From the IMG/VR virus record IMGVR_UViG_3300045988_175656: a stretch of DNA of 64,000 bases; one strand, given 5' to 3'. This document shows positions 1 through 64,000 of this stretch, one piece after another. How positions within the stretch are numbered: position 1 is the stretch's first letter; each line of letters opens with the position of its first letter. The notes beneath the pieces are model-generated. The model saw only the letters and a program-made list of their open reading frames with translations. It did no database searches and was not told the origin of the DNA. This DNA is from a virus. The position numbers and the translations under genes are program-made.

Positions 1-135
1 CTACTTGAAGTGGATGAAGTTTATAACAATATTCATACAACTAAAGATTGCGATTTAATTAACATTGCTTTTGATGAATTAGCAATTAGTTTAAAGAAAA
101 GAGCTGAAAAATTGAAGTCTAATAAAACAAAATGA
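1..135 (+). CDS. hypothetical protein, 3' fragment (5' end outside window)
   Basis: Frame open from base 1 to TGA 133-135; the stop overlaps the next start (ATGA). Confidence 0.5.
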   Translation, partial: LLEVDEVYNNIHTTKDCDLINIAFDELAISLKKRAEKLKSNKTK

Positions 136-611
136 TTATGGAGTTAAATGTAGTTGCCTATCCAGAAATTTTATTAACGAAGCATTTAAATGATGTATAT
201 TCTACACATGATTTTCCCGAATTTAAAATGTTGAATAATATGGAAACAGAAAAACAAAAAGCATATGTAATTATGGAGCATTATGGCTCTTATGATGATA
301 GTTATCAACTTGTCTATGGTGTTACTTTAGATAAAGTAAAAGCTGAAATACTTAAAACAGAAAGTATTGAAAGTCATAAGAAAAAATCTGAATCAGAACT
401 TCCTATGACATGGGAAAAATTTGGAGAATTAGAAGAAATTTATTGTGAAAAATTGGAAGAGTTCAATAATGATGAAGATGCTCTGTTCGCTTCTGGATGG
501 TGTTTTGATGATTATACAATGGAAGAGTTTTACATGATGGAAGATTTATATGATGATTATTTTCATGATGAATATGTAATGACTCATATTATTGAAACTG
601 ATTTGTTTTAA
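132..611 (+). CDS. hypothetical acidic protein
   Basis: 159-aa ATG ORF, D/E/Y-rich; no recognisable motif. Confidence 0.7.
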   Translation: MIMELNVVAYPEILLTKHLNDVYSTHDFPEFKMLNNMETEKQKAYVIMEHYGSYDDSYQLVYGVTLDKVKAEILKTESIESHKKKSESELPMTWEKFGELEEIYCEKLEEFNNDEDALFASGWCFDDYTMEEFYMMEDLYDDYFHDEYVMTHIIETDLF

Positions 612-689
612 ATGTAATGTTTAGCATTTAAAATTTGTTAAAAAGTGCGTTTTTATTTATTAACATTTGCGTTTTGCTTAAATAAGTCG

Positions 690-697
690 TATATTTG
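690..697 (+). promoter_or_regulatory. Bacteroidota-type -7 box TATATTTG
   Basis: Exact TAnnTTTG 11 nt before ATG 708. Confidence 0.5.
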
Positions 698-707
698 CAA
701 TACAAAA

Positions 708-941
708 ATGTTAATAACTATGAACAATTATAGAAGATTTAAGTTTGTTAAAGAGCTAAAAAAGAGTGAAACAGAAAAAATTCCAGTAGGCTCAGAAATT
801 ACAGTATTAAACGATACCATATATTTTAATGGTGGAATGATTACACCTGCAAATTATAATTACTTTAATAAATTACTTGCTAATGAGATAGCTTATCCAT
901 ATTATTTGCAAGAAGTTATTATACCTGTTGACAAGGTTTAA
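708..941 (+). CDS. hypothetical protein
   Basis: The ORF-track start at 645 is GTG and lies upstream of a TATATTTG -7 box (690-697). The first ATG after the box is 708 (alternative 720). Confidence 0.6.
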   Translation: MLITMNNYRRFKFVKELKKSETEKIPVGSEITVLNDTIYFNGGMITPANYNYFNKLLANEIAYPYYLQEVIIPVDKV

Positions 942-971
942 AGAATAATTTAAATAATTTGGATATGATAG

Positions 972-1484
972 GTGGGATTAAGAGATACTGTACAGAGAAT
1001 GTACTTACAAGGACTTGAAGATGAAAGTCTTGTGATGGAAGTAACCAAAAGAAAATTTGGGGGAAATGTAAGAAAGTCTACAAGAAATGAAGATATGAAG
1101 GAACATATTGATTTTTGGTGGATTTCTGATAATGGTAATGAATACGGTTTTGATGTTAAAGGTGTTAAGAAAAATAAACGTACTGATAAAGTTGGTGATG
1201 ATAAAATAAATTGGATTGAATTAATAAATGTTCAAGGAAATCCAGGATGGGTTTATGGAAATGCCAAATATATAGCATTCTTAACAAATGAATCTGTATT
1301 ATATGTACCAAGAAAAAAATTGGCTTCTTATATTGAAGAAAAAATAAAAGGAAAGTCACTTTCAACAGTTAATCCATCTTCTTGTTACATACCATATCAA
1401 AGATATGGAAGAATGGATATGATTGTAAAGGTTCCAACAAGCGATTTGAAAGAAATTGCTAAACATGAAATAATGTTAGAATAA
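972..1484 (+). CDS. hypothetical protein, possible PD-(D/E)XK nuclease fold
   Basis: The track start is GTG 972; the first ATG is 999. IDFWW...FDVKGVKK resembles a D...(D/E)xK core. The functional call is weak. Confidence 0.55.
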   Translation: MGLRDTVQRMYLQGLEDESLVMEVTKRKFGGNVRKSTRNEDMKEHIDFWWISDNGNEYGFDVKGVKKNKRTDKVGDDKINWIELINVQGNPGWVYGNAKYIAFLTNESVLYVPRKKLASYIEEKIKGKSLSTVNPSSCYIPYQRYGRMDMIVKVPTSDLKEIAKHEIMLE

Positions 1485-1494
1485 AATAAATATT

Positions 1495-1626
1495 ATGAGA
1501 CTAACTGTAACAAATAGAAAATCTATTTCTGATGATTTATCAATTTATGATTGTTTAGCCAAAAAGGGTGATTTTATTGAAGTTACTGAATGGGCTAATG
1601 GTGAAGGGTATAATATATCAAGATAA
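1495..1626 (+). CDS. small hypothetical protein (43 aa)
   Basis: ATG ORF MRLTVTNRK...GYNISR fills the 1485-1632 gap. It is below the 60-aa track cutoff. Confidence 0.35.
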   Translation: MRLTVTNRKSISDDLSIYDCLAKKGDFIEVTEWANGEGYNISR

Positions 1627-1632
1627 AAAATT

Positions 1633-1992
1633 ATGAAAACAGTTGAAGAATATGAATATTTTCTTTCTTATTTGCGTTATAGATTTCCAGCTATGTCTAT
1701 ATGTGAAGAAGAGTATGAAAAAATTATTCATACATTAAGATTAATAGCTCTTTATTGCCCTGATAATAATAGATTGATTTTTCATTATAACCATATAATA
1801 GATTTTAATTGTATAAAAGGAATATTTTTTAGACCTAAAACAATAAAGTCTATTCCAGAATTCTATGAAATATCATATGTGGATGAATTTTTTAACGTAA
1901 AACCAATACCATTTAATCTTAGTTTCGTTGAACAATTATATGAAATAGTACAAAAAGAAGTAAAAAATAATACTGATGAAATTAATAAATAA
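1633..1992 (+). CDS. hypothetical protein
   Basis: 119-aa ATG ORF in a co-directional tight array. Confidence 0.7.
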
Positions 1993-2251
1993 AGGTGAAA
2001 TATTATCTGATGGTGTAGATGATATATATGATATTATCTTTAGAGAATATACACATAAAGGGTTTTGTGATGTTGATTTTGAAGGTGTTAAATTTATCAC
2101 AACTAAATTTGCAGGTAAATTGTTTGGCAGGTTATATGATAATTTAGGGAAAGAAGAATTTTATAAAAACATTCACATAATTAATATGTCTAATGATGTA
2201 AAAATTAGTTATGAAGTTGGTTTAATTAGATATATAAAATATTTTATATAA
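1976..2251 (+). CDS. hypothetical protein
   Basis: 91-aa ATG ORF; 17-nt overlap with the upstream gene. Confidence 0.65.
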
Positions 2252-2254
2252 AGT

Positions 2255-2464
2255 ATGGGAAAATTAAAAGATTTAGCTGAAAAATGTTGTACACAGGAAA
2301 CTTTTGTAATTGAAAATCCTGGACCTAAACTTCTCGCATTTATTAACGATATGCGAGAACGTAAGAATAAAATGATAGAAGAGTCTAAAAGAGAATATAT
2401 TAGACATGCGTTTCTATCTGATGATAATATGCATAATACTTTTTATATGTATTACATATATTAA
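2255..2464 (+). CDS. hypothetical protein (possibly the N-terminal part of a split gene)
   Basis: 69-aa ATG ORF. A T5 run lies at 2440-2444, just before its stop. See the 2437-2763 ORF. Confidence 0.55.
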   Translation: MGKLKDLAEKCCTQETFVIENPGPKLLAFINDMRERKNKMIEESKREYIRHAFLSDDNMHNTFYMYYIY

Positions 2465-2763
2465 CTGAAAACTACCCTGATGATGAAACAGATGAAAAAC
2501 TTGAAAATGCTCTTGAATCTTTTGGTTATGAAGGTGATGTCATTTTTCTTAAAAATGATGAAGATGAATATCAAGTATTTGGAGTCTTTAACAATGGAAC
2601 TAATGGAAAAGAGGGTTGCATATTAAATTCCATGAAAGACGTTACTAATAGATTAGAAAAATTAAAATCTAATGAAAATGTGAAATGGTGTCAAATATTA
2701 GATACTACTATTGATAATATGGATGATGTTTATGCTTGGTATTTAACATTTACTTTAAAATGA
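2437..2763 (+). CDS. start-less ORF, -1 frame relative to 2255-2464 (frameshifted continuation or pseudogene)
   Basis: 108 sense codons that look protein-like (ENYPDDETDEKLENALESFGYEGD...). There is no ATG/GTG/TTG before 2632. It overlaps the end of the upstream ORF. Confidence 0.3.
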   Translation, partial: YFLYVLHILTENYPDDETDEKLENALESFGYEGDVIFLKNDEDEYQVFGVFNNGTNGKEGCILNSMKDVTNRLEKLKSNENVKWCQILDTTIDNMDDVYAWYLTFTLK

Positions 2764-2772
2764 TATTAGATA

Positions 2773-3423
2773 ATGGAAAATAAACTAAATATTCCAAAAA
2801 TATGGTTTACATCGGATTGCCACATATCACATAAAAACGTGATTAAGCATTGTCCAGGAAGAGCACTTGCTGGAAATTTCAATATAAATGATATTGAAGC
2901 CCATGATAATTGGCTTATTGACAAATGGAATACAACTATTAGCAAAAAAGACATTGTTTATATTATTGGCGATTTTTGTTTTGCAAATAGAGAGGAAACC
3001 ATAAAATTGTTAGGAAAATTAAATGGCGACAAGCATTTGATTTTGGGAAATCATGATAAATCATCAGACCATTTATTTAATTATTTCAAATCAATTTCTC
3101 AAATCAAAGAAGTTAAATTTAGAAAAGATAACTTTCCTTTTTTAAAAGAAGATTTTGATGTAATTATGTGTCATTATCATATGATTAACTGGAATAGAAA
3201 ACATTATGGTTCAGTTGAGGTATGTGGGCACTCTCATGGTAGGTTAGATGATTATAATTTAGAATCTCCTGACCTTAGAGTTGATGTGGGCATTGATGGT
3301 AAATTAGCTAATTATGAGTTTATTTCATTAGAAAAACTATATAAGTTTTTCAAAGAAAAGGCTGAAGGTAAATTATTTGCTGATTATGCAAGAGAAAAGA
3401 AAGATGAAAACATGTTAATATGA
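2773..3423 (+). CDS. calcineurin-like metallophosphoesterase
   Basis: Ordered motifs SDCHISH (DxH), IGDF (GD), LGNHD (GNHD), CHYH and GHSHG (GHxH). Confidence 0.85.
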   Translation: MENKLNIPKIWFTSDCHISHKNVIKHCPGRALAGNFNINDIEAHDNWLIDKWNTTISKKDIVYIIGDFCFANREETIKLLGKLNGDKHLILGNHDKSSDHLFNYFKSISQIKEVKFRKDNFPFLKEDFDVIMCHYHMINWNRKHYGSVEVCGHSHGRLDDYNLESPDLRVDVGIDGKLANYEFISLEKLYKFFKEKAEGKLFADYAREKKDENMLI

Positions 3424-3899
3424 AAGTTATTTTTTTAGACTTTGATGGAGTTATTACAACAATGAAAAGCCATTGGAATCTTTGTAAAGAGAAAATGGAA
3501 TTGGTTAAAGAAATTGTAGATAAAACAGGTGCTAAAATCGTCATATCTTCTTCATGGAGACATTCAACATTAGAAAGCACTTTGGATTATATCACTACAT
3601 TAGGAAATGCTTTTGTACATAATGTGACATTTCTCATGCCTGAAGATGTTGTAGGTGTAACTGATAGAATTTATTACCATAAATGTAGTGATAAAGAAAA
3701 GCATGAATATCATGTTTGTCGTGGTGTTGAAATTGAACATTATTTGTATGAACATCCTGAAATTAAAAATTATGTAATTCTTGATGATGATTCTGATATG
3801 TTACTTTCACAAAGAAAACATTTTGTTAAAACAGATACATTAAGAGGTATATCAAAGAAAAATGTTGAAACAGCTATTAAAATTTTAAATTCAAAATGA
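3420..3899 (+). CDS. HAD-superfamily phosphatase-like protein (phage RNA-repair-associated type)
   Basis: N-terminal FLDFDGVI (DxDG), SSSWR and ILDDDSD motifs. ATGA overlap with the phosphoesterase gene. Confidence 0.7.
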   Translation: MKVIFLDFDGVITTMKSHWNLCKEKMELVKEIVDKTGAKIVISSSWRHSTLESTLDYITTLGNAFVHNVTFLMPEDVVGVTDRIYYHKCSDKEKHEYHVCRGVEIEHYLYEHPEIKNYVILDDDSDMLLSQRKHFVKTDTLRGISKKNVETAIKILNSK

Positions 3900-4543
3900 T
3901 AAAATTAGAAAACATTATTAAAAATGGTTTACCTTGGATTAAGGTAACTGATTCGCTTCCAGAAGAAGGTGCTCGTGTGTTGGTTCATCTATTCTATTAT
4001 TACAAATATGCTGACAGAGAAGCTGAAACACGTTCACTCATAGATATTCTTACTTATAAAAATGGTACATGGACAAACGACCAAGATGAAGTGTATCTTG
4101 GACAAAAAGTATCAAAAGATGATATTTTAATCACCCATTGGTTGCCACTTTTGAAGCCAAAGACTAATGATGAAGTAGAAATAGAAGAAGCTGATGATGT
4201 GGAAAAACTAATGAGAGTTTTCTCTATTGAAAATGTTGAACGTAATATAAGAACCCATACTAGGGGTGGGATATATATCACATTTAATAGTAGTGATAAC
4301 ATTAAAAAAAATGATTTATTTGAAATAAAACTTTATGATAAGTATTATTATTTTGAAGCTGAATCAATCAAAGTCATTGGGAAATTGTTAGAAGTACAAG
4401 CTACTGAAACTGGATATTGGGCAAATAAGCTATCAAATTTAAAACAAGATATTGACTTGCGAGATGTTATTGATGTTGAAGTTTTCCCAATAAAAGATGA
4501 AAGAAAAATAGCGCAAATTAGAGATGCTGCATGTTGGTGTTAA
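3896..4543 (+). CDS. hypothetical protein, DUF551-like N-terminus
   Basis: WIKVTDSLPEEG...ITHWLPLLKPK resembles phage DUF551. ATGA overlap with the upstream gene. Confidence 0.65.
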   Translation: MIKLENIIKNGLPWIKVTDSLPEEGARVLVHLFYYYKYADREAETRSLIDILTYKNGTWTNDQDEVYLGQKVSKDDILITHWLPLLKPKTNDEVEIEEADDVEKLMRVFSIENVERNIRTHTRGGIYITFNSSDNIKKNDLFEIKLYDKYYYFEAESIKVIGKLLEVQATETGYWANKLSNLKQDIDLRDVIDVEVFPIKDERKIAQIRDAACWC

Positions 4544-4571
4544 ATAAATTTTAATAAAAATATATAATAAA

Positions 4572-5186
4572 ATGAGTAGATTTAAAATTGGCGATAAAGT
4601 AGCCATCAATCAAGACACAATAGATATTAGAGGAACAATCAAGGCAATTGTTCCTGGTTCATATAATGATGAAACTGGAGAGTATGTGAAAGATACTTAT
4701 TTGGTTGAAGATAAAGCGACTGAACAAACAGTTGAATGTACTAAAGACCAATTGGTATTAATTAATCGCCCTTCTCCAAAAACCGAGCTTGAAAATAAGA
4801 ACAAGAGTAAAAATGAAACAATGTTTTATACAAAATATAACAATATTGTAGTTGTTGGTATAAGAACAGAAGAAAAGGAAATTGCATCTAAGGAAATGAA
4901 AACATCAGTAAAATTTAAAGGAAGAACAATTCCTGGTATTTTTACTGCAAAATATACGAAACCATTAAGACGTTTTGTTATTGGTTATTCAATTTGCCAT
5001 TCTGATGACGAATTTGATATGAATATAGGTGTGGAAGTTGCTAAAGAAAGAGCATTGCATAAACCAGCTGGTGAATTAAGAAGTAATAATTGGACTATGT
5101 TACAAGATGACCAATGTGAAATGCTTGTTAAGTGTGAAGCCGAATATATTTTTAATAATATTAAAAAATATATTAATAGAAAATAA
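4572..5186 (+). CDS. hypothetical protein
   Basis: 204-aa ATG ORF; no clear motif. Confidence 0.7.
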   Translation: MSRFKIGDKVAINQDTIDIRGTIKAIVPGSYNDETGEYVKDTYLVEDKATEQTVECTKDQLVLINRPSPKTELENKNKSKNETMFYTKYNNIVVVGIRTEEKEIASKEMKTSVKFKGRTIPGIFTAKYTKPLRRFVIGYSICHSDDEFDMNIGVEVAKERALHKPAGELRSNNWTMLQDDQCEMLVKCEAEYIFNNIKKYINRK

Positions 5187-5197
5187 AATATAATAAA

Positions 5198-5239
5198 TTG
5201 TTATTTTTTCATTTAGTTTACTAATAATTAGTAAACTAA
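5198..5239 (+). promoter_or_regulatory. MASTF leader element 1 (TTG-TATTTTTT box + 27-bp palindrome)
   Basis: TTGTTATTTTTT at 5198-5209; palindrome TTAGTTTACTAATAATTAGTAAACTAA at 5213-5239; ATG at 5247. Confidence 0.7.
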
Positions 5240-5246
5240 TGAGAAA

Positions 5247-6170
5247 ATGGCTAGTACATTTACAATTAAACAAGAAGGATATGATGACCCATACACATAT
5301 AGACTTGGTATGGTTGGTAATGGAGTAAGATTATGTATTGCTCCTAAAAAGGAAGGTGGAAGTCAATTATTCAGAAAAGAAGATGAAAATATATGGACTT
5401 CCATTTCATATGATAATAATGGAAAATATATTGCTTGTGGTAGAACACCAAGTGGTACAGGGTGTATAAGTATTTCATCTGATAAATGTGAAACGTGGTC
5501 AGAGACAAAAATTTTAGGTGATATATGGGCTGGAGTTGCATGTGGAAATGGTAAATATGTTGTTGTTGGCAGAAACGGATATGTTGGCATGTCAACAGAT
5601 GGTGAAAATTGGGACATATCTCAAATTGATAATGATTTAAGTTGTTCAAGTATTGCTTATGGTAATAATATGTTTATTATTGTTGGTAATACCATATCAA
5701 CTCCAACTGCTCCTAAATCTTATGTATTAAAAAATGGTAGTGATGAATGGGTTGAACTTAAATATAGTTCAACAAGTTTTACTATTGAATCAATTACTTA
5801 TAGTGATTATTCAAACAGATTTGTTAGTGTTGGAAGTAGTTTAGCACTATCAACAAGAGATGCTGATTATTGGGATATTGAAAGAGTTGCAGATGGTGCT
5901 GATTTATATGCAGTTGCATATGTAAATAGAGAAATTGCAGTAGGTAATCATGAAGAAATTTATTATAATGGTGCAAATGGATGGAAATTAGTTCCATATG
6001 ATTCACCTGGTAATATTATATGGCTAAGTGTTGCTTATATTCCTGGAATGAAAGCTCATATAGCTGTTGGTACTTCAGGGTATTCAGTTGCATTTACAGA
6101 TAGTAATAATAGAACTGCAAAAACAAGGTTTTGGACTAAAGATTTATTATGTGTTATTAATGTTGTTTAA
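5247..6170 (+). CDS. MASTF-family protein 1, Asp-box/BNR-like beta-propeller repeats
   Basis: Starts MASTFTIKQEG, 7 nt after the family palindrome. Repeats SSDKCETW, STDGENW and TRDADYW, each followed by a GN..Y/F..VG strand. Confidence 0.8.
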   Translation: MASTFTIKQEGYDDPYTYRLGMVGNGVRLCIAPKKEGGSQLFRKEDENIWTSISYDNNGKYIACGRTPSGTGCISISSDKCETWSETKILGDIWAGVACGNGKYVVVGRNGYVGMSTDGENWDISQIDNDLSCSSIAYGNNMFIIVGNTISTPTAPKSYVLKNGSDEWVELKYSSTSFTIESITYSDYSNRFVSVGSSLALSTRDADYWDIERVADGADLYAVAYVNREIAVGNHEEIYYNGANGWKLVPYDSPGNIIWLSVAYIPGMKAHIAVGTSGYSVAFTDSNNRTAKTRFWTKDLLCVINVV

Positions 6171-6175
6171 TTTAA

Positions 6176-6202
6176 AGCCCTATAATTATAGGGCTTTTTT
6201 TA
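6176..6202. terminator. intrinsic terminator between convergent genes
   Basis: AGCCCTATAATTATAGGGCT hairpin followed by a T7 run. Confidence 0.7.
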
Positions 6203-6661
6203 TTATCCTGATACATCATAAGTAAAACCATTATTTGAACTATCAATTATGACTTTAGTTTCATCATTCGATTTTAATTTAATTTCAAATACTTTTGCTG
6301 CTCCACTTGGTTTAGGGTCAATACATGAAATTACTCCATTTGGAAAATTTTCTGAACTACTATCATCCAAATAACAATATTCTGGGTTGTTGGTATTAGG
6401 ATTTATATATAACATATAAGAATCATCACCTGTGTTCTTATAATAATACTTTAATAAATTAAAATTATCCAATATTTCAATATCAACATATTGAAACCAG
6501 TTAAATGTAGGTGAATTACCACTATTTGTTTTTGCCTTTATTGGCAATTCATATATTCCACATTCCCACCATGAAGCATTTAGATATGATGATGATGAAT
6601 CAATATATGCAGTAACTAATTCTTCTTTTCCTTGTTGTATAATTGTAAAAGTGCTAGCCAT
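6203..6661 (-). CDS. MASTF-family protein 2
   Basis: Starts MASTFTIIQQG; palindrome at 6668-6694; ends ..GFTYDVSG. Confidence 0.8.
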   Translation of the reverse strand: MASTFTIIQQGKEELVTAYIDSSSSYLNASWWECGIYELPIKAKTNSGNSPTFNWFQYVDIEILDNFNLLKYYYKNTGDDSYMLYINPNTNNPEYCYLDDSSSENFPNGVISCIDPKPSGAAKVFEIKLKSNDETKVIIDSSNNGFTYDVSG

Positions 6662-6667
6662 GTTTTG

Positions 6668-6709
6668 TTAGTTTACTAATTATTAGTAAACTATTTAAAA
6701 AAATAACAA
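6668..6709 (-). promoter_or_regulatory. MASTF leader element 2
   Basis: The reverse complement reads TTGTTATTTTTTT-aa-ATAGTTTACTAATAATTAGTAAACTAA; ATG at 6661. Confidence 0.7.
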
Positions 6710-6749
6710 TTTTTAATATTTTTTATTCATACATTTCAATAAAAAGTTG

Positions 6750-6757
6750 TATATTTG
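6750..6757 (+). promoter_or_regulatory. Bacteroidota-type -7 box TATATTTG
   Basis: Exact TAnnTTTG 84 nt before ATG 6841; no clear -33. Confidence 0.4.
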
Positions 6758-6840
6758 CAGTGTAATCATAATTTTTGCATATAATCACATGTTATGATAA
6801 TATGCATTATATATGATTATTAATTGATAATTAATGACTT

Positions 6841-7458
6841 ATGACAAAAAAACAAGATACTGAATATAAATATTGGTGTAAATTCCAAGAAGAAAATTGT
6901 AACTACTGTTGGGGAAGTGTATTTAATTCTATTCCACAAGAGTTTAAAAACAAATACAATGCAGTATGTTATATTGAGGATATTGATAAAGCAGTTGGAG
7001 TTGGGGTATTTTTAAGAACTTTAGGTTATAAAATACAAAATATGCATCATCCTAGAATATTTTATGATGTGTGTTCTTTGAATCATACATTGTATGTTGA
7101 TGAATTTGGTATATCTTATAATGGGGCAGACAGAGAAAACCCATTAGAATTTATTACTAAATGGGTTTCTGATAGAAACAAAGAACGTGCTGAAGGAAAA
7201 GAATTTCATTATCAAAATGAATTTATTGATTGTGGTGATAATGTGGATTTGTTGAAAGTAGTGGCGAGTTTAACAGATACTAATGATTTAAATCAACCAT
7301 TCATTAGAACATTGCCAAATGGAGAAGAAGATTGGTATATAAACACACAATGGAAACATTTTGAAACTGACTGTAATGTTGAATGGGCAAAAAAAGCTTG
7401 TAGAAAAGCAACATTAGATGAAATAATAAATCATTTTAAAAATAATGGAAAATATTAA
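6841..7458 (+). CDS. hypothetical protein
   Basis: 205-aa ATG ORF downstream of a TATATTTG box at 6750-6757. Confidence 0.7.
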   Translation: MTKKQDTEYKYWCKFQEENCNYCWGSVFNSIPQEFKNKYNAVCYIEDIDKAVGVGVFLRTLGYKIQNMHHPRIFYDVCSLNHTLYVDEFGISYNGADRENPLEFITKWVSDRNKERAEGKEFHYQNEFIDCGDNVDLLKVVASLTDTNDLNQPFIRTLPNGEEDWYINTQWKHFETDCNVEWAKKACRKATLDEIINHFKNNGKY

Positions 7459-7720
7459 AATAGAGGATAGGGAAGTTTATTTGGTATTGAGACCAAATGA
7501 TTTGATAGAAAAATTATCTATCAACCAATGGAATGATTTTATTACAAGGTATGAAAATGATAAACTTTCATTAGTTACCCCATATGATGAAAAATATGAC
7601 GGATGGTTTTTTGTTACAACAACATTAAAAAACATAATTGAAAATCATTCATTATACGATTTAAGATTTCTTTATGAATATAGAACTGAACATCATTTAT
7701 CTTTTGAAGATAAAAAATAA
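7445..7720 (+). CDS. hypothetical protein
   Basis: 91-aa ATG ORF; 14-nt overlap with the upstream gene. Confidence 0.65.
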   Translation: MENIKIEDREVYLVLRPNDLIEKLSINQWNDFITRYENDKLSLVTPYDEKYDGWFFVTTTLKNIIENHSLYDLRFLYEYRTEHHLSFEDKK

Positions 7721-7731
7721 ATTAATATAAT

Positions 7732-9033
7732 ATGAAAGAATATACATTTGATGAAATAAGAAAAGAAGGGTTGTTAATATATGAATATATTCGTGGTTCT
7801 CATGCTTATGGTTTACAAAAACCTGATGGTACCAGTGATGTTGATACAGCAGGTGTTTATCTTGAACCAATTGAACAAGTTTTAGGGCTTGGATTGGATT
7901 TTCAAGAACAAATTGAAGATGAAAAACATGATAATGTTTGGTTTTCATTAAGAAAATTCATGGAAATGCTTCTTTCTTCAAATCCAACAGTACTCGAATC
8001 TTTATTCATTCCTGAAGATAAAATTTTGTACGAACACCCTATAATGACAGAAATTAAAAAATATAGAAACGCCTTTGTGACAAAGGCATGTTTTAAACCA
8101 TTTATGGGTTATGCTAAAACACAAATTATAAAAGCTCGTGGTCTCAATAAGAAAATAGTAAATCCAGTCAAAGAACGTTTAGAACCTCTTGATTTTGCTT
8201 ATACTTTTTACAATCAAGGAAGTACTAAGATTAAAAATTGGCTTGAATATAGGGGTTTAAAACAGCAATATTGTGGACTTGTACATATACCTAATATGCA
8301 TGATACATATGGTGTATATTATGATTGGGGTAATCATTTTAATGATAATGGTATAACTGTTGAACAATTATGGAATGACTATGTTAATATGGAGAAAGAT
8401 AATCAATTATCTCATATGTGTGAATGTATTGTTGAAACATACCATATAGTTGGTCATGCTGAACTTGAAAATTGGTTTGAAGAACAAAAGCCAATTGGTT
8501 ATAAAGGTATGGTTGGTGAAGATGGACTTTCAAATGAATTAAGATTATCTTCAGTTTCTAAGGGTGAAATGCCAATATGTCATTTGACTTATAACAAAGA
8601 TGGCTATACTAAACATTGTAAGGATTATAAAGCTTATAAGGATTGGGAGAAGAATAGAAATCCTGAAAGATATAAAGAAAACAAGGAAAAGGATTTTGAC
8701 AGAAAAAATATGTCACATAGTGTAAGATTAATGCATATGGGACTTGAAATAGCAAAAACTGGACAAGTTAATGTTGATAGAACAAATATTGACAGAGATT
8801 TCATTCTTGATATTCGTCTTGGCAATTCAACTTATGATGAATTGATTAATTATCTTGATTCAAAAAAGGAAGAAATGGAAAATGCGATGGCAAAATCTAC
8901 TCTACCAGAAAATATTGATGTTGAATTTGTAAATAATCTTTTATTGAAAGTTAGAAAAAAACAATATAAATATTTCATATGGAATAGATTAAAAGCTAAA
9001 TATTTCATATGGAATAGAACAAAAACTATATAA
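7732..9033 (+). CDS. RlaP-like (pol-beta superfamily) nucleotidyltransferase
   Basis: N-terminal RGSHAYGLQKPDGTSDVDTAGVY matches the GS-x(n)-DxD NTase motif typical of the RNA-repair-associated RlaP family. Confidence 0.7.
   Translation: MKEYTFDEIRKEGLLIYEYIRGSHAYGLQKPDGTSDVDTAGVYLEPIEQVLGLGLDFQEQIEDEKHDNVWFSLRKFMEMLLSSNPTVLESLFIPEDKILYEHPIMTEIKKYRNAFVTKACFKPFMGYAKTQIIKARGLNKKIVNPVKERLEPLDFAYTFYNQGSTKIKNWLEYRGLKQQYCGLVHIPNMHDTYGVYYDWGNHFNDNGITVEQLWNDYVNMEKDNQLSHMCECIVETYHIVGHAELENWFEEQKPIGYKGMVGEDGLSNELRLSSVSKGEMPICHLTYNKDGYTKHCKDYKAYKDWEKNRNPERYKENKEKDFDRKNMSHSVRLMHMGLEIAKTGQVNVDRTNIDRDFILDIRLGNSTYDELINYLDSKKEEMENAMAKSTLPENIDVEFVNNLLLKVRKKQYKYFIWNRLKAKYFIWNRTKTI
8968..9018 (+). repeat. 21-nt direct repeat x2 (30-nt period) at the 3' end of the NTase gene
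   Basis: AAATATTTCATATGGAATAGA at 8968-8988 and 8998-9018; encodes KYFIWNR twice. Confidence 0.85.
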
Positions 9034-9038
9034 ATAAA

Positions 9039-9066
9039 ATGGGGAAGTAAGCCAATACTTCCCCAT
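9039..9066. terminator. hairpin terminator between convergent genes
   Basis: ATGGGGAAGTA-agccaa-TACTTCCCCAT; the downstream T tract is modest. Confidence 0.55.
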
Positions 9067-9081
9067 TCTTAATTTATTATT

Positions 9082-9534
9082 TTAAAGAATTGGATGTTCA
9101 ATTGTTAAACCAGCATTAACAGTTATTCCATCAACAATTATTGTAAATGTACAATAATCATCATAATTACCTTCTGCTTTATCTTTATCATATATACACT
9201 GTAAATCAGCAATTGCCATTTGATTATTATGAGTAGTCACACAGTTTTTCCAATAATTAAAATTAACATCAGTAGTAGATTGATATGGACTTAAATTAAC
9301 TTCTAAATGTCCATAATACGAACTACCACTCATATTAACAGCTAAATTAGTAGTTACTCTATCTCCTGCAATATCTGATATTGTAACATCAAGATAATCA
9401 CCATTCATATATTGTTCTGTATTTGATGGTGGTGTTCCCCCAGGTGTAAAAACCATACCATTTGCAGTTAATCTAATACTAAAAGTTATGGTTCTTAAAT
9501 TTCCATCTTGATTAATTCTAAAAGTACTCGCCAT
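9082..9534 (-). CDS. MASTF-family protein 3
   Basis: Starts MASTFRINQDG; palindrome at 9543-9569. Confidence 0.8.
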   Translation of the reverse strand: MASTFRINQDGNLRTITFSIRLTANGMVFTPGGTPPSNTEQYMNGDYLDVTISDIAGDRVTTNLAVNMSGSSYYGHLEVNLSPYQSTTDVNFNYWKNCVTTHNNQMAIADLQCIYDKDKAEGNYDDYCTFTIIVDGITVNAGLTIEHPIL

Positions 9535-9542
9535 TGTCTTGT

Positions 9543-9584
9543 TTAGTTTACTAATTATTAGTAAACTAAATGAAAAAATAACAA
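9543..9584 (-). promoter_or_regulatory. MASTF leader element 3
   Basis: The reverse complement reads TTGTTATTTTTT-cat-TTAGTTTACTAATAATTAGTAAACTAA; ATG at 9534. Confidence 0.7.
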
Positions 9585-9588
9585 TTTT

Positions 9589-9891
9589 TTAGTCAGGATA
9601 TTGATAAATTCCATCAGTTGTTGGAGTACAATGACACCACCAGTCTCCTGTTGTTCTAAATCCCCATATATTTGTCTGCCCTTTTTGTACAATTACTGTT
9701 TTAGAAATATGTCTTCCAGGGTTATCACAATCAATATACATTATTAATACACTTATGTCAACATTTGTTGGATGCTCAAATCTTAAATCATATTGATTAC
9801 AATTACTTCCTTCATCACCTTCTTTTTTTGGTAATATATTATTCATTGGTAATGATTTACCTACTTGGTTAATTATGAATGTGCTTGCCAT
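9589..9891 (-). CDS. MASTF-family protein 4
   Basis: Starts MASTFIINQVG; palindrome at 9899-9925; ends ..GIYQYPD. Confidence 0.8.
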   Translation of the reverse strand: MASTFIINQVGKSLPMNNILPKKEGDEGSNCNQYDLRFEHPTNVDISVLIMYIDCDNPGRHISKTVIVQKGQTNIWGFRTTGDWWCHCTPTTDGIYQYPD

Positions 9892-9898
9892 GTTTTGT

Positions 9899-9936
9899 TT
9901 AGTTTACTAATTATTAGTAAACTAAACAAAAAAATT
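9899..9936 (-). promoter_or_regulatory. MASTF leader element 4
   Basis: The reverse complement reads GAATTTTTTTG-TTTAGTTTACTAATAATTAGTAAACTAA; ATG at 9891. It lies in the divergent region shared with the tail-fibre operon. Confidence 0.65.
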
Positions 9937-10028
9937 CATCTCCTATTTGCTTAAAATGAAACAACTTACAAAGTAATTTTCATTAATAACAAATTATGAA
10001 CAAATATTTATAGTAAAATTATAAAGAG

Positions 10029-12434
10029 ATGACAGAATTTGATTTAAATAATCCTTTTAATGATGCTTCAAAGGATGGTATGTTACCTGATGGTTGTGGT
10101 ATTTTTGAAAGATATTATACAAGTGGACAAGAAGTAGATTTTTGTGGTCTTTCTCCAAATCCAGATGATTATGAAACACCACAAACATTATATGAAAAAA
10201 TATTGGAGTTAGTAAAAAGAATAATTGTAGCTGTTGATTTAAACACTAATGGAACATATAAACCATCTGATTTCGATATTTATCCATTAATTGCAAATGC
10301 AACATCAGTTAAAGATGCTGTTGAAAGATTGTCAAAATATATTGAAGATTTACAACAGAAAAAATTTGATAAACTTAATTTAAAATTAAAATATGAAAAT
10401 GGTAATGTTTCATTAGTTTTTAATGGTGAAGCTTATACTACTATTAATATACCTGAAGAACAATTTCTTGATAGTGAAGAAACTAAATTCATTTCGGCTG
10501 CTACTATTGATGATTATATGAATGACTCTTCTGTAATTGTTGGAAAACCTTATTTGAAACTAAGTTTCAAAACAATTGATGCAAGTGGTAAACCTTCTAT
10601 TACATATACATACATTCCAATGACTTATTTATTTAATGTTTATGGTGTGGAAGATACCAATTCAATTGATATGCATATGGTTGCTTCAGGAGATACAAAT
10701 GTATTTTCAGGTGATTTAAGAATAAATGATGTTAGTAGTAATGCGTTAAAAGTAGATGCTTTGGGAGCATATGTTGAAGATTTAAATCCTATTATTGAAG
10801 CTGAACAAATTCGTGCTGAAGCTGCTGAAAAAACATTGACAGATGATTTGGCTAAAGAAGTAACTCGTGCAACCAATATGGAATATAACATTATTAATAT
10901 GGTTAGTAATGAAACTGATAGAGCCATAGAAGCTGAAAAGAAACTACAAGACCAAATTACAACTGAAGTTAATCGTGCGTCAAATACTGAACAACAATTA
11001 TATGACAGAATACAAGCTGAACAAACTCGTGCTGTTAGAGTGGAAGGTGATTTACGTGATGATTTAAATTTTGAAATTCAACGTTCAACTAACAAAGATA
11101 TACAATTAGAAAATGCAATTAAGGCTGAACAAACTCGTGCTGAAGCTGCTGAAAAAACATTGACAGATGAAATTGTAGCGGAAACTAATAGAGCTAAAAA
11201 TGAAGAAACAAGAATTGAAAAAGACTTAAATGACAAAATCATAAATAATTCAGATGCTCTTGCTGCTGAAGTAACTCGTGCTAAAAGTGAAGAAACGAGA
11301 ATTGAAACCAAGTTTGATACTTTAGTTTCTGCTAATACCACAGCAATTGAAACTGAAGTAACTCGTGCAACTAATGCTGAAGCTGCACTGAATAAGAAAA
11401 TTGAGGACGAAACAACTCGTGCAAAAGCTGCCGAAAAAGTTAATGCTGATGCAATTGTAACAGAAACGACAAGAGCAACTAATAGAGAGAATGAATTAGA
11501 TGCTGATATTAAAAATAGAATAAAATCTATAACTGGAAGTAATGGTATTAATGCAACAACAGATATTAATAAAAATGTAACTCTTTCAGGAAAAGTTAAA
11601 TCAGGTGATAAAATATTATCAGTTGATAGTAATGGTTTTTCATCTACATTAGGAATGTCAATAAGTGGTAAAACCATTAGTTTGACAGGTATTGGCAATT
11701 CTGAAATATCTAAAATTACTGTTCCTGGTGATGATTTAACATTTGCTGGCAGTAATGGCATAACAGTTGTTAAAAGTGGTGATACAGTTACCTCAACTAT
11801 TATTGTAGACCCTAATTCGTCAAATCAATTAACAAAAAGTAGTACAGGATTGATGGTAAATCCTGAAAACATTACATTAGTTGATTCAACAGGTGGAACT
11901 AAAATATTAACCACAACAGCTAATTTAGTTATTGTTAATGTAACCTCACAATTAAACTATATTGGTATATCAAATAGTAAACAAGATAAAATAACATTTT
12001 TTAATAATAGTGCATTAGAAGTATTGTTTTCATTTAATAATTCTTCAGCAGGAACTAATAAATTTGTTAAAGATTATATAATAACTTCATTAGCTTTACC
12101 AAGTAAAGGCTCAATTGATTTTGTTAAAAGAAATGATGGATGGCACGTATCTTCATTATTTGGTTTATCTTACTTTCCAGATTTGAGTGATTCTTCACGT
12201 AGTGATGATTATGCATTAATTGTTAAAAAAGATGGAACTGCAACTATTGAAGAAATTGTTGATATGAAAGCTTGGGATGAATCTATATTGTCTGATTTAA
12301 GTGCTGTACAATTAGAAAATATGTTTCCTAATGCTCATGCAGGTTTTCAATTAGTATGTTATTCAAATAATTGTATATATGAAAAAGCTAACGAGTTAGG
12401 TGGATGGTTAAAAATAAATTGTGTAAAATTATAA
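10029..12434 (+). CDS. tail fibre protein with coiled-coil repeat shaft
   Basis: 801 aa. About 12 tandem ~18-aa repeats E-x-[TN]-R-A-x3-E-x2-L-x3-I (aa ~257-500), followed by a Ser/Thr/Gly-rich beta region and a C-terminal globular part. Confidence 0.75.
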   Translation: MTEFDLNNPFNDASKDGMLPDGCGIFERYYTSGQEVDFCGLSPNPDDYETPQTLYEKILELVKRIIVAVDLNTNGTYKPSDFDIYPLIANATSVKDAVERLSKYIEDLQQKKFDKLNLKLKYENGNVSLVFNGEAYTTINIPEEQFLDSEETKFISAATIDDYMNDSSVIVGKPYLKLSFKTIDASGKPSITYTYIPMTYLFNVYGVEDTNSIDMHMVASGDTNVFSGDLRINDVSSNALKVDALGAYVEDLNPIIEAEQIRAEAAEKTLTDDLAKEVTRATNMEYNIINMVSNETDRAIEAEKKLQDQITTEVNRASNTEQQLYDRIQAEQTRAVRVEGDLRDDLNFEIQRSTNKDIQLENAIKAEQTRAEAAEKTLTDEIVAETNRAKNEETRIEKDLNDKIINNSDALAAEVTRAKSEETRIETKFDTLVSANTTAIETEVTRATNAEAALNKKIEDETTRAKAAEKVNADAIVTETTRATNRENELDADIKNRIKSITGSNGINATTDINKNVTLSGKVKSGDKILSVDSNGFSSTLGMSISGKTISLTGIGNSEISKITVPGDDLTFAGSNGITVVKSGDTVTSTIIVDPNSSNQLTKSSTGLMVNPENITLVDSTGGTKILTTTANLVIVNVTSQLNYIGISNSKQDKITFFNNSALEVLFSFNNSSAGTNKFVKDYIITSLALPSKGSIDFVKRNDGWHVSSLFGLSYFPDLSDSSRSDDYALIVKKDGTATIEEIVDMKAWDESILSDLSAVQLENMFPNAHAGFQLVCYSNNCIYEKANELGGWLKINCVKL
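10800..10846 (+). repeat. 47-nt direct repeat, copy 1 (46/47 identical to 11124-11170)
   Basis: GCTGAACAAATTCGTGCTGAAGCTGCTGAAAAAACATTGACAGATGA. Confidence 0.85.
11124..11170 (+). repeat. 47-nt direct repeat, copy 2
   Basis: GCTGAACAAACTCGTGCTGAAGCTGCTGAAAAAACATTGACAGATGA. Confidence 0.85.
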
Positions 12435-12437
12435 CAA

Positions 12438-13817
12438 ATGGATAAATATGGAAACTATATAAAAAGAATTCCAAGCCCTGATGCAAATAGAACAACAATT
12501 TTTACAACATTTAATTATGCATTCCAAAATTATTATTCAAATGATTTCAATTATATTCCAAATCCAGTTATAAATTCAGATTATAATTGTTACATACGAT
12601 TTGATTCAGAAACGCCTGGTGAAGTAGTTGTTGATTGGGGGGATGGAAACATTGAAACATTCAAAATGAGAAAATATGGCACAAATGCATATATTGCTGC
12701 TTGGAGAACACTTAATGTTGATTATAGGAAAAACCCATCAGCAACAGGTGGTGGATGGAGCTTAGGTATTGACCAAGACACAGGAGAGTATATAAGACCC
12801 TATCCAAATCACCATTATGCTGATGATGATATAAATGGTGAAAGAGTTATTAGGATGACATTTACTTGTGATATTATAAGAGCATATTTTAACACAACTG
12901 TACATCATAATTTCCCAATATTAGAAATGACTAATCTAAAACAATTACTATTAACGGATAATAAATACATTAATGAAATACCATATAGTAGAATTACTAA
13001 GTTAAAAAACTTAACTTATCTTAATTTTAATAGATTAGGTGGTACATTACAATATATTCCTGATTCAATTTTTGATATGACAGGTTTAACATCATTGACA
13101 TTAGCTGGAGTTGTTAATCTCTCTAATTTAGATTCATCTAATATTAGAAAAATATCTAATTTAAAAAAATTAACAACATTAGATTTAAACACAACACAAA
13201 TACCACAATATATCAAAGAGTTTAACGATTTGCCAAACTTGGTATCTTTAAACATTGCGCCTAATGTTAATTCAGATACACAACCAAGATTTGATGAAGT
13301 TACTCAAATAAATCAAAAATTAACAAACCTTAATTATATGGGGTCTAATTGGATAGCAGGTAGAGTCAGAACTAATTGGGCTGATTGGATAAGCGGAAAA
13401 GGAATTGGGAATATACAAACACTTTATGCTGATTATGCTCCAAAATTGACTTGGAATTTGCCAGAATATATAAGAAACGAAATGCGTTCTTTATCTACAA
13501 TTAATCTAATTAATGATACACCAACACAAGATAGAGCAGATACTTTTGTTAATAATTTTTATAATTATGTTACAGGATGGACACAAATTACTATGTCATC
13601 AATAGCAAAAGATGGTAAAAGAAACCAATTATATGGATTATATGTTAATTTATATAGCGCATCTGAGCCACAAAACAATACAAGACCATCAGGTGTGGAA
13701 CAAGCCCCATCTGGTTTTGTAAAAGGCTCTAATAATGGCAACCCAACAACTCCAATGGAAAAAATATATGTGTTAAAAAATAACTATGCACAAGCATGGA
13801 ATGTTAAACCAGCATAA
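12438..13817 (+). CDS. PKD-like + leucine-rich-repeat protein (receptor-binding candidate), paralogue A
   Basis: Has VVDWGDGNIETF...NHHY (PKD-like), then LRRs (LKNLTYLNFN, LTSLTLAG, LKKLTTLDLN). Its C-terminus is shared with the next gene. Confidence 0.75.
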   Translation: MDKYGNYIKRIPSPDANRTTIFTTFNYAFQNYYSNDFNYIPNPVINSDYNCYIRFDSETPGEVVVDWGDGNIETFKMRKYGTNAYIAAWRTLNVDYRKNPSATGGGWSLGIDQDTGEYIRPYPNHHYADDDINGERVIRMTFTCDIIRAYFNTTVHHNFPILEMTNLKQLLLTDNKYINEIPYSRITKLKNLTYLNFNRLGGTLQYIPDSIFDMTGLTSLTLAGVVNLSNLDSSNIRKISNLKKLTTLDLNTTQIPQYIKEFNDLPNLVSLNIAPNVNSDTQPRFDEVTQINQKLTNLNYMGSNWIAGRVRTNWADWISGKGIGNIQTLYADYAPKLTWNLPEYIRNEMRSLSTINLINDTPTQDRADTFVNNFYNYVTGWTQITMSSIAKDGKRNQLYGLYVNLYSASEPQNNTRPSGVEQAPSGFVKGSNNGNPTTPMEKIYVLKNNYAQAWNVKPA

Positions 13818-13819
13818 AA

Positions 13820-15190
13820 ATGTTAACTAGAACTTACAAAATTGATAATACAAATAGAGTAGTACTTTATATGCAAGGAGAATATGCATTTAAAAGTTTA
13901 TATTTCTCTAATCCACAACAAACACCTACACCGACAACAGGTTCAGACCATAATTCAACAATTAGGTTTCAATCTTCAAGTCCAGGTAGTGTAACTGTTG
14001 ATTGGGATGATGGAAATGTTGAAACATTTCAAATGCAAAATAACGGTTCATCTTATATAATTGGATGGCGTTGTTTGGATGTTGATTATTATAAAAATCC
14101 ATCATCAACAGGTGGTGGGTGGGGATGGGGTATTGACCAAAGCACTGGTCAATACATAAAACCATTACCAAATCATCATTACACAGATGGAGAAACAAGA
14201 GAAAGGCATATTATCATAACATTTACTTGTGAAGATGTATATTATTTCAATAGTGAAACTGTTACCATGTGGAGTTTTCCTATTTTGGAATTACCTGCTT
14301 TACAGACATTAGGAATTTCATATACTAGCTATATAAACGAAATACCTTTTGTGAGAATATCTAAAGTCAAAAATTTAACAACTTTAAATTTTACATCATT
14401 AGGTAGCAAATTGCAATTTATTCCTGATTCGCTATTTGAGATGACAGGCTTAACATCATTAGCAATATCAGGTGTATTTAATTTAAGTGACCCAGATGCA
14501 TCTAATTTTAGAAATATTAAAAAACTTAAAAATTTAAAATCATTAACAGCAACAGTTTGTAATATAACAACTTATATAAAAGAATTTAATGATTTACCAA
14601 AGTTAGAAAATTTAAATATTAGTAATGCAAACTTAGCTTATTATGGTGCTGATGGAGTACCAACTTTCAACGAAATATCAACTATTAACCCATCAATTAA
14701 AATAATGAATGTTCTTGGAGCAGGTTATAGTGGTAGTGGTATTAGAACTTCGTGGATGGAGAATGTATTTGCTGGAAAAGGATTAGAAAATTTAACTCAA
14801 TTATTAATCGAATATCAAAATAATCTTACTTTAATATTGCCTGAATATTTGAAAGAAATGAATAGTTTAAATTATATTTATGGGTTAAATTCTTTTAAAA
14901 GTCAAAGTAGAGCCGATACATGGGTAAATAATTTATATAGTTACATGACTAATTGGGAACAAGTAACTATGACAAATAAACTTAAAAATGGTAAACGTAA
15001 TCAGTTTTATGGTTTAAGTGTAAGTATGTGGTCAAGTAGTTATCCTTATGATTATAGACCATCAGGAACATATCAAGCCCCATCTGGTTTTGTAAAGGGT
15101 GTTAGTAATGGTAATCCAACAACACCAATGGAAAAAATATATGTAATGCAAAACAACTATGCTCATAGTTGGAATATAAGACCAGCATAA
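13820..15190 (+). CDS. PKD-like + leucine-rich-repeat protein, paralogue B
   Basis: Collinear paralogue of 12438-13817. Shared blocks include VDWDDGNVETF, NHHY, IPDS[IL]F[DE]MTGLTSL and APSGFVKG..NGNPTTPMEKIYV. Confidence 0.75.
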   Translation: MLTRTYKIDNTNRVVLYMQGEYAFKSLYFSNPQQTPTPTTGSDHNSTIRFQSSSPGSVTVDWDDGNVETFQMQNNGSSYIIGWRCLDVDYYKNPSSTGGGWGWGIDQSTGQYIKPLPNHHYTDGETRERHIIITFTCEDVYYFNSETVTMWSFPILELPALQTLGISYTSYINEIPFVRISKVKNLTTLNFTSLGSKLQFIPDSLFEMTGLTSLAISGVFNLSDPDASNFRNIKKLKNLKSLTATVCNITTYIKEFNDLPKLENLNISNANLAYYGADGVPTFNEISTINPSIKIMNVLGAGYSGSGIRTSWMENVFAGKGLENLTQLLIEYQNNLTLILPEYLKEMNSLNYIYGLNSFKSQSRADTWVNNLYSYMTNWEQVTMTNKLKNGKRNQFYGLSVSMWSSSYPYDYRPSGTYQAPSGFVKGVSNGNPTTPMEKIYVMQNNYAHSWNIRPA

Positions 15191-15194
15191 ATAA

Positions 15195-15221
15195 AAAAAG
15201 GAGAAGTCATTCTCCTTTTTT
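15195..15221. terminator. bidirectional intrinsic terminator
   Basis: AAAAAGGAGAA-gtca-TTCTCCTTTTT between 13820-15190(+) and 15227-16603(-). Confidence 0.7.
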
Positions 15222-15226
15222 ATTAT

Positions 15227-16603
15227 TTAATAGTTAATATTATTAATATGTTTAAAGCATTCTTCTTTAGTGATAAGTGGGTTATTTAGCCATAATTTAG
15301 TTAAATAATCTAAATATAATTTAACTTTTGGACCAGGCTCTATATTCTTATATGATATAATATCTTCACCATTAACAGGAAGTTTTAGTTTAAAAGCATC
15401 TAATCCTTGTTCAACTAATTTATCACTTCTTTCTTTGATTAATCTTACCTGATTTGGCATACAATGGTCAGATTTATGTGCTCTATTATCTGCATCAATC
15501 AAATCCATTGTAAGTTCAAATGTGTCACCAAGAGCTAATTGTAATTTACGAACACTTTTATCTTTTAATTTTGCACAATCATCACCAAACGATTTAGTTC
15601 TCATATGAGCATTTACAGCCTTTCTAACACGTTTAATTATATCATTCGGGTATTTCATTGTTCTCATTCTAACCTCACTTAAAAAGGCTGAAACGTTCTC
15701 ATGATTGTAAAAATGAATTTTTCCATTTTCATCAACTGTTTTAGTTTTTATTTTACCTAAATCATGAAACAATGCAGCAACTCTATTTTCAAGAATTGGT
15801 TTTGTATTATCAACAACCATTAGTGTATGTTCCCATGCAGTTCCAAAATGATATTCATTCTGTTCAAGATTCACCATTTCAACAAAATCAGGAAGGACGT
15901 ACTGAAGTAAACCTGTTTTTTCTAACATTCTTAAACCAACACTCGGTTTTTTTGTTAAAAGAATTTTATTTATTTCATCAGTAACCCTTTCTTGTGTGAT
16001 AATTTGAATTCTTTCAACATTATCAATAATTCCTTGCATTGTTTTTTCTTCTATTTCCCATCCATAACGAGATGCAAATCTTATACAACGAAGCATACGG
16101 AGAGCATCTTGGTTAAATATAATATTTGGGTTAGAAGTAGAACGAATAATTTTACTATTTAAATCGTTTAGACCTTTTCCAGAAAAATCGTATAATTCAT
16201 CAGTTGATATATTAATAAACATTGAATTAATCGTAAAATCTCTTCTCAAACATTCTTCTTCAATTGTACAACTTTCCACTATTGGATTTCTTGAATCATC
16301 TTTATATTTTTCACTTCTTGGTGCAACACATTCGATTTTTTCTCCCATAAAATTGAACATAGCAGTTCCATAAAGTCCATAACAAAGAGGTGGATGTAAC
16401 TTCATCTTATCACAAAACCAAATTGCGAAATCTATACCTGCATTAATATCACCATCAATCAATAAATCAATATCATTTGACTGATTACCCATAATCAAAT
16501 CTCTCACATAACCACCAACTACCATAACTCTATTCTCATATTCAGTATTTTTGATAGTGTCTTTAATTGAAAGTAATATTTTATTTTCTATTTTAATATT
16601 CAT
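15227..16603 (-). CDS. cca: tRNA nucleotidyltransferase (CCA-adding enzyme / poly(A) polymerase family) with HD domain
   Basis: GGYVRD...NDIDL head motif, RRDFTINSM, and WEHT...FHDLGK (HD). Confidence 0.85.
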   Translation of the reverse strand: MNIKIENKILLSIKDTIKNTEYENRVMVVGGYVRDLIMGNQSNDIDLLIDGDINAGIDFAIWFCDKMKLHPPLCYGLYGTAMFNFMGEKIECVAPRSEKYKDDSRNPIVESCTIEEECLRRDFTINSMFINISTDELYDFSGKGLNDLNSKIIRSTSNPNIIFNQDALRMLRCIRFASRYGWEIEEKTMQGIIDNVERIQIITQERVTDEINKILLTKKPSVGLRMLEKTGLLQYVLPDFVEMVNLEQNEYHFGTAWEHTLMVVDNTKPILENRVAALFHDLGKIKTKTVDENGKIHFYNHENVSAFLSEVRMRTMKYPNDIIKRVRKAVNAHMRTKSFGDDCAKLKDKSVRKLQLALGDTFELTMDLIDADNRAHKSDHCMPNQVRLIKERSDKLVEQGLDAFKLKLPVNGEDIISYKNIEPGPKVKLYLDYLTKLWLNNPLITKEECFKHINNINY

Positions 16604-16608
16604 ATTAT

Positions 16609-16887
16609 TTAATCTTTAATAACCTTTTCCATTAATTCAACTGTATAATCATCAAGAATATCTCCTGCCATTTCAGATAATTCAGGAAATTTTGTCCTTA
16701 AATAATTTCTAATCTGCATTCCTTCTCTAAGATGAACAGGATGTGCTGGTAATCCTTTTTTATCCATATTTAGTTTAAGTACAGGAAATACACTACCTTT
16801 CAGTCCTTTAAGATGTTTAAAGTATCTTACATTTTCTTCTCCAAGCCATATTTTTAATGTCTTGACATACAATTTTTCATTTAACAT
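16609..16887 (-). CDS. hypothetical protein
   Basis: The track start at 16914 is TTG inside the TATATTTG box (16912-16919). The first ATG is 16887 (MLNEKLYV). Confidence 0.6.
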   Translation of the reverse strand: MLNEKLYVKTLKIWLGEENVRYFKHLKGLKGSVFPVLKLNMDKKGLPAHPVHLREGMQIRNYLRTKFPELSEMAGDILDDYTVELMEKVIKD

Positions 16888-16911
16888 ATGATATACTTTT
16901 ATTTTATGCTG

Positions 16912-16919
16912 CAAATATA
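16912..16919 (-). promoter_or_regulatory. Bacteroidota-type -7 box TATATTTG
   Basis: Plus strand caaatata, 25 nt upstream of ATG 16887. Confidence 0.5.
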
Positions 16920-16959
16920 TGACTTTTTATTTAATCAGCCAAAAAAACTACATTAAAAA

Positions 16960-17002
16960 TTGTTATTTTTTTAATTTAGTTTACTAATAATTAGTAAACT
17001 AA
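16960..17002 (+). promoter_or_regulatory. MASTF leader element 5
   Basis: TTGTTATTTTTTT then a perfect palindrome at 16976-17002; ATG at 17009. Confidence 0.7.
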
Positions 17003-17008
17003 CAAAAC

Positions 17009-17338
17009 ATGGCGAGCACATTTAAAATTATACAAGCAGCACATATAATAAAAAATGATTGTACAATTAGAATCAGTAGAGTAGGTGGTTCATGTGTAGA
17101 TATTAGAGCATCTATACCAACAACATCAAAAGTAAATGTATTCTTAAATATAACATATTCAGATGGTATGGGCAATCAAGAGGACATATGGTTAATTACA
17201 ATCCCAAAGGGAACAGAATCATCTTATAGAACTTGTTATGGAATGGGTGGAGATGAAATAGAAATAATGTCAGCTTCTCTTAACGATTTTTCGCCATCAC
17301 AAGACGATACAACAATTTATGATGTCATAGTATCTTAA
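17009..17338 (+). CDS. MASTF-family protein 5
   Basis: Starts MASTFKIIQAA; palindrome at 16976-17002; ends ..TIYDVIVS. Confidence 0.8.
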   Translation: MASTFKIIQAAHIIKNDCTIRISRVGGSCVDIRASIPTTSKVNVFLNITYSDGMGNQEDIWLITIPKGTESSYRTCYGMGGDEIEIMSASLNDFSPSQDDTTIYDVIVS

Positions 17339-17347
17339 AAAATTAAG

Positions 17348-17385
17348 TATTTTTCGATTTAGTTTACTAATAATTAGTAAACTAA
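17348..17385 (+). promoter_or_regulatory. MASTF leader element 6
   Basis: TATTTTTC box at 17348-17355; perfect palindrome at 17359-17385; ATG at 17394. Confidence 0.7.
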
Positions 17386-17393
17386 ACAAAATA

Positions 17394-17789
17394 ATGGCAA
17401 GCACTTTTAAAATTATGCAGCAAGGATATACACCATTAGTAAAAACATTATACATAAATGTTAGTGGAACTTCTGATTTAATCACAATAAACATTGTTGG
17501 TGATGATGGTAACTTTCATTATCCAACTTCAGTTTTATATTTTGCTCTTGAATTTAATTCAGGCGGTAATAGTTGTGTTGGAACTACAATAGATATTGAA
17601 TATAGTAATTTAGAAAATTCACCTATGTATATGAATGTAACAGGCGATTTTGGTAGTAGAACTATTAATAGAAATTCAATATCAATTACTGATTTAGGTT
17701 GTGATGGCAACTATGAAATACCAATTTATATATACTATGGTGGTAATCAATCAGATGATACCTATGATTATGTTGTAAGAGTTGTGTAA
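17394..17789 (+). CDS. MASTF-family protein 6
   Basis: Starts MASTFKIMQQG; palindrome at 17359-17385; ends ..TYDYVVRVV. Confidence 0.8.
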   Translation: MASTFKIMQQGYTPLVKTLYINVSGTSDLITINIVGDDGNFHYPTSVLYFALEFNSGGNSCVGTTIDIEYSNLENSPMYMNVTGDFGSRTINRNSISITDLGCDGNYEIPIYIYYGGNQSDDTYDYVVRVV

Positions 17790-17809
17790 ATTTTTCTCCT
17801 TTAGTACAG

Positions 17810-17847
17810 CATTTTTGCATTTAGTTTGATAATAATTATCAAACTAA
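17810..17847 (+). promoter_or_regulatory. MASTF leader element 7 (covarying variant)
   Basis: CATTTTTG box; palindrome TTAGTTTGATAATAATTATCAAACTAA. AC/GT is changed to GA/TC in both arms, so pairing is kept. Confidence 0.7.
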
Positions 17848-17853
17848 ACAAAC

Positions 17854-18204
17854 ATGGCAAGCACTTTTACAATTTTACAAGATGGGTATGTACCATTAAA
17901 GCCACATATTAATATTCATCTTGAAGATGGAAATTATGGTACAGGGATGGACGGTTTTTTTATAATTGCAACTGCTGAAAAACCTGTTAATAGTAACTTA
18001 ACAATAACAGGTACAGTATATGCATTAGGAGATAATATTGAGAAAGAAATATCAAAGAATTTTACATTATATATAAATAAGTCATCAACAAATGGAGATA
18101 CACATGTATTTAATAATACGCCACAAATATGGTTAAATTATATGGACAATTTAAGTGTATCTCCAAATGAAGATTCATTATATTCATATGATGTTAATTG
18201 GTAG
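17854..18204 (+). CDS. MASTF-family protein 7
   Basis: Starts MASTFTILQDG; covarying palindrome variant at 17821-17847; ends ..LYSYDVNW. Confidence 0.8.
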   Translation: MASTFTILQDGYVPLKPHINIHLEDGNYGTGMDGFFIIATAEKPVNSNLTITGTVYALGDNIEKEISKNFTLYINKSSTNGDTHVFNNTPQIWLNYMDNLSVSPNEDSLYSYDVNW

Positions 18205-18206
18205 TA

Positions 18207-18626
18207 TTAAAAATCAAACTTACCATATTTTACCATAGACCATACATATAGAGGGACTGTTGAAATATAAATAAAATTCCATATTAATCCTTGTATTTTT
18301 GGACTTTCATTTACTTCAATGTTTCTTCTATATGTAATTCTTTCTTTATAAGATTCAGAATCCCCAGATGATATTGATGTTGTTCTACATTCAACTAATG
18401 GTGCTCTAAACAAATCCATTTCAATATCTGTTTGTCTAAACATTTTATGGAATGTTTCAAAGTATTCATCTTCCATTAGACTATTATAATTTTCTTTCCC
18501 AAGAAGTTCTAAAAAATAATACCACATAGTGTATTCTTCATAAGGATAGTTGTTTCCATTGTCCTTACCTTTTAAAACATTATCAATTAATTCTAAACTT
18601 TTGTTATAGTAATCAACTTCCTTCAT
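18207..18626 (-). CDS. hypothetical protein
   Basis: The track start at 18635 is GTG; the first ATG is 18626 (MKEVDYY). Hydrophobic C-terminus. Confidence 0.6.
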   Translation of the reverse strand: MKEVDYYNKSLELIDNVLKGKDNGNNYPYEEYTMWYYFLELLGKENYNSLMEDEYFETFHKMFRQTDIEMDLFRAPLVECRTTSISSGDSESYKERITYRRNIEVNESPKIQGLIWNFIYISTVPLYVWSMVKYGKFDF

Positions 18627-19083
18627 ATTTTTCACTTATTTTATTTATTATTTCTCTTACTGTATATCGTTCAAAGTTAATATTTTCATATAATATTACA
18701 TATGAATATCCTTTACCTTCAATTTTATTTTCATATTGTATATACTTAATTCCCATATCTAAAAGAAAATTCCTCAATTCTTCTAGAGTTTTAACTTCTT
18801 GTATTTTTATACTTGGATAATAATGTAAAATTTGTCCTTTCACATTATCAAAATCAGCCCATGATATACAATCAGGTAATTCTATACAATTTTTATTATC
18901 AATATCAATGTTTATTTCATATACATATGATTTGAAGAATGTTTCAGTATAACATTTACCAATATCCATTATACGATACAATGCTTGTTCTAATGTTCCA
19001 CAATGAAATCCAATATCACAACATTTATATAATAAAACTTCTTCAAAGCAATCATGACTTCCATGAAATATTTTCACTTTCAT
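18613..19083 (-). CDS. hypothetical protein
   Basis: The track start at 19092 is GTG; the first ATG is 19083 (MKVKIFHGS). The FHGS motif alone is too weak for a functional call. Confidence 0.6.
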   Translation of the reverse strand: MKVKIFHGSHDCFEEVLLYKCCDIGFHCGTLEQALYRIMDIGKCYTETFFKSYVYEINIDIDNKNCIELPDCISWADFDNVKGQILHYYPSIKIQEVKTLEELRNFLLDMGIKYIQYENKIEGKGYSYVILYENINFERYTVREIINKISEKYEGS

Positions 19084-19092
19084 GCTTTTCAC

Positions 19093-19338
19093 TTAATTAG
19101 ATTCTTTTTTGTGGCATTGACAATCAGGATTATGAACAAAACCACTTGCTCCATCATATCCAGTTGAACTATTAAACCATATGTAATCATGACCTTTATA
19201 AGTAAATTCTTTACTATACAAAGAAGTTCCATATTGGTCTTTGAAAATATGCTCTCTTTCTAAATTAAGTTTTGGTGCATTATTATTTTGACATGACATT
19301 AACCCAAACAATGCAATAATATAACATATTTTTTTCAT
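19093..19338 (-). CDS. putative lipoprotein
   Basis: MKKICYIIALFGLMSC: a signal peptide with a lipobox Cys. Confidence 0.65.
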   Translation of the reverse strand: MKKICYIIALFGLMSCQNNNAPKLNLEREHIFKDQYGTSLYSKEFTYKGHDYIWFNSSTGYDGASGFVHNPDCQCHKKESN

Positions 19339-19361
19339 ATTATTTATTTTTAGTTTTATAT

Positions 19362-19604
19362 TTATTCAAATTTTACATATCCCACTCTATTCAGTTCTTG
19401 ACAATAAAAAAATATCGTCTTATAATAATGATATTCTTCATCAGAAGAGGAATATATGTCAAATTCATTATCAAACATTAATATAATAACCAGTTTAACT
19501 AATTCAGGAAATGGAACTGTTTTAAACAAATTGACATATACATCTTCTTTATCATATTTTTTAGCGAAGAATAAAATGCTATCTTCTAAAGATTGTCTAT
19601 CCAT
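19362..19604 (-). CDS. hypothetical protein
   Basis: 80-aa ATG ORF in a leftward operon. Confidence 0.6.
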   Translation of the reverse strand: MDRQSLEDSILFFAKKYDKEDVYVNLFKTVPFPELVKLVIILMFDNEFDIYSSSDEEYHYYKTIFFYCQELNRVGYVKFE

Positions 19605-19923
19605 ATTTTTCTTTCATTCTTTTAATCCATTTTAAATAACATTCTTTTGTTTCTTGTTCAGCTAACTTTTCTAATGATTCTATATCATTGGATTCATTAT
19701 CTTCATTTTCATTATAAAAATGATAAAAATTATTAAATGGGTCATATTTTATGAACTCTTCTGTTCTACAAAACGGACATGGTATTTCTTCATCTGATTC
19801 ATAAAGATTGCTATTTTCATCACATTTATCCATATCATAAAGTTTTCCATTAATGCAACATGCATCTGGGTATGAAGCCCCGAAAAATGGAAATTGTGGA
19901 CAAGGTTTATTATTCTCGTTCAT
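19597..19923 (-). CDS. Cys-rich hypothetical protein
   Basis: 108 aa; CPQF..ACC..C..CPFC cysteine pattern; acidic C-terminus. Confidence 0.6.
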   Translation of the reverse strand: MNENNKPCPQFPFFGASYPDACCINGKLYDMDKCDENSNLYESDEEIPCPFCRTEEFIKYDPFNNFYHFYNENEDNESNDIESLEKLAEQETKECYLKWIKRMKEKYG

Positions 19924-19934
19924 ATATAATATTA

Positions 19935-20702
19935 TTAATTAACATTAAATGCATCTTCAAGTGACATGATTAGTTTTTGCATATCTGCTTTATAAAAACC
20001 TGCACTATTAGTACAATTACACTCTATAATTTTATAACCATTTTTAGTTAAACAAATGTCCATAACAAATGTATCATTAACTTGATACAAACTAACCATT
20101 TGATTAACAAAATCATATGCATCATTATCAATAATATCACTTAAATAATAGTTTCCACCAACATTATAAACACTTGCAGTTGCAATTTCACCTTTTACAA
20201 TCCAAAATCTTATTTCATTTAAAATATTTTTAACTGATGATACTTGAACCAAAGTATCATCAGTTAATATACTATTTGGGTTAAGTTTTAATTTTTCAAT
20301 AAAAGAGTACCAATCATCTTTATCTTTAAAAACTCTTCCAGTAAATGCTTTGGTATCTTTGGTTGGTCTCGCAAAAAAGGAAGTGTGAGGTGTAACATCT
20401 TTTACTTTCATTATTTTTGAATCCGCATTTAGTAAATTGTCACCATAGTATTTACTATATACCTCATAATCATGATTTTCATTCATAAATGACCCAGGAT
20501 TCCATTCATATTTTCTTGCAATCTTAGCCATTCTAACAGCACCAAATGGAAATATATCTTTTCTATCAGTATGAATAGTAATGTTATCATTATTAGGCTG
20601 AAGTTTAATGATTTCATAATCCAATTCTAACCTTTCTAATGTTCTTATTAAATTTTCATAATTTTCTTCTCTAAATAGTTTTTCTTGAATTACATAATAC
20701 AT
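19935..20702 (-). CDS. ATP-grasp-like protein (phage DUF4343/R2K-like)
   Basis: The track start at 20708 is TTG; the ATG is at 20702. C-terminal RFWIVKGEIATASVY...VMDICLT.NGYKIIECNC..SAGFY resembles an ATP-grasp C-domain. Confidence 0.5.
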   Translation of the reverse strand: MYYVIQEKLFREENYENLIRTLERLELDYEIIKLQPNNDNITIHTDRKDIFPFGAVRMAKIARKYEWNPGSFMNENHDYEVYSKYYGDNLLNADSKIMKVKDVTPHTSFFARPTKDTKAFTGRVFKDKDDWYSFIEKLKLNPNSILTDDTLVQVSSVKNILNEIRFWIVKGEIATASVYNVGGNYYLSDIIDNDAYDFVNQMVSLYQVNDTFVMDICLTKNGYKIIECNCTNSAGFYKADMQKLIMSLEDAFNVN

Positions 20703-20728
20703 AATCAATCTTTTTAAAATTTATAATG

Positions 20729-20744
20729 CAAATATACAAATATA
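20729..20744 (-). promoter_or_regulatory. two tandem -7 boxes TATATTTG
   Basis: caaatata at 20729-20736 and 20737-20744, upstream of ATG 20702. Confidence 0.45.
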
Positions 20745-20779
20745 AAATGGAAATATGAAACTATTCTTATTAAATAATG

Positions 20780-21094
20780 TTAATCATTAACTGACTTATG
20801 TTCTGTAAAGCTCCACTCCTTATTATAATCACTTTCAATTGAACAATCAATAATGAAATATTTTATAACCTCATTCTGATTATCTTCAGTTACTTTTGAA
20901 CCTTTTATTTTCAAAGGTTCAATAATCCACCAATTCTTGTTATCTATAAGTCCTGTATTATCATCAATTGATTCATTTGTGTGATAATACAAATTTTGGG
21001 AATCAACCCAATGTGTCTCACTTTCATCACCTTCTATGTATAGATAGGCAGGTGTAGCAAAACCATTTAAAAATTCATATTTGTCTCTTTCCAT
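20780..21094 (-). CDS. hypothetical protein
   Basis: 104-aa ATG ORF. Confidence 0.6.
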   Translation of the reverse strand: MERDKYEFLNGFATPAYLYIEGDESETHWVDSQNLYYHTNESIDDNTGLIDNKNWWIIEPLKIKGSKVTEDNQNEVIKYFIIDCSIESDYNKEWSFTEHKSVND

Positions 21095-21096
21095 AT

Positions 21097-21618
21097 TTAT
21101 TTAATATTATTTAACAAACTTATTGCTCGACTAACTATATCAATAATCTCAATTTTGGTCATATAGTTAAATCCTTGACCACCATCATCATGTACAAAAA
21201 AGAAACCATCATCTTCTCCTAAATGAAACAATGTATAATAGATTGTTTCAGAGCTATATGAATGTTTTTCCTTATATCCTAATATACAAATGCCACCACA
21301 AGCACAATTAAGTACATATATTCTTGTGATATATTCCTCATAGCCTTCAACTTTATTTCTAAAAATTCTTTCAATAGTTCCATCACCTCTTTGTGTGACA
21401 TTCAAATCGAACATTTCATTTTGGTCTAAAGAATACATTCCATCTTGTCCTTTTCCTTGTTCATCCCAAATTGCGCTTATGTCATAACTAATAAGGTCAT
21501 GAATTCTTTGGAAGAATGTTCCATCTTCTTTTAATTTTTCATTAGCATATTCGATTCCATCACGAAAACCTGTTTTATATTCATGTGAATTTTTATCTAT
21601 CTTATCCTTTTTTATCAT
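21097..21618 (-). CDS. hypothetical protein
   Basis: The track start at 21645 is TTG inside the TATATTTG box (21635-21642). The first ATG is 21618 (MIKKDKIDK). Confidence 0.65.
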   Translation of the reverse strand: MIKKDKIDKNSHEYKTGFRDGIEYANEKLKEDGTFFQRIHDLISYDISAIWDEQGKGQDGMYSLDQNEMFDLNVTQRGDGTIERIFRNKVEGYEEYITRIYVLNCACGGICILGYKEKHSYSSETIYYTLFHLGEDDGFFFVHDDGGQGFNYMTKIEIIDIVSRAISLLNNIK

Positions 21619-21634
21619 TTTGTTAATGTTTTTG

Positions 21635-21642
21635 CAAATATA
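21635..21642 (-). promoter_or_regulatory. Bacteroidota-type -7 box TATATTTG
   Basis: caaatata, 17 nt upstream of ATG 21618. Confidence 0.5.
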
Positions 21643-21647
21643 CAAAT

Positions 21648-21676
21648 AAAAAACGAGAACCTAAAAAGATTCTCGT
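21648..21676 (-). terminator. intrinsic terminator of the LRR giant gene
   Basis: Complement strand: AACGAGAATCTTTTTAGGTTCTCGTTTTTT. Confidence 0.65.
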
Positions 21677-21694
21677 TAAATATCATTAATTTGT

Positions 21695-24600
21695 TCAAAA
21701 TGGGTTTTTCCATTTTGGTGGAATACTTGAATAGTTATTTAAATTATAACATTTATTAAAGCATCCAGTTCCACTTGGTGTACTTGGGTATTCAGGTTTA
21801 TTAGCTCTTTCCCACAATTCAATACCATCCGTTCCTGTTGGCGTATTTCCTGTTAAACTAGTACAGCCACTAAATGTACCATTAAAAGAAAGAACATTTT
21901 TGTTATTATCAAATAAATTATTTGGTATAGATGCTAAATTTTCACAATCCCTAAATACATTATTAAAATATCTTACATTTGGAGTATATACAAATAAATT
22001 TTCAGGTATTGAAACTATTTGAGGTAAATAACTAAATGTACCACTAAAACCAGTGACTAATATATTATATTTAAATAAATCTTCGGGTATAGTAGCTGTT
22101 AAACCTTTACAACCGCTAAATGTGTTTTCAAAGTCAACTACATTAGGACAATTTTTAAATAAATTTTCGGATATTACACCTGTTAAACCTGAACAATTAC
22201 TAAATACTCCACCTATTTTAGTGACAACAGTATTATTTTTAAATAAATTTTCTGGTATTTCCCCTATAATATTGGTTTTTGAAAAAAACAAATGAAAAGT
22301 TTGTACTTTAGTATTATTTTTAAATAGATTTTCAGGTATTGTGCCTGTTAAACCTATACACCCACTAAATGTACCTGTAAAATCAGTTACTTCAGGGCAA
22401 TTTACAAATAGATTTTCAGGTATTGTGCCTGTTAAACCTGAACATCCACTAAATGTTTGCCAAAATGATTCTGTTTTGGTATTATTTTTAAATAAATTTT
22501 CTGATATTGAACCTGTTAAACCTGAACAATTACTAAATGTAGTGTTAAAATATTTTACATTAGAACAATTTTTAAATAAATTCTCAGGAATAGAACCTGT
22601 TAAACTTGAACAGTAACTAAATGTATTGGCAAATGTTGTAACTTTTGTACAATTTGCAAATAAATTTTCTGGTATTGAACCTGTTAAATTTCTACAACTT
22701 CCAAATATGCCACCAAAATTTGTTACATTATAACAATTATCAAACATATTATCATATATAGCAGTAGTTAAGCCTGAACAACTTAAAAAACACCCACTTA
22801 AAGTTTCAAGATTATAACAATAATCAAAAAAACCTTTAGGAACTGTTATTAATTTATTACATTTGGCAAAAGTATAAGATAAATTTGTTACATTTGTAAA
22901 TGCTCCATAAGTATCTGTTGGAATACTTTCTAAATTAGTACAACCTGAAAACGCATATGATAAATCAGTAATACCCATCCATATACTACCCCAACTAACA
23001 ACTTTAGTTAATAATTCTGGATTAAAATTATGAGCATCTAATTTATCAAATGTCCCATTTATTGTAATTGTATATGTTCCTGTATTACTATATGTATGGG
23101 ACGGATTATTATTAGTTACTGTTTGAACTGCTGAATTATCTCCCCAATCAATTGTACAATTAACATTTCCTGATATTGGTAAATAAATTAAATTAGTTCC
23201 TAATGATGATATGGTATATTCTAATATCATTGGAAAAGTCTCGTTACAACGCCAAACTGGGTCTATTATATGGTATCTATTCAAATTAGTATCACGGCAA
23301 AAACATTGTGTTCCATTTATAGAACTTGGATAACCTGTTTGCCCTGCTCTTTCCCATAATTGTAAATTATCTGTACCTGTTGGCGTATTACCTGTCAAAC
23401 CTTTACAACCCTGAAATGTGTTACTGAAATTAGTTACTTTTTTGCAAACATCAAAAATATTATTTGGTATTGAACCTGTTAGACCTGAGCAATTATTAAA
23501 TAAATTAGCAAAAGTTGTTACTTCTTTATTATTAACAAATAACCCATCAGGAATAGATGCAATATTATAACATCCACTAAATGTAAAACTAAAGTTTGTA
23601 ACAATAGTATTATTGATGAATAATGTAGATGGAATAGATGTTAAACCTGTACAACTACTGAAAGCTCCACCAAAAGTTGTAACTTTAGTATTAGTTGAAA
23701 ATAAGTTAGATGGTATGGAATCCAATTTATTATCATTTTGAAAAATATTTAAGAAACTTGTAACTTCTATATTATTAGTAAATAATGTTTCAGGTATATT
23801 AACCAAATTACGACAAGAAGCAAATGCTGAACTAAAACCAGTTACATTGATATTATTTGCAAACAATGTTGATGGTATTGATGTTAAACTTGTACAAGAA
23901 CTAAATACACCTGCCATATCAATTACATTAATACAATTATCAAATAATTCTTCAGGAATTGATTGTAGCTTTGTACAATTATTAAATGTTCCATTAAATG
24001 ATGATACATTATAACAATGAAAAAATAAATTTCCTGGAATTGATACCAAATTGGAACAATAAGAAAATGTATTTAAAAAACTATTTACGTTAATAAATGT
24101 TTCATAATCGTCATTTGTAATTTCAACTAAGTTAATACATCTACTAAATGCATTGTCCATATTTGTTAATAATGTATTAGTATTACCCCAACTAATTATT
24201 TTAGTGACATTAGTTGAACAATTGTACATTCTTTCGAAATCACCATTTATTTTTACAATATAAGTTCCAGCAGTTTGATATGTATGGGATGGTCTATCAG
24301 ATGTAACAATTTCCTTACTACTTTCATTACCCCAATCAATTTCACAATTAACATTGCCTGATATTGGTAGTGTAACTATCAGATTATCAGGTAATACATT
24401 AAATTCTAATGTAAATGGAATTGGTGGAATTGGCTCAATCCAAAAATCACCTTCTTTTGGTTTATCAGGTGCAGTTTCACTAATAGTTATAGTTGGTATT
24501 GATGTATTTATTTTATCTAATGTATATTGTTTAGAACGAAACGGAACAATATCATCAGCATCATTTTTAACAAATAACGTTTCTTTACCAGTACTATTAT

Positions 24601-24700
24601 TTAATACTAATTCACCATTCTCTATTTCATTTATATCAGGAAAATAAACATCATTATTTAACAATGTGTTTGAATTTTTGATAATTACTATATCTTTCAT
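21695..24700 (-). CDS. large tail-fibre/adhesin-like protein with two PKD-like + BspA-type LRR modules
   Basis: 1001 aa with a fibre-like N-terminus (GELVLNNSTGKETLFVKN). It has two collinear modules. Each begins LPISGNVNC.IDWG..S....VT...PSHTY...GTY.[IV].ING. About 11-15 repeats of ~25 aa follow (LF.NC..VT.F..TFS.C.GLTG.IPEN). Each module ends TGNTPTGTD...LWERA. Confidence 0.8.
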   Translation of the reverse strand: MKDIVIIKNSNTLLNNDVYFPDINEIENGELVLNNSTGKETLFVKNDADDIVPFRSKQYTLDKINTSIPTITISETAPDKPKEGDFWIEPIPPIPFTLEFNVLPDNLIVTLPISGNVNCEIDWGNESSKEIVTSDRPSHTYQTAGTYIVKINGDFERMYNCSTNVTKIISWGNTNTLLTNMDNAFSRCINLVEITNDDYETFINVNSFLNTFSYCSNLVSIPGNLFFHCYNVSSFNGTFNNCTKLQSIPEELFDNCINVIDMAGVFSSCTSLTSIPSTLFANNINVTGFSSAFASCRNLVNIPETLFTNNIEVTSFLNIFQNDNKLDSIPSNLFSTNTKVTTFGGAFSSCTGLTSIPSTLFINNTIVTNFSFTFSGCYNIASIPDGLFVNNKEVTTFANLFNNCSGLTGSIPNNIFDVCKKVTNFSNTFQGCKGLTGNTPTGTDNLQLWERAGQTGYPSSINGTQCFCRDTNLNRYHIIDPVWRCNETFPMILEYTISSLGTNLIYLPISGNVNCTIDWGDNSAVQTVTNNNPSHTYSNTGTYTITINGTFDKLDAHNFNPELLTKVVSWGSIWMGITDLSYAFSGCTNLESIPTDTYGAFTNVTNLSYTFAKCNKLITVPKGFFDYCYNLETLSGCFLSCSGLTTAIYDNMFDNCYNVTNFGGIFGSCRNLTGSIPENLFANCTKVTTFANTFSYCSSLTGSIPENLFKNCSNVKYFNTTFSNCSGLTGSISENLFKNNTKTESFWQTFSGCSGLTGTIPENLFVNCPEVTDFTGTFSGCIGLTGTIPENLFKNNTKVQTFHLFFSKTNIIGEIPENLFKNNTVVTKIGGVFSNCSGLTGVISENLFKNCPNVVDFENTFSGCKGLTATIPEDLFKYNILVTGFSGTFSYLPQIVSIPENLFVYTPNVRYFNNVFRDCENLASIPNNLFDNNKNVLSFNGTFSGCTSLTGNTPTGTDGIELWERANKPEYPSTPSGTGCFNKCYNLNNYSSIPPKWKNPF
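21698..24418 (-). repeat. internal duplication of the PKD-like + LRR module (module A 23246-24418, module B 21698-23242)
   Basis: Both modules share start and end blocks (LPISGNVNC.IDWG..., TGNTPTGTD..LWERA) and ~75-nt periodic LRR units. Confidence 0.75.
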
Positions 24701-24740
24701 TTATATAATATTTTACTTATAAATATCCCAAACACATTCT

Positions 24741-24778
24741 TACTTTTTTAATTGCTTTACTAATTATTGATAAACTAA
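24741..24778 (+). promoter_or_regulatory. MASTF leader element 8 (degenerate)
   Basis: TACTTTTT box; TTGCTTTACTAATTATTGATAAACTAA with arms only partly complementary; ATG at 24785. Confidence 0.5.
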
Positions 24779-24784
24779 ATAAAT

Positions 24785-25813
24785 ATGGCAAGTTATTTTA
24801 AAGTTATGCAAGATGGAAGAGAAGTTGAGTTCTCTTTTTATCTTAATAATCTAGTTGTGAGAGTACCATACACCAATGGATATTTTTCTCTTGTAGGCGA
24901 AACATCTGATTCAATTGGCAGTGTTACAATTGTTTCAACAAAAGAAGGTGTTGATATTCCTTACACTATATCAACAAGTGATAGTTGGTTAACTTCAGAA
25001 ACAGGCAAAATTATCTTATCTGAAAATACAGGGGGAGAACGTAGAGGTACTGCGACAATTACACAAAGTGAAAGTGATGAAGATATTGTGATTACCTTTA
25101 TTCAAGAAGCAAAACCTGCTGACAATTATACATTTGCTTTTGTAAGCAATGATACTGTTGATTCACCTGCAAGTGGAATGTCATTTAATGTATATCTTGA
25201 AAGTTATAGTGGTAATACGCAAGACAATACAGTAGGAGCAACACACACATCTTTACCTGATTGGATTACAGGATGGGAAAGTGTTGATATGGGTACTGGT
25301 TATGTTGCATTTACAGGACGAACAGTTGCAAATGATACTTATCAAGATAGAACAGCAGTGATTACATTTACTCAAAATGAATCTGGAAAAATACTTAGAT
25401 TTACAGTTACACAAGAAGCTAAACAAGAGTTGAAAGTTCCAATGTCATGGGATATTAATTTTACTAATGATTCAACAACTCAAACAACTTCACGTTTCTA
25501 TTTAACATTAAGAGATGGTTCAAATTGGATTAATGCATTCTCTTTATTAAGAGGTCAAATGAATTCAGGTATAACAGAAAGAGAACAGGGTAGTTATACA
25601 AGTGGAACTGAAGAAGCGTTTACTGCAACATCATGTACAATATTATCAACATCAGGTAAAAGGGATTTATATTCGATTTATTTTAATGGTACATTAGTTA
25701 TACAAACAACTATTCAGGGTGATGGTAATGAACATACAGTTTCATTAAGAAGTCGTATTCCTGTTACTGGTTTAGAAATGAAATGGACTGGACAAGTAAC
25801 ATATATGGATTAA
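24785..25813 (+). CDS. MASTF-family protein 8 (MASYF variant) with two BACON-like modules
   Basis: Starts MASYFKVMQDG; degenerate palindrome at 24752-24778. BACON-like modules: SWLTSETGKIILSENTGGERRGTATITQSE.. and DWITGWES...ANDTYQDRTAVITFTQNESGKILRFTVTQEA. Confidence 0.75.
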   Translation: MASYFKVMQDGREVEFSFYLNNLVVRVPYTNGYFSLVGETSDSIGSVTIVSTKEGVDIPYTISTSDSWLTSETGKIILSENTGGERRGTATITQSESDEDIVITFIQEAKPADNYTFAFVSNDTVDSPASGMSFNVYLESYSGNTQDNTVGATHTSLPDWITGWESVDMGTGYVAFTGRTVANDTYQDRTAVITFTQNESGKILRFTVTQEAKQELKVPMSWDINFTNDSTTQTTSRFYLTLRDGSNWINAFSLLRGQMNSGITEREQGSYTSGTEEAFTATSCTILSTSGKRDLYSIYFNGTLVIQTTIQGDGNEHTVSLRSRIPVTGLEMKWTGQVTYMD

Positions 25814-25817
25814 TAGG

Positions 25818-25848
25818 AAAATCCCTCTTTGAAAAGAGGGATTTTTTT
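25818..25848 (+). terminator. intrinsic terminator
   Basis: AAATCCCTCTT-tgaa-AAGAGGGATTTTTTT after the stop of 24785-25813. Confidence 0.7.
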
Positions 25849-25860
25849 ATGTACTAATTT

Positions 25861-25902
25861 TTGTTATTTTTTATGATAGTTTACTAATAATTAGTAAACT
25901 AA
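25861..25902 (+). promoter_or_regulatory. MASTF leader element 9
   Basis: TTGTTATTTTTT; palindrome ATAGTTTACTAATAATTAGTAAACTAA at 25876-25902; ATG at 25918 (15-nt spacer, the longest). Confidence 0.7.
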
Positions 25903-25917
25903 ATAAATACAAACAAC

Positions 25918-26865
25918 ATGGCGAGTACTTTTAAAATTACACAAGAAGGTAAAATTTCAGATATATATGAATTTGAATTTTACAGCCCATCAGGGGAAAC
26001 AGATGTTACCATTAATGCAAATTCATCTTCGGGTGAAGATTCCACTATTAGTAATGTTAAATCATTGAAAAATGGTTCTTATATTGGATATAATAGGGAA
26101 ATTGGTTGTTCTTGGGTTACTTTTCAAACAGGTTCATTATATTGGGAAAAGAATACAAATGGAACACCTAGAACTTGTGTTATTACATTAACACAAAATG
26201 AAAGTAATAAAAAAATGTATATTAGAATTAACCAAGCAGGTGAATATACATTTAAATGGGATGGTACAGATAATACTAATGTACAAGATACTGTGGATTA
26301 TAATGCAAGTTCTTTTAATAATGGATGGTCTAAAACAAGAAATGTTATAAGTGAATATAATTATGACAAAATTAGTTGGTCTGCCACAACAGATGCTTCT
26401 TGGATAACTCCAACATGGAATTCATCAACAGGTCAAACTAATTACATGACATTAAAAATTAATTCAGATAATACAGGAAGTAGTACACGTACAGGTGTAG
26501 TTACATTGAAACAAGATGTATCAAATAAAATACTGACTTGGACTATTATACAGCAAACACAAGCTCAGTATAAACCATCTATTTACTTCAAAGTATCACC
26601 ATTTAGTACTTATATATTTAATATTCAAATAGACACTGAAAAAAGTGCATTTAATGCTAGACCTTATAGTGAGTTACAAATTGAATGTACTTGGCATTCA
26701 AGTAGTGGTAATGTAGTTTATCATACTTTAAAATTTCCAGCTGATGCTGAAGAAAGTGAATTTTATTCAATACCTGAAGGTGATAGACCAACAACGTTAA
26801 CTAATGCAGTTACTATTGTGAATATAACTCCATCATTTGATAATGTATATTATTATCGTATTTAA
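25918..26865 (+). CDS. MASTF-family protein 9 with two BACON-like modules
   Basis: Starts MASTFKITQEG; palindrome at 25876-25902. BACON-like modules: CSWVTFQTG...NTNGTPRTCVITLTQNES and ASWITPTW...NTGSSTRTGVVTLKQD. Ends ..VYYYRI. Confidence 0.75.
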   Translation: MASTFKITQEGKISDIYEFEFYSPSGETDVTINANSSSGEDSTISNVKSLKNGSYIGYNREIGCSWVTFQTGSLYWEKNTNGTPRTCVITLTQNESNKKMYIRINQAGEYTFKWDGTDNTNVQDTVDYNASSFNNGWSKTRNVISEYNYDKISWSATTDASWITPTWNSSTGQTNYMTLKINSDNTGSSTRTGVVTLKQDVSNKILTWTIIQQTQAQYKPSIYFKVSPFSTYIFNIQIDTEKSAFNARPYSELQIECTWHSSSGNVVYHTLKFPADAEESEFYSIPEGDRPTTLTNAVTIVNITPSFDNVYYYRI

Positions 26866-26866
26866 A

Positions 26867-26886
26867 ATGTACTCAATTGAGTACAT
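26867..26886. repeat. GTACTCAATTGAGTAC palindrome, copy A1
   Basis: Perfect 20-bp palindrome ATGTACTCAATTGAGTACAT, 1 nt after the stop of 25918-26865. Confidence 0.8.
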
Positions 26887-26895
26887 ATAGGTATT

Positions 26896-26941
26896 AAAAA
26901 AGCTATGTGTTAACTTTAATATAGTTTCACATAGCTTTTTT
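26896..26941. terminator. bidirectional intrinsic terminator
   Basis: AAAAAAGCTATGTG...CACATAGCTTTTTT between 25918-26865(+) and 26944-27354(-). Confidence 0.65.
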
Positions 26942-26943
26942 CT

Positions 26944-27354
26944 TTAATCTTTCCAAAATTTCAGCCAACTAAAAGATGTGTAAGAAGTTCTCTCTTCACA
27001 TGGTAAACTCCATTCTTTACCCATAAGAATAGCTTGTTTAACAAAACTAACTTTTTGAATGTCACCTTTTATCAAATATTCTACTAAAAAATATATATTG
27101 TATAATATGAAAGGGAGTAACAATAATAATAGCAGCCACCATGAATGTATGCCTACTTCTAATAATAGAAATAGTAACACAATAAGTAATGCAGCCCCTA
27201 CTCCAGAGAAATCAGCAAATTGATTCTTATAAGTGTCTATCATAAGTTTAGTTTCTGCTGAAATTTCTGCATCTTTAATATATACAAAAGGGGAAATAAG
27301 AATAGCATTCAGATTAAGTTTCTTTGCTATTCTTGAATTAAATTTTTGAATCAT
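26944..27354 (-). CDS. membrane protein
   Basis: 136 aa; central hydrophobic segments (GVGAALLIVLLFLLL.., WWLLLLLLLPFILYNIYFLV). Confidence 0.65.
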   Translation of the reverse strand: MIQKFNSRIAKKLNLNAILISPFVYIKDAEISAETKLMIDTYKNQFADFSGVGAALLIVLLFLLLEVGIHSWWLLLLLLLPFILYNIYFLVEYLIKGDIQKVSFVKQAILMGKEWSLPCEERTSYTSFSWLKFWKD

Positions 27355-27530
27355 AATTTATAGGTTTTACCTATAAATATATCTCACGTTTTTAATTTAT
27401 ATTGACAATAATTCGTTTAAAATTCATTAACACAAATTAGATTTAATTATATAATTACCTATGAAGTATAAAAGTGGTACGAAATTAGTAAATTAATCTC
27501 ATACCACCAAATTTTTATTGTTAAATTTTG

Positions 27531-28256
27531 TTATGCCTTTGATTTAGCTATTAAATTGCGATAATCAACAGTTTTAATCTTAACAATAATTCTCTCTCCC
27601 TGTTTATTAAAAAGTTGAACAGTGGGCTTTAAAACAAGTCCCTCAGCTTCATATTCTGTATTCTCTGCAATTGGGGATTTAAAACCTCTTCTTACCATCT
27701 CTTCTGCTTCTTTCAAAGTCATTTGTCCATAGTAGTAACAAGTAGGCAAATTAAGTTTGGCTGCAATATCAAGTTTAGCATCTCTATCGAGCCACCAACC
27801 ATTAATCATTACATCAAATACACGCACCCCACAATCATTTTTAATGTAATTTCCACCTTTCTGAATTTTCACTCCATACCCCTCTCCATAAATTCTTACA
27901 TTGAGTTCTTTCTTGTTACCATTTTCATCATATTCAGCAGGAAAAATTTCTTGCATCATTTCAACAGTAACAAGTTCTTCCATTTTCTTTTTAAGATGCT
28001 TAGGAATGTCTGCATTAGCTGATTTACCATGAATTTCAAGAGTTGTGCCATCCCAATACCAAAATACATTAGTACCATCTACCTTTTCTTCTGCATCCCA
28101 AAGGCAATTATAAAGGTATTTAAATTCAGGACGTGAAAAATCACCAATAATAATCTGATTTTTTAACGGTCCTTCAGTATAACGTTTATACAATGTATTG
28201 ATTTTTGTATAAGTACGATGATGTTGTTCAAATGCTGTTAATTCCTTTTCTTCCAT
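27531..28256 (-). CDS. ATP-dependent RNA ligase
   Basis: Covalent nucleotidyltransferase motifs: EEKVDGTN (KxDG), GEGYG, EGLVLKP and VKIK. Confidence 0.75.
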   Translation of the reverse strand: MEEKELTAFEQHHRTYTKINTLYKRYTEGPLKNQIIIGDFSRPEFKYLYNCLWDAEEKVDGTNVFWYWDGTTLEIHGKSANADIPKHLKKKMEELVTVEMMQEIFPAEYDENGNKKELNVRIYGEGYGVKIQKGGNYIKNDCGVRVFDVMINGWWLDRDAKLDIAAKLNLPTCYYYGQMTLKEAEEMVRRGFKSPIAENTEYEAEGLVLKPTVQLFNKQGERIIVKIKTVDYRNLIAKSKA

Positions 28257-28262
28257 TTTTTT

Positions 28263-28541
28263 CTAATTTATTTCAAAATTACACAATATTGCTTTTTTAT
28301 TAATTTTAACAATGTTACATGATTTTAAATATGATATATATTCATCTATAAATGAATGTATATAAGGTTTAATTTTTTCAAAATCACAATCACATCCTAT
28401 CCAATCATCTTTTTCATTTTTCTTTATAAAAGTTGAAAAAGACCATTCTTCTTTTTCAAAATCAAAATACACATTTAATTGTAAAAAATATGTTTGATAA
28501 TATTCCCCTTTTTTAAAAATTTTAGTTAATACTGGTTTCAT
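28263..28541 (-). CDS. hypothetical protein
   Basis: 92-aa ATG ORF directly downstream of the RNA ligase gene. Confidence 0.6.
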   Translation of the reverse strand: MKPVLTKIFKKGEYYQTYFLQLNVYFDFEKEEWSFSTFIKKNEKDDWIGCDCDFEKIKPYIHSFIDEYISYLKSCNIVKINKKAILCNFEIN

Positions 28542-29028
28542 TCTTTTTTAACACTTTATCTCTATTTATTAATTTATCTAAACGTGAATTTAAAGGTCTA
28601 TCAAAATTTTCAATTGCTTTCTGTAAAAATTCTTCTTTGGTTATTTCAACCAAATCATAATCATAATCAAAAAATACTTTAAAATCTATTGAAGTATCTC
28701 TCAAACCTTTACCATAGTCACTATTGAAATCATAAACGCCAAACAAACATCTGTTTACAGTTATTAATTTATATGGAAACATATAAATTGTATCATAAAA
28801 CGCACAATTTTTAAATGTTAATTTAAAATATTTATACAGATTAGTTTGCCAAAAATTCAATATTTCCTCATATTGTTTTTCAATTGGAGCTACTTCTTCC
28901 TCATATTTTTTAATTAATTTATCTAATAACTCAACTGATTCTACATCATCTTTTGACTGTTTTTTTTCTCTTTCAAGTTGATTAATTTTTAATCTAAGAT
29001 TAGTCATTTGTTTAATATCTACTGCCAT
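28522..29028 (-). CDS. hypothetical coiled-coil protein
   Basis: The track start at 29049 is TTG; the first ATG is 29028 (MAVDIKQM). Confidence 0.6.
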   Translation of the reverse strand: MAVDIKQMTNLRLKINQLEREKKQSKDDVESVELLDKLIKKYEEEVAPIEKQYEEILNFWQTNLYKYFKLTFKNCAFYDTIYMFPYKLITVNRCLFGVYDFNSDYGKGLRDTSIDFKVFFDYDYDLVEITKEEFLQKAIENFDRPLNSRLDKLINRDKVLKKNETSIN

Positions 29029-29041
29029 AATGATTAAAATT

Positions 29042-29587
29042 TTAAACAAACATTATTAAACAAGCAACTGTAATGATAACAAGTAATCCACCATAGCAAA
29101 AAGCAACAGAGTCACCATCTCCACTATCATATCTATATTCCTTTTCAAATTGCATTTTTTCCTTAATAAAATGTTTTTTAATAAGGGTTTTATGTGGTTT
29201 ATATGAATTAATTAAATTTATCATAATTGGCACACCAATTACCAATACTAAAATACCTATTATTATGCGTATAATATCTTTCCCCACAAATTTCCATACA
29301 ACAACATTCATAGCTGTTTTACCTAATGTTGTTTCAGATATTCGTGTTGCAGAACCTTCAATAGCCATCAATGCACTATTAACACCTTCACCAATTTCTT
29401 TACCCAAACCTGCCCATTTACCAATAGTTTTATAAGTGTTCTCTTTTTCAATACTTTCTTTAACATTGATTGGAAGAGCATTATATTGCTCTGCTGTAAG
29501 AGTTACAGTACTATTACTACTATTCTGTGCAAATGTCACAAAGCAAGTTAAAAAACTAAAAATTAATAAAATTAAAACTTTTTTCAT
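29042..29587 (-). CDS. secreted/membrane protein
   Basis: N-terminal signal-like MKKVLILLIFSFLTCFVTFA plus two C-terminal hydrophobic helices. Confidence 0.65.
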   Translation of the reverse strand: MKKVLILLIFSFLTCFVTFAQNSSNSTVTLTAEQYNALPINVKESIEKENTYKTIGKWAGLGKEIGEGVNSALMAIEGSATRISETTLGKTAMNVVVWKFVGKDIIRIIIGILVLVIGVPIMINLINSYKPHKTLIKKHFIKEKMQFEKEYRYDSGDGDSVAFCYGGLLVIITVACLIMFV

Positions 29588-29588
29588 A

Positions 29589-29714
29589 TTATTTTTCTTC
29601 TTTTATTTCTTCAAATTCAATACCAAATTCTTTACAATCTTCTATAAATGATTCAAGCGTGGCTGTTTCTAACCATTCATCCATTAATTCAATTACAGAT
29701 TTTTCACACTCCAT
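29589..29714 (-). CDS. small acidic hypothetical protein (41 aa)
   Basis: ATG ORF MECEKSVIELMDEW...EEIKEEK, below the track cutoff. TAAT-ATG junction with the next gene. Confidence 0.35.
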   Translation of the reverse strand: MECEKSVIELMDEWLETATLESFIEDCKEFGIEFEEIKEEK

Positions 29715-30024
29715 GTTCATTAGCCATTAAATATAAATCAATCCAAGCAGCCATAGCTTCATACCCTTCACAATTATGAATTACTTGTCGTTTAGCATTA
29801 TCAACAGCAAGATATGTGTCAAATTCATTATTTTTTTCACCATCAAATATTTTATATACAACAACATTTTTGTCACCTTTAACTGTATGACCGCCCCATT
29901 GTGGTTTATCTTTTTGTACCCATTCAGTTAAGTCTCGTTCAAGAAACCAATGCAAATGATTATTATCTGTTTGAATATATTTACAATTTTTCTTTTCTCT
30001 TTCAATAAGTTCTTCTAATGTCAT
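29704..30024 (-). CDS. hypothetical protein
   Basis: 106-aa ATG ORF. Confidence 0.65.
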   Translation of the reverse strand: MTLEELIEREKKNCKYIQTDNNHLHWFLERDLTEWVQKDKPQWGGHTVKGDKNVVVYKIFDGEKNNEFDTYLAVDNAKRQVIHNCEGYEAMAAWIDLYLMANEHGV

Positions 30025-30030
30025 AATATT

Positions 30031-30228
30031 TTAATTAAATGTAATTACTATATGTTGAGATAAAAATACAATTGTTTCAATTAAAAAACCAAAAAGAAAT
30101 ACACTACCTATAATAGCAAATCTTTTATATTTTTTGATTGAATAATCATTTAATAATGCTGAATTGAATATGTACCATATCCAACATGTAAGTCCTAATA
30201 TTAAAAATATAATACTCGTTATTGCCAT
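30031..30228 (-). CDS. two-TM small membrane protein, paralogue A
   Basis: 65 aa with two hydrophobic helices. Shares ..F[LI]IETIV[FI].. and the I.IT[FW] C-terminus with 30219-30422. Confidence 0.6.
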   Translation of the reverse strand: MAITSIIFLILGLTCWIWYIFNSALLNDYSIKKYKRFAIIGSVFLFGFLIETIVFLSQHIVITFN

Positions 30229-30422
30229 GTTATTTGTATATTATTACCAACAATAAAAATTACAATAGTTTCTATAAAAATTAGAAGTATAAATCCAATT
30301 AATATTGAATTTATAATATATCCATCTGATTTTTCATAAGAAGTATCTGTCATTAATATTTTAATGAAGCAGAACATTATCATAAACGATATATAAAGTA
30401 CATTTGTTCCTGTAACAAGCAT
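30219..30422 (-). CDS. two-TM small membrane protein, paralogue B
   Basis: 67 aa with two hydrophobic helices. Tandem paralogue of 30031-30228. Confidence 0.6.
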   Translation of the reverse strand: MLVTGTNVLYISFMIMFCFIKILMTDTSYEKSDGYIINSILIGFILLIFIETIVIFIVGNNIQITWQ

Positions 30423-30447
30423 AACTAATTGTTTTATTATTATGGTA

Positions 30448-30492
30448 CAAAGATATGAACTAATATTTAGTTTACCAAATTTAAAATGTTAA
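30448..30492 (-). promoter_or_regulatory. early-type promoter cassette (TTTG-N20-TATCTTTG)
   Basis: Complement strand: TTAACATTTTAAATTTGG..N..TATCTTTGTACC. Upstream of 30219-30422. Confidence 0.6.
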
Positions 30493-30828
30493 TTAATCTT
30501 TAATTGGTACAATTTTATATCCACAATCTTTTAATGCTTCTTCCATAAAAGCCATTCCACAGTTACTACCTAACCATTGAATAATAGTTGATGCAATTAG
30601 TTTATCATTTGGTGACATAACATGATGCCAAGAACCATCATCAGCAATAAAAAGGTCTTGAAGTATTCCATTCCCTCGATTAATCCAAGAACATTTAGTA
30701 TTGTTCTTTCTCCAATGTTTAGAAAATGCTTCTTCTCTTGGATTTGTTTCATTCAATCTATGATTATGAAATCCAATATAACGTTTGCCAATTGTTTTAG
30801 CTTTTTGTTTCATTTCTTCACTATCCAT
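30493..30828 (-). CDS. hypothetical protein
   Basis: The track start at 30879 is TTG beyond the TATATTTG box (30854-30861). The first ATG is 30828 (MDSEEMKQ). Confidence 0.65.
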   Translation of the reverse strand: MDSEEMKQKAKTIGKRYIGFHNHRLNETNPREEAFSKHWRKNNTKCSWINRGNGILQDLFIADDGSWHHVMSPNDKLIASTIIQWLGSNCGMAFMEEALKDCGYKIVPIKD

Positions 30829-30853
30829 ATATAAATCTATTTTTAATACTATG

Positions 30854-30861
30854 CAAATATA
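30854..30861 (-). promoter_or_regulatory. Bacteroidota-type -7 box TATATTTG
   Basis: caaatata, 26 nt upstream of ATG 30828. Confidence 0.5.
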
Positions 30862-30906
30862 CGAATTAATTATGAACAAAGAAAAAATATTTTAATAAAA
30901 TATGTG

Positions 30907-30944
30907 AATTTTTGCGATTAGTTTAATAATAATTATTAAACTAA
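30907..30944 (+). promoter_or_regulatory. MASTF-type leader element 12, orphan (covarying variant)
   Basis: AATTTTTG box; palindrome TTAGTTTAATAATAATTATTAAACTAA (C/G changed to A/T in both arms). Only a 4-codon ORF (30960-30974) follows, then terminator 31001-31028. Confidence 0.55.
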
Positions 30945-31000
30945 TTAACAACACAGAAAAATGTCATCTCTGTAACCATATATGGCGTTATATGGGAAAG

Positions 31001-31028
31001 TCCCTCAAAATTTTTTGAGGGATTTTTT
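31001..31028 (+). terminator. intrinsic terminator after the orphan MASTF-type leader
   Basis: CCCTCAAA-attt-TTTGAGGG followed by GATTTTTT. Confidence 0.6.
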
Positions 31029-31037
31029 GTTATATAA

Positions 31038-31078
31038 TGTTATTTTTTTAAGTAGTTTACTAATAATTAGTAAACTAA
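31038..31078 (+). promoter_or_regulatory. MASTF leader element 10
   Basis: TGTTATTTTTTT; palindrome GTAGTTTACTAATAATTAGTAAACTAA at 31052-31078; ATG at 31086. Confidence 0.7.
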
Positions 31079-31085
31079 CAAAACA

Positions 31086-31451
31086 ATGGCAAGCGAATTT
31101 AGAATTTACCAATATGGTAAACCAAAACCTATTACAGTAAAATGGAGTATGGTAAATAACATGCAAAATCCACCTGCTTGTATTCAATCATTCCATTTTT
31201 ATTTTAATAATGGAAAAACTATAAATATACAAGGTGGTGGTGGAATATGTTATGGTAGTACAAGAAATGGTACTATAAGTGGGATAGCATCTGCAAGCGA
31301 TTTTCCACTCACAATAACATCTTATGAATATCAATATTCTAGTAATCCTAATACCTCTGGAATGAACTATTCTGTAAACATTTCATCTTATACATATAGT
31401 GATTATCAACAAGGAAAAACATTAGAAATTACAGTTAACAGTTATATTTAA
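31086..31451 (+). CDS. MASTF-family protein 10 (MASEF variant)
   Basis: Starts MASEFRIYQYG; palindrome at 31052-31078. Confidence 0.75.
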   Translation: MASEFRIYQYGKPKPITVKWSMVNNMQNPPACIQSFHFYFNNGKTINIQGGGGICYGSTRNGTISGIASASDFPLTITSYEYQYSSNPNTSGMNYSVNISSYTYSDYQQGKTLEITVNSYI

Positions 31452-31457
31452 TCTTAT

Positions 31458-31475
31458 TGTACTCAATTGAGTACA
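31458..31475. repeat. GTACTCAATTGAGTAC palindrome, copy A2
   Basis: TGTACTCAATTGAGTACA, 6 nt after the stop of 31086-31451. Confidence 0.8.
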
Positions 31476-31496
31476 TTTAACTTGCTATATAAAAAT

Positions 31497-31545
31497 AAGA
31501 TTACCTAACCTTAGTTATCACGCTAAAAGTTAGGTAATCTTTTTA
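31497..31545. terminator. bidirectional intrinsic terminator
   Basis: AAGATTACCTAAC...GTTAGGTAATCTTTTT between 31086-31451(+) and 31555-32649(-). Confidence 0.65.
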
Positions 31546-31554
31546 ATTTAAGTA

Positions 31555-32649
31555 TTATGCTGCAATTAACAAATCAAACGCTTTTTGACATTTCTTGTAA
31601 GCATCACCATCAATAAGGCTGTTGAATCTTTCTTCTGCACCATTCTTATACGTTTTGTTGTTATTGTAGAATGATGTAAACCCATTGTACACCCACAACT
31701 TAGTACCTCTCCAATATTCTTGACCAACACCATTCTCTATTGTATCACGCAAATCTTGAATCTGATTTTTTGCTCGTGTTGAAATTTCTTCAACTGAATC
31801 AATGTTCATGTTTGCCATTTTCAGCAATTTCATTTGTGCATCATTCAAGAATACATTTGCAACAGTTTCTTTAATCTGTGCATCTGTAAATGATTGTTGT
31901 GTAAGGTTATTCAAATATGCTTCAACATTCTGTCTGTAAAGTCCATGAAGCCCAAGTACTTGCTTTGCTTTCTTCAAGTTTTCTTCATCAGAAAAATCCA
32001 AACGTTCGTTAACCTTTGAAGTATGTTTGAATATCAATTTGTTTTTACATTCACGAAGTGCCATATTAAGAGTATTCTCACAGACTACACGAATTGGAGT
32101 GAACAATACAGTTACCGCACCCGAACCATCATGTGTGTTTGTAAAGAGAATGTAATCTTCAACCACATCTTTGTTATTGCCACCAATTTGGATATTATGT
32201 GGCATACGGGCTGTTACATACATTCTTTCTCCAACTCCAAGAACACCTGCTGTTTCAATAATAGGAGCATCACCACCCAAACGTCCCGAAGTGATAATAT
32301 CAATAAATTCAAATGCTTTTGCATTTTGAACAACTCCATAACCACTACCAACAACACCAAGTGTAATATCATTATCATCACGAACTGTTGCCATGTGAGA
32401 AGTTATAATATCTTTTGGCTTCAAATCCAAGAATTGAGTGTAATCAGTACCTTCTTTGATAGCTCTAATTGCATCATCTGAAAGTCTTACAAGAGTATCT
32501 TTACGAACTGAATAATCAGCACCACATTCGGCTACTGCTTGACTGATAGGTACAGGGGTTGAATAGTTTTGACAACCTTTAACACCTCTCCATGCTCTTT
32601 GAACAGGAGTATCATTCATTCTCAAACGGACTACATTGTTATCTGCCAT
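31555..32649 (-). CDS. DUF932-family phage/plasmid-like protein
   Basis: 364 aa. VRKD...LGVVGSGYGVVQN..AFEF...ETAGVLG.GERM and NTHDGSGAV..LFTPIRVVCENTL match DUF932/TIGR03299 hallmarks. Confidence 0.75.
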   Translation of the reverse strand: MADNNVVRLRMNDTPVQRAWRGVKGCQNYSTPVPISQAVAECGADYSVRKDTLVRLSDDAIRAIKEGTDYTQFLDLKPKDIITSHMATVRDDNDITLGVVGSGYGVVQNAKAFEFIDIITSGRLGGDAPIIETAGVLGVGERMYVTARMPHNIQIGGNNKDVVEDYILFTNTHDGSGAVTVLFTPIRVVCENTLNMALRECKNKLIFKHTSKVNERLDFSDEENLKKAKQVLGLHGLYRQNVEAYLNNLTQQSFTDAQIKETVANVFLNDAQMKLLKMANMNIDSVEEISTRAKNQIQDLRDTIENGVGQEYWRGTKLWVYNGFTSFYNNNKTYKNGAEERFNSLIDGDAYKKCQKAFDLLIAA

Positions 32650-32661
32650 AATACTTATTTG

Positions 32662-32940
32662 TTATGATTTTTTGTATGAAACTTTAATTGCTAACTTATT
32701 CTTGCTGAAAATGCAAGGTGTTTGGCTTCTTCTGCCATTAGTGTAACGAGCAATGTTACCTAACATTTTTTCGTCTGTACCATACGTTTGTGGCAAATAA
32801 ATTGCCAATTCAATAATGTTACCTGTTGCATCATCTTTAATCATCTGACGATTTTTAAAGCCATGAACTTGACACAATTTTGTGAAGTTCAATTGTTCTT
32901 TCCTTGAAAAGAAAGGATTCTTTTTGTTCTTAACTATCAT
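32662..32940 (-). CDS. hypothetical protein
   Basis: The track start at 32985 is TTG inside the promoter box (32983-32990). The first ATG is 32940 (MIVKNKKNP). Confidence 0.6.
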   Translation of the reverse strand: MIVKNKKNPFFSRKEQLNFTKLCQVHGFKNRQMIKDDATGNIIELAIYLPQTYGTDEKMLGNIARYTNGRRSQTPCIFSKNKLAIKVSYKKS

Positions 32941-32982
32941 ATTATTGTAAATTAAATTGTTATTTGTTTTCTTTTTACAATG

Positions 32983-33014
32983 CAAATATATGAATTAATT
33001 TTTAAACCACCAAA
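32983..33014 (-). promoter_or_regulatory. early-type promoter (TTTG-N20-TATATTTG)
   Basis: caaatata at 32983-32990 and caaa at 33011-33014 on the plus strand. Upstream of 32662-32940. Confidence 0.6.
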
Positions 33015-33033
33015 TATTAATTGATTTTTTAAT

Positions 33034-33312
33034 CTATTTTAATATTTCATTCTCGCAACCCATTTCCTTTAACATTTCTTTAACTTGTTCTTTCTCTTTA
33101 TCTGAATATACAAGGTTATCCAATACTTTTTGGAATGGTTGTAATCCATTTTTAAGAGTCTTACGAGCTTCACATCGCCCCATTTCAGCGTGTAAATAAG
33201 CCACATGTTCAATGTATTCATTTTCGGTCATGTCATAAGCAGTAATACTGCCCATTATTGTATTTAATCTACACAAAAGACCATTAGGTTGTTTGGCTAC
33301 TATTACTCCCAT
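33034..33312 (-). CDS. hypothetical protein
   Basis: 92-aa ATG ORF in the leftward array. Confidence 0.6.
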   Translation of the reverse strand: MGVIVAKQPNGLLCRLNTIMGSITAYDMTENEYIEHVAYLHAEMGRCEARKTLKNGLQPFQKVLDNLVYSDKEKEQVKEMLKEMGCENEILK

Positions 33313-33317
33313 GATTT

Positions 33318-33545
33318 TTATTTATTGTTTATTACAGTGGTAATCCATTCTTTAGCTGCATTAATTTTTTCAGTTTCCCTATCTAACAAATAAGCAAAAT
33401 TGTTTCTAAAACTATTCCTATCTTGTTGTTCAGTGATACCAAATTTTTTTAGTAATTCATCAAGCCCCGAATAAATATTACCATAAGAAAAATCTTTCAA
33501 TAATTCTAAGGAATGTCTTAATGCTTTATTTTCTAACTCTGTCAT
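33318..33545 (-). CDS. hypothetical protein
   Basis: The track start at 33569 is TTG inside the GTACTCAATTGAGTAC palindrome. The first ATG is 33545 (MTELENK). Confidence 0.6.
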   Translation of the reverse strand: MTELENKALRHSLELLKDFSYGNIYSGLDELLKKFGITEQQDRNSFRNNFAYLLDRETEKINAAKEWITTVINNK

Positions 33546-33560
33546 AATAATAAATGTTAA

Positions 33561-33578
33561 TGTACTCAATTGAGTACA
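33561..33578. repeat. GTACTCAATTGAGTAC palindrome, copy A3
   Basis: TGTACTCAATTGAGTACA, intergenic between 33584-33799 and 33318-33545. Confidence 0.8.
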
Positions 33579-33583
33579 ATATA

Positions 33584-33799
33584 TTACAAAATTTTATAAT
33601 AATACTCTTTACTAATAGATTTTAATGATACAAACCTATCAGCAAGTTCTTTTGTCTCAAACTCATAGTATTTAACATTTTCTTCATCTTCATTATACAG
33701 CATGAATGCAGTTCCATATTCAAAACTATCCACTTGTTCAAAAGTATAATGTGTTTTCTTAAACAAGAAAACATAAAACATTATTTCATTTGTAATCAT
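33584..33799 (-). CDS. hypothetical protein
   Basis: 71-aa ATG ORF; ATGA-type overlap with the upstream gene. Confidence 0.6.
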   Translation of the reverse strand: MITNEIMFYVFLFKKTHYTFEQVDSFEYGTAFMLYNEDEENVKYYEFETKELADRFVSLKSISKEYYYKIL

Positions 33800-34077
33800 T
33801 TCCGCATTCCTTTTAATATTTTTTGACTTATTAACAATCCTGTATCTTCTTCAATCTCCAATGTAGTAAGCATTATTCGATAATGTTTCTCCTTTTGATT
33901 TTTATAATCTTTTATCATCAATTCTCTTACCTCTTTAAAGTTTTCATCAAACAGTTTTTGAAGGGTTTTTAATCCCTTCAAACCTGCTGCTTGTTCTTTA
34001 TTTGTGTACAAGGTAATCCAATTGTTATCAGTTAATATCAAATAACAATAAACTTCTAATTGATAAAGTTGTTTCAT
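33796..34077 (-). CDS. hypothetical protein
   Basis: 93-aa ATG ORF; 1-nt overlap with the upstream gene. Confidence 0.6.
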   Translation of the reverse strand: MKQLYQLEVYCYLILTDNNWITLYTNKEQAAGLKGLKTLQKLFDENFKEVRELMIKDYKNQKEKHYRIMLTTLEIEEDTGLLISQKILKGMRK

Positions 34078-34262
34078 TAATTCAATTTTATTTTTAATAC
34101 ACGATTATCAACTTCTCGCATTGTATCAAGAAGTTTTACTCTCTGTTTAACGATTTTCATATTCCAAGAGAGTTTATTTTGAAGCCTGTTCCATGCACAT
34201 TCTTCACTATCCTCATGTAAAACATAGAGGGTATTATGATGCTTGAATATATAAGTGTTCAT
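34077..34262 (-). CDS. hypothetical protein
   Basis: 61-aa ATG ORF; 4-nt overlap with the upstream gene. Confidence 0.55.
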   Translation of the reverse strand: MNTYIFKHHNTLYVLHEDSEECAWNRLQNKLSWNMKIVKQRVKLLDTMREVDNRVLKIKLN

Positions 34263-34486
34263 TGTTTTACCTCAATTGACAAAAGGAAATCATTCTTTAA
34301 TGTTGGAATCAATACATTTTTGTGATATGGATTATAATCAAACCTAATAAAGTCATACAATTCTCTTATTGCATCTTTTTTATCAGAGCAACTAACATAC
34401 AAAATATTGTTTCTTTGATTGATTGAAAAATCTTTAGCACCTTGACACTTTAAGAAAAACGAAACTGTTTTAATTACTCTTTCCAT
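34259..34486 (-). CDS. hypothetical protein
   Basis: 75-aa ATG ORF, the first gene after promoter cassette 34513-34557. Confidence 0.6.
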   Translation of the reverse strand: MERVIKTVSFFLKCQGAKDFSINQRNNILYVSCSDKKDAIRELYDFIRFDYNPYHKNVLIPTLKNDFLLSIEVKQ

Positions 34487-34512
34487 AATACTATATGTTT
34501 TTAAATTTGATA

Positions 34513-34557
34513 CAAAGATAATACATTAATTGAAATATAACAAAGTTTTTTAGTTAA
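34513..34557 (-). promoter_or_regulatory. early-type promoter cassette (TTTG-N20-TATCTTTG)
   Basis: Plus strand: caaagata at 34513-34520, caaa at 34541-34544, tagttaa ending at 34557 (contains the upstream stop codon). Confidence 0.65.
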
Positions 34558-35051
34558 AGTTCATTAATTTCTTTAATTTGAAACTTTTTAAAATCATCAA
34601 GTTTATACAAATACCAATAAGTAGGATTAGTATAATCACCCGACAAATTAGTAAAACTAATGATAAGATATGTTTCTCCTGCTTCCAATGATGGCATATC
34701 TTTCAGTGAAACATCATATTTTAGTTCCCCATTAATAATTGTTTCAAAAGGAAAATTGTGAAAAAAATCATAACCAAGAATTTTTACATATTCTTCAAGA
34801 GAAAATTCTGAATTATAAACAAATTTATAAGCCAAATAATGATGGTCAAATCCATCAACATATTTTTCAAACAAATAATCGTTCCCTCTCATGTTAACAA
34901 AGTTCATTTTATCAAACATTTGTTTTTTAACACGTTCTTTTTCCTTTTCTTCTTGAAGTTTTTCCTCATGTTTTATACACGCTTCTTCTGAATTGAAAAC
35001 TTTACCATCACAAGCCACAAAAGTAGCTACAATTGTATTTATCTTCTCCAT
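34554..35051 (-). CDS. hypothetical protein
   Basis: 165-aa ATG ORF. Confidence 0.65.
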   Translation of the reverse strand: MEKINTIVATFVACDGKVFNSEEACIKHEEKLQEEKEKERVKKQMFDKMNFVNMRGNDYLFEKYVDGFDHHYLAYKFVYNSEFSLEEYVKILGYDFFHNFPFETIINGELKYDVSLKDMPSLEAGETYLIISFTNLSGDYTNPTYWYLYKLDDFKKFQIKEINEL

Positions 35052-35052
35052 A

Positions 35053-35619
35053 TTATTTTACATTATTTATTAATTGTTTAATATTTGGATTTGTTGAGAG
35101 CAATCCGATTTTTTCAAACATTTCATCATCATTTTCTGCCATGATGTTAGACAAATTTTCAACTACTTCACCGTTTTCTAAAATGGTTACATCAAAACTG
35201 CCAATGACAAACCAATTATTCATTAGTTTAATTTCATCTTTGATAACATTCTTTGCCTTATCAATAACAACTTGTTTCTTAGCTCTCTGTAACTCATGCC
35301 ATATAGTACGAACTGTTCTCTTGGAGCAGGTTACAATTCCTACACAAAACATATTTGTCACTAAATCAGACACATCAACAAGAAATGTTTTAGTTTTAAT
35401 ACAATAATGAAGATACATTACTATATTTTCTTGTTTATTAACAGATTTTACAGCTTCTTCCACATTTTGAAAATTATGTTTAAAACCAAAATCAGCAATT
35501 TTATTAAGCGTTTGGTCTATTACATAAACTTTTACAAGTCCTCTTTGAATTAAAGGATTTTCTATATTCTTATTTGGTTCAATATTCAATGTTAAATTTT
35601 TATATCTACTTACTATCAT
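35053..35619 (-). CDS. hypothetical protein
   Basis: 188-aa ATG ORF. Confidence 0.65.
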   Translation of the reverse strand: MIVSRYKNLTLNIEPNKNIENPLIQRGLVKVYVIDQTLNKIADFGFKHNFQNVEEAVKSVNKQENIVMYLHYCIKTKTFLVDVSDLVTNMFCVGIVTCSKRTVRTIWHELQRAKKQVVIDKAKNVIKDEIKLMNNWFVIGSFDVTILENGEVVENLSNIMAENDDEMFEKIGLLSTNPNIKQLINNVK

Positions 35620-35621
35620 AT

Positions 35622-35993
35622 TTATTCATTCTCTCCTTTCTTAAACAAACACCATTCGCAATTATCATCCATATCTACAAGGAAATTTCCTTGTCTTATC
35701 CATTTTGGCAACAATGATTTATGTTTCATTGCATCAATCAATCTGTTAATACATCTTACATCAGTATTATAAACTGCATCAGTAATCATTTTCTGATATT
35801 TCATAATAACAGATGTTGAATGTCTTTGTATTGTGTGTCCCATATACTCGCCACCATATTTAAGCATGGTTTCAAGTTCTGTTCTGTTAATATGGTCTTG
35901 TAAACATAAAACAATTACAGTAGTCCAATCAAAACTATTTGCTAAGTCATAAGCGATTTTTTTCTTTAATGTTTCAACTCTAATTTTATCCAT
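35622..35993 (-). CDS. hypothetical protein
   Basis: 123-aa ATG ORF. Confidence 0.65.
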   Translation of the reverse strand: MDKIRVETLKKKIAYDLANSFDWTTVIVLCLQDHINRTELETMLKYGGEYMGHTIQRHSTSVIMKYQKMITDAVYNTDVRCINRLIDAMKHKSLLPKWIRQGNFLVDMDDNCEWCLFKKGENE

Positions 35994-36004
35994 AGTTTTT
36001 TTAA

Positions 36005-36169
36005 TTATATATTATTTTTATGTATATGAAACAATTCTTTATTAGGATATTTTATTGCAAAATTTACTTTAGCTTCTCCCTCACTAAAACCGTTTATATT
36101 AGTAACACCAATTATCTTTTTTCCGTTTTCTGTATAGCTGTAATAAGCTATCCATCTATCTCTTTTCAT
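36005..36169 (-). CDS. small hypothetical protein
   Basis: The track start at 36196 is TTG inside the -7 box. The first ATG is 36169 (MKRDRWIAYY). Confidence 0.55.
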   Translation of the reverse strand: MKRDRWIAYYSYTENGKKIIGVTNINGFSEGEAKVNFAIKYPNKELFHIHKNNI

Positions 36170-36193
36170 ATTTGTTCTTTTATTATTATGATA

Positions 36194-36238
36194 CAAAGAT
36201 AATATATTTATGAATACTAACCAAATTTTTTGTGTTAA
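36194..36238 (-). promoter_or_regulatory. early-type promoter cassette (TTTG-N20-TATCTTTG)
   Basis: caaagata at 36194-36201; caaa at 36222-36225; tgtgttaa ending at 36238. Confidence 0.65.
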
Positions 36239-36244
36239 AGAACT

Positions 36245-36583
36245 TTAAACAAATTCATGTTTTCTAATTTTCTTTGGAAGAAGTGATAATTTATGTGTTA
36301 ATTTACCTTTTGTTTCAAATACGTCTTTAATTGTTAATTTATGTAAAAAACTTGAATACACAGTATAAACCGCTTTATGAATTTCATTCCACTGTTTAGC
36401 GGATAAATCATCAAGTTTGGGATAAGTTATAATGTGAATATCATTATCCACTAAACAATAAGCCACACCATCAAATATAGTAAATTTTCTCCATGTTCCC
36501 AAATACCATCTATTTACCTTACATGAATTGCTTTTGTTAATAGTGTTAACAAAAGCTAAATAAAGTTCTTCTACATTAAACAT
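36245..36583 (-). CDS. hypothetical protein
   Basis: 112-aa ATG ORF. Confidence 0.6.
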   Translation of the reverse strand: MFNVEELYLAFVNTINKSNSCKVNRWYLGTWRKFTIFDGVAYCLVDNDIHIITYPKLDDLSAKQWNEIHKAVYTVYSSFLHKLTIKDVFETKGKLTHKLSLLPKKIRKHEFV

Positions 36584-36600
36584 ACTATTATCTCTTTTAG

Positions 36601-36900
36601 TTATTTACATTTGAACATTTTTTCCCAATATTCATTATATATCTTATCAAAATTACATTTATTTGAAAGATATTCATCAGAAGTAACAACCATTGAATCA
36701 CATCTTAATTTTCCATTTTCATTAATGTAAAGATATTGTACACCCAATAAAGAGTAAACATCAGAAGCCACTTCACGAGCATTTTCATAATCTTTACATC
36801 TAATTGCAATTGGTACATAATTGCGGTGCATATCAACTATCCACCAAAATGTAACAAATACATCATTTTTATTTTTCTTAAAATTAACTTTCTTTATCAT
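36601..36900 (-). CDS. hypothetical protein
   Basis: 99-aa ATG ORF. Confidence 0.6.
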   Translation of the reverse strand: MIKKVNFKKNKNDVFVTFWWIVDMHRNYVPIAIRCKDYENAREVASDVYSLLGVQYLYINENGKLRCDSMVVTSDEYLSNKCNFDKIYNEYWEKMFKCK

Positions 36901-36903
36901 AAT

Positions 36904-37158
36904 TTATAAGGTATTTTGTAAATCGACTAAATAATCATCACAATGACAGTGAGGACAAGCATAACTATATGAATATTGTGTTCCCTCAATTGGAGCTAAT
37001 TCCATATTTTCCTCTGTACCTTTCAATTGATATTTTGGAGCATCTACTTGTGGATTTTCATCAATTAAAATTAACCCACAATTATTACATCTACATAAAC
37101 ATACCCCATTAACTGAATCAATAGTATAATCTTTGGCTGAATAAAACTGTTTTCCCAT
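36904..37158 (-). CDS. zinc-ribbon protein
   Basis: CRCNNCG ... CPHCHC cysteine pairs. Confidence 0.6.
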   Translation of the reverse strand: MGKQFYSAKDYTIDSVNGVCLCRCNNCGLILIDENPQVDAPKYQLKGTEENMELAPIEGTQYSYSYACPHCHCDDYLVDLQNTL

Positions 37159-37169
37159 TTTGTTATAAT

Positions 37170-37433
37170 TTAATAGTAACTACCTCTGCATCTTTCAAAC
37201 ACTTTCTTGTCAGCTTCTAATTGTCTTTCAATAGCATAGAGTAAATTATCTAACTCTATTTCTTGTAAGTCCTCTAATTCAACTTCCACTTCATCATCAG
37301 AAAATGATAATTCACCACAATAACTAATTGATAATAGTTCTTCACCTGCAATTTCTTCGGGAACATCAAATACAATTCCGCTATTATCACGCATTAGAAC
37401 TTCAATATTTTCAATCAATTCATTTTTTTTCAT
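37170..37433 (-). CDS. small highly acidic protein
   Basis: The track start at 37487 is TTG. ATG 37433 is preceded by AAGGAGG. The sequence is E/D-rich throughout. Confidence 0.6.
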   Translation of the reverse strand: MKKNELIENIEVLMRDNSGIVFDVPEEIAGEELLSISYCGELSFSDDEVEVELEDLQEIELDNLLYAIERQLEADKKVFERCRGSYY

Positions 37434-37464
37434 TATTAATCCTCCTTGTTTTATTATTACACTA

Positions 37465-37509
37465 CAAAGATATGATATTAATTTCAAATCTCCAAATGTT
37501 TTATGTTAA
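37465..37509 (-). promoter_or_regulatory. early-type promoter cassette (TTTG-N20-TATCTTTG)
   Basis: caaagata at 37465-37472; caaa at 37493-37496; tatgttaa ending at 37509. Confidence 0.65.
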
Positions 37510-37578
37510 TGAATTTTAAATTAGATAAATAAAAGATGAAAGAAAAGAATATTATTTTTCATATTATAAAGGTAATAT

Positions 37579-37797
37579 TTAATCATCCAATAATAATGAC
37601 ATTAGCCAAAGCATACCCATTATAAAAATAGTTAATATGTTAACCATTATATAATCTTCTACATTAGCATCTTTAATTTTTGTTGCACAAAATATATTTG
37701 CTCCAATAAAGCCAATTATGATTATAAAATAACATATACAATTATTTTTATTCTCATAATTGTTAAATCTTGCGATTAATTTTAAAATGTATTTCAT
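37579..37797 (-). CDS. small membrane protein
   Basis: 72 aa with two hydrophobic helices. Confidence 0.55.
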   Translation of the reverse strand: MKYILKLIARFNNYENKNNCICYFIIIIGFIGANIFCATKIKDANVEDYIMVNILTIFIMGMLWLMSLLLDD

Positions 37798-37805
37798 ATA
37801 TAATA

Positions 37806-38105
37806 TTATTTGATAATATTTTCATTAATTACATATTGAATAAATGGTCTTAATTCATATTCATCATTTGTTAAATAATATAACTTTTTATCCCCATCCT
37901 CAATTAACATATAATGAACTTTGGTCGTAAAACTATTTTGTCCTTTAAATTGTTTAGAAATATCTCTAACAATAACAGGTTTTTTTAATGTGTTAATAAA
38001 TTCAGTGGCAGATTTTTTGCTCTCTTTTTTTGGATAAAAATATATACATAAAATACACCCAAACAATATATTTACCATTAAAATATATTTGTGAAAAGTT
38101 TTCAT
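37806..38105 (-). CDS. N-terminally anchored hypothetical protein
   Basis: 99 aa with an N-terminal hydrophobic helix (ILMVNILFGCILCIYF). Confidence 0.6.
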   Translation of the reverse strand: MKTFHKYILMVNILFGCILCIYFYPKKESKKSATEFINTLKKPVIVRDISKQFKGQNSFTTKVHYMLIEDGDKKLYYLTNDEYELRPFIQYVINENIIK

Positions 38106-38338
38106 CTTAGTTTTCCGTTTTTATTATACCTTGCACTCCAATCTCTATCAATATTATAAATTGATACTTCATAAATCGGATGAAGCCAACCGCCACCTTT
38201 TTGATTAAGTTGTGATATAACAGAAGATATACAAGTAAATCCACTATCATATATAGTTGCCATTATTTTTCCATTTTTATCAAAAGAATGTGCTTTTATA
38301 CAATCTTTTTTAGTTATTATATTTCGACTTCTTGCCAT
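38102..38338 (-). CDS. hypothetical protein
   Basis: 78-aa ATG ORF; 4-nt overlap. Confidence 0.6.
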   Translation of the reverse strand: MARSRNIITKKDCIKAHSFDKNGKIMATIYDSGFTCISSVISQLNQKGGGWLHPIYEVSIYNIDRDWSARYNKNGKLR

Positions 38339-38340
38339 AA

Positions 38341-38565
38341 TTAACTTTGTTTAAATCGGTTTTTACTAATATAAAAAATACAAACATCTTTATTTACAAC
38401 TTCATCAAAAATAGGCGGGGTTATCATTATATATAAATTACGATAAACTGTTAAATAATGAATCTGTTTATATAGTTCTTTTTCTGAAAGTTCATCAAAT
38501 GAATCATGTTTAATCCCTGTTGTAGATTCAAAATTTTCTTGCCAATAGCGATATTTTATTACCAT
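38341..38565 (-). CDS. hypothetical protein
   Basis: 74-aa ATG ORF. Confidence 0.55.
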   Translation of the reverse strand: MVIKYRYWQENFESTTGIKHDSFDELSEKELYKQIHYLTVYRNLYIMITPPIFDEVVNKDVCIFYISKNRFKQS

Positions 38566-38569
38566 AAAA

Positions 38570-38773
38570 TTATAATGTTATAGAGGTTATTTTATTTAAT
38601 TCTATTTCTTCTTCATTTCCATTTTCATCTGCAATAGTAAGTATTCCTCTATGGGAAACATGAATAAATGTAGCTGAACGAGGTTTATTTTCCACTTTAA
38701 ACTCTATTGTTTCACCTTTTACAAAAGTTTTCAGCACATTATATTGATTAACATTAAATTGACTTTTATTCAT
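38570..38773 (-). CDS. hypothetical protein
   Basis: 67-aa ATG ORF; AAGGAG 8 nt upstream; the first gene after cassette 38804-38848. Confidence 0.6.
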   Translation of the reverse strand: MNKSQFNVNQYNVLKTFVKGETIEFKVENKPRSATFIHVSHRGILTIADENGNEEEIELNKITSITL

Positions 38774-38803
38774 TTATATTCTCCTTTCTTTATTATTATG
38801 ATA

Positions 38804-38848
38804 CAAAGGTAGAGAAAGTTTCTCTACCTTGCAAATTATTTGAGTTAA
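38804..38848 (-). promoter_or_regulatory. early-type promoter cassette (TTTG-N20-TACCTTTG)
   Basis: caaaggta at 38804-38811; caaa at 38832-38835; tgagttaa ending at 38848. Confidence 0.65.
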
Positions 38849-38854
38849 TATTTG

Positions 38855-39193
38855 TCATATTTTAGACCGAATATCTAATCTCACTTCATTTTTCCAAATG
38901 CTTTCCATATTAGAAATTTCATTTGTAGAATGACTTACCAAGAAAGGATATGTTTTAAATCCTTTTAACATATCATCACTCCATTTTTCAAGACTAAACT
39001 TTTCATCTTCAATACTTAATTCAATAATATGTTTAATAACATTGGCTTTAAACATATTTTTAAATGTTGTTTCATACATGAAATGTCCATATTTTTCAAA
39101 ATCTTTGTGAATTAAGTCTAATCCATTGTTAAACTTTTCATTAGCAGTTTCCAAAATGCCTTGTAAAGCATCAATTTGTCTTTTATTTACCAT
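38855..39193 (-). CDS. hypothetical protein
   Basis: 112-aa ATG ORF. Confidence 0.6.
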   Translation of the reverse strand: MVNKRQIDALQGILETANEKFNNGLDLIHKDFEKYGHFMYETTFKNMFKANVIKHIIELSIEDEKFSLEKWSDDMLKGFKTYPFLVSHSTNEISNMESIWKNEVRLDIRSKI

Positions 39194-39662
39194 TTATAAC
39201 TTTATTTAATATTTTAATCTTTTCTTCTTGCGCACACTTTTTAGTTGTGAAAAAATTATTAGTAAGTTTTCTCCACTTGTCCGCTTCTTCATCTTTGCCT
39301 GTAACAGCACTTTGCACAACTCCTTTTGAAGATAAAAAATAATATATTTCTACTTTTTCTAACCATTTTTCAGCAACACCTTTGAAAGCAAATCTATTAC
39401 TATCAATAAAACAAAGGTCATACCTTTTTTGCCCATTATCAAAACCTACAACTTCATAAACAATATTTTCATATTTCACATAATCACCACGCTTAAATTT
39501 TTCGGTAAAAGGTTCAAAAAATTTTGTATTGTGTAAATCAATATATGGAAATTTTCGTTCTTCGTTCTTTGCCAAGCATGGAACACCATTTTTAATAATT
39601 AAAATTTCACCTTTTTTAAGATAAAGTTCTTTAATATCACATTTTACTATGTATTTTTCCAT
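39183..39662 (-). CDS. hypothetical protein
   Basis: 159-aa ATG ORF. Confidence 0.65.
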   Translation of the reverse strand: MEKYIVKCDIKELYLKKGEILIIKNGVPCLAKNEERKFPYIDLHNTKFFEPFTEKFKRGDYVKYENIVYEVVGFDNGQKRYDLCFIDSNRFAFKGVAEKWLEKVEIYYFLSSKGVVQSAVTGKDEEADKWRKLTNNFFTTKKCAQEEKIKILNKVINGK

Positions 39663-39665
39663 GAT

Positions 39666-39974
39666 TTAATTAATATAAAAAGTTTCTAATAGTTTACCTC
39701 TCGCAAATTTTCTTGTTATAGGATTAAACTTACAATCCAATTTAAGAACCTTGTTAATATTTGTGTCAAAATTATAAGTAAAAGTTGCTTTTTCACTTCT
39801 ACCAATTGTTAATCTTGATAATATTTTACATTGAATTTCACTATCTAAAGCAAAATATAAACTTTTTAAAAATATAACAAATTCTTTATTGGTGAGTTGT
39901 GCATCATTTCCATACACACAACTCACTTTTTCACCATTTTTTAAAACTATATTCAAATTACCTATTACTGCCAT
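39666..39974 (-). CDS. hypothetical protein
   Basis: 102-aa ATG ORF. Confidence 0.6.
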   Translation of the reverse strand: MAVIGNLNIVLKNGEKVSCVYGNDAQLTNKEFVIFLKSLYFALDSEIQCKILSRLTIGRSEKATFTYNFDTNINKVLKLDCKFNPITRKFARGKLLETFYIN

Positions 39975-39977
39975 ATA

Positions 39978-40349
39978 TTAAAATCCTGCTTTTTCAATAA
40001 TACCAACAATTTTATTTAACCATTTAAGATAATCTTCAAAATCCTTTAATGATTGTTTCAATGTAAATGCACTCTTATAACTTTCTCCTTCTCTATGAAG
40101 GTCTATCTCTTCTTCTACATCAAAATTTTCAACATAATCTTTAAAATCTTCAAGTAGCCCTTTGTCATTTTCAAGATAAACAATCATATTCACACCGCCA
40201 TCAGTCCATGTTTCCATTTCAATACCATCTCCATTTGCAAAATTACAAATATCTACATTAGCAAAAAACAATTCAAAAAATTCTTGAATTTTTTCATTTT
40301 TCAAAAGTTTTTTTGCTTCTTTTTGTACTTCGGGTGTAATCTTTTCCAT
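39978..40349 (-). CDS. acidic hypothetical protein
   Basis: 123-aa ATG ORF; AAGGAG upstream; follows cassette 40394-40438. Confidence 0.65.
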   Translation of the reverse strand: MEKITPEVQKEAKKLLKNEKIQEFFELFFANVDICNFANGDGIEMETWTDGGVNMIVYLENDKGLLEDFKDYVENFDVEEEIDLHREGESYKSAFTLKQSLKDFEDYLKWLNKIVGIIEKAGF

Positions 40350-40393
40350 TATTAAATCTCCTTTTTTTTATTATATTGTTATTTCTTATGTTA

Positions 40394-40438
40394 CAAAGGT
40401 AGATATTTTTTAGTTACCCACCAAATATTTTGTATTAA
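40394..40438 (-). promoter_or_regulatory. early-type promoter cassette (TTTG-N20-TACCTTTG)
   Basis: caaaggta at 40394-40401; caaa at 40422-40425; tgtattaa ending at 40438. Confidence 0.65.
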
Positions 40439-40448
40439 TAAATGTTAA

Positions 40449-40901
40449 TTAAAATAACATTTGTAAATCTCTGTAAGCATCAAGAATTTCATGGAATTTA
40501 ATTCTTGAAATTTCGGTTACATTTCTAAGAGAATCATTTATTAAATCGCAAAAGTCGATAGTATCATTTTCTTTAAATTCATAATTCATCCCATACTTTG
40601 TTAAACTTCTACAAGTGAATTTCCTCTGTAACATATCTATATCAGTGAGATGTACCACATAAATACATTCTTTTGAATTTACCATAGTGCTTGTAAACTT
40701 GATAATATAGTATTTATCAATCATTTTACGATACTTCTTTTCGTTATTATCAGAAATTTCTTCTAATAAAAGTTTACGTTCTTCCATAAAACGTTTAATA
40801 TCGCCCACAGTAATATCATTATCTAATAAATTAACAGTTCCCAATACTTCTTGAACACCTGCTAATGTAATTTCACTAAATTTATCTCTTAAACTTCCCA
40901 T
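40449..40901 (-). CDS. hypothetical protein
   Basis: 150-aa ATG ORF. Confidence 0.65.
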   Translation of the reverse strand: MGSLRDKFSEITLAGVQEVLGTVNLLDNDITVGDIKRFMEERKLLLEEISDNNEKKYRKMIDKYYIIKFTSTMVNSKECIYVVHLTDIDMLQRKFTCRSLTKYGMNYEFKENDTIDFCDLINDSLRNVTEISRIKFHEILDAYRDLQMLF

Positions 40902-40902
40902 A

Positions 40903-41193
40903 TTAATTTAATGTTTTATAAAATTCTACTTGTCTATCAGCTAATTCACGAGCAATTCTATCTTTTGACTGTTCAACCCAATTAGTTAAATCAGTTGTTA
41001 CCCAATCATCAAAAGATTGTGGTAATGCCTGTTCAACATAATCATTTGCAATATATTCATTACAATCTTTCATTTCCTCAAACAAAGCAAGTAATTCATT
41101 GCTAACATCTAAAAAATCACCAAGTTTTTTATAGGCAGAAATTAATATTTCTTTTTTATCCTTACTTGTTATTTCTCTGTCTAAATTTTCCAT
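40903..41193 (-). CDS. acidic hypothetical protein
   Basis: 96-aa ATG ORF; AAGGAG upstream; follows cassette 41233-41277. Confidence 0.6.
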   Translation of the reverse strand: MENLDREITSKDKKEILISAYKKLGDFLDVSNELLALFEEMKDCNEYIANDYVEQALPQSFDDWVTTDLTNWVEQSKDRIARELADRQVEFYKTLN

Positions 41194-41232
41194 TATTAAA
41201 TCTCCTTTCTTTTAAGTTATTTTCTTATGATA

Positions 41233-41277
41233 CAAAGATAGACCATTTTTTCTAATCTACCAAATATTTTGTGTTAA
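41233..41277 (-). promoter_or_regulatory. early-type promoter cassette (TTTG-N20-TATCTTTG)
   Basis: caaagata at 41233-41240; caaa at 41261-41264; gtgttaa ending at 41277. Confidence 0.65.
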
Positions 41278-41295
41278 TAAAAGCAAAAACTTTAA

Positions 41296-41335
41296 TTAAA
41301 AAATGGCTGATTATATTCCCATACTATCAGCCATT
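41296..41335 (-). terminator. intrinsic terminator (early block)
   Basis: Complement strand: AATGGCTGAT-loop-ATCAGCCATTTTTT after the stop of 41371-41673. Confidence 0.65.
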
Positions 41336-41370
41336 TTAACAAATAAAATTAAAGTTATGAATATCAATGT

Positions 41371-41673
41371 TTAATTGTTATCATCAACAATAATGATATT
41401 GTCCTTATCATTATCATTCATAATGTTTTCGATTGCATCCATTATAGGAATGGAAGTTGAAAATGCACATTCATCTTTCAAATGACCTGCAATAAATTCA
41501 ATAATTTCATTCATTGCATCATTTATTAAATCATCATGTGTATTCTCGTCCTCTTCATCACAATAAAGATAAATCTTTAATGGTTCTCTTGGGATAGGTT
41601 CTGTTAAAAACAGTGTTGATAAATTTTGATACAATTCAATACGACCAATTGTGTTATTAATTCCTACTTTCAT
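41371..41673 (-). CDS. acidic hypothetical protein
   Basis: 100-aa ATG ORF, D/E/N-rich; followed by terminator 41296-41335. Confidence 0.6.
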   Translation of the reverse strand: MKVGINNTIGRIELYQNLSTLFLTEPIPREPLKIYLYCDEEDENTHDDLINDAMNEIIEFIAGHLKDECAFSTSIPIMDAIENIMNDNDKDNIIIVDDNN

Positions 41674-41675
41674 GT

Positions 41676-42086
41676 TTAATTCTCCTTTTTAATTTGATTA
41701 TATACATTAATTACTTGTTTCATTTTTTCAACCATTTTTTCTCTTACTTTGCTGTTTAACGAAAATGAATTTTCGGGTTTGCAAAGATAGTTATAATGTT
41801 TAAACATTTTCTCCACATCTCTTATTTTTTCATCCAAAGCATTGCTTAATATAAATTCTGAAAAAGAAACTACTTCAATTGGTTCTTCATCATAAGAACC
41901 AAAATAATATTCTATATGGTTTCTGTTTTTCACAATTACCACAGGATAACCAATCTCTTTAGATGAAACATTTATTTCATTTATTAATCCTTTCATATTT
42001 GGATTAATAAGATTTCCTTTTGCTTCATTAAAATGATTGAGGATTATTTCAACCTCTTTTAAATTGTTACATTCAATACCTAACAT
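41676..42086 (-). CDS. hypothetical protein
   Basis: 136-aa ATG ORF. Confidence 0.65.
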   Translation of the reverse strand: MLGIECNNLKEVEIILNHFNEAKGNLINPNMKGLINEINVSSKEIGYPVVIVKNRNHIEYYFGSYDEEPIEVVSFSEFILSNALDEKIRDVEKMFKHYNYLCKPENSFSLNSKVREKMVEKMKQVINVYNQIKKEN

Positions 42087-42130
42087 ATCATTTAAATTTT
42101 AAAGTTTATACTTTCTTTATTTTAGTACTG

Positions 42131-42175
42131 CAAAGATAAAAAGAATATTTTATTTCACCAAATAATTTGAGTTAA
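42131..42175 (-). promoter_or_regulatory. early-type promoter cassette (TTTG-N20-TATCTTTG)
   Basis: caaagata at 42131-42138; caaa at 42159-42162; gagttaa ending at 42175. Confidence 0.65.
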
Positions 42176-42192
42176 TAAAAGTTAAAGAACTT

Positions 42193-42639
42193 CTATATCT
42201 CACAAAAACTTCTATATCCTACAATTCCACCACAAATAGGCAAAATTAATGATGTAATTACAATTAAGGTTATTGATATATAAGGGTATTTCCAATCTTT
42301 AATCTCTTTATCAATATCTAATATAGGTGAAAAAAATAGCATATCAAAAAGAATACCAATAATAATACCAAGCAAAGTAAAAAACAAAAATTCATAGATA
42401 AAACAACATATAACGAATATTAACACACAAATTGTTATTATAATTGTTTTCCAATGAAATTTGAGGTATTGAATCAAACTATTTTTAAAATCTATAAGAG
42501 ATGGTAAAATACCACAGAATACATCTTTAATGATGTTAAGAACATCAGTAAGCAGACCTTTAAAGTATTTAAACACATATATGCCAATTATGTTAAATAT
42601 TGCAAATACAATATAACCAATAGTTTTTTCTCTTTTCAT
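42193..42639 (-). CDS. multi-pass membrane protein
   Basis: 148 aa with about four hydrophobic helices. Confidence 0.65.
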   Translation of the reverse strand: MKREKTIGYIVFAIFNIIGIYVFKYFKGLLTDVLNIIKDVFCGILPSLIDFKNSLIQYLKFHWKTIIITICVLIFVICCFIYEFLFFTLLGIIIGILFDMLFFSPILDIDKEIKDWKYPYISITLIVITSLILPICGGIVGYRSFCEI

Positions 42640-42640
42640 A

Positions 42641-42958
42641 TTATCTATTGTAATAATCTTCTCTTCCTTTTAGAAAAGTCTTTAATAAAGAAGTGTTATT
42701 TTTTGTTAAATGAATATAAACCAATTTTCGGTTTTTACATTCGTCAATTTTCCCTTGTTTATCTGAAAAGGGTATGAATACAGTTGTTAACAAATTCAAA
42801 CAACCCTTTTCTGAGTTAAAAACCGCTTCAACATTTTTAATTACTTCATTAGTTGAATATTCAATTTTCAAATCTGTTATTGTGCCATCATCTAATATAT
42901 TAGTTACATCAAATGTAGCTTTACAATAGTTACCATTAAACATAAATGTTTGAATCAT
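42641..42958 (-). CDS. hypothetical protein
   Basis: 105-aa ATG ORF. Confidence 0.6.
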   Translation of the reverse strand: MIQTFMFNGNYCKATFDVTNILDDGTITDLKIEYSTNEVIKNVEAVFNSEKGCLNLLTTVFIPFSDKQGKIDECKNRKLVYIHLTKNNTSLLKTFLKGREDYYNR

Positions 42959-42985
42959 ATTATTTCTTCTTTTATTTGTTCAGTA

Positions 42986-43030
42986 CAAAGGTAGGTATTT
43001 TGCTTATACCTACCAAATATTTTATGTTAA
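42986..43030 (-). promoter_or_regulatory. early-type promoter cassette (TTTG-N20-TACCTTTG)
   Basis: caaaggta at 42986-42993; caaa at 43014-43017; tatgttaa contains the stop of 43027-43662. Confidence 0.65.
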
Positions 43031-43662
43031 ACAATACTAATAACTCCATTAATATGTTCTACTTCAATTAATTTGTAATTATCAATTGAATCATAATCTT
43101 TAACAATGGCTTCAATTTCAGTCTTAATTGGCTCACCTCTAAATATAGCAGCACTTTTTACATTAAATCTAAAATTCCATGCTAAAAAATTACAAAGTCT
43201 TTCTTCCCAAACACTATATTTTTGGTATAACATTTGTCGCATTCCTTTACCATAGCCATTACTATTTTCATAGTAATATGTATTAGTAGGTAAATGACAT
43301 AAAACATATTGTTTAGCACATTTTAAAGCCATCAGTTGCTTTTCTTTAACCAAATCAATATCTTCATCTATTACATGATTATGTTGCTTAAAATCGCTTA
43401 TAAACGCTTCAATTCCATCATAAGACATGCTGTAAAAATATTTACCATTTTTAACACTTCTGACAATCTTTTGTCGTGGCAGGAAATTATACATTTCATA
43501 GTTAAATCCGTGGTCTGATAATCTAATAATATCGGGCACTTGGGTTATATGAATGTAAAAAGAATTTGTTGAAACAGATTCTTGTACACTTCCAAAATAA
43601 CCAATATCATATAATCTTACAACAATACTTTGAGCATATTCATTAATTTCCTTTCTTTTCAT
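43027..43662 (-). CDS. hypothetical protein
   Basis: 211 aa. The N-terminal S.SFYIHI....IIRLSDH block resembles SVYYTF...KIRVSNH in 50274-50813, a possible paralogue. Confidence 0.65.
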   Translation of the reverse strand: MKRKEINEYAQSIVVRLYDIGYFGSVQESVSTNSFYIHITQVPDIIRLSDHGFNYEMYNFLPRQKIVRSVKNGKYFYSMSYDGIEAFISDFKQHNHVIDEDIDLVKEKQLMALKCAKQYVLCHLPTNTYYYENSNGYGKGMRQMLYQKYSVWEERLCNFLAWNFRFNVKSAAIFRGEPIKTEIEAIVKDYDSIDNYKLIEVEHINGVISIV

Positions 43663-43670
43663 TATTTAAC

Positions 43671-43931
43671 TTATTTTGATTCAATTAATTTCATTAATTC
43701 AGCTTTTTTAATCTCGCCTTCAAAAGCATTCATCACTTTTTTAATGGCATAATCAGATAAATCATACATATCTTTTAAATGTTTTTTAAACCATTTAGTA
43801 AATGTTATTCTATTATTCACATTTTTTTGATAATCAATAAATTCATATTTTAAAGAAACCCAATTCCAACCACCATTAATAACAATTGAAGTGATAAAAT
43901 CATTTACATTTGTATATTCTTTTTTTCTCAT
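43671..43931 (-). CDS. hypothetical protein
   Basis: 86-aa ATG ORF. Confidence 0.6.
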   Translation of the reverse strand: MRKKEYTNVNDFITSIVINGGWNWVSLKYEFIDYQKNVNNRITFTKWFKKHLKDMYDLSDYAIKKVMNAFEGEIKKAELMKLIESK

Positions 43932-43932
43932 A

Positions 43933-44790
43933 TTAAATTTGCTTTGAAATTTCCTTTACATAATCAATGTGTTCTTGGCTCATAATTTTGCCAGTAAAAT
44001 TTACCATCAAAAAAGTTTCAATTACATCTTCATCTGTTGCACTTTCCCCCAATGAAGCATAGGAGATTACATCACTATTTAAAAATTTATGTTGTGCTTT
44101 ATTAGAAAGGTCAGAATAGTAGTTACCATGTAAATCGGGGAATTTATCGTTAACAAAATCCAATAAAGCCCCAATTCTTTGTTTGCCATCCACAACATCA
44201 CGAAATGCAACCTCTTTGTTCCCTTTATTTAATTCAGATATAATATAGTTATACCCTCTATCACGTAAAACAATTTTACCACAATTAATTCCATTGTAGA
44301 TTGATTCAATCAACAATTGTTTATCTTTCAATTCCCACACAAAATCTCTTTGATAGTAATTTTTTTTACCATTTTTATCAATTACATAAGGATTAAAATT
44401 TAATTCATCAACATCTACTTCCCCTAATTTTGTTTGATATTTTCTTTCCCTTTTATCCCAACCACATCTATATAAAATAGAATCAAGTCCAAATTGAGAA
44501 GTGGTTAATTTTCCCCACCAAGATTTTTCGGGAAAAGGGTTTGCGCCTATATCATATACACTTTTTTTAATAATTTCAGATTTATCAATAGTAACAACTT
44601 CATTTCCATAATAAGAACTATCATCTAACATAAGTTTAATTTTATCTCCAACTACCTCTATAACTTTGCAAAGAACTTTTTTATCTTCACCATAAGTTCT
44701 GAAATGTTTAACAGATACATACACTTCATCATTAACTTGTAATGGTTTTTCATTAAATTCTTTCAACAATTTATCTTTTTTCGCTCCCAT
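43933..44790 (-). CDS. DUF262 (ParB/sulfiredoxin-fold, GmrSD N-terminal-like) domain protein
   Basis: YQRDFVWE..KQLLIESIYNG...G.IVL and VVDGKQRIGALLDF motifs, with an extra N-terminal ~90-aa beta-rich domain. Confidence 0.65.
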   Translation of the reverse strand: MGAKKDKLLKEFNEKPLQVNDEVYVSVKHFRTYGEDKKVLCKVIEVVGDKIKLMLDDSSYYGNEVVTIDKSEIIKKSVYDIGANPFPEKSWWGKLTTSQFGLDSILYRCGWDKRERKYQTKLGEVDVDELNFNPYVIDKNGKKNYYQRDFVWELKDKQLLIESIYNGINCGKIVLRDRGYNYIISELNKGNKEVAFRDVVDGKQRIGALLDFVNDKFPDLHGNYYSDLSNKAQHKFLNSDVISYASLGESATDEDVIETFLMVNFTGKIMSQEHIDYVKEISKQI

Positions 44791-44791
44791 A

Positions 44792-45265
44792 TTAATTTAA
44801 TTTTTCTTTATATTCTTTAATAAATTCTTTAAAAATCAATTCAGCTTTATATTTTGCTCTGTTGGCAAATTCAAAATTCAAATCACTAAACATCATAGGA
44901 TGATAATGTTTTGTTTTAACTTTCTTTTCAGTAAAAGATAATAAAATATGTTTAATAACAAACTTTGCTTTTTTAGATAAATCTTTAGCATCTTCATTAT
45001 TTTTAGCAATAAGAGAGTATGAACCATCTTCGTTTTTAGTCAAAATAAAATATTCATATAACTTATTTTTAATACGACTAATAATCCGATTAAGTAGTTC
45101 ATTTTCATAATCTTTTTCTGTTTGAAATTCAATTTTTTCACCACAGATAGGGCAAAAATCAAAATGACTTCGTATTACATATTCGTTACAATAAGGACAC
45201 ATATAAAAATCATCGTATATTTCATTAGTAATATAACTACTATGGTATTTAATTATTCTCTTCAT
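44792..45265 (-). CDS. zinc-ribbon protein
   Basis: CPYCNE...CPICGE near the N-terminus; 157 aa. Confidence 0.6.
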   Translation of the reverse strand: MKRIIKYHSSYITNEIYDDFYMCPYCNEYVIRSHFDFCPICGEKIEFQTEKDYENELLNRIISRIKNKLYEYFILTKNEDGSYSLIAKNNEDAKDLSKKAKFVIKHILLSFTEKKVKTKHYHPMMFSDLNFEFANRAKYKAELIFKEFIKEYKEKLN

Positions 45266-45295
45266 GTTTACACCTCTTTTACTATTTTAGTAATA

Positions 45296-45340
45296 CAAAA
45301 ATACAACAAAAAAACGAAACGGTCAAACAATTTGTGTTAA
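45296..45340 (-). promoter_or_regulatory. early-type promoter cassette (TTTG-N20-TATTTTTG)
   Basis: caaaaata at 45296-45303; caaa at 45324-45327; tgtgttaa contains the stop of 45337-45978. Confidence 0.6.
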
Positions 45341-45978
45341 AAAATGTTATCTTCAATAGATACTCTCACATTAGCACTTTCAAAATATACTCCATACGGA
45401 TGAACATAGGTCACAGGTATATTATGTTCTTTCAAAAATGACATTGTTTTTGTTTGCAATTCTGAATAGTTTTGATTCTTAAAAAATTCAATGGTAAAAG
45501 CGTGTGAACGGGTAGTTAAGTTAATATCTTTACATTCAATTTCCACATATTCATTAGTTGGAATATGAACAATTTTAAGTAAATAGTTGTTTAATTTTTG
45601 TTCAAATTCATCTAAATATTCATCCCATTTATAAGAAAGAATAGTCCAATAGTCATGCCCTTTTTTAGTTGAATTAAAAGGAAAAATCTCCATTAGATTA
45701 TAAATGCTTGATGAAAGTTCTAATAGAACCTTTTTAACATTTTCAACATCATCAGCATTCAAGTTAGAATGTAATCCTATGTTAAATTCTTTAACATATT
45801 CAGAATAGACTCTTTTGGATTTAAGCCATTTAACAAATTCAGCTACAATCATTTGATTATAAGTAAGCCCCTTTTTAGGAATGATATTATAATCAATTAA
45901 CTTTTTTTCAAGTTCTGTAAGAGTAATATTATCAAAATATGAATCAACATTTTCTTTAATTTCTTTTGTAAGTTTCAT
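45337..45978 (-). CDS. hypothetical protein
   Basis: 213-aa ATG ORF; follows cassette 46007-46051. Confidence 0.65.
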   Translation of the reverse strand: MKLTKEIKENVDSYFDNITLTELEKKLIDYNIIPKKGLTYNQMIVAEFVKWLKSKRVYSEYVKEFNIGLHSNLNADDVENVKKVLLELSSSIYNLMEIFPFNSTKKGHDYWTILSYKWDEYLDEFEQKLNNYLLKIVHIPTNEYVEIECKDINLTTRSHAFTIEFFKNQNYSELQTKTMSFLKEHNIPVTYVHPYGVYFESANVRVSIEDNIF

Positions 45979-46006
45979 TTTTATTTATCGTTTAATTATT
46001 ATAATG

Positions 46007-46051
46007 CAAATATAAGAAAAATAACTGAATTAACAAAATATTTTGTGTTAA
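46007..46051 (-). promoter_or_regulatory. early-type promoter cassette (TTTG-N19-TATATTTG)
   Basis: caaatata at 46007-46014; caaa at 46034-46037; tgtgttaa ending at 46051. Back-to-back with MASTF leader 11. Confidence 0.6.
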
Positions 46052-46058
46052 AAAATAA

Positions 46059-46097
46059 TAACTTTTTCATTTAGTTTACTAATAATTAGTAAACTAA
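46059..46097 (+). promoter_or_regulatory. MASTF leader element 11
   Basis: TAACTTTT box; perfect palindrome at 46071-46097; ATG at 46104. Confidence 0.7.
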
Positions 46098-46103
46098 ACA
46101 AAC

Positions 46104-46442
46104 ATGGCAAGCACTTTTAAAATTTATCAACAAGGAAAACAAGTTGAAGAAATCACTATTACTGTTATGGCTTATCAATATTGTCAATTAACAGTAGAAA
46201 TGTCAGAAGATGGCAATACAACATTTAAACAAAATATGTCACAAGGAAGTCAAGAAAGATATATGGTAGCCAAAGATTCTGTTATAAATTATAAAACATT
46301 CCCAATAAATTGTAGTGAAGATGTTATAAGTAATTTCTATGATGATAATGGAAATTTAATTAATTCTTGTTCAATGGGGGTAACATTATATAATATAACA
46401 AAAGGTGTTGATAAATTTATGACTATTGAAATAGGAAGATAA
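46104..46442 (+). CDS. MASTF-family protein 11
   Basis: Starts MASTFKIYQQG; palindrome at 46071-46097. It is the only rightward gene inside the 31.5-64 kb leftward block. Confidence 0.8.
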   Translation: MASTFKIYQQGKQVEEITITVMAYQYCQLTVEMSEDGNTTFKQNMSQGSQERYMVAKDSVINYKTFPINCSEDVISNFYDDNGNLINSCSMGVTLYNITKGVDKFMTIEIGR

Positions 46443-46446
46443 AAAA

Positions 46447-46470
46447 CATTAAGGGAAAACTCCCTTAATG
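46447..46470. terminator. hairpin terminator between convergent genes
   Basis: CATTAAGGGA-aaac-TCCCTTAATG. There is a T6 run on the complement side and a weaker T tract on the plus side. Confidence 0.6.
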
Positions 46471-46482
46471 TTATAATTTAAT

Positions 46483-46755
46483 TTATAATGTTTTACGAAA
46501 CCTATCCCAATCATCAGAAATACTACACCAATCAATAGGGATTCTTGGACGAAGAATAGTTTCTTCAGTTGCTAACCAAGTATTATTATCACATTGTAGT
46601 TGAAATGGGTTTTCTTCTATTGGGTTTACTTTTTTTAAATAATCACAAAATTCTTCAACTTTAAAACCATCTTTATAATAAAATATATTTTCTAAAGTAA
46701 GAAAATACCAACTACTTAAACGATTTGCTGCAAGCCAACTTAGAAATTCGTTCAT
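46483..46755 (-). CDS. hypothetical protein
   Basis: 90-aa ATG ORF. Confidence 0.6.
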   Translation of the reverse strand: MNEFLSWLAANRLSSWYFLTLENIFYYKDGFKVEEFCDYLKKVNPIEENPFQLQCDNNTWLATEETILRPRIPIDWCSISDDWDRFRKTL

Positions 46756-46756
46756 A

Positions 46757-47185
46757 TTATTTAATTTTTAAAAATTTTTTAACTGTTTTTAAGAACTTTT
46801 TAATAGTGGAAGATTCAGATGATTCAACTAAGGAATGTATTTCTTCATAATCTTTTTCAAGTTGTTCTTGACTTGTTGTTGAAAAATATTCAATAAGCTC
46901 TCCAACCAAAGGACTTAAAATTTTTATTCTCCCCACTTTTAACATTCTTTCAGCATCAGAAGTGTAGAGAGTTTCATCACCAAAATGCTCTCTATCAAGA
47001 GGGACAAAACGAATTTTGTAATTAATATCACTATCATCTTCTCTATATTTTTCAACTTTGAAATAAGTTGAAACTGTTTTATCATTTGAAGAAGTAAGCG
47101 CAATATTCATTGATGGAATAATATAAGAAAGTGGTATTGCTTCCATTTCCACAATCATACCATATTTGAAACTATAATTATTCAT
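46757..47185 (-). CDS. hypothetical protein
   Basis: 142-aa ATG ORF. Confidence 0.65.
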   Translation of the reverse strand: MNNYSFKYGMIVEMEAIPLSYIIPSMNIALTSSNDKTVSTYFKVEKYREDDSDINYKIRFVPLDREHFGDETLYTSDAERMLKVGRIKILSPLVGELIEYFSTTSQEQLEKDYEEIHSLVESSESSTIKKFLKTVKKFLKIK

Positions 47186-47804
47186 TTGGAAATTCTTTTA
47201 CAAGTTCAACACTGTTTTTATAGAGGGGTAATGATTTGATAAAATCAAAATCTTTTTTATTTTTAACAAAAATTTTCTTATCAAAATTTGTTTTTGTATA
47301 GATGTATGTATCTGCCTGTCCTAAATCTTCAAGAACATAAAGATTTTCATCTACTTTTTGAACATAATCAAAATCAACATCAGTTCCAACAAATGCAATT
47401 TTATCAACTTCAACATTTTCATCTGCTCTAACATACATGATACCTACTATAATATCATATTTTCTATTAAAAGCTACATAAATATCATTACTGAAACCAT
47501 TTGGGTATAATGGTTCATTCCATGCGTTTTTATCCACAAAAAAAGATGTCACAAAAGGATGTTTGAACATTTCACACTTTACACTATCTTTTGTAAAAAA
47601 AGATAATTTCGGTTTATCATTTAATTCTTCAACCAAAACATAGTCATAAAGATACGCATTTGTCAATATTTCAGTAATGATAATTTTACAATTATCGTCA
47701 AATGGAGCACCATTTTCTGTAAAATATCCTACCCATGAAAGAGAATTAAATTTATCAACAAAGATAGGTAATAATTTTAATTTTTTTACCTTTTGATTCG
47801 GCAT
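47178..47804 (-). CDS. hypothetical protein
   Basis: 208-aa ATG ORF. Confidence 0.65.
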   Translation of the reverse strand: MPNQKVKKLKLLPIFVDKFNSLSWVGYFTENGAPFDDNCKIIITEILTNAYLYDYVLVEELNDKPKLSFFTKDSVKCEMFKHPFVTSFFVDKNAWNEPLYPNGFSNDIYVAFNRKYDIIVGIMYVRADENVEVDKIAFVGTDVDFDYVQKVDENLYVLEDLGQADTYIYTKTNFDKKIFVKNKKDFDFIKSLPLYKNSVELVKEFPNE

Positions 47805-47889
47805 AACTTGTTAAAATATATGCAAAATCATCATTACTCATTCTGTTTAAAACACTTGTAAAATCGTCATAATGTTTAATTTCATTCAT
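47755..47889 (-). CDS. small hypothetical protein (44 aa) or upstream leader ORF
   Basis: ATG preceded by GAAAGGAGAAATAAAA. It overlaps the start of 47178-47804 by 50 nt in another frame. Below the track cutoff. Confidence 0.3.
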   Translation of the reverse strand: MNEIKHYDDFTSVLNRMSNDDFAYILTSYAESKGKKIKIITYLC

Positions 47890-47905
47890 TTTTATTTCTC
47901 CTTTC

Positions 47906-48181
47906 TTAAATATTATTAAAAACTTCAATTACTGAATTATATAAATTATTGTTTAAATCTCTACATTGCCATTGTCCTAAATCACATTCAAGATGATTAA
48001 AACCATCACATTGTTCTATGAAATGATAAGTTGTTTCCTCAATAACATCTATTACACAATCATTATCATGTTCAGTTGTTTCAAAATCTTCCTTTGTGAA
48101 CCCAATTGTTTTAAGACTTTTTACTATATCATTTAATAAATGATTGTAATGTTCTTCACTAATATACTTTGGTATGTTCAT
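47906..48181 (-). CDS. acidic hypothetical protein
   Basis: 91-aa ATG ORF; AAGGAG upstream; follows cassette 48210-48254. Confidence 0.6.
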   Translation of the reverse strand: MNIPKYISEEHYNHLLNDIVKSLKTIGFTKEDFETTEHDNDCVIDVIEETTYHFIEQCDGFNHLECDLGQWQCRDLNNNLYNSVIEVFNNI

Positions 48182-48209
48182 AATATAACTCCTTTATTTT
48201 ATTATGTTA

Positions 48210-48254
48210 CAAAGATAAGCATTTTAATTGAATGACACAAATATTATGTGTTAA
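48210..48254 (-). promoter_or_regulatory. early-type promoter cassette (TTTG-N20-TATCTTTG)
   Basis: caaagata at 48210-48217; caaa at 48238-48241; tgtgttaa contains the stop of 48251-48871. Confidence 0.65.
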
Positions 48255-48871
48255 AGAGTATTAATTGATTTATTTTTTAAATGCTGTTTTGCTTTTCTTC
48301 TTCTTTCAGCCATATAAATGTTTAATTTAGCTTCATGTAAACTTTGAAAGTCATAATTATCTAATACTGTTTTAACAGCCAATTTACAATCTAACCAATA
48401 GTTAGCTAAGAAATCAGCAACACAATTATAACGAGTTTGATTGTGACCTTTTACGTGTTTAACATATATTAGATTATCCAAGTAATGTTCACTTTTTTTA
48501 AATGAATAGAATAAACCTTTTAAATTTGGTTCTCTCCGAAAAAGAGATTTACATTTATGTTCAAATTGAAACATTTTATTAATTTCATTCCAATCTGAAT
48601 ATACAACTATTTCTTCATTATGAAATTCACATAAGTTAAAGCATTCAAATAATGCAATAAATTCTAAAATACCATTTTTTAATGACAATTTATCAGCTTT
48701 AAACTCCATTAATGCCAAAATATCCTCTTTGGTGTAACGTTTTGCATAATATTCTTCATTAATTATATTACCTATATAATCATAATGAAGTACAACAATT
48801 CCAACACCACCAATAATATTTGTATTAGGGTTAACATAATTAAATGAAGCATCTACATAAATTTTAACCAT
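48251..48871 (-). CDS. RNase H-like protein
   Basis: DEDD-type order: IYVDASF, ILEFIAL, VVYSDW and HVKGH...NCVADFLA. Confidence 0.55.
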   Translation of the reverse strand: MVKIYVDASFNYVNPNTNIIGGVGIVVLHYDYIGNIINEEYYAKRYTKEDILALMEFKADKLSLKNGILEFIALFECFNLCEFHNEEIVVYSDWNEINKMFQFEHKCKSLFRREPNLKGLFYSFKKSEHYLDNLIYVKHVKGHNQTRYNCVADFLANYWLDCKLAVKTVLDNYDFQSLHEAKLNIYMAERRRKAKQHLKNKSINTL

Positions 48872-48907
48872 AATATTATAAAAATATAATAATTAAATTA
48901 ATAAATT

Positions 48908-49156
48908 TTAACATATACAAGGACCCCAATAACTAAGTTGTTCTTTTAATTCTTCTAATGTACCAAAAAATAATTGTTCTCCATTAAATGATATATCAAC
49001 TTTTAATATAGTAGATTCATTTTCAGTAGTTGCTTCAATTACACATACTAAATCATCCAATTTAGAATTTTCAGTAAATTCTTGTACAAGAACTAATTTA
49101 GCTTTAGGTTGTTGATTTAACAACATTGATAATAAATTTTCGTTATTTTTCATCAT
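48908..49156 (-). CDS. hypothetical protein
   Basis: The track start at 49159 is TTG; the ATG is at 49156. Confidence 0.55.
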   Translation of the reverse strand: MMKNNENLLSMLLNQQPKAKLVLVQEFTENSKLDDLVCVIEATTENESTILKVDISFNGEQLFFGTLEELKEQLSYWGPCIC

Positions 49157-49367
49157 CAAACTCTTTAAATTGTTCTACGCACCAATCGCTAAACTGTTCT
49201 ACACACCAATTGTTAAATTTTCTTAAATTTTGCTCATTACTTAATTCTTCTCTCCAAAAATTGATAATGAAACATTCAATAGCATCTTTACAAGCGTCAT
49301 ATTTTCCATTATCAATAAGAAATGCAACTCGTTTTTCAAACTCTACTTTTTTATTTTTAATATCCAT
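49143..49367 (-). CDS. hypothetical protein with 8-aa tandem duplication
   Basis: 74 aa. FNNWCVEQ/FSDWCVEQ is encoded by the 24-nt tandem repeat at 49171-49218. Confidence 0.55.
   Translation of the reverse strand: MDIKNKKVEFEKRVAFLIDNGKYDACKDAIECFIINFWREELSNEQNLRKFNNWCVEQFSDWCVEQFKEFDDEK
49171..49218 (-). repeat. 24-nt tandem duplication inside a CDS
   Basis: tgttctacgcaccaatcgctaaac / tgttctacacaccaattgttaaat (20/24 identical). Confidence 0.8.
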
Positions 49368-49379
49368 AATTAATTATTG

Positions 49380-49589
49380 TTAGAATTTAACAACCCAATT
49401 TCTTTTTTCAAAATTTTCTTCACTATCACTTTCTAAGTAATATTCCCAATTCTCTTTAGACACGCATACTACATTCTCTTCATCAAGTATTTCAATGCGC
49501 AAACAAGCAGCTAAACTGAATGTATCTATATCTTTTTTAGAATAAACATCTTTACTAAAAAGAAACACTTTACTATAATTCTTTTCCAT
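49380..49589 (-). CDS. hypothetical protein
   Basis: 69-aa ATG ORF; follows cassette 49614-49658. Confidence 0.55.
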   Translation of the reverse strand: MEKNYSKVFLFSKDVYSKKDIDTFSLAACLRIEILDEENVVCVSKENWEYYLESDSEENFEKRNWVVKF

Positions 49590-49613
49590 ATCATTTAATT
49601 TTTAATTATAATG

Positions 49614-49658
49614 CAAATATAATAGACTTTTTGCTATTTACCAAATATTTTATGTTAA
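49614..49658 (-). promoter_or_regulatory. early-type promoter cassette (TTTG-N20-TATATTTG)
   Basis: caaatata at 49614-49621; caaa at 49642-49645; tatgttaa contains the stop of 49655-50200. Confidence 0.65.
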
Positions 49659-50200
49659 ACAAGTTTAAAAAGTTCTTCTAACTCCTCACGATTATTCTTA
49701 TAATATTTAAAAAATTCGTCCAAATCAGAATCAAAAAAATCACAATGAAAATTCTTCTTTTTAAGAAACTCATTAAGTTTCTTGTATAACTCACCTTTAC
49801 GATTAGATTTAAATCGGTAATTTGTTTTGATTACAATTCTTTTATTATCAATAACAAAAGAAACATTGTCAAAAATATATATTTTGGTACCAATTTCTTC
49901 GGTCATTTCTTTACTTTTAAAATCTTTAATATATTCCATAGGAATATAAAGTTCCTTTTTGTAAAGGAATATTTCATTTTTAGAAAGATTAATTTTTCGT
50001 CTATTATGACATTCTCCAAACAAAGTGATAGTACCAATACTATTATTTCCACAATCAAACCATCCTCTTTTTGTTTGGAAAATAACACCATCAATACTAT
50101 TGTAAAATAAAATATTTTCCAACTCAACATCATTAACAAAAAGAGGATTATACCATAATTCTTTTTGTATCAACACAGTTAATTTTTCAACATTGCTCAT
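49655..50200 (-). CDS. hypothetical protein
   Basis: ATG 50200 is preceded by GAAAGGAGAAACAATT. The alternative ATG 50218 would translate the RBS itself. Confidence 0.6.
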   Translation of the reverse strand: MSNVEKLTVLIQKELWYNPLFVNDVELENILFYNSIDGVIFQTKRGWFDCGNNSIGTITLFGECHNRRKINLSKNEIFLYKKELYIPMEYIKDFKSKEMTEEIGTKIYIFDNVSFVIDNKRIVIKTNYRFKSNRKGELYKKLNEFLKKKNFHCDFFDSDLDEFFKYYKNNREELEELFKLV

Positions 50201-50232
50201 AATTGTTTCTCCTTTCATTTATTATTATACAA

Positions 50233-50277
50233 CAAAGGTAAGCATTCTCAGCTTACCTTGCAAAAAATTAGAGTTAA
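50233..50277 (-). promoter_or_regulatory. early-type promoter cassette (TTTG-N20-TACCTTTG)
   Basis: caaaggta at 50233-50240; caaa at 50261-50264; gagttaa contains the stop of 50274-50813. Confidence 0.65.
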
Positions 50278-50813
50278 AGAGTATTAAAAGTATCTTCTAT
50301 TTCTTCATCACTCATTGTAGAATTAATTTTTTTAAGTCCTTCAATGAATTTTTCACCTCTAATTTGGTTATTAATGAATAATTTCTTTAAAATACCTTTT
50401 TGGTGTTTACTAAGTGTTTTATACTTGCTTGACGTAATATCAGTACAAGTAACAAAAATTTCCCAATCATCACTATTTACATACTCTTTATATATTTCTT
50501 TGGCTTTTTTCCGCATTTCTGCATTAACAGTATTAAGTTTATACTGCCAATATGTAGAACAAAGAAATGTTTTAAGTTCCTTATAAGTCAAAACAAGCGC
50601 ACTTGAACCATGTTTAACAGTTACAATATAAAACTTTGTGTTCAATGACCGAACAATGCTAATATCACAACTATTAAAATTAGATGGCAAATGATTACTT
50701 ACCCTTATTTTAAATGTGCCAAATGTATAATACACACTATCAGTAGTATTACTATTTGTTATTTCACATTTCTTGTCTAATGTCAAAATATATTTTTTAA
50801 GCCAATCTATCAT
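50274..50813 (-). CDS. hypothetical protein
   Basis: 179-aa ATG ORF; SVYYTF...KIRVSNH block (see 43027-43662). Confidence 0.65.
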   Translation of the reverse strand: MIDWLKKYILTLDKKCEITNSNTTDSVYYTFGTFKIRVSNHLPSNFNSCDISIVRSLNTKFYIVTVKHGSSALVLTYKELKTFLCSTYWQYKLNTVNAEMRKKAKEIYKEYVNSDDWEIFVTCTDITSSKYKTLSKHQKGILKKLFINNQIRGEKFIEGLKKINSTMSDEEIEDTFNTL

Positions 50814-51340
50814 GCTTTTTGATTTTTAGAAGTAATAGGAAGAAGTCTCATATTCCCCAACATACGACTCATATCTTCTTCCCAAATTTCAATTACAATA
50901 TGTTTATCTGTGAAAATTTTTCTATTTTCATCAAGTTGGAAAATCATTTTCACTTTGTAATTACTTGGATTATCAATTAAAGTAATTTCTTTACAAGAAA
51001 TAAAGTATTTTCTATCTTCAAGTGATACAAATATAGCCCTTTTTTCAATATCAGATAACAAAAAAGTAAAAGTCTGATTTTTAAAAGAAAATTCAATATA
51101 TGGCTCTACATCTAAATAAGTTTCAAACAATGAAACCAATTGATTCTTAGTGAAGTTCATTTTTAAGCGAGAAACCATTACTTCTCTACAAAATTCTCTA
51201 TTTTGTTGATAAAACTTATTCAGAAAAATACGCATTTCATCCCTAAGTTCATTTGAAAATGTTGTTAAATAAACATATTCCAATAAAGTTAAAGGAATTT
51301 CACCAAAATTTACCCGTTTTAAACATATATCATCCATCAT
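50810..51340 (-). CDS. hypothetical protein
   Basis: 176-aa ATG ORF; 4-nt overlap downstream. Confidence 0.65.
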   Translation of the reverse strand: MMDDICLKRVNFGEIPLTLLEYVYLTTFSNELRDEMRIFLNKFYQQNREFCREVMVSRLKMNFTKNQLVSLFETYLDVEPYIEFSFKNQTFTFLLSDIEKRAIFVSLEDRKYFISCKEITLIDNPSNYKVKMIFQLDENRKIFTDKHIVIEIWEEDMSRMLGNMRLLPITSKNQKA

Positions 51341-51716
51341 TTTCCTTTTTTAATTCATTAAGATACAAAGTTAACAACTCTATTCTAAGCTCTCTTGTTG
51401 AAGTATCATAACTACTAAACCAAGCATCCCCATTAAATTGGAAATTATCTTCATAAAAAATGCTAAAGTTACTATATTCATCTATATGTTTAGGAACATA
51501 ACTGTTAGCAATATCTAACAAATCACTAAAATACTCTTTTAAAATATTATAAGAACTTGAATGATTAGAATCAATTTCAATTTTTTTTAATTTTTCAATT
51601 CCTTTAAACAAACCATAACAAATATAATTTGTTTCAAAAGTCATTAAAAAACCTCTTGCTAATTCGACTACTTTAATTACTTCGTCTTTATTTAATGTAA
51701 TGATTTTTCCTGCCAT
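51330..51716 (-). CDS. hypothetical protein
   Basis: 128-aa ATG ORF. Confidence 0.6.
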   Translation of the reverse strand: MAGKIITLNKDEVIKVVELARGFLMTFETNYICYGLFKGIEKLKKIEIDSNHSSSYNILKEYFSDLLDIANSYVPKHIDEYSNFSIFYEDNFQFNGDAWFSSYDTSTRELRIELLTLYLNELKKENDG

Positions 51717-51737
51717 ACTTATTTGTATTATTTAACA

Positions 51738-51986
51738 TTACTCATTTGAGTACATCTTTTTAGCTTCACTTAATCCTGCAATCAAGCCATCCAAATATAT
51801 GTTCATTTCTTTGGCAGTCATATCATAATAACCACTTGAACCCAATACTCTATGAAAACAAGAAGTCCATTCTTCAAGCAAAGCATATTTGCCACCACTA
51901 TATTTAACTACAAGGTCTTGATTACCTGTTAAAAGTTTTAATGATTCAACTTTTTCATCTATAATTTTTCTTGCTCGACTTGCCAT
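51738..51986 (-). CDS. hypothetical protein
   Basis: 82-aa ATG ORF; AAGGAG upstream. Its last codons (MYSNE*) are encoded by a TACTCATTTGAGTA palindrome. Confidence 0.6.
   Translation of the reverse strand: MASRARKIIDEKVESLKLLTGNQDLVVKYSGGKYALLEEWTSCFHRVLGSSGYYDMTAKEMNIYLDGLIAGLSEAKKMYSNE
51739..51752. repeat. TACTCATTTGAGTA palindrome, copy B1
   Basis: Overlaps the last codons and stop of 51738-51986. Confidence 0.7.
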
Positions 51987-52010
51987 AATTTTATCTCCTT
52001 TCTTATTATA

Positions 52011-52127
52011 TTATTCTTTCCATAATTTACCACAACAATCACACTTATATACCGTTATAGGCACTCCCCAAACATAAGTCGTTCCATATTTGTACAATTT
52101 CCCATTACAACAATGTGGGCAATCCAT
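52011..52127 (-). CDS. mini zinc-ribbon protein (38 aa)
   Basis: MDCPHCCNGKLYKYGTTYVWGVPITVYKCDCCGKLWKE: two Cys clusters. Below the track cutoff; fills the 51987-52138 gap. Confidence 0.45.
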   Translation of the reverse strand: MDCPHCCNGKLYKYGTTYVWGVPITVYKCDCCGKLWKE

Positions 52128-52138
52128 TTTAAAAAATC

Positions 52139-52363
52139 TCATACTTTCAATATTTTTCTGTATTTAACTTTTGGGCATTGGTTTTCCCACTGAAAATAAA
52201 CTTTACCTACCAATGTTTCATGTTCCCACAATGTTTGCCTATACGAACGGGTAAAGTAATAAGTATTATCAGATGTATCAAGTATGATTAATTGGTCGTA
52301 ACCGTCTCTCATTGCTGTTTTCTTAGCATTTTTAATACATTCTTTATAATCGTTTGTTTCCAT
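52139..52363 (-). CDS. hypothetical protein
   Basis: 74-aa ATG ORF; follows cassette 52397-52441. Confidence 0.55.
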   Translation of the reverse strand: METNDYKECIKNAKKTAMRDGYDQLIILDTSDNTYYFTRSYRQTLWEHETLVGKVYFQWENQCPKVKYRKILKV

Positions 52364-52396
52364 ATAACTTTATTTTTATTTGTTTTTTAACTAATA

Positions 52397-52441
52397 CAAA
52401 GATAATACATAATTGGGGTATTACCAAATGTTTTTAGTTAA
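52397..52441 (-). promoter_or_regulatory. early-type promoter cassette (TTTG-N20-TATCTTTG)
   Basis: caaagata at 52397-52404; caaa at 52425-52428; tagttaa ending at 52441. Confidence 0.65.
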
Positions 52442-52451
52442 AGAATATTAT

Positions 52452-52697
52452 TTAATTATTTCTAAAAGTTTTACAAAAACCAATTTCTCCATTACTTTTA
52501 CGAATGATTTTAGTTAAAGTAATTGTTTCACCCTTATTAATACCCGAAATATAAACTTCTTCAAGTTCTTCATCAGTTAAAGGTTTTTCATCTTCTTTTT
52601 CCAAATCTTTGATATATTCCTTTGCTGTTATTTTTGCATCTTTAAGAGTTGATTCAGTTTCCATCATACCCTCAATTCTATAATATTCTACTCTCAT
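52452..52697 (-). CDS. hypothetical protein
   Basis: 81-aa ATG ORF. Confidence 0.55.
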   Translation of the reverse strand: MRVEYYRIEGMMETESTLKDAKITAKEYIKDLEKEDEKPLTDEELEEVYISGINKGETITLTKIIRKSNGEIGFCKTFRNN

Positions 52698-52701
52698 ATT
52701 A

Positions 52702-53037
52702 TTAGTTTTTTGTTTTTTTATTTGGAACTTCTACTATGTTATAAATTTTTGAACTGTAATTTTTACGAATAGTTGTTTTATCAAAAGACCATAACGCAAC
52801 TATTCCAATATAATCACTTTCAACAAAGTATCGTTTCATTACTTGTCTGAAATCCATTACAACACCCATTAACATAACACAGCCAAGTGGTGTACAAATC
52901 CCTATATTAACTTGTTTGTAAAGAAACACCTTTTCATCATAACTAAGATGTTCACCATTATTAATTTTTACAGAAAGGTTATATAATTTACTACCCTTAA
53001 TTAAATCTGTATTGCCATGAAAAATAACTTGTGCCAT
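52702..53037 (-). CDS. hypothetical protein
   Basis: 111-aa ATG ORF; follows cassette 53076-53120. Confidence 0.6.
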   Translation of the reverse strand: MAQVIFHGNTDLIKGSKLYNLSVKINNGEHLSYDEKVFLYKQVNIGICTPLGCVMLMGVVMDFRQVMKRYFVESDYIGIVALWSFDKTTIRKNYSSKIYNIVEVPNKKTKN

Positions 53038-53075
53038 AATGTTTTTACTATTAGTTATCTTATTTTATTACACAA

Positions 53076-53120
53076 CAAAGATATGAAATAAGTTCATACT
53101 TTGCAAATTATTTGAGTTAA
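53076..53120 (-). promoter_or_regulatory. early-type promoter cassette (TTTG-N20-TATCTTTG)
   Basis: caaagata at 53076-53083; caaa at 53104-53107; tgagttaa ending at 53120. Confidence 0.65.
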
Positions 53121-53142
53121 TTAATCTTAATTGGATTTTAAT

Positions 53143-53397
53143 TCATTCTTTAAGTTTATTACACAATTCTTCAAAACTACCCTCAAAAATTATGTTTCCT
53201 TCTTTATCAATGACTTCAAGCATTTCAGTAGTAGAAATATTATCTTCAAAGAAAGTTCTCAAAGCATTAAGACTAAAAATGCTAATGCGTGCAATATCAT
53301 TTTCTTCTCCATAAGGAAAAACAGATACGCCACCTGCATTACAGAATGTTGGTGAGGTATGACGAATACCATATTTTTTAATTTGTATAGTTTTCAT
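53143..53397 (-). CDS. hypothetical protein
   Basis: 84-aa ATG ORF downstream of the 53398-53580 non-coding region. Confidence 0.6.
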   Translation of the reverse strand: MKTIQIKKYGIRHTSPTFCNAGGVSVFPYGEENDIARISIFSLNALRTFFEDNISTTEMLEVIDKEGNIIFEGSFEELCNKLKE

Positions 53398-53479
53398 ATT
53401 ATTTATACTAATTCTAAATTAACTAATTATGTTTAAAAACAGCTTAAAATATTTGCAAATTAAATAAAAAACAGTATTA

Positions 53480-53554
53480 ATATAATGGTCCTTATAATAG
53501 TTAATATTATATAATATTAATATAAATTATATAATATATTAAGGACCATTATAT
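53480..53554 (-). terminator. long AT-rich hairpin, probable terminator
   Basis: 15-bp arms ATATAATGGTCCTTA / TAAGGACCATTATAT around a 45-nt loop; T runs on both sides. Confidence 0.45.
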
Positions 53555-53580
53555 ATACTTTTTTCTGAATTATACAAATT

Positions 53581-53946
53581 TTAGATGTTAAAAATATAAA
53601 ATCTCAAACCGTTCATATCAATAATGTAATCAGCATCATCTTCTGTTAAATCATCACATTCATCCAATTCATCTTGATACATTGAACTAACATTAACTGT
53701 TATACCCAAATATTCAAAACTAATTTCATATTCTCCAACAACTGAAAAACTTTCCAATATTTCAGATAAATGTTTTTCATTGTTCATTGGATTACTCAAC
53801 ATAAATGCAGCAATAGTAAGTACAGACCGTTCATCCAAAAGGTTATCATCATCTGTCAGTTCTCCATTGAAATAATTGATTATATCATTTTCAATCTTTT
53901 CATACAGTTTTGTACTAATGAATATTTCTTTACAATTTTTTTTCAT
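53581..53946 (-). CDS. acidic hypothetical protein
   Basis: ATG 53946 is preceded by GAAAGGAGAAAATGAA. The alternative ATG 53982 lies inside the palindrome. Confidence 0.6.
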   Translation of the reverse strand: MKKNCKEIFISTKLYEKIENDIINYFNGELTDDDNLLDERSVLTIAAFMLSNPMNNEKHLSEILESFSVVGEYEISFEYLGITVNVSSMYQDELDECDDLTEDDADYIIDMNGLRFYIFNI

Positions 53947-53963
53947 TTCATTTTCTCCTTTCT

Positions 53964-53981
53964 TGTACTCATTTGAGTACA
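53964..53981. repeat. GTACTCATTTGAGTAC palindrome, copy B2
   Basis: TGTACTCATTTGAGTACA, 18 nt upstream of ATG 53946. Confidence 0.8.
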
Positions 53982-53992
53982 TTTATAATGTT

Positions 53993-54391
53993 TTAAAAAT
54001 ATTTAGTTTTGTGTCTTAATTCTTCAATGTAAGAATCAATTTCTTCTTCAATGATAATTACTGCACGTTTTTCAGCCACAAGTTTTAACTGATACCTGTT
54101 TTGAACAATGTAAGAACTTGCATCACAGTAAGGATAATCTTTCAATTCGTTTCTGTCATCAGTTAAATCAAAAACTACATACGCATTTATAAACAGTACA
54201 AAATTATTTTCCAAAATATCAGCAAATATTTCGTTTTTAAAAGCTATGGAATAAACAAGACCAAAGTCTTTTACCTTTTCATTAAATTCTTTTCTTGTTT
54301 TGAAACGCATAACTTTTGCGAAATCACCATAAATAAACTTTTGTAAATTAATAGCCAAAGCTACTTTTTCTTCAAGTTCCAACATAAGCAT
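53993..54391 (-). CDS. hypothetical protein
   Basis: 132-aa ATG ORF. Confidence 0.6.
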   Translation of the reverse strand: MLMLELEEKVALAINLQKFIYGDFAKVMRFKTRKEFNEKVKDFGLVYSIAFKNEIFADILENNFVLFINAYVVFDLTDDRNELKDYPYCDASSYIVQNRYQLKLVAEKRAVIIIEEEIDSYIEELRHKTKYF

Positions 54392-54696
54392 TCTTCAATT
54401 ATTATTATTGTTTGATATTTTAATACTTCTTTAACATGTTTATCATCTGTCAATACACAACAACAATCACCTACTTTCGTTTTCTTAAATTCAACCAATC
54501 CCATTTGAACAAGTTTAGTTGCAACATCACCATCCACACAACAAACCAATTCTAAATTTGAGTTTAACACATCATTAATATCTTTATTCGCTTCTTCATA
54601 TTCAGATTGTGTGCGATAGTATAGAATGTGATTATAACCCGTTTTAAGCCCCTCTCTAAGACTTTTATAGACTTTTAATACAATTGCTCGTTTCAT
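54361..54696 (-). CDS. hypothetical protein
   Basis: 111-aa ATG ORF. Confidence 0.6.
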   Translation of the reverse strand: MKRAIVLKVYKSLREGLKTGYNHILYYRTQSEYEEANKDINDVLNSNLELVCCVDGDVATKLVQMGLVEFKKTKVGDCCCVLTDDKHVKEVLKYQTIIIIEECLCWNLKKK

Positions 54697-54944
54697 TACT
54701 TAAATGCGTTTAAAAGGTCTGAAATTGATTTGTTTGCCACAATAACATTAGCACCCTCTTTCAAGAAGAAAGTTAATGAACCGTCTTTTTGTTGTTCAAA
54801 CATTAATGTAGTACAGTTATTGTGTGCATCCACAAAACTTTGTCCCTCTTTTGGTTCAATTAACTTAATAAATACACCTGTTGAACCTTGTACTAATTTC
54901 GGAGAACCTTTTTTAGATAAAACTGTTACATCTATTTGTCCCAT
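54696..54944 (-). CDS. hypothetical protein
   Basis: 82-aa ATG ORF; follows cassette 54974-55018. Confidence 0.6.
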   Translation of the reverse strand: MGQIDVTVLSKKGSPKLVQGSTGVFIKLIEPKEGQSFVDAHNNCTTLMFEQQKDGSLTFFLKEGANVIVANKSISDLLNAFK

Positions 54945-54973
54945 AATCTTTTGTTTTTTAATTTTTCGATATG

Positions 54974-55018
54974 CAAAGATAAAAATATTTTTTTAAATTA
55001 GGAAATAATTTGAGTTAA
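54974..55018 (-). promoter_or_regulatory. early-type promoter cassette (TTTC-N20-TATCTTTG)
   Basis: caaagata at 54974-54981; the -33 position reads gaaa (weaker); tgagttaa ending at 55018. Confidence 0.55.
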
Positions 55019-55612
55019 AAAATCTTTAATTCTATCATTTCCATTATTAGAAGATGAAACAATAGGAGAAATGACCGCATTATGGGCTGAATAATATTCT
55101 TTTAGTTTATACCAAACTACAAATGCTTCACATAGAGAATATTGTTTACACTCATAAAAACTTCTCCACACCCTATTAGAAGTCATTTTTACAGTATAAC
55201 CCTTATTATCATCCCATACAGCAAATTTGTATGGTAAAGAAGATAAACTTTTCAATCTATAATAAAGTTCTTTAAACTTTTTCAGATACTTTTCAAAAAG
55301 TTCTTTTTGTTCTTTGGTTGCTTCATCTTCCAAATGATAACCTAACCATATTTGTGTAGTATCATCACCATTTCTCTTTATCATTCCAAAAAATATAGTC
55401 ATTAGAGCTTTCCAAAAGTACTTATTAGCACTGTCATTCGGTTGCCAATCTTCACCTAAAAGATTATAAAAGAATTGTTCCCATGTTCGTGTGCCCTCAT
55501 ATTTCACATAATTAAGCGGAATAATATTATTAGACGCAACTGTCATTTTGATATGTACATTTCCGTCTTTATCTTCTTTGATAATCATTGTTTTAATTTT
55601 TTGGTAACTCAT
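54998..55612 (-). CDS. hypothetical protein
   Basis: 204-aa ATG ORF; follows cassette 55642-55686. Confidence 0.65.
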   Translation of the reverse strand: MSYQKIKTMIIKEDKDGNVHIKMTVASNNIIPLNYVKYEGTRTWEQFFYNLLGEDWQPNDSANKYFWKALMTIFFGMIKRNGDDTTQIWLGYHLEDEATKEQKELFEKYLKKFKELYYRLKSLSSLPYKFAVWDDNKGYTVKMTSNRVWRSFYECKQYSLCEAFVVWYKLKEYYSAHNAVISPIVSSSNNGNDRIKDFLTQIIS

Positions 55613-55641
55613 AACTATTATTTTTTTTAATTATTATACTA

Positions 55642-55686
55642 CAAAGATATGAAATGTTCTGCAATATAACAAATTATTTGTGTTAA
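55642..55686 (-). promoter_or_regulatory. early-type promoter cassette (TTTG-N20-TATCTTTG)
   Basis: caaagata at 55642-55649; caaa at 55670-55673; tgtgttaa ending at 55686. Confidence 0.65.
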
Positions 55687-55690
55687 AGAA

Positions 55691-56188
55691 TTATAATTTA
55701 CAAATATTTGTTGTTATAGTATCTATATGTTCATCTCCATCCATTTCAAAAATACTTACATTTACTTCTCCCTCTATTACAATCTTGTTGTTAATATATG
55801 GAGCATAAACTTCAATATCATAACATTCTCCATTAGAAAGAGTGATTGTAGTCCAATATGCCCAATTTTCACTATACCCATTATATTGTTCAATTTCTTC
55901 ATCATTAATTGGAATTTCAATATTTTCACCTTTGAAATTAAACGAAACATAGTTAAGAGTTTTAACATGATTATCGAAATAACCCAAAGCAATAAGTTCA
56001 GTGGTAGAATAGATATTAGTAAATGCTTCTTGAATATAACATCTACATGATTGATTATGCGCTTCTCCCCACCTTTCCAATATTTTCTTATGGCGATAAT
56101 CACAATTAAATTCGTTACAATATAACAAAATTAATGTTTCTGTGGAGATATTACTCCATGCAATTACTTGACACTTTTCTTTATTCAT
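55691..56188 (-). CDS. hypothetical protein
   Basis: 165-aa ATG ORF; follows cassette 56241-56285. Confidence 0.65.
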   Translation of the reverse strand: MNKEKCQVIAWSNISTETLILLYCNEFNCDYRHKKILERWGEAHNQSCRCYIQEAFTNIYSTTELIALGYFDNHVKTLNYVSFNFKGENIEIPINDEEIEQYNGYSENWAYWTTITLSNGECYDIEVYAPYINNKIVIEGEVNVSIFEMDGDEHIDTITTNICKL

Positions 56189-56240
56189 AATATTTCTTTT
56201 TATATGTTTAAACTAAAAATCCTTATCTCTATCAACATGA

Positions 56241-56285
56241 CAAAGATAAGGACTTAATTTGTAACTACCAAATGTTTTGTGCTAA
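56241..56285 (-). promoter_or_regulatory. early-type promoter cassette (TTTG-N20-TATCTTTG)
   Basis: caaagata at 56241-56248; caaa at 56269-56272; tgtgctaa ending at 56285. Confidence 0.65.
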
Positions 56286-56306
56286 AGAATATTAATTAAT
56301 TTATTT

Positions 56307-56459
56307 TTAAAAACCTAACATCAATTGATATAATTTCGGACATTTCTGTTTCAATTCTTCAATTTCCTTTTTAGTATAAATTGGAAAATTATGTAAAGTA
56401 ACATTAAATTTCACACCTTGCGAATTGGTTTCAGTGAACTTAACAGTTTTTAATTCCAT
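56307..56459 (-). CDS. small hypothetical protein (50 aa)
   Basis: MELKTVKFTETNSQGVKFNVTLHNFPIYTKKEIEELKQKCPKLYQLMLGF. Below the track cutoff; fills the 56286-56463 gap. Confidence 0.45.
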   Translation of the reverse strand: MELKTVKFTETNSQGVKFNVTLHNFPIYTKKEIEELKQKCPKLYQLMLGF

Positions 56460-56463
56460 AATA

Positions 56464-56799
56464 TTATAATGTTAAAGTTTGATAAACAGCTTCGTAAATA
56501 TCAATAGCAATACTATTTTGTACTTCATAATAATATTCCCATTCATCAATTTCGGAATCTGAACAATCACATTTGAACATGATATATTTTTCACCATTTG
56601 AAAGTTCACCAACTTTAACAATAGTCACCATATCTTCACTCAAACCATATCCATTATCATGGTGAGCATAAGCAATATCACATTTGTCTGATAATATTAC
56701 CTCTGTTAAACCACTTTCTAAAATTAAACGAACTGTTTCTTTTTCTGCATCCTTATACAGTTTAGATGCTTTTTCGCTAAAATTTATATAATTTTCCAT
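56464..56799 (-). CDS. acidic hypothetical protein
   Basis: 111-aa ATG ORF. Confidence 0.6.
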   Translation of the reverse strand: MENYINFSEKASKLYKDAEKETVRLILESGLTEVILSDKCDIAYAHHDNGYGLSEDMVTIVKVGELSNGEKYIMFKCDCSDSEIDEWEYYYEVQNSIAIDIYEAVYQTLTL

Positions 56800-56802
56800 A
56801 AT

Positions 56803-57189
56803 TTAATTAATTTCTGTTAATGGTAATACTTCTTTATCAGCTTCCACTATTTCAAACATATTTTTTGATAATTGGGAAAGTAAACTTAAACAAACATAGA
56901 TTATTGCAGTATCTTGGCTACAATTATACCATAATTGACGTTTGCTTACTTCCTCAAACATATAAACAATTGATAAACAGTTAATTTCTTTCTTAATCAC
57001 TTCTTGGTGACTTGAAATATAATTTAACATATAGGTTGCAACTTCATGTTCATTTGAAAGTGTTATCAGCCCATCAGCAGCAAGAGTTTTAACAAGGTCT
57101 TTCCACTGTTCTTTATTTTTTACATACCACCCCTTAGAATAAAGAATGGTATGTGATAATTTTAACTTTTCCATAATGACTTTTAACAT
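56803..57189 (-). CDS. hypothetical protein
   Basis: 128-aa ATG ORF. Confidence 0.6.
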   Translation of the reverse strand: MLKVIMEKLKLSHTILYSKGWYVKNKEQWKDLVKTLAADGLITLSNEHEVATYMLNYISSHQEVIKKEINCLSIVYMFEEVSKRQLWYNCSQDTAIIYVCLSLLSQLSKNMFEIVEADKEVLPLTEIN

Positions 57190-57422
57190 CCCCTGTATGA
57201 ATAACTGTCAATGTAACATGGTCGCTTAATGTCCCCTTCAAACACTTTTACAATTTCAACATTGCGCATATTAACATTGTAAAATTCGATAAAGTCGTTT
57301 ACATCTTTGGAAGTCATAAAAACATTATTATCTTCTAATACAAGAGCCAATCTTCCATTTTTGTAACACTTTAACGGTTTTCCGTTTTCTTTAAGCTGAT
57401 AGCCTATTACTTTCTTTCTCAT
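57183..57422 (-). CDS. hypothetical protein
   Basis: 79-aa ATG ORF; follows cassette 57449-57493. Confidence 0.55.
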   Translation of the reverse strand: MRKKVIGYQLKENGKPLKCYKNGRLALVLEDNNVFMTSKDVNDFIEFYNVNMRNVEIVKVFEGDIKRPCYIDSYSYRGC

Positions 57423-57448
57423 AACTAATTTGTTTTATTATTATAATA

Positions 57449-57493
57449 CAAAGATAATCATTTTAATGATATTAGCCAAGTATTTTATGTTAA
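57449..57493 (-). promoter_or_regulatory. early-type promoter cassette (CTTG-N20-TATCTTTG)
   Basis: caaagata at 57449-57456; caag at 57477-57480; tatgttaa contains the stop of 57490-57702. Confidence 0.6.
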
Positions 57494-57702
57494 TCTATAT
57501 TAATAGCATATAACCAATTATTTTCAGTATCAATACTATCACTATTCAAATCATCTGTAAACTCTTTTACATTGGCATAATCATAGATAAACGCATTTTC
57601 TGAATCAGATAAAGCATATTCATTTAATTGCACATCAGTTAGTGCATCAAGTTCAGTTTTATTATAAACAGAGTTATCAAATGTTAAAATTCTTACTTTC
57701 AT
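57490..57702 (-). CDS. small highly acidic protein
   Basis: 70 aa, D/E/N-rich; AAGGAG upstream. Confidence 0.55.
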   Translation of the reverse strand: MKVRILTFDNSVYNKTELDALTDVQLNEYALSDSENAFIYDYANVKEFTDDLNSDSIDTENNWLYAINID

Positions 57703-57721
57703 GTTTTAATCTCCTTATTAT

Positions 57722-58015
57722 TTAATTACTAATTAATCTTTTAAGTGAAAATCTTCTATCAAACAGATAATGTACACCATAGTTTTTATAAGTTGTTGAT
57801 ATTTTATACCAATACCAACCAAAACACATATCCATAAATTCATTTGGTCTTTCATGTGCCATATTCATGTATGATTGGTAATTTAATGCAGTTACATTAT
57901 TAGAAACATATTTTGTGACAATATCCCTTGTTTCAATGTTATATTGGCAATGCGCTTCAACTAATGCAGTCTCTATCAATATTCTTTTCTTCTTTGCTAA
58001 TGTTAACTTATCCAT
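57722..58015 (-). CDS. hypothetical protein
   Basis: 97-aa ATG ORF; follows cassette 58043-58087. Confidence 0.6.
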   Translation of the reverse strand: MDKLTLAKKKRILIETALVEAHCQYNIETRDIVTKYVSNNVTALNYQSYMNMAHERPNEFMDMCFGWYWYKISTTYKNYGVHYLFDRRFSLKRLISN

Positions 58016-58042
58016 TTGTTTATCTCTTTAATTTTGATATGG

Positions 58043-58087
58043 CAAAGATAATACTTTATACCCAATTAACCAAATATATTGTGTTAA
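58043..58087 (-). promoter_or_regulatory. early-type promoter cassette (TTTG-N20-TATCTTTG)
   Basis: caaagata at 58043-58050; caaa at 58071-58074; gtgttaa ending at 58087. Confidence 0.65.
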
Positions 58088-58104
58088 TAAAATATAAATT
58101 ACTC

Positions 58105-58509
58105 TTACCATGAATAAGTTGAACAAGGTGCATTAATATCATGTTTAATTTCTATAATATCAATTACAACTTTCTTATCAAACATTAAAGAAATTTCTTT
58201 TGTTAATTTGTCAATATCACTACCACCTCTTCCAATTAAAATCCCTGGTCTTTTTGTAAAGATTTTTATATCAATAATATCTTTTTGCGTATCAACATTT
58301 ATACCATGTATTTGTAATATGTTGGCTGTATTATATACTTTCTCAATGCAAAGATACACAGTTTTTAATGGGCTATATATAGCAAGTGTTTTGCTTTTAC
58401 TTCCATCCATGAAATACTCGTTTTCAATCTTAAATGACAAAGTATTCATTTCATTTTTAATGAATAATTGTTTAATCTTTTTTTCAATGAATTTTTTAAA
58501 ATCTTTCAT
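58105..58509 (-). CDS. KH-domain (type II-like) RNA-binding protein
   Basis: IFTKRPGILIGRGGSDIDKLTKEI has a GxxG loop in a KH-like context. Start moved from 58587 to ATG 58509, because the extension overlaps small gene 58526-58675. Confidence 0.5.
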   Translation of the reverse strand: MKDFKKFIEKKIKQLFIKNEMNTLSFKIENEYFMDGSKSKTLAIYSPLKTVYLCIEKVYNTANILQIHGINVDTQKDIIDIKIFTKRPGILIGRGGSDIDKLTKEISLMFDKKVVIDIIEIKHDINAPCSTYSW

Positions 58510-58525
58510 AGTGAAATATTTTTTG

Positions 58526-58675
58526 TTAATTAAATATAAAATCATACGCTTTCTGTACACTGTCAAAACTAATATGTAAACAGTCATTTCCGATTGAAAT
58601 GCCTAAATCTGACTTGTGTATAGATATATTATAACCTTGTTGCATGATAGCAACTATCATAGTAAAATCATCCAT
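58526..58675 (-). CDS. small hypothetical protein (49 aa), paralogue of 58677-58835
   Basis: MDDFTMIVAIMQQGYNISIHKSDLGISIGNDCLHISFDSVQKAYDFIFN. Below the track cutoff. Confidence 0.45.
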   Translation of the reverse strand: MDDFTMIVAIMQQGYNISIHKSDLGISIGNDCLHISFDSVQKAYDFIFN

Positions 58676-58676
58676 A

Positions 58677-58835
58677 TTATTCAATGTATAGAATTAAAAA
58701 TTTATATGCTTTCTCCACATTATCAAATGTAAGTAAGAAAAGTTCATCACAAACTGTTATTCCATTATCATAAGAATGGTGAAGTACAATAAAACCTCTC
58801 CCCTTAATAATTTGTATCATTTCATGTTCTTTCAT
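58677..58835 (-). CDS. small hypothetical protein (52 aa), paralogue of 58526-58675
   Basis: MKEHEMIQIIKGRGFIVLHHSYDNGITVCDELFLLTFDNVEKAYKFLILYIE. AAGGAG upstream; follows cassette 58865-58909. Confidence 0.5.
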   Translation of the reverse strand: MKEHEMIQIIKGRGFIVLHHSYDNGITVCDELFLLTFDNVEKAYKFLILYIE

Positions 58836-58864
58836 AACTTATCTCCTTTCTTATTTAATATATG

Positions 58865-58909
58865 CAAAGATAAGAAGAATTTATTTCCTATACAAGTATT
58901 TTGCGTTAA
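58865..58909 (-). promoter_or_regulatory. early-type promoter cassette (CTTG-N20-TATCTTTG)
   Basis: caaagata at 58865-58872; caag at 58893-58896; gcgttaa ending at 58909. Confidence 0.6.
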
Positions 58910-58931
58910 TAATAGTTAATAGAATATTAAA

Positions 58932-58967
58932 TAAAAAATGCTGACTATTTTCACAAACAATCAGCAT
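58932..58967 (-). terminator. intrinsic terminator (early block)
   Basis: Complement strand: ATGCTGA-loop-TCAGCATTTTTT after the stop of 58988-59386. Confidence 0.55.
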
Positions 58968-58987
58968 AGGAAATAAAAAGTATGTTC

Positions 58988-59386
58988 TTAGTGTAATATT
59001 GTCATTTTGATTTTTTCATCAAATATCATTTTCTTATCAGACGGGTGTAATAATATATCAACTCTATGATTAAAACGCTTGTTCATTACATCTCTTACTT
59101 CATAAGTACCATAACCATGTATATGTACTTTCTTAGGCTTATCTTTAGGAAATAACCAAAGCAAATCACGAGAAATTGCACACCACTTTATTTTACCTTG
59201 TTTCAATTTATGTAAATCAATTTTACTGCCGTCAGCCGTAATTAATGGATTATCATCACATTGTTCTTTAACAGGTTGATAACAAGTAACTGTTACATGG
59301 GTAATAACATTTTTTGTATTTCTGTTTTCACCAAATGAAAAAATTGAACAAAAACAAAGTATTGTTAAAATAAATATACTTCTCAT
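58988..59386 (-). CDS. secreted 3D-domain (MltA/RlpA-like double-psi beta-barrel) protein, putative cell-wall hydrolase
   Basis: Signal peptide MRSIFILTILCFCSIFSFG, then VTCYQP...ITADGS...WCAISRD...GTYEVRDVM...HRVDIL (three conserved Asp). Confidence 0.6.
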   Translation of the reverse strand: MRSIFILTILCFCSIFSFGENRNTKNVITHVTVTCYQPVKEQCDDNPLITADGSKIDLHKLKQGKIKWCAISRDLLWLFPKDKPKKVHIHGYGTYEVRDVMNKRFNHRVDILLHPSDKKMIFDEKIKMTILH

Positions 59387-59396
59387 ATAAACCTAA

Positions 59397-59747
59397 TTAA
59401 TCATTAATAATTCTTAAAAATTCTCTTAATCTTACTTTAAGATATTCTTCTAATTCTTCTTTGTCCGATATTTTTCCTGCAATTTCACTTGCAAAAAACT
59501 TAACCTGTTGAGATATTATTAAATCTTCTTTTGTCTGTGTATCATAATAACTTTTAAAATTAGATAAAAGATACATTCTTATTGGATGATATATAATATT
59601 TTTATTTTTAGGTGTTTTAGCAACAAGATAATAATCACCTTTTATCTTTTTAACAAAAGATTTAGTACCGTTGAAAATAACTTTTATTCCATTATCAACA
59701 TCCTTTTCAATATCTTCATAATTATTATATAATTTTTTTCTTACCAT
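59397..59747 (-). CDS. hypothetical protein, paralogue of 59759-59962
   Basis: The N-terminus YNNYEDIEKDVDNGIKVIF...FVKK.KGDYYLVA aligns with the next gene. Confidence 0.6.
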   Translation of the reverse strand: MVRKKLYNNYEDIEKDVDNGIKVIFNGTKSFVKKIKGDYYLVAKTPKNKNIIYHPIRMYLLSNFKSYYDTQTKEDLIISQQVKFFASEIAGKISDKEELEEYLKVRLREFLRIIND

Positions 59748-59758
59748 AATATTTTACT

Positions 59759-59962
59759 TTAAAAATTTCTAATATAAGAATAAAAATCTTCTACATTACC
59801 CAATTCGATTTTTCCACCACTATAATGTGGATTGGAAACAATAGCTATGATATATAAATCATTTAACTTAGAAACAAAATAGCGGTCATTCATCCAACAT
59901 ACTCTAATGCCATTTTCAACATCTTGTTTAATTTCTTCAAAACTACTATATTTCTTTTCCAT
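59759..59962 (-). CDS. hypothetical protein, paralogue of 59397-59747
   Basis: YSSFEEIKQDVENGIRVCW...FVSKLNDLYIIA. Confidence 0.55.
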   Translation of the reverse strand: MEKKYSSFEEIKQDVENGIRVCWMNDRYFVSKLNDLYIIAIVSNPHYSGGKIELGNVEDFYSYIRNF

Positions 59963-59963
59963 A

Positions 59964-60224
59964 TTAATTAATTTTATTTAATGGTGATTCTTTAAGCCTT
60001 GTTAAATTAAAGCCTATCATATTTCCACAAGAGGGACATTTAAAACCATAATCAGTAGAAATCATTCTACCATTATAAGAACAAGTACAACAATAAGGTT
60101 TCCAATCATCATACCATGTGCCACCTTTTGCTTCTTTTAATCTTTTTAACTTTTCTTCATCAGATAGATTAATGTTCTCTTGAACAGTTTCCATTTGATT
60201 GTATAATTCTTCTGATACTACCAT
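59964..60224 (-). CDS. zinc-ribbon protein
   Basis: CCTCSYNG...FKCPSCGN. Start placed at ATG 60224 because ATG 60275 lies upstream of promoter cassette 60246-60290. Confidence 0.5.
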   Translation of the reverse strand: MVVSEELYNQMETVQENINLSDEEKLKRLKEAKGGTWYDDWKPYCCTCSYNGRMISTDYGFKCPSCGNMIGFNLTRLKESPLNKIN

Positions 60225-60245
60225 GTTACTCTTATTTTTGTATGA

Positions 60246-60290
60246 CAAAGATACACCAATTATTCCAATTTTCATAATATTTTGTGTTAA
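60246..60290 (-). promoter_or_regulatory. early-type promoter cassette (weak -33; TATCTTTG)
   Basis: caaagata at 60246-60253 and tgtgttaa ending at 60290 keep the cassette layout. The -33 position is not TTTG. Confidence 0.45.
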
Positions 60291-60296
60291 AGTATA

Positions 60297-60503
60297 TTAA
60301 ACACAATCACTACAATAAAATTCGTCTGTATCTTCATCATATTCGCTAACAGAATTGTGGATATAATTACCACAGTTTCGACACATTTCAAATTCATCTT
60401 CACTGTATTCTTCACCACAGCAATTCAACATAAGACAATCATTTTCATTGTTATACTGTCTTTCCATTACTTCACCACAAATAGGACAAATGTATTCTTC
60501 CAT
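60297..60503 (-). CDS. double zinc-ribbon protein
   Basis: CPICGE, CCGEE, CRNCGN and CSDC within 68 aa. Confidence 0.6.
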   Translation of the reverse strand: MEEYICPICGEVMERQYNNENDCLMLNCCGEEYSEDEFEMCRNCGNYIHNSVSEYDEDTDEFYCSDCV

Positions 60504-60516
60504 ATTATTTAACTTT

Positions 60517-60771
60517 TTATATCAATTTCCAAATAATAAACATATTTAACGCATCCTTATATTTACAAGGTAATTTTACTCTGTTACCATCCTTAGAAAT
60601 AAGATTGGACGGATTATAACCATAAAACAGTATTTTTGTTTTTCTATGTTCTTTATATTGTTCTTTCCATGTTTTAGGCTTAAAATGCTTGAATGTGTCT
60701 CTATTTATAATCCAATAGTCTAAATGACTTATTCTACATATAGCCTTTCTTGTTCTTGAATATTTACTCAT
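60517..60771 (-). CDS. basic hypothetical protein
   Basis: 84-aa ATG ORF, K/R-rich; follows cassette 60814-60858. Confidence 0.55.
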   Translation of the reverse strand: MSKYSRTRKAICRISHLDYWIINRDTFKHFKPKTWKEQYKEHRKTKILFYGYNPSNLISKDGNRVKLPCKYKDALNMFIIWKLI

Positions 60772-60813
60772 AACTGTTTATTTATTGATTAATATTTCCT
60801 TTTTCTTATGATA

Positions 60814-60858
60814 CAAAGATAAGAAATAATATTTAGCTTACCAAATGTTTTGTGTTAA
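60814..60858 (-). promoter_or_regulatory. early-type promoter cassette (TTTG-N20-TATCTTTG)
   Basis: caaagata at 60814-60821; caaa at 60842-60845; tgtgttaa ending at 60858. Confidence 0.65.
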
Positions 60859-60880
60859 TAAAATATAAACACATTAATAT

Positions 60881-60919
60881 AAAAAATGGTGTTAACTATC
60901 TTCACAGACTGTTAACACC
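60881..60919 (-). terminator. intrinsic terminator (early block)
   Basis: Complement strand: GGTGTTAAC-agtctgtgaagata-GTTAACACCATTTTTT. Confidence 0.65.
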
Positions 60920-60972
60920 CGATATGTTTAATTTAAAATCCAATTTTGTATCGTATATTCATTATTACACTA

Positions 60973-61017
60973 CAAAGATAATACTTTTATTTTAATCCAC
61001 CAAATTATTTTAGTTAA
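60973..61017 (-). promoter_or_regulatory. early-type promoter cassette with no downstream ORF
   Basis: caaagata at 60973-60980; caaa at 61001-61004. The next element leftward is terminator 60881-60919, not a gene. Confidence 0.6.
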
Positions 61018-61327
61018 TTATTTCTAATCTATATGCTTTCCCCTTATTATGTTTTTCTTCAATATCAATACCATACGGAAAACAAACAAAAAGCATTTTG
61101 TAATTTGGATATATCATTGTAAACTCTTTTTTTTCAAAGTCATACCAACCCCAATATTCTTGCTCATTTCTATTAGGTGGAGATTGATTTTCAGAAATAC
61201 ACATCTTTACTTCCAATACATCTTCTGCCTTATTTCCCCATATATGCGCATGGTCTTTGTGAATACCAAAGTGAGTGTAATAATCTCCATAGTCACATTT
61301 GACACAAGTTTCAATAAATGTTTCCAT
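61010..61327 (-). CDS. hypothetical protein
   Basis: 105-aa ATG ORF. Confidence 0.6.
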   Translation of the reverse strand: METFIETCVKCDYGDYYTHFGIHKDHAHIWGNKAEDVLEVKMCISENQSPPNRNEQEYWGWYDFEKKEFTMIYPNYKMLFVCFPYGIDIEEKHNKGKAYRLEIIN

Positions 61328-61328
61328 A

Positions 61329-61526
61329 CTAAAATATGAATAGTTTAATACGAATTTTTAATACATTCCAATAGTATTGAAAACGGTTATCACAATATAT
61401 GTAAATTTCATCATTGTTTGGATGTTTCTCTCTGTTAAGATATATGGTTATTTCGTAATCTTCATTATCGAAATATACATCTATAATATCATGTTTGAAA
61501 ATACCACGCTTGCCAATCTTAATCAT
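61329..61526 (-). CDS. hypothetical protein
   Basis: 65-aa ATG ORF; follows cassette 61549-61580. Confidence 0.5.
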   Translation of the reverse strand: MIKIGKRGIFKHDIIDVYFDNEDYEITIYLNREKHPNNDEIYIYCDNRFQYYWNVLKIRIKLFIF

Positions 61527-61548
61527 ATTGTTTAATTTTTTATTAATA

Positions 61549-61580
61549 CAAAGATATAAAATAAATTCAAATCCTACAAA
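61549..61580 (-). promoter_or_regulatory. early-type promoter (TTTG-N20-TATCTTTG)
   Basis: caaagata at 61549-61556; caaa at 61577-61580, overlapping the 3' end of 61574-62011. Confidence 0.6.
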
Positions 61581-62011
61581 TTTTCTCGCTCTTTTTTCAA
61601 ATCTTCAAGATTTTTTAACATATTTTTATATTCTTCTTTATCAAAGAAATCGGGGCTATATGAAGCAAAAGTATTTTCCAAATCTTTTATTTCTTCATTA
61701 AGTGATTCATCAGTAATACTCAATTTAACACCCTCATAACATTCTTTAAATGCTTCAATAATGACATTTCTAATTTCAACAGTTTTATATTCTTCAAAGT
61801 TTAATTCCTTTAATAAAAAATCAAAAGTAAAAGTACAAATTACTTTGTTCCCCTCATAATCCATAATAGTAATATCAGTGTAATCAACAGTACTACTATA
61901 TTGTAAAATTTTATATTTATAGTAGTAAAAACTATTGTTAAGAGATGAATCACTCTTTGTTATCTTATTAATCAATCTTTTAAGTGCCCGATATTTCTTA
62001 TTCTGTTTCAT
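61574..62011 (-). CDS. hypothetical protein
   Basis: 145-aa ATG ORF; follows cassette 62040-62084. Confidence 0.6.
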   Translation of the reverse strand: MKQNKKYRALKRLINKITKSDSSLNNSFYYYKYKILQYSSTVDYTDITIMDYEGNKVICTFTFDFLLKELNFEEYKTVEIRNVIIEAFKECYEGVKLSITDESLNEEIKDLENTFASYSPDFFDKEEYKNMLKNLEDLKKERENL

Positions 62012-62039
62012 AACTTATATATGTTTTTAATTACTGATA

Positions 62040-62084
62040 CAAAGATATGGATTAATATTCATATACACAAATTATTTGTATTAA
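62040..62084 (-). promoter_or_regulatory. early-type promoter cassette (TTTG-N20-TATCTTTG)
   Basis: caaagata at 62040-62047; caaa at 62068-62071; tgtattaa ending at 62084. Confidence 0.65.
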
Positions 62085-62090
62085 AAAGTA

Positions 62091-62465
62091 TTAATAGAAA
62101 AATTTTTCAAGGTCTTTAACTCTAATCATAAAAATTGTATCTTCATCACTACCAATATAACCAATAAGAGTTTTCATTAAAATTTCTTCATCATCAAAAA
62201 TGTTTCCAATAATAAGACCATTATTTGAAAAGTTCTTAGTAGCATAATTTAACAAAACGTCATTATAAGAAACATCTGTTAAAATATTATAATTATCTAA
62301 ACCTTTTTTAATGGAAACATAAAGCAATCTGTTAAAATTGTTAGACATTACAAAATTACCTCTGAAAATATAATCTAACTTCTTTATGTTAGAACATAAT
62401 TCTTTTAAAGAAATGATTACATAACCATCTAATTTAAAGTGTTCTTTTACTTCATCTATATTCAT
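62091..62465 (-). CDS. hypothetical protein
   Basis: 124-aa ATG ORF. Confidence 0.6.
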   Translation of the reverse strand: MNIDEVKEHFKLDGYVIISLKELCSNIKKLDYIFRGNFVMSNNFNRLLYVSIKKGLDNYNILTDVSYNDVLLNYATKNFSNNGLIIGNIFDDEEILMKTLIGYIGSDEDTIFMIRVKDLEKFFY

Positions 62466-62494
62466 AATTTTAATTCTTTTAATATTATATAATT

Positions 62495-62587
62495 TTAATA
62501 AATTAAAAGAAGTATCTTATAAAATATAGCTAATAGAATAGCCATTACTAAATAAGGTAACGCATCATTTATAATTTTTCTTAACAT
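62495..62587 (-). CDS. possible hydrophobic mini-protein (30 aa)
   Basis: MLRKIINDALPYLVMAILLAIFYKILLLIY has one predicted helix. It is very short and has no RBS. Confidence 0.2.
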   Translation of the reverse strand: MLRKIINDALPYLVMAILLAIFYKILLLIY

Positions 62588-62606
62588 ATTTATTTCTTAA
62601 TTAATA

Positions 62607-62846
62607 TTAAAAATCATCTACAATTTCTGCACTAAGACATCCAATCATTATTTCATCATTGTAAGTGGTGAATTGTTTTACAAATTTAATTACATGAATA
62701 TTATCAAAATAATCATTAATGTATTCCACCTTATCAATATCATTTGTTAATGACATTAACATATTATATGCAAATGATGATAATGTGAAATGACAAAGAC
62801 CACTATCCAATGTGATAATTTCTATACAATATATCTTTTTATCCAT
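62607..62846 (-). CDS. hypothetical protein
   Basis: 79-aa ATG ORF. Confidence 0.55.
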   Translation of the reverse strand: MDKKIYCIEIITLDSGLCHFTLSSFAYNMLMSLTNDIDKVEYINDYFDNIHVIKFVKQFTTYNDEIMIGCLSAEIVDDF

Positions 62847-63174
62847 GTGATTGAAAATTATTTGCTTTAAGTAAAGGGAAAATTACTTGTCTGTAAATTG
62901 CATTGTAAATCTTTATTTGATAATCAAAGCTATAATCATTGATATAACGCATAATACCACTTTCTGTACTAAGAGAAACCTCGCAATCAAAAATGTTATA
63001 TTCTACTTTATATTCACGACCATTTAAAATAATATAACAACCAATCACCTCTATTTCACCACAACAATAGTTACGAAATACTGTGTTACTACCTTTCACT
63101 ATTTTAACACTCTCCCATGAATTACTAATAAACTCTAAAAGAGTACCTATCAAATGATTATAATCTATACGCAT
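62839..63174 (-). CDS. hypothetical protein
   Basis: 111-aa ATG ORF. Confidence 0.6.
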   Translation of the reverse strand: MRIDYNHLIGTLLEFISNSWESVKIVKGSNTVFRNYCCGEIEVIGCYIILNGREYKVEYNIFDCEVSLSTESGIMRYINDYSFDYQIKIYNAIYRQVIFPLLKANNFQSHG

Positions 63175-63212
63175 GATATTATTTAATTTTTATATGTATT
63201 AAAAATATGTAA

Positions 63213-63227
63213 TACTCATTTGAGTAC
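63213..63227. repeat. TACTCATTTGAGTAC palindrome, copy B3
   Basis: Intergenic between 63231-63680 and 62839-63174. Confidence 0.75.
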
Positions 63228-63230
63228 ATA

Positions 63231-63680
63231 TCAAAACTTAATATGCTTCACCTCATATCTCTTTTGAAAATCCTTACATTCAGATATTACATCTTTGAAA
63301 ATATCCATTAATTCAGATAATTCAGTATTGTAATCATACCAAGAATATATATTCAAATCCTCCGTCTTACTTCTTCCCTTAAAACGCATAACACCACTTA
63401 ATTTCATCTTAAATGAATAAGAAATGTTATTGTCCTTATCTATATTCTTTGAAAGAAAAATATGCAGACCACTACAAATACATTGCCAATCCCGATAAAC
63501 AAGGAAAAATGGAACGTAAGACAACATATAGCCTAATGTAGAAGTAACCTTTTCACCCTTATGTGTATTATAACTCTTATAAGGATAAAGATAGATACTA
63601 TCAAAAACCTCTTTGATTAAAGACATTTCTTTATCAGTAAAATCAACTGTGCCAACTGCTATAAAATCACCATTTCTCAT
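63231..63680 (-). CDS. hypothetical protein
   Basis: 149-aa ATG ORF; follows cassette 63733-63777. Confidence 0.65.
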   Translation of the reverse strand: MRNGDFIAVGTVDFTDKEMSLIKEVFDSIYLYPYKSYNTHKGEKVTSTLGYMLSYVPFFLVYRDWQCICSGLHIFLSKNIDKDNNISYSFKMKLSGVMRFKGRSKTEDLNIYSWYDYNTELSELMDIFKDVISECKDFQKRYEVKHIKF

Positions 63681-63732
63681 AACTTGTTATTTTTAATTCA
63701 TTATTATATACTATTAGTTTATTATCACAATG

Positions 63733-63777
63733 CAAAGATAACACATTTCAATATACAAACCAAATAATTTGAGTTAA
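63733..63777 (-). promoter_or_regulatory. early-type promoter cassette (TTTG-N20-TATCTTTG)
   Basis: caaagata at 63733-63740; caaa at 63761-63764; gagttaa ending at 63777. Confidence 0.65.
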
Positions 63778-63789
63778 TTAATATTAATA

Positions 63790-63804
63790 TACTCATTTGA
63801 GTAC
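63790..63804. repeat. TACTCATTTGAGTAC palindrome, copy B4
   Basis: Between the stop at 63819 and promoter cassette 63733-63777. Confidence 0.75.
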
Positions 63805-63818
63805 ACTATCTCAAACAA

Positions 63819-63998
63819 TTATATATCACATATTTGTATCTCTGTCTCAAATAACCTTAAACGTTCAGACGTTAAAAGAAGTAAATCTTTAATATCGTTC
63901 GTTTGAGAAGAATAACTAATCTTAATATTACTATTAATAAACTCAATTACATAATAATAATAAAAATCGTTAATATCTAATCTGTTTACCCTCTTTGA
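63819..63998 (-). CDS. hypothetical protein, 3' fragment (5' end outside window)
   Basis: Frame open from the window edge to stop TAA (complement of 63819-63821): ..NDFYYYYVIEFINSN...ETEIQICDI*. Confidence 0.45.
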   Translation of the reverse strand, partial: SKRVNRLDINDFYYYYVIEFINSNIKISYSSQTNDIKDLLLLTSERLRLFETEIQICDI

Positions 63999-64000
63999 TA

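Follow-up and report, generated by a model that had tools for sequence, protein, structure and literature searches.

The window analysed here, a stretch of 64,000 nt from a virus (IMG/VR record IMGVR_UViG_3300045988_175656), carries eleven genes that share an N-terminal peptide, the tag, and a DNA cassette immediately upstream (Table 1). We searched all six frames of the window for open reading frames (ORFs) starting MAS.F and recovered exactly the eleven, 100–342 aa in length, that the original prediction had listed under the pattern M-A-S-[T/Y/E]-F-x-[I/V]-x-Q-x-[G/A]. The relaxed pattern M...h.h.Q.[GA] matched no further ORF in the window. The proteins are acidic in 10 of 11 cases (pI 4.1–5.4), and no signal sequence is apparent in the members, whose N-termini read MASTF... 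without a hydrophobic stretch.

Table 1 Family members and their 5′ cassettes in window coordinates; members are named after their lower coordinate
Feature	Position	Strand	Remarks
5′ cassette of 5247	5198..5246	+	T-rich tract, palindrome 5214-5238, leader
Member 5247, 307 aa	5247..6170	+	Tag and β-propeller body, homologous to predicted Bacteroides lipoproteins
Member 6203, 152 aa	6203..6661	-	Small body, no recognisable fold
5′ cassette of 6203-6661	6662..6709	-	Palindrome 6669-6693
Member 9082, 150 aa	9082..9534	-	
5′ cassette of 9082-9534	9535..9584	-	Palindrome 9544-9568
Member 9589, 100 aa	9589..9891	-	
5′ cassette of 9589-9891	9892..9940	-	Palindrome 9900-9924
5′ cassette of 17009	16961..17008	+	Palindrome 16977-17001
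Member 17009, 109 aa	17009..17338	+	
5′ cassette of 17394	17344..17393	+	Palindrome 17360-17384
Member 17394, 131 aa	17394..17789	+	Entire cassette absent from some strains
5′ cassette of 17854	17806..17853	+	Palindrome 17822-17846, compensatory AC/GT to GA/TC
Member 17854, 116 aa	17854..18204	+	
5′ cassette of 24785	24737..24784	+	Degenerate palindrome ~24753-24777
Member 24785, 342 aa	24785..25813	+	Tag, two BACON domains, C-terminal domain
5′ cassette of 25918	25861..25917	+	Palindrome 25877-25901, 17-nt leader
Member 25918, 315 aa	25918..26865	+	Tag, two BACON domains, C-terminal β domain
Orphan twelfth cassette	30903..31030	+	Palindrome 30919-30943 (compensatory C/G to A/T), terminator hairpin 31004-31028
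5′ cassette of 31086	31037..31085	+	Palindrome 31053-31077
Member 31086, 121 aa	31086..31451	+	Lone + gene amid - strand genes
5′ cassette of 46104	46056..46103	+	Palindrome 46072-46096
Member 46104, 112 aa	46104..46442	+	Lone + gene amid - strand genes

Within the eleven members, M1, A2, S3, F5 and Q9 of the tag are invariant, and conservation reaches 90% or more at I7 and G11. The codons behind these residues differ from copy to copy, as had been noticed at the outset: six tag residues use two to three codons each (A2 GCA/GCG/GCT, S3 AGC/AGT, T4 ACT/ACA, F5 TTT/TTC, Q9 CAA/CAG, G11 GGA/GGT/GGG). At the conserved residues, mean column entropy amounts to 0.78 bit for codon position 3, compared to 0.19 bit at position 1 and 0.16 bit at position 2. 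Since synonymous sites vary while the conserved residues stay fixed, the data support the earlier proposal that selection acts on the tag as a peptide.

A near-identical 5′ cassette, which is absent from the original prediction, precedes all eleven members. It is composed, in this order, of a T-rich tract, a 25-nt self-complementary palindrome and an A-rich leader of 8–17 nt without Shine-Dalgarno sequence. Among the window's members, the palindrome is degenerate at 24785 alone. Six perfect palindrome variants occur, 5 of the 12 stem pairs are doubly changed, no change is one-sided, 100% of cells are paired, and none of 500 shuffles reached the covariation score of the stem. Compensatory changes on both arms, with none on one arm only, argue that the palindrome is selected for base pairing. 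It may represent a promoter-type hairpin and could equally be a 5′-UTR RNA hairpin. Inverted repeats also lie upstream of genes in phage N4, whose virion RNA polymerase uses hairpin promoters, and there, too, stem bases may change if pairing is kept (PMC4496689); the N4 repeats, however, flank a GC-rich heptamer and fold into a hairpin with a 3-nt loop, whereas the stem described here is A+T-rich, 11–12 bp long and closed by a loop of 1–3 nt. In promoters of the N4 type, transcription begins ~11 nt away from the loop.

The cassette was found solely before family genes and in one orphan unit, so that the neighbouring tail-like genes are without it. In this twelfth copy, also overlooked previously, the palindrome at 30919 is followed by ~60 nt holding a mere 4-codon ORF and then by a terminator hairpin, which makes the unit a candidate for either a small RNA or a decayed member. 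The cassette of 17394 is precisely absent in some strains, and the junction falls inside the cassette repeat. Tag and cassette always occur together, with the exception of three copies whose palindrome is degenerate. This constant tie between the tag and a regulatory and recombinogenic cassette suggests that the family is united partly by common expression control and cassette-level recombination.

Identical proteins are carried on human-gut contigs of 389–398 kb, and the homologues of family bodies are Bacteroides proteins. [quoted passage not shown] The window most probably derives from this lineage (~390 kb, Bacteroides/Phocaeicola), as it fits the published phages in the size of the genome, in habitat and in the host predicted for them; Shine-Dalgarno sequences, moreover, are rare in it. 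On related gut contigs of 215–398 kb, the family comprises 95 unique members whose bodies form 17 clusters, and the tag is kept throughout: F5, Q9 and S3 are retained in 95 of 95 members, A2 and G11 in 93 of 95. We further searched 1.84 billion representative proteins with a profile and obtained 30 significant matches. Every match that covers the tag begins at residue 1, and the remaining two match internal stretches in part, leaving the tag out. Neither the tag nor the small bodies matched a curated family in PHROGs, NCBIfam or Pfam, and the paper describing the Jug group does not mention the tag, in agreement with the initial impression that this N-terminal signature is not a described family.

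The bodies behind the tag had been called otherwise unrelated. At the sequence level this holds, as an all-against-all hhalign comparison of 15 tag-masked body clusters gave probabilities of at most 16%; it does not hold for 24785 and 25918, which form one BLAST cluster. These two members each contain two BACON stretches (PF13004), as predicted, scoring 34.9 and 29.3 bits, respectively, against the Pfam gathering threshold of 25 bits. They are true BACON proteins like those with tandem repeats in other gut phages, e.g. the crAssphage BACON protein; in contrast, the other nine members gave no BACON match in Pfam. For 5247, the anticipated propeller body was recovered by AlphaFold2 (AF2) as a β-propeller of 6–7 blades (mean pLDDT 88.6, pTM 0.88). 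This body matches Bacteroides proteins with E ~1e-19, and PF13088 and PF25852 are present in its cellular homologues. The Bacteroides proteins have at their N-terminus a signal peptide with a lipobox Cys and then a Pro/Glu-rich linker; they lack the tag and are predicted to be lipoproteins. The AF2 model of 25918 is an Ig-like array. The tag is of low confidence in both models, which are themselves confident or moderately confident, with a pLDDT of 44 over residues 1–10 of 25918 vs 80–94 in its best-modelled domains, and of 46 in the tag of 5247, where coil extends to about residue 16. Taken alone, a poorly modelled N-terminus carries little weight; nothing in the two models places the tag inside the folds.

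The tag and the last strand of the BACON domain have the register h-x-h-x-Q-[AEDQ]-[GA] in common. This register occurs 17 times in all ORFs of the window, namely in the 11 tags, in 3 BACON ends and in 3 other places. In a 515/529-aa variant, the last strand of an internal BACON domain is collinear with the tag of 25918 over a stretch of 15 identical bases (ACA CAA GAA GGT AAA). The likeness sharpens the idea of a docking strand and offers an evolutionary origin for the tag. The searches made brought up no other case of an isolated BACON-like terminal strand that serves a whole family as its N-terminus.

The genes had been described as interleaved with tail-fibre and adhesin genes. The neighbours do include LRR proteins and a PKD/BspA-LRR protein whose tblastn matches fall in stretches that carry a phage tail protein annotation, but RNA-repair genes are also among them, and the neighbourhood consists mostly of RNA repair and small genes without assigned role rather than of a morphogenesis module.

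Our preferred explanation, which we hold with a confidence slightly short of even, is that the family represents co-regulated cassettes whose tag docks interchangeable display modules at one virion site. Each of the eleven genes would be an expression cassette complete in itself and regulated in common with the rest of a lineage-specific family. It is built from (i) a promoter-like T-rich tract, (ii) a palindrome able to form a hairpin, (iii) an A-rich leader and (iv) the first 11–12 codons, M-A-S-T-F-x-I-x-Q-x-G-(K), and this assembly is joined to at least 17 unrelated β-rich bodies. At least two body types, the BACON arrays and the β-propeller, are kinds present in Bacteroidales proteins. 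The tag may act as a free N-terminal β-strand, imitating the strand with which a BACON/Ig-like domain ends, and, by β-strand addition, would plug each member into one common acceptor on the virion, allowing the phage to display exchangeable adhesion or glycan-binding modules. The common cassette would set timing and level of expression, and its homology would permit cassette loss and gain.

A tag or docking role was already part of the original prediction; it agrees with selection on the peptide, the position at residue 1, the conservation and the lack of a curated family, but it took no account of the cassette or the BACON register. As judged from sequence, the BACON and propeller bodies are typical exterior modules and favour display. 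No fold or homologue is recognisable for 9 of the 11 bodies, which makes "display module" an extrapolation from two body types. Docking is further disfavoured by the largely non-structural surroundings, by the tail-like neighbours that lack the cassette and by the acceptor itself, as neither the window nor the loci retrieved from related contigs showed a truncated BACON-like socket, within an analysis that covered about one sixth of the genome.

Short docking peptides have precedents. The receptor-binding proteins of K1E, K1-5 and SP6 are reported to dock through N-terminal peptides of 7 or 11 residues, and such peptides are proposed for KP32-type phages (PMC6872550). In this group, which includes the Klebsiella phages KP32 and KP34, a conserved peptide of 7–11 residues is proposed, and for K1-5/SP6 reported, to plug several different secondary receptor-binding proteins of one phage into a single adapter or branching domain (PMC6872550, PMC13352976). 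As in these phages, a short conserved N-terminus is found on several proteins of one phage, for which a virion location would apply here by analogy. The bodies of the docking-peptide phages, however, are large depolymerase tailspikes, 2–11 per phage, encoded in the structural module, whereas the family described here consists mostly of 100–150-aa proteins plus BACON and propeller modules, scattered among non-structural genes. The members do not qualify as tailspike or depolymerase receptor-binding proteins: Pfam, PHROGs and NCBIfam returned no such domains in the bodies, and AF2 predicts Ig-like arrays and a propeller. Pfam and PHROG likewise gave no match to a T4gp10-like branching domain among the large neighbours examined.

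A live, though rather unlikely, rival is that the tag is a leader for capsid targeting that sends polymorphic proteins into the prohead core; injected along with the DNA, the bodies would then serve in anti-defence or takeover. The T4 internal proteins IPI, IPII and IPIII have this layout, a conserved N-terminal capsid-targeting sequence (CTS) on diverse bodies (PMC3012670). The CTS resembles the tag in being a short leader (~10 residues) common to diverse phage proteins whose bodies differ between related phages; moreover, most members here are small (100–152 aa), lineage-restricted and without homologues, and they diverge between strains more than many neighbours do (e.g. identities of 72–73% for 9082 and 34–69% for 17394). 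A prohead protease, present in Jug genomes (PMC12880540), might remove the tag after Q9 or near G11. The tag is β-strand-patterned, though, and its sequence MASTFxIxQxG has nothing in common with the T4 CTS, MKTYQEFIAE, past the initial Met; its I-x-Q is loosely similar to the T4 cleavage motif (L/I)-x-E, which counts for this alternative. In further contrast to the CTS proteins, every copy described here carries an upstream hairpin cassette, and at least two bodies are of an extracellular binding type. BACON domains and a lipoprotein-type propeller are surface modules and odd cargo for injection, and the acidity of the proteins also speaks against it.

Quite unlikely, in our judgement, is that the first 11 codons belong to the mobile 5′ cassette and are kept only for expression, i.e. 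for translation initiation, N-terminal processing or stability, with no common partner. Apart from the three degenerate copies, tag and cassette never part, and Shine-Dalgarno sequences precede merely 6 of the 63 genes in the window; because the host group seldom uses them, the start region may matter more. "MAS" is a classic start of well-expressed proteins, the T7 gene 10 leader being one example, and codon 6 of the tag reads A-N-A in every window copy, which hints at some constraint at the nucleotide level. Translation signals, however, leave unexplained why third positions are free while F5, I7, Q9 and G11 stay fixed in the alternate-position pattern of a β-strand, and the remaining genes of the window, which are presumably expressed, do without the tag.

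We consider it improbable that the members assemble with one another by donor-strand exchange, in which the N-terminal strand of one would fill a groove beside the C-terminal strand of another to build a mixed, chaperone-usher-like fibre. In chaperone-usher pilins, a short N-terminal strand of alternating hydrophobics completes an Ig-like fold in trans; the tag, too, has alternating hydrophobics plus a Gly and corresponds to strand G, with which an Ig-like domain ends, and the small members are pilin-sized. The related last strand noted originally can be seen by eye as [DN]..Y.Y.h in ~9 of 15 body types, but it finds no statistical support in hhalign (probability <7%). The family differs from pilins in having no signal peptides, chaperone or usher, and an incomplete Ig-like fold that misses its last strand is contradicted by the AF2 models of 25918 and 5247, both complete and closed.

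Least probable is that all members are diverged copies of a single small β domain with the first strand best conserved, since the bodies give no profile-profile signal and span a 6–7-bladed propeller and Ig-like arrays, and the tag is missing from the cellular homologues of the propeller; on its side, a second strand-like stretch follows the tag in many members, and P0021, a natural 119-aa deletion variant that runs from the N-terminus of 24785 directly into the C-terminal domain of 25918, resembles a small member.

A six-frame search of the window returned exactly eleven open reading frames of 100–342 aa that begin M-A-S-[T/Y/E]-F-x-[I/V]-x-Q-x-[G/A], at the coordinates claimed in the original prediction; members are named here by their starts (5247, 6203, 9082, 9589, 17009, 17394, 17854, 24785, 25918, 31086 and 46104). 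Within this N-terminal tag, M1, A2, S3, F5 and Q9 are invariant and I7 and G11 are conserved to at least 90%, and a relaxed pattern, run on the window and the preceding 10 kb, turned up no other copy. The alternate positions F5, I7 and Q9 are conserved, as on one face of a β-strand. Codon entropy, taken as the column mean over the seven conserved residues, amounts to 0.78 bit at the third position versus 0.19 and 0.16 bit at the first and second, bearing out the claim that synonymous variation reflects selection on the peptide. Ser3 is encoded by AGY in every window copy, as would fit common descent.

The N-terminus is kept in related phages. Viral and metagenome scans combined gave 95 unique full-length members, with M1, S3, F5 and Q9 present in all 95, A2 and G11 in 93, T4 in 85 and K12 in 60; position 7 is Ile in 90 and Val in 5. 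These members fall into 17 body clusters, ten of which occur in the window. A profile built on residues 1–30 and searched against 1.84 billion representative proteins produced 30 significant matches, nearly all from the same lineage, where matches resting on the 11 tag residues alone would fall under the significance threshold. All except two begin at residue 1 and represent the tag family or fragments thereof; the other two (library entries P0024 and P0038) are internal, partial and devoid of the tag. The 28 candidates from a word-indexed search, made with a 44-aa profile of the N-terminus, were all pieces of these same proteins, and the 24-residue N-termini, queries too short for Pfam, matched no family there at E values up to 10. 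No description of the signature was found in the libraries and papers searched, in line with the statement that it was not recognised as a described family. On six GC-rich metagenome contigs (L036, L040, L051, L062, L069 and L090) an unrelated protein of 114–123 aa starts with MASTFQIEQSG and lacks the upstream element described below; given the size of the database, we treat this match as chance or unrelated, though it recurs on six contigs.

Beyond the tag, the proteins are unrelated by sequence, as had been proposed. Once residues 1–12 are masked, the members found in the window and in related DNA form 15 BLAST clusters, and all-against-all hhalign comparison gives probabilities of at most 16%, the exception being 24785 and 25918, which are mutually homologous. 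Each of these two contains two BACON domains (PF13004) exceeding the Pfam cut-off, and by fold they match Ig-like arrays and BACON proteins of phages. The propeller-like body assigned to 5247 is modelled by AF2 as a confident β-propeller (pLDDT 88.6, pTM 0.88). Proteins from Bacteroides and gut metagenomes match it at E values of about 1e-19, a named organism being given for a minority only of these matches; the relatives lack the tag and carry an N-terminal signal peptide, a lipobox Cys and a Pro/Glu-rich linker, as read from their sequences. The other nine members have no match in Pfam, PHROGs or NCBIfam, neither PHROGs nor NCBIfam assigns a family to any member, and a PDB sequence search with two small members gave spurious matches only. 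Ten of the eleven proteins are acidic (pI 4.1–5.4), and several diverge between strains somewhat more than many neighbours, though not strikingly. A shared last strand at the C-terminus, also proposed originally, is visible by eye, but hhalign lends it no statistical support. In a natural deletion variant, P0021 (119 aa), the first 33 residues of 24785 are joined to the last 86 of 25918; all four BACON domains are gone and the product resembles a small member.

An element of about 50 nt, absent from the original prediction, precedes all eleven members. This cassette comprises (i) a T-rich tract with the consensus ..TTGTTATTTTTT.., (ii) a 25-nt palindrome, TAGTTTACTAAT-A-ATTAGTAAACTA, and (iii) an A-rich leader of 8–17 nt that lacks a Shine-Dalgarno sequence and precedes the ATG. 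Allowing up to three mismatches, the palindrome occurs ten times in the window versus 0 expected, and a looser pattern adds two variants. The window and related contigs hold six sequence variants, each perfectly self-complementary. In an alignment of nine sequences, 5 of 12 stem pairs are changed on both sides and none on one side, every cell is paired, and the covariation score was reached by none of 500 shuffles. Because changes in the stem are two-sided without one-sided ones, the pattern argues for selection on base pairing, in an RNA or a DNA hairpin, rather than on a sequence read by a protein. The palindrome folds as predicted when treated as RNA; no G-U pair occurs in the stem in the nine aligned sequences, a small sample, so that it possibly acts as a hairpin at the DNA level. 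It may be a stabilising or regulatory hairpin of the 5′-UTR or, as in N4 (PMC4496689), a hairpin promoter in DNA form.

Two other roles were considered for the palindrome. An intrinsic terminator is ruled out, as the element is all A/T-rich and no T-run follows it in either orientation, and the operator of a sequence-specific dimer is unlikely, since symmetric double changes without single ones favour pairing over base contacts. A scan for sigma-70 promoters was uninformative (109 sites versus 110.8 expected).

Tag and cassette were never found separately, except for three copies with a degenerate palindrome. The cassettes act as units: the gene 17394 is absent from two contigs, with the junction lying within the shared ATTTAGTTT of the palindrome arm. 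A twelfth, orphan cassette (table) lacks a family ORF: its palindrome is followed by about 60 nt that hold a 4-codon ORF only (M-S-S-L-stop) and then by a strong terminator, CCCTCAAAATTTTTTGAGGG. The orphan unit has a folding energy of −39 kcal/mol (z = −7.2) and is found again in the related contigs L003 and L004; it may represent either a decayed member or a small RNA that belongs to the family's regulon. The hairpin TGTACTCAATTGAGTACA, a second repeated element, lies at the 3′ end of two cassettes, directly after 25918 and 31086. Terminator-like hairpins follow 5247 and 6203 (one shared), 9082, 24785 and 46104, and none lies between genes within the tandem sets 9589-9082 and 17009-17394-17854.

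Residues 1–10 have pLDDT values of 44–46 in two AF2 models of which much of the remainder is well predicted, and the 5247 propeller model is coil to about residue 16. Given this low confidence, nothing places the tag within either fold, although a low score at the N-terminus alone is weak evidence. The tag shares its register, h-x-h-x-Q-[AEDQ]-[GA], with the terminal strand of the BACON domains that these proteins contain; the pattern occurs 17 times in all window ORFs (11 tags, 3 BACON ends and 3 others). A 515/529-aa variant of 25918 contains two additional BACON-like domains between tag and body, the second of which ends ..ITISLTQEGK, collinear with the 25918 tag ..TFKITQEGK and with 15 identical bases. 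On the strength of the shared register and this collinear strand, the tag is best seen as a detached BACON-type terminal strand, both by structure and by history.

As to the function of the tag family, we infer, tentatively, that the tag is a common docking strand that would add to the β-sheet of one virion acceptor and so display a variable set of modules. We favour this reading because two body types are binding modules of extracellular type without an export signal and because one strand is common to many bodies: lacking a signal peptide, such bodies would get out of the cell only upon lysis, on or together with virions, and one conserved strand over many bodies would imply one partner. No such acceptor turned up in the window and loci L001–L034. 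A precedent is provided by N-terminal docking peptides of 7 and 11 residues, reported on receptor-binding proteins of K1E/K1-5/SP6 and proposed for those of KP32-type phages (PMC6872550). The tag family belongs to a known kind of solution, in which polymorphic phage proteins share a short targeting or docking peptide at the N-terminus; new in form are the BACON-strand-like tag, the at least 17 bodies, some like predicted Bacteroides lipoproteins, and the obligatory hairpin cassette. The regulon, defined by a single short peptide and a single hairpin, comprises about a dozen genes in each genome, and its interchangeable bodies number at least 17, some of them resembling Bacteroidales binding and lipoprotein modules. 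If true, a docking strand would account for the decoration of a giant phage with changing glycan- or surface-binding modules, would bear on host range and mucus adherence, and would constitute a natural 11-residue tag for cargo display on such phages.

The main rival, in which the tag is a capsid-targeting leader like that of T4 (PMC3012670) and the members are injected effectors, is rather unlikely: it accounts better for the small orphan bodies but less well for those with BACON domains or a propeller. Were it true, the members would form a library of effectors injected to act against Bacteroides defences; either outcome would provide the first candidate role for the tag family. It is doubtful that the tag, as a detached last strand of a BACON/Ig-like domain, complements in trans, whether by filling an Ig-like socket that lacks a strand, in a protein of the capsid or tail, or by joining member to member in a mixed fibre. 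Such complementation would be a phage form of donor-strand exchange mounting swappable modules, some resembling predicted host lipoproteins, which the dedicated hairpin regulon would co-express; the search for an acceptor socket, a BACON-like domain ending after the penultimate strand, in the window and loci L001–L034 returned only the family's own complete BACON domains. Equally doubtful is a tag that serves expression only, which is contradicted by the conservation of alternate residues with free third positions. Donor-strand exchange among the members themselves is very unlikely, and a single diverged fold for all members is scarcely credible.

The window likely derives from the Jug lineage, jumbo gut phages of 360–402 kb with Bacteroides/Phocaeicola as predicted hosts (PMC12880540), on the basis of size, habitat and host signals. 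Proteins identical to those of the window are found on human-gut contigs of 389–398 kb, and cassette and tag are present on IMG/VR contigs of 215–380 kb; the 25918 protein appears in UniProt under 'Myoviridae sp. ctNQV2', where the protein has an automatic name only. A Bacteroidota host fits because a Shine-Dalgarno-like motif is found in only 6 of 63 window genes and the nearest cellular relatives of the propeller body are Bacteroides proteins. Jug phages are reported to make up about 1% of human gut metagenome reads, with most genes lacking an assigned function, and their description mentions neither the N-terminal tag, the palindrome nor promoters (PMC12880540). The window has a G+C content of 26.8% and contains no tRNAs and, at the Rfam gathering threshold, no Rfam family; megablast of 6 kb of it against INPHARED phages gave no match.

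Locations of neighbouring genes, their counterparts in related contig loci and repeated elements
Feature	Location	Strand
RNA-repair genes	window 7732-9033, 15227-16603, 27531-28256; L035 2077-2751, 6975-7502	
801-aa gene and two LRR genes	window 10029-15190	+
1293-aa fibre-repeat protein	L033 3450-7331	
1001-aa PKD/BspA-LRR gene	window 21695-24700	-
Counterpart of 1001-aa gene	L030 13842-16847	
TATTTATA(A/G)GTAAAA-like motif	window 24711-24725	-
TATTTATA(A/G)GTAAAA-like motif	window 27365-27379	-
TATTTATA(A/G)GTAAAA-like motif	upstream of window 10029	
Hairpin TGTACTCAATTGAGTACA	window 26867-26890, 31453-31478	+
Orphan twelfth cassette: T-tract and palindrome (30919-30943) with compensatory C/G to A/T change	window 30903-31030	+

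The members were described as interleaved with tail-fibre and adhesin genes. Large putative host-recognition proteins are indeed found among them, but RNA-repair genes are intermixed as well, encoding RlaP, a tRNA nucleotidyltransferase (CCA-adding or poly(A) polymerase-type, with an HD domain), two RNA ligases and an RNA 2′-phosphotransferase. This richness suggests a counter-measure to cleavage of tRNA or other RNA by the host. The putative host-recognition neighbours are an 801-aa protein, two LRR proteins (459 and 456 aa) and a 1001-aa PKD/BspA-LRR protein; for the last, tblastn hit regions whose annotation is phage tail protein. A TATTTATA(A/G)GTAAAA-like motif lies 10–12 nt 5′ of the starts of the 1001-aa, the 136-aa and, as a variant, the 801-aa genes. 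Over the whole window it shows no enrichment (6 versus 6.1 expected), so that it may reflect chance or another class of promoter; the motif TATTTATARGTAAAA, 5′ of two neighbouring genes, likewise occurs 6 times versus 6.1 expected. In one 396-kb strain a single 1293-aa fibre-repeat protein replaces the 801-aa and both LRR genes, suggestive of an allelic exchange at a host-recognition module. The counterpart of the 1001-aa gene in one human-gut contig is called as a pair of ORFs (511 and 446 aa) about 130 nt apart; the split could be a disruption or an intervening element, and introns and inteins are reported as frequent interruptions of Jug phage genes.

Follow-up and report, generated by a model that had tools for sequence, protein, structure and literature searches.

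A palindromic promoter cassette shared by a tagged protein family of a large Bacteroidota phage: a candidate 5'-end RNA stem-loop and site of recombination

Why is each member of one gene family in a human-gut Bacteroidota phage of ~380 kb preceded by the same 27-bp palindrome, and is it read as duplex DNA, as a paired structure, or not at all? The part of the genome analyzed here is a 64-kb stretch, which we term the window. The initial annotation had reported 12 copies of the palindrome in it, one before every family gene: 12/12 are present at the positions it had listed, and all 11 MASxF genes of the window have a copy upstream. When the family is defined by ORFs starting with the pattern M-x-S-x-F-x-[IV]-x-[QK], the palindrome is found 6-15 nt upstream of 11/11 matching ORFs; the sole copy in the window without a family ORF is the one at 30918, the orphan. 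The units are the following, with letters denoting the alleles of the palindrome:

Cassette 1, 5197..5246, + strand: box TTGTTATTTTTT at 5198-5209, palindrome 5213-5239 (allele A), then the leader; gene MASTF 5247-6170, 307 aa
Cassette 2, 6662..6710, - strand: palindrome 6668-6694 (allele A, position 1 = A), box 6698-6709; gene MASTF 6203-6661, 152 aa
Cassette 3, 9535..9585, - strand: palindrome 9543-9569 (allele A), box 9573-9584; gene MASTF 9082-9534, 150 aa
Cassette 4, 9892..9941, - strand: palindrome 9899-9925 (allele A); gene MASTF 9589-9891, 100 aa
Cassette 5, 16960..17008, + strand: box 16960-16971, palindrome 16976-17002 (allele A); gene MASTF 17009-17338, 109 aa
Cassette 6, 17343..17393, + strand: palindrome 17359-17385 (allele A); gene MASTF 17394-17789, 131 aa
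Cassette 7, 17805..17853, + strand: palindrome 17821-17847 (allele B, two compensated pairs); gene MASTF 17854-18204, 116 aa
Cassette 8, 24736..24784, + strand: degenerate palindrome 24752-24778; gene MASYF 24785-25813, 342 aa, with a BACON domain
Cassette 9, 25860..25917, + strand: box 25861-25872, palindrome 25876-25902 (allele A, position 1 = A), 15-nt leader; gene MASTF 25918-26865, 315 aa, with a BACON domain
Orphan unit, 30902..31028, + strand: box at about 30906-30914, palindrome 30918-30944 (allele C), conserved segment of ~55 nt, terminator-like stem-loop with T-run at about 31001-31028
Cassette 11, 31036..31085, + strand: box 31037-31048, palindrome 31052-31078 (allele A, position 1 = G); gene MASEF 31086-31451, 121 aa
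Cassette 12, 46055..46103, + strand: palindrome 46071-46097 (allele A); gene MASTF 46104-46442, 112 aa

The gene of cassette 12 is a lone + strand gene within a long - strand array of early genes.

In a scan of the window 10 of the 12 copies match the 27-mer with at most two mismatches, the copy at 17821 having four and that at 24752 four to five; the window shuffled 100 times yielded zero matches at three or fewer mismatches. All 12 copies present a stem-loop in or adjoining a promoter, in an intergenic position and 5' of a small variable gene. Frequent occurrence away from these genes had been raised as a point that would count against the motif. In the window both the exact box and the palindrome are confined to the family genes and the orphan, with no isolated half-sites above chance expectation, and a general late-gene element is thus ruled out within it. 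Nor is the palindrome a by-product of coding for the MASTF start: in unrelated metagenome contigs the DNA pattern coding for MASTF is matched by chance 95 times, each time without the palindrome. A terminator was likewise rejected: the stem is A/T-rich, has a predicted energy of about -10 kcal/mol and no U-tract on either strand, and is absent from the output of the terminator scan. No part of the window reached the gathering score of an Rfam covariance model, with only sub-threshold matches around the orphan, and megablast of positions 16000-26000 against the GenBank phage collection gave no match. Two scans of viral contigs with 17-nt cores of the palindrome recovered for the most part AT-rich palindromes of no relation to it and contributed next to nothing.

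The proteins encoded downstream share an N-terminal tag, MASTFxIxQxG, whose 11 codons are themselves part of the conserved cassette. The family is fast-evolving. Searches of its proteins against Pfam and PHROGs recovered only the BACON domain, in the two long members. An AlphaFold model of the 121-aa member predicts a β-sandwich with a disordered N-terminal tag, and this model has no significant neighbor in the PDB.

Upstream of the palindrome lies the -7-like box, TAnnTTT with T, G or C as its next base, which the initial annotation had described as lacking the -33 TTTG; this description is borne out, as TTTG is present 17-22 nt upstream of the box in 0 of 60 unique cassettes. The cassettes thus fail the full definition of a Bacteroidota sigma-A promoter (-7 TAnnTTTG plus -33 TTTG at 18-21 nt). 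The window has 32 promoters of the -33/-7 kind, which form a separate early class, none of them adjoining a palindrome. Reading the box as a Bacteroidota-type promoter is plausible from its match to the consensus, and the cassette promoter would then represent a second class, defined by a -7 box that stands without a -33 element and by a structured element at the predicted +1. In Flavobacterium the sigma-A -7 box spans -12 to -5 (PMC9723704), which places the predicted +1 at positions 1-3 of the palindrome. The implied 5' UTR of ~33 nt is in line with the median values of 24-32 nt in Bacteroidota (PMC9723704). An invariant run of at least five T ends 2-4 nt 5' of the palindrome in 59 of the 60 unique cassettes and 5 nt from it in the remaining one, whereas across the same 60 the distance from palindrome to ATG is loose, at 5-15 nt: the palindrome is positioned relative to the promoter box and not to the start codon.

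This bears on the translational operator, one of several roles suggested in the initial annotation. As such, the RNA hairpin, alone or bound by a protein, would keep the 30S subunit off the nearby SD-less AUG. In most copies 6-8 nt lie between hairpin and AUG, the end of the hairpin being inside the ribosome footprint, and the early genes include one for a KH-type RNA-binding protein (58108-58587). However, the AUG spacing is not conserved and that to the box is tight, and the orphan copy has been conserved despite having no ORF. The orphan palindrome heads a conserved unit of ~110 nt that ends in a terminator and contains no conserved ORF; it is retained in every relative examined, and the pairing of the terminator stem is kept via G-U pairs and double changes on the + strand. 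The unit is thus a candidate small RNA of ~110 nt. As it is conserved without an ORF, the role of the hairpin needs no start codon, and we consider a translational operator scarcely probable.

Does the pairing itself matter? The relatives used in the comparison are contigs of phages of roughly 215-400 kb, the named ones being from human-gut metagenomes. The initial annotation had pointed to two variants altered in both arms, TTTGAT/ATCAAA at 17821 and TTTAAT/ATTAAA at 30918; both read exactly so, and its argument from covariation is strengthened by the relatives. Across the window and the related contigs the palindrome has eight alleles, each perfectly symmetric, with matched changes in both arms at positions 1, 4, 5, 6, 8 and 9. 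The site of cassette 4 carries allele B in L013, cassette 9 carries allele E (T5-to-C with A23-to-G) in L027, L196 and L217, and cassette 11 carries allele F in L031, where positions 1 and 4 are compensated. The counterpart of cassette 8 in L233 is a perfect palindrome longer by one base pair, by way of a compensated 1-bp insertion, one in each arm. In all, six of the 12 stem pairs are altered on both sides, a count that 0 of 500 shuffles reached and for which slid-partner controls gave 0-1. The only uncompensated variant among the non-degenerate copies (in L288) is A-C on the coding strand, which is equivalent to G-U on the other. The predicted fold is a stem of 12 bp closed by a loop of 3 nt, at -9 to -13 kcal/mol and with z about -4. 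Two details of the initial description need qualification. The arms are symmetric as it had said, but position 1 may be T, A or G and is frequently unpaired, so that the constant stem is of 12 bp (positions 2-13) rather than 13. The central base is indeed A in all canonical copies of the window, but it is T in canonical copies of the relatives (L006 1037, L010 4484, L016 7594, L020 1174 and L288). The site does not resolve into two adjacent small palindromes (TTAGT-NN-ACTAA, twice), since in alleles B and C the small dyads are broken and the large one is kept.

Taken as comparative evidence, these patterns indicate that the pairing of the palindrome is under selection; the mirrored alleles and the compensated insertion therefore favor base pairing over a double-stranded DNA site read solely by one dimer. 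Such an operator, bound by a dimeric phage regulator, centered at about +13 in the manner of lacO and switching the -33-less promoters on or off as a regulon, would account for the perfect two-fold symmetry over 25-27 bp, for the overlap with the predicted +1 and, through a dedicated factor, for the missing -33 element. It would also suit the identity of the stem between genomes whose flanks are only 70-80% identical. Yet alleles A, B and C coexist, and A and B are swapped before the same gene, so that a single regulator would need to bind every one of them; neutral positions of a duplex site should drift independently in each arm, whereas all eight alleles are mirrored; and a rigid dimer should be unable to accommodate outer half-sites that the compensated insertion has spread by 2 bp. 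Pfam finds no HTH or other DNA-binding regulator among the scanned ORFs, the window being 64 kb of the ~380-kb genome. We therefore judge a duplex operator unlikely.

The strictly Watson-Crick covariation does not separate an RNA from a DNA hairpin. There are no informative G-U pairs among the non-degenerate copies; wobble pairs are confined to the MASYF copies, which are decaying, and four G-U-type events against one of the A-C type are too few to decide for RNA. A DNA hairpin or cruciform, extruded from supercoiled or single-stranded DNA, could thus serve as part of a promoter for a phage polymerase or factor in the manner of N4, with the start near the 3' end of the palindrome. The DNA form is predicted to fold at -7.8 to -8.2 kcal/mol with a 3-nt loop, the AT-rich context favors extrusion, the promoter has no -33 element, and leaders of 5-15 nt would still be workable. 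A hairpin promoter, however, has no need of the conserved sigma-A-like -7 box at a fixed upstream distance; the stem of 12-13 bp is longer than that of N4, no polymerase gene is seen in the 64-kb window, and early genes here use ordinary -33/-7 promoters. We give this possibility little credence.

The pairing does not appear to be needed everywhere. The degenerate copy at 24752 keeps 9 of 13 Watson-Crick pairs and has no predicted fold, and the MASYF gene is kept in several genomes without a foldable palindrome: hence the hairpin is dispensable for at least one family member. The stem sequence is far more conserved than a pure stabilizer would need; gene conversion between copies could be responsible for part of this uniformity.

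Evidence for exchange comes from the relatives. Gene 17009 is absent from L018, L019 and L022, and genes 17009 and 17394 are both absent from L013; in all four, the junctions relative to positions 16960-17853 of the window fall inside the cassette. Alleles A and B have been exchanged at orthologous sites carrying the same gene, alleles A, B and C are found together in one genome, and chimeric family proteins are present in metagenomes. The cassette is thus a site of homologous recombination by which family members are added, deleted or swapped between related genomes, and concerted evolution between the copies seems to account for part of their sequence identity. Both of these aspects had been missed in the initial annotation. 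Could recombination be all there is, the uniformity stemming from gene conversion and arm-to-arm correction, and the repeats offering homology for recombination or nothing at all? The junctions inside cassettes, the swapping of whole alleles and the chimeric proteins would be expected in that case; but homologous recombination does not need dyad symmetry, no established process corrects one 13-nt arm against the other, and neither the fixed distance of the palindrome from the promoter box nor its retention in the orphan unit of every relative examined would be explained. The absence of any regulatory role is accordingly very improbable in our estimate.

The reading we prefer, and to which we give roughly even chances, is that of a 5'-end RNA stem-loop in a portable expression cassette that also serves as a recombination site. 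The cassette spans ~85 bp: the -7-type box without a -33 element, the palindrome 2-4 nt further on, an A-rich unstructured leader of 5-15 nt and the 11 codons of the tag. Transcription would start within the first three bases of the palindrome, so that the mRNAs and the orphan noncoding RNA would begin with a stem-loop of 12-13 bp and a 3-nt loop, at about -10 kcal/mol and with a paired 5' end. The pairing would act in RNA: 5'-end hairpins stabilize bacterial mRNAs, RppH requiring at least two unpaired 5' nucleotides (PMC3997798), and the paired end may shield the transcript from 5'-end-dependent decay. In addition, the hairpin would separate the constant single-stranded initiation region from whichever gene body comes next. 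Because the stem sequence is itself conserved, a phage or host factor probably also recognizes it. Against this 5' stem-loop, a stable hairpin 6-8 nt before an SD-less AUG might hinder initiation rather than help it. A bolder form, in which the hairpin, as RNA or extruded DNA, is a sequence-specific element for a dedicated phage factor that co-regulates the tagged β-sandwich regulon and one small RNA, we regard as possible but doubtful.

Among known systems the cassette resembles the PeSLs of T4-like phages (Arbiol et al., 2010, PMC2839356; Comeau et al., 2014, PMC4122927) in being a short conserved intergenic promoter with a stem-loop, located 5' of small, variable, nonessential genes; in one PeSL subclass the stem-loop is placed between the -10 box and the start site, immediately before the latter (PMC2839356; PMC4122927). 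The indel junctions between close relatives that lie inside PeSL cassettes are likewise seen here. However, a PeSL has a full sigma-70 early promoter, whereas the present cassette has no upstream element and belongs to a class other than that of the phage's early promoters; PeSL stems are G/C-rich terminators, in contrast to the A/T-rich stem without U-tract here; and the cassette extends into the coding region as an N-terminal peptide and serves a single protein family. The 5' stabilizing stem-loops of ompA, papA and aprE (PMC3997798) provide another parallel, in a hairpin predicted to leave 0-2 nucleotides unpaired at the very 5' end and in compensatory change. Those known belong to single genes and have no regulon-wide sequence, unlike the stem described here, which is conserved at more than 11 genes and in several genomes.

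Transcribed hairpins near phage promoters also recruit regulators, as in the lambda nut boxB, bound by the N protein, and the put RNA of HK022. The likeness is in a promoter-proximal, here predicted, RNA hairpin of conserved sequence that is repeated at several units of one phage. The stem of boxB, however, is 5 bp long, is closed by a pentaloop and is found tens of nucleotides past the start, and these elements drive antitermination of long operons, whereas the units here are single genes with their own terminators. The hairpin promoters of the N4 virion RNA polymerase have a stem of 5-7 bp and a 3-nt loop and are found at early genes. The palindrome is, like them, an inverted repeat in promoter DNA with a loop of 3 nt, and it too would be read by its structure rather than its duplex sequence, but it has a 12-13 bp stem and a sigma-A-like -7 box, is not at early genes and is not accompanied by such a polymerase in the window.

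Gene control after the early phase is little known in the very large Bacteroidota phages of the human gut, and the cassette offers a clean second promoter class with an unusually clear covariation both within and between genomes. The 27-mer would be a direct handle on the factor running the regulon, and the compact natural unit of promoter, 5' hairpin and leader may be of practical use for expression in Bacteroidota. If the reading with a dedicated factor is true, it would be a promoter-proximal hairpin switch of a kind undescribed for Bacteroidota or their phages, in a mobile cassette that drives family diversification. For the family itself, the cassette shows how a group of small, tagged β-sandwich proteins, some with BACON domains, expands and is shuffled.

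The 27-bp palindrome TTAGTTTACTAAT-A-ATTAGTAAACTAA, exactly or in closely similar form, is present at all 12 window positions at which the initial annotation had placed it, and matches with up to three mismatches are absent from 100 dinucleotide-preserving shuffles of the window. The half-arms alone occur 8 times outside the palindromes against about 13 expected, i.e. without excess over chance. When each copy is oriented to its nearest gene, 11 of them precede an ATG opening MAS(T/Y/E)F by 6-15 nt, and a six-frame scan of the window for M-x-S-x-F-x-[IV]-x-[QK] recovers exactly those 11 ORFs and none besides. Therefore, the claimed link between palindrome and gene family is one-to-one, excepting the sole extra copy, the orphan at 30918. 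A terminator role of the palindrome is ruled out, as neither strand has a U-tract.

The 11 paralogs are about 20% identical beyond residues 1-11. Their first 11 codons (e.g. 17009-17041) encode a tag, M-A-S-T-F-x-I-x-Q-x-G, that is conserved as protein: its third codon positions are free to change (GCA/GCG/GCT, AGC/AGT, ACA/ACT/ACG, GGA/GGT/GGG/GGC), a freedom that the palindrome lacks. The AlphaFold model of a 121-aa member is an eight-strand β-sandwich (mean pLDDT 77) with no significant PDB neighbours; residues 1-15 are coil, with the tag forming a flexible extension before the sandwich, and the tag may serve in docking or targeting. BACON domains, confined to two long members, are the only Pfam/PHROGs assignment in the family, which, when 5.8 billion proteins are searched with its profile, is found in this phage clade only.

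Across 60 unique cassettes (box, palindrome, leader and first 11 codons) a run of at least five T is invariant, and 2-4 nt (5 nt in a single cassette) separate its end from the palindrome. In about half of them TTGTTA precedes this run, giving TG-n-TAnnTTT, which resembles an extended -10 element. TTTG at 17-22 nt upstream of the box is absent from all 60, in agreement with the earlier description of a -7-like box without the -33 element. All five exact matches to the 12-mer TTGTTATTTTTT in the window adjoin a palindrome. In Flavobacterium, the sigma-A box TAnnTTTG spans -12 to -5 (PMC9723704); by analogy, the predicted +1 would fall at palindrome positions 1-3 and imply a 5' UTR of ~33 nt, near the Bacteroidota medians of 24-32 nt quoted in the same paper. 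Unlike the tight box-to-palindrome distance, that from palindrome to ATG ranges from 5 to 15 nt; hence, the palindrome is placed relative to the promoter and not the start codon. The Bacteroidota sigma-A pattern TTTG-N18-21-TAnnTTTG itself occurs 32 times in the window against 4.65 expected, almost always on the minus strand ahead of the small ORFs that lie at 30-64 kb. Three of these 32 early promoters (38805-38835, 42986-43017 and 50233-50264, all minus strand) carry a 9-11 bp inverted repeat, AAGGTA...TACCTT (-12 to -14 kcal/mol), in the spacer separating the -33 TTTG from the -7 box, recalling the subclass of T4-like promoter-early stem-loop (PeSL) cassettes with a stem-loop between the promoter hexamers.

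As RNA, the canonical palindrome is predicted to form a 12-bp stem with a 3-nt loop at -10.2 kcal/mol (shuffles, -3.0 ± 1.7), and alleles B, C and D give the same predicted fold; the degenerate copy 24752 has no predicted fold. Position 1 is free to vary (T, A or G) and often has no pairing partner, which leaves positions 2 to 13 as the constant stem. Across the window and related loci (L numbers) the palindrome is found as discrete alleles, each perfectly symmetric.

Alleles of the palindrome
A: canonical; most copies
B: positions 8 and 9 changed relative to A (TTTGAT/ATCAAA); window 17821 and others
C: position 9 changed relative to A; orphan 30918
D: position 6 changed relative to A; L014
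E: position 5 changed relative to A; L027, L196 and L217, orthologs of window 25876
F: positions 1 and 4 changed on the B background; L031 and L267, orthologs of window 31052
G: positions 1 and 27 (A-T) changed relative to A; L233
H: one base pair added in both arms, TAGTTTTACTAAT-T-ATTAGTAAAACTA; L233

At L233 ~7915-7945, the ortholog of window 24752-24778, the palindrome is perfect with each arm one base pair longer; the window copy is decayed and unfoldable by prediction.

Among 13 distinct 27-mers, including three decaying versions of the copy ahead of the MASYF gene, 6 of the 12 stem pairs are changed on both sides. None of 500 shuffles attains this, and sliding the partner column by 1-3 positions leaves 0-1 such pairs. 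The eight symmetric alleles bear out the covariation noted earlier, with one uncompensated internal change (L288) among the non-degenerate copies. Alleles A, B and C occur together in one genome, and A and B alternate ahead of the same orthologous gene (L009 1902 versus L028 9607; window 9899 versus L013 5327). From this coexistence, the mirrored arm changes and the mirrored insertion of allele H, we conclude on sequence grounds that base pairing of the palindrome is under selection. The same alleles make a double-stranded DNA operator unlikely: a single duplex-reading dimer would have to accept A, B and C; tolerated positions should drift independently in each arm, which they never do; and the insertion in H parts the outer half-sites by 2 bp, awkward for a rigid dimer but harmless for a hairpin. 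The stem sequence is nevertheless conserved, and because of that some factor probably reads it too. As the variants lack informative G-U pairs and the start site is only predicted, RNA and DNA hairpins are formally indistinguishable; we consider a DNA hairpin or cruciform promoter element distinctly improbable.

We give about an even chance to the palindrome being a transcribed 5'-terminal stem-loop within a portable expression cassette. Such a hairpin would protect the RNA 5' end: bacterial mRNAs are stabilised by 5'-end hairpins, and RppH requires at least two unpaired 5' nucleotides (PMC3997798). It would also prevent the variable gene bodies from pairing with the constant A-rich initiation region.

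Related contigs mark the cassette as a recombination site. L018, L019 and L022 align to the window up to 17039 and again from 17338, gene 17009 being missing, and an 85-nt stretch in them matches both window cassettes; the L013 alignment jumps from 17047 to 17811, with two genes absent. The metagenomic homologs P0024, P0026 and P0012 are chimeras with one paralog's N-terminal segment on another's body (in P0024, a 17854-type N-terminus on a 31086-type body), suggesting that recombination near the tag is frequent. This gene loss at cassettes is the recombination behaviour described for PeSL cassettes (PMC2839356), and part of the uniformity among copies would accordingly be concerted evolution. 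That the palindrome is recombination homology alone, with no regulatory role, is very unlikely in our assessment.

The orphan copy has its own box and heads a unit at window 30902-31028 (plus strand), with orthologs in L003, L004, L006, L031 and L193-L196. The ~55 nt that follow its palindrome are nearly invariant even in L031, the most distant relative, and lead into a stem-loop and T-run whose stem stays paired via G-U pairs and a double change on the plus strand. Besides the 5' hairpin and this terminator, the unit contains two small predicted hairpins. Its sole ATGGCG reads ATAGCG in L031, so it holds no conserved ORF, and the nearest upstream gene is on the opposite strand, so that the orphan promoter is the most plausible user of the terminator. 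It looks like a candidate phage small RNA of ~110 nt using the same promoter and hairpin module, and this argues for a hairpin role independent of translation; a translational operator is the reading we hold least probable. The L014 ortholog of this promoter has allele B and heads a full MASTF gene; therefore, the orphan may descend from a family member.

Other features of the window
7732-9033 (plus), 15227-16603 (minus), 27531-28256 (minus) and neighbours: set of RNA-repair-type genes, comprising two CCA-adding/nucleotidyltransferase enzymes and one RNA ligase; further Pfam matches in the window are to RlaP and HAD_SAK_2 domains
58108-58587 (minus), early-gene region: 160-aa ORF with a KH-type GxxG motif (GILIGRGGSDI), probably the source of the Pfam KH_2 match and a candidate RNA-binding protein
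21695-24700 (minus): 1001-aa protein with LRR, DUF285 and PKD domains, 484 aa in L193, L194 and L196; L193 and L194 also lack the neighbouring MASYF gene
20230-20267: 16-bp perfect inverted repeat with a 6-nt loop, within ORF 19935-20708 (ATP-grasp R2K)

The window has a G+C content of 24-31%, its 16000-26000 region has no megablast match among GenBank phage records, and IMG/VR, ENA and Logan contain related contigs of 215-398 kb, several of which derive from human-gut metagenomes. These features, with the Bacteroidota-type promoters and BACON domains, indicate that it comes from an uncultivated phage of very large size that has a Bacteroidota host and is seen in samples of the human gut. The components of its cassette are of known kinds, namely shuffling-mediating promoter and stem-loop cassettes and 5' stem-loops. 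We found no description in the searchable literature of their combination: a Bacteroidota promoter class without the -33 element, a hairpin at the predicted +1 that is conserved in sequence and covaries strongly, a cassette extending into a conserved N-terminal peptide, and one module also serving a candidate small RNA.
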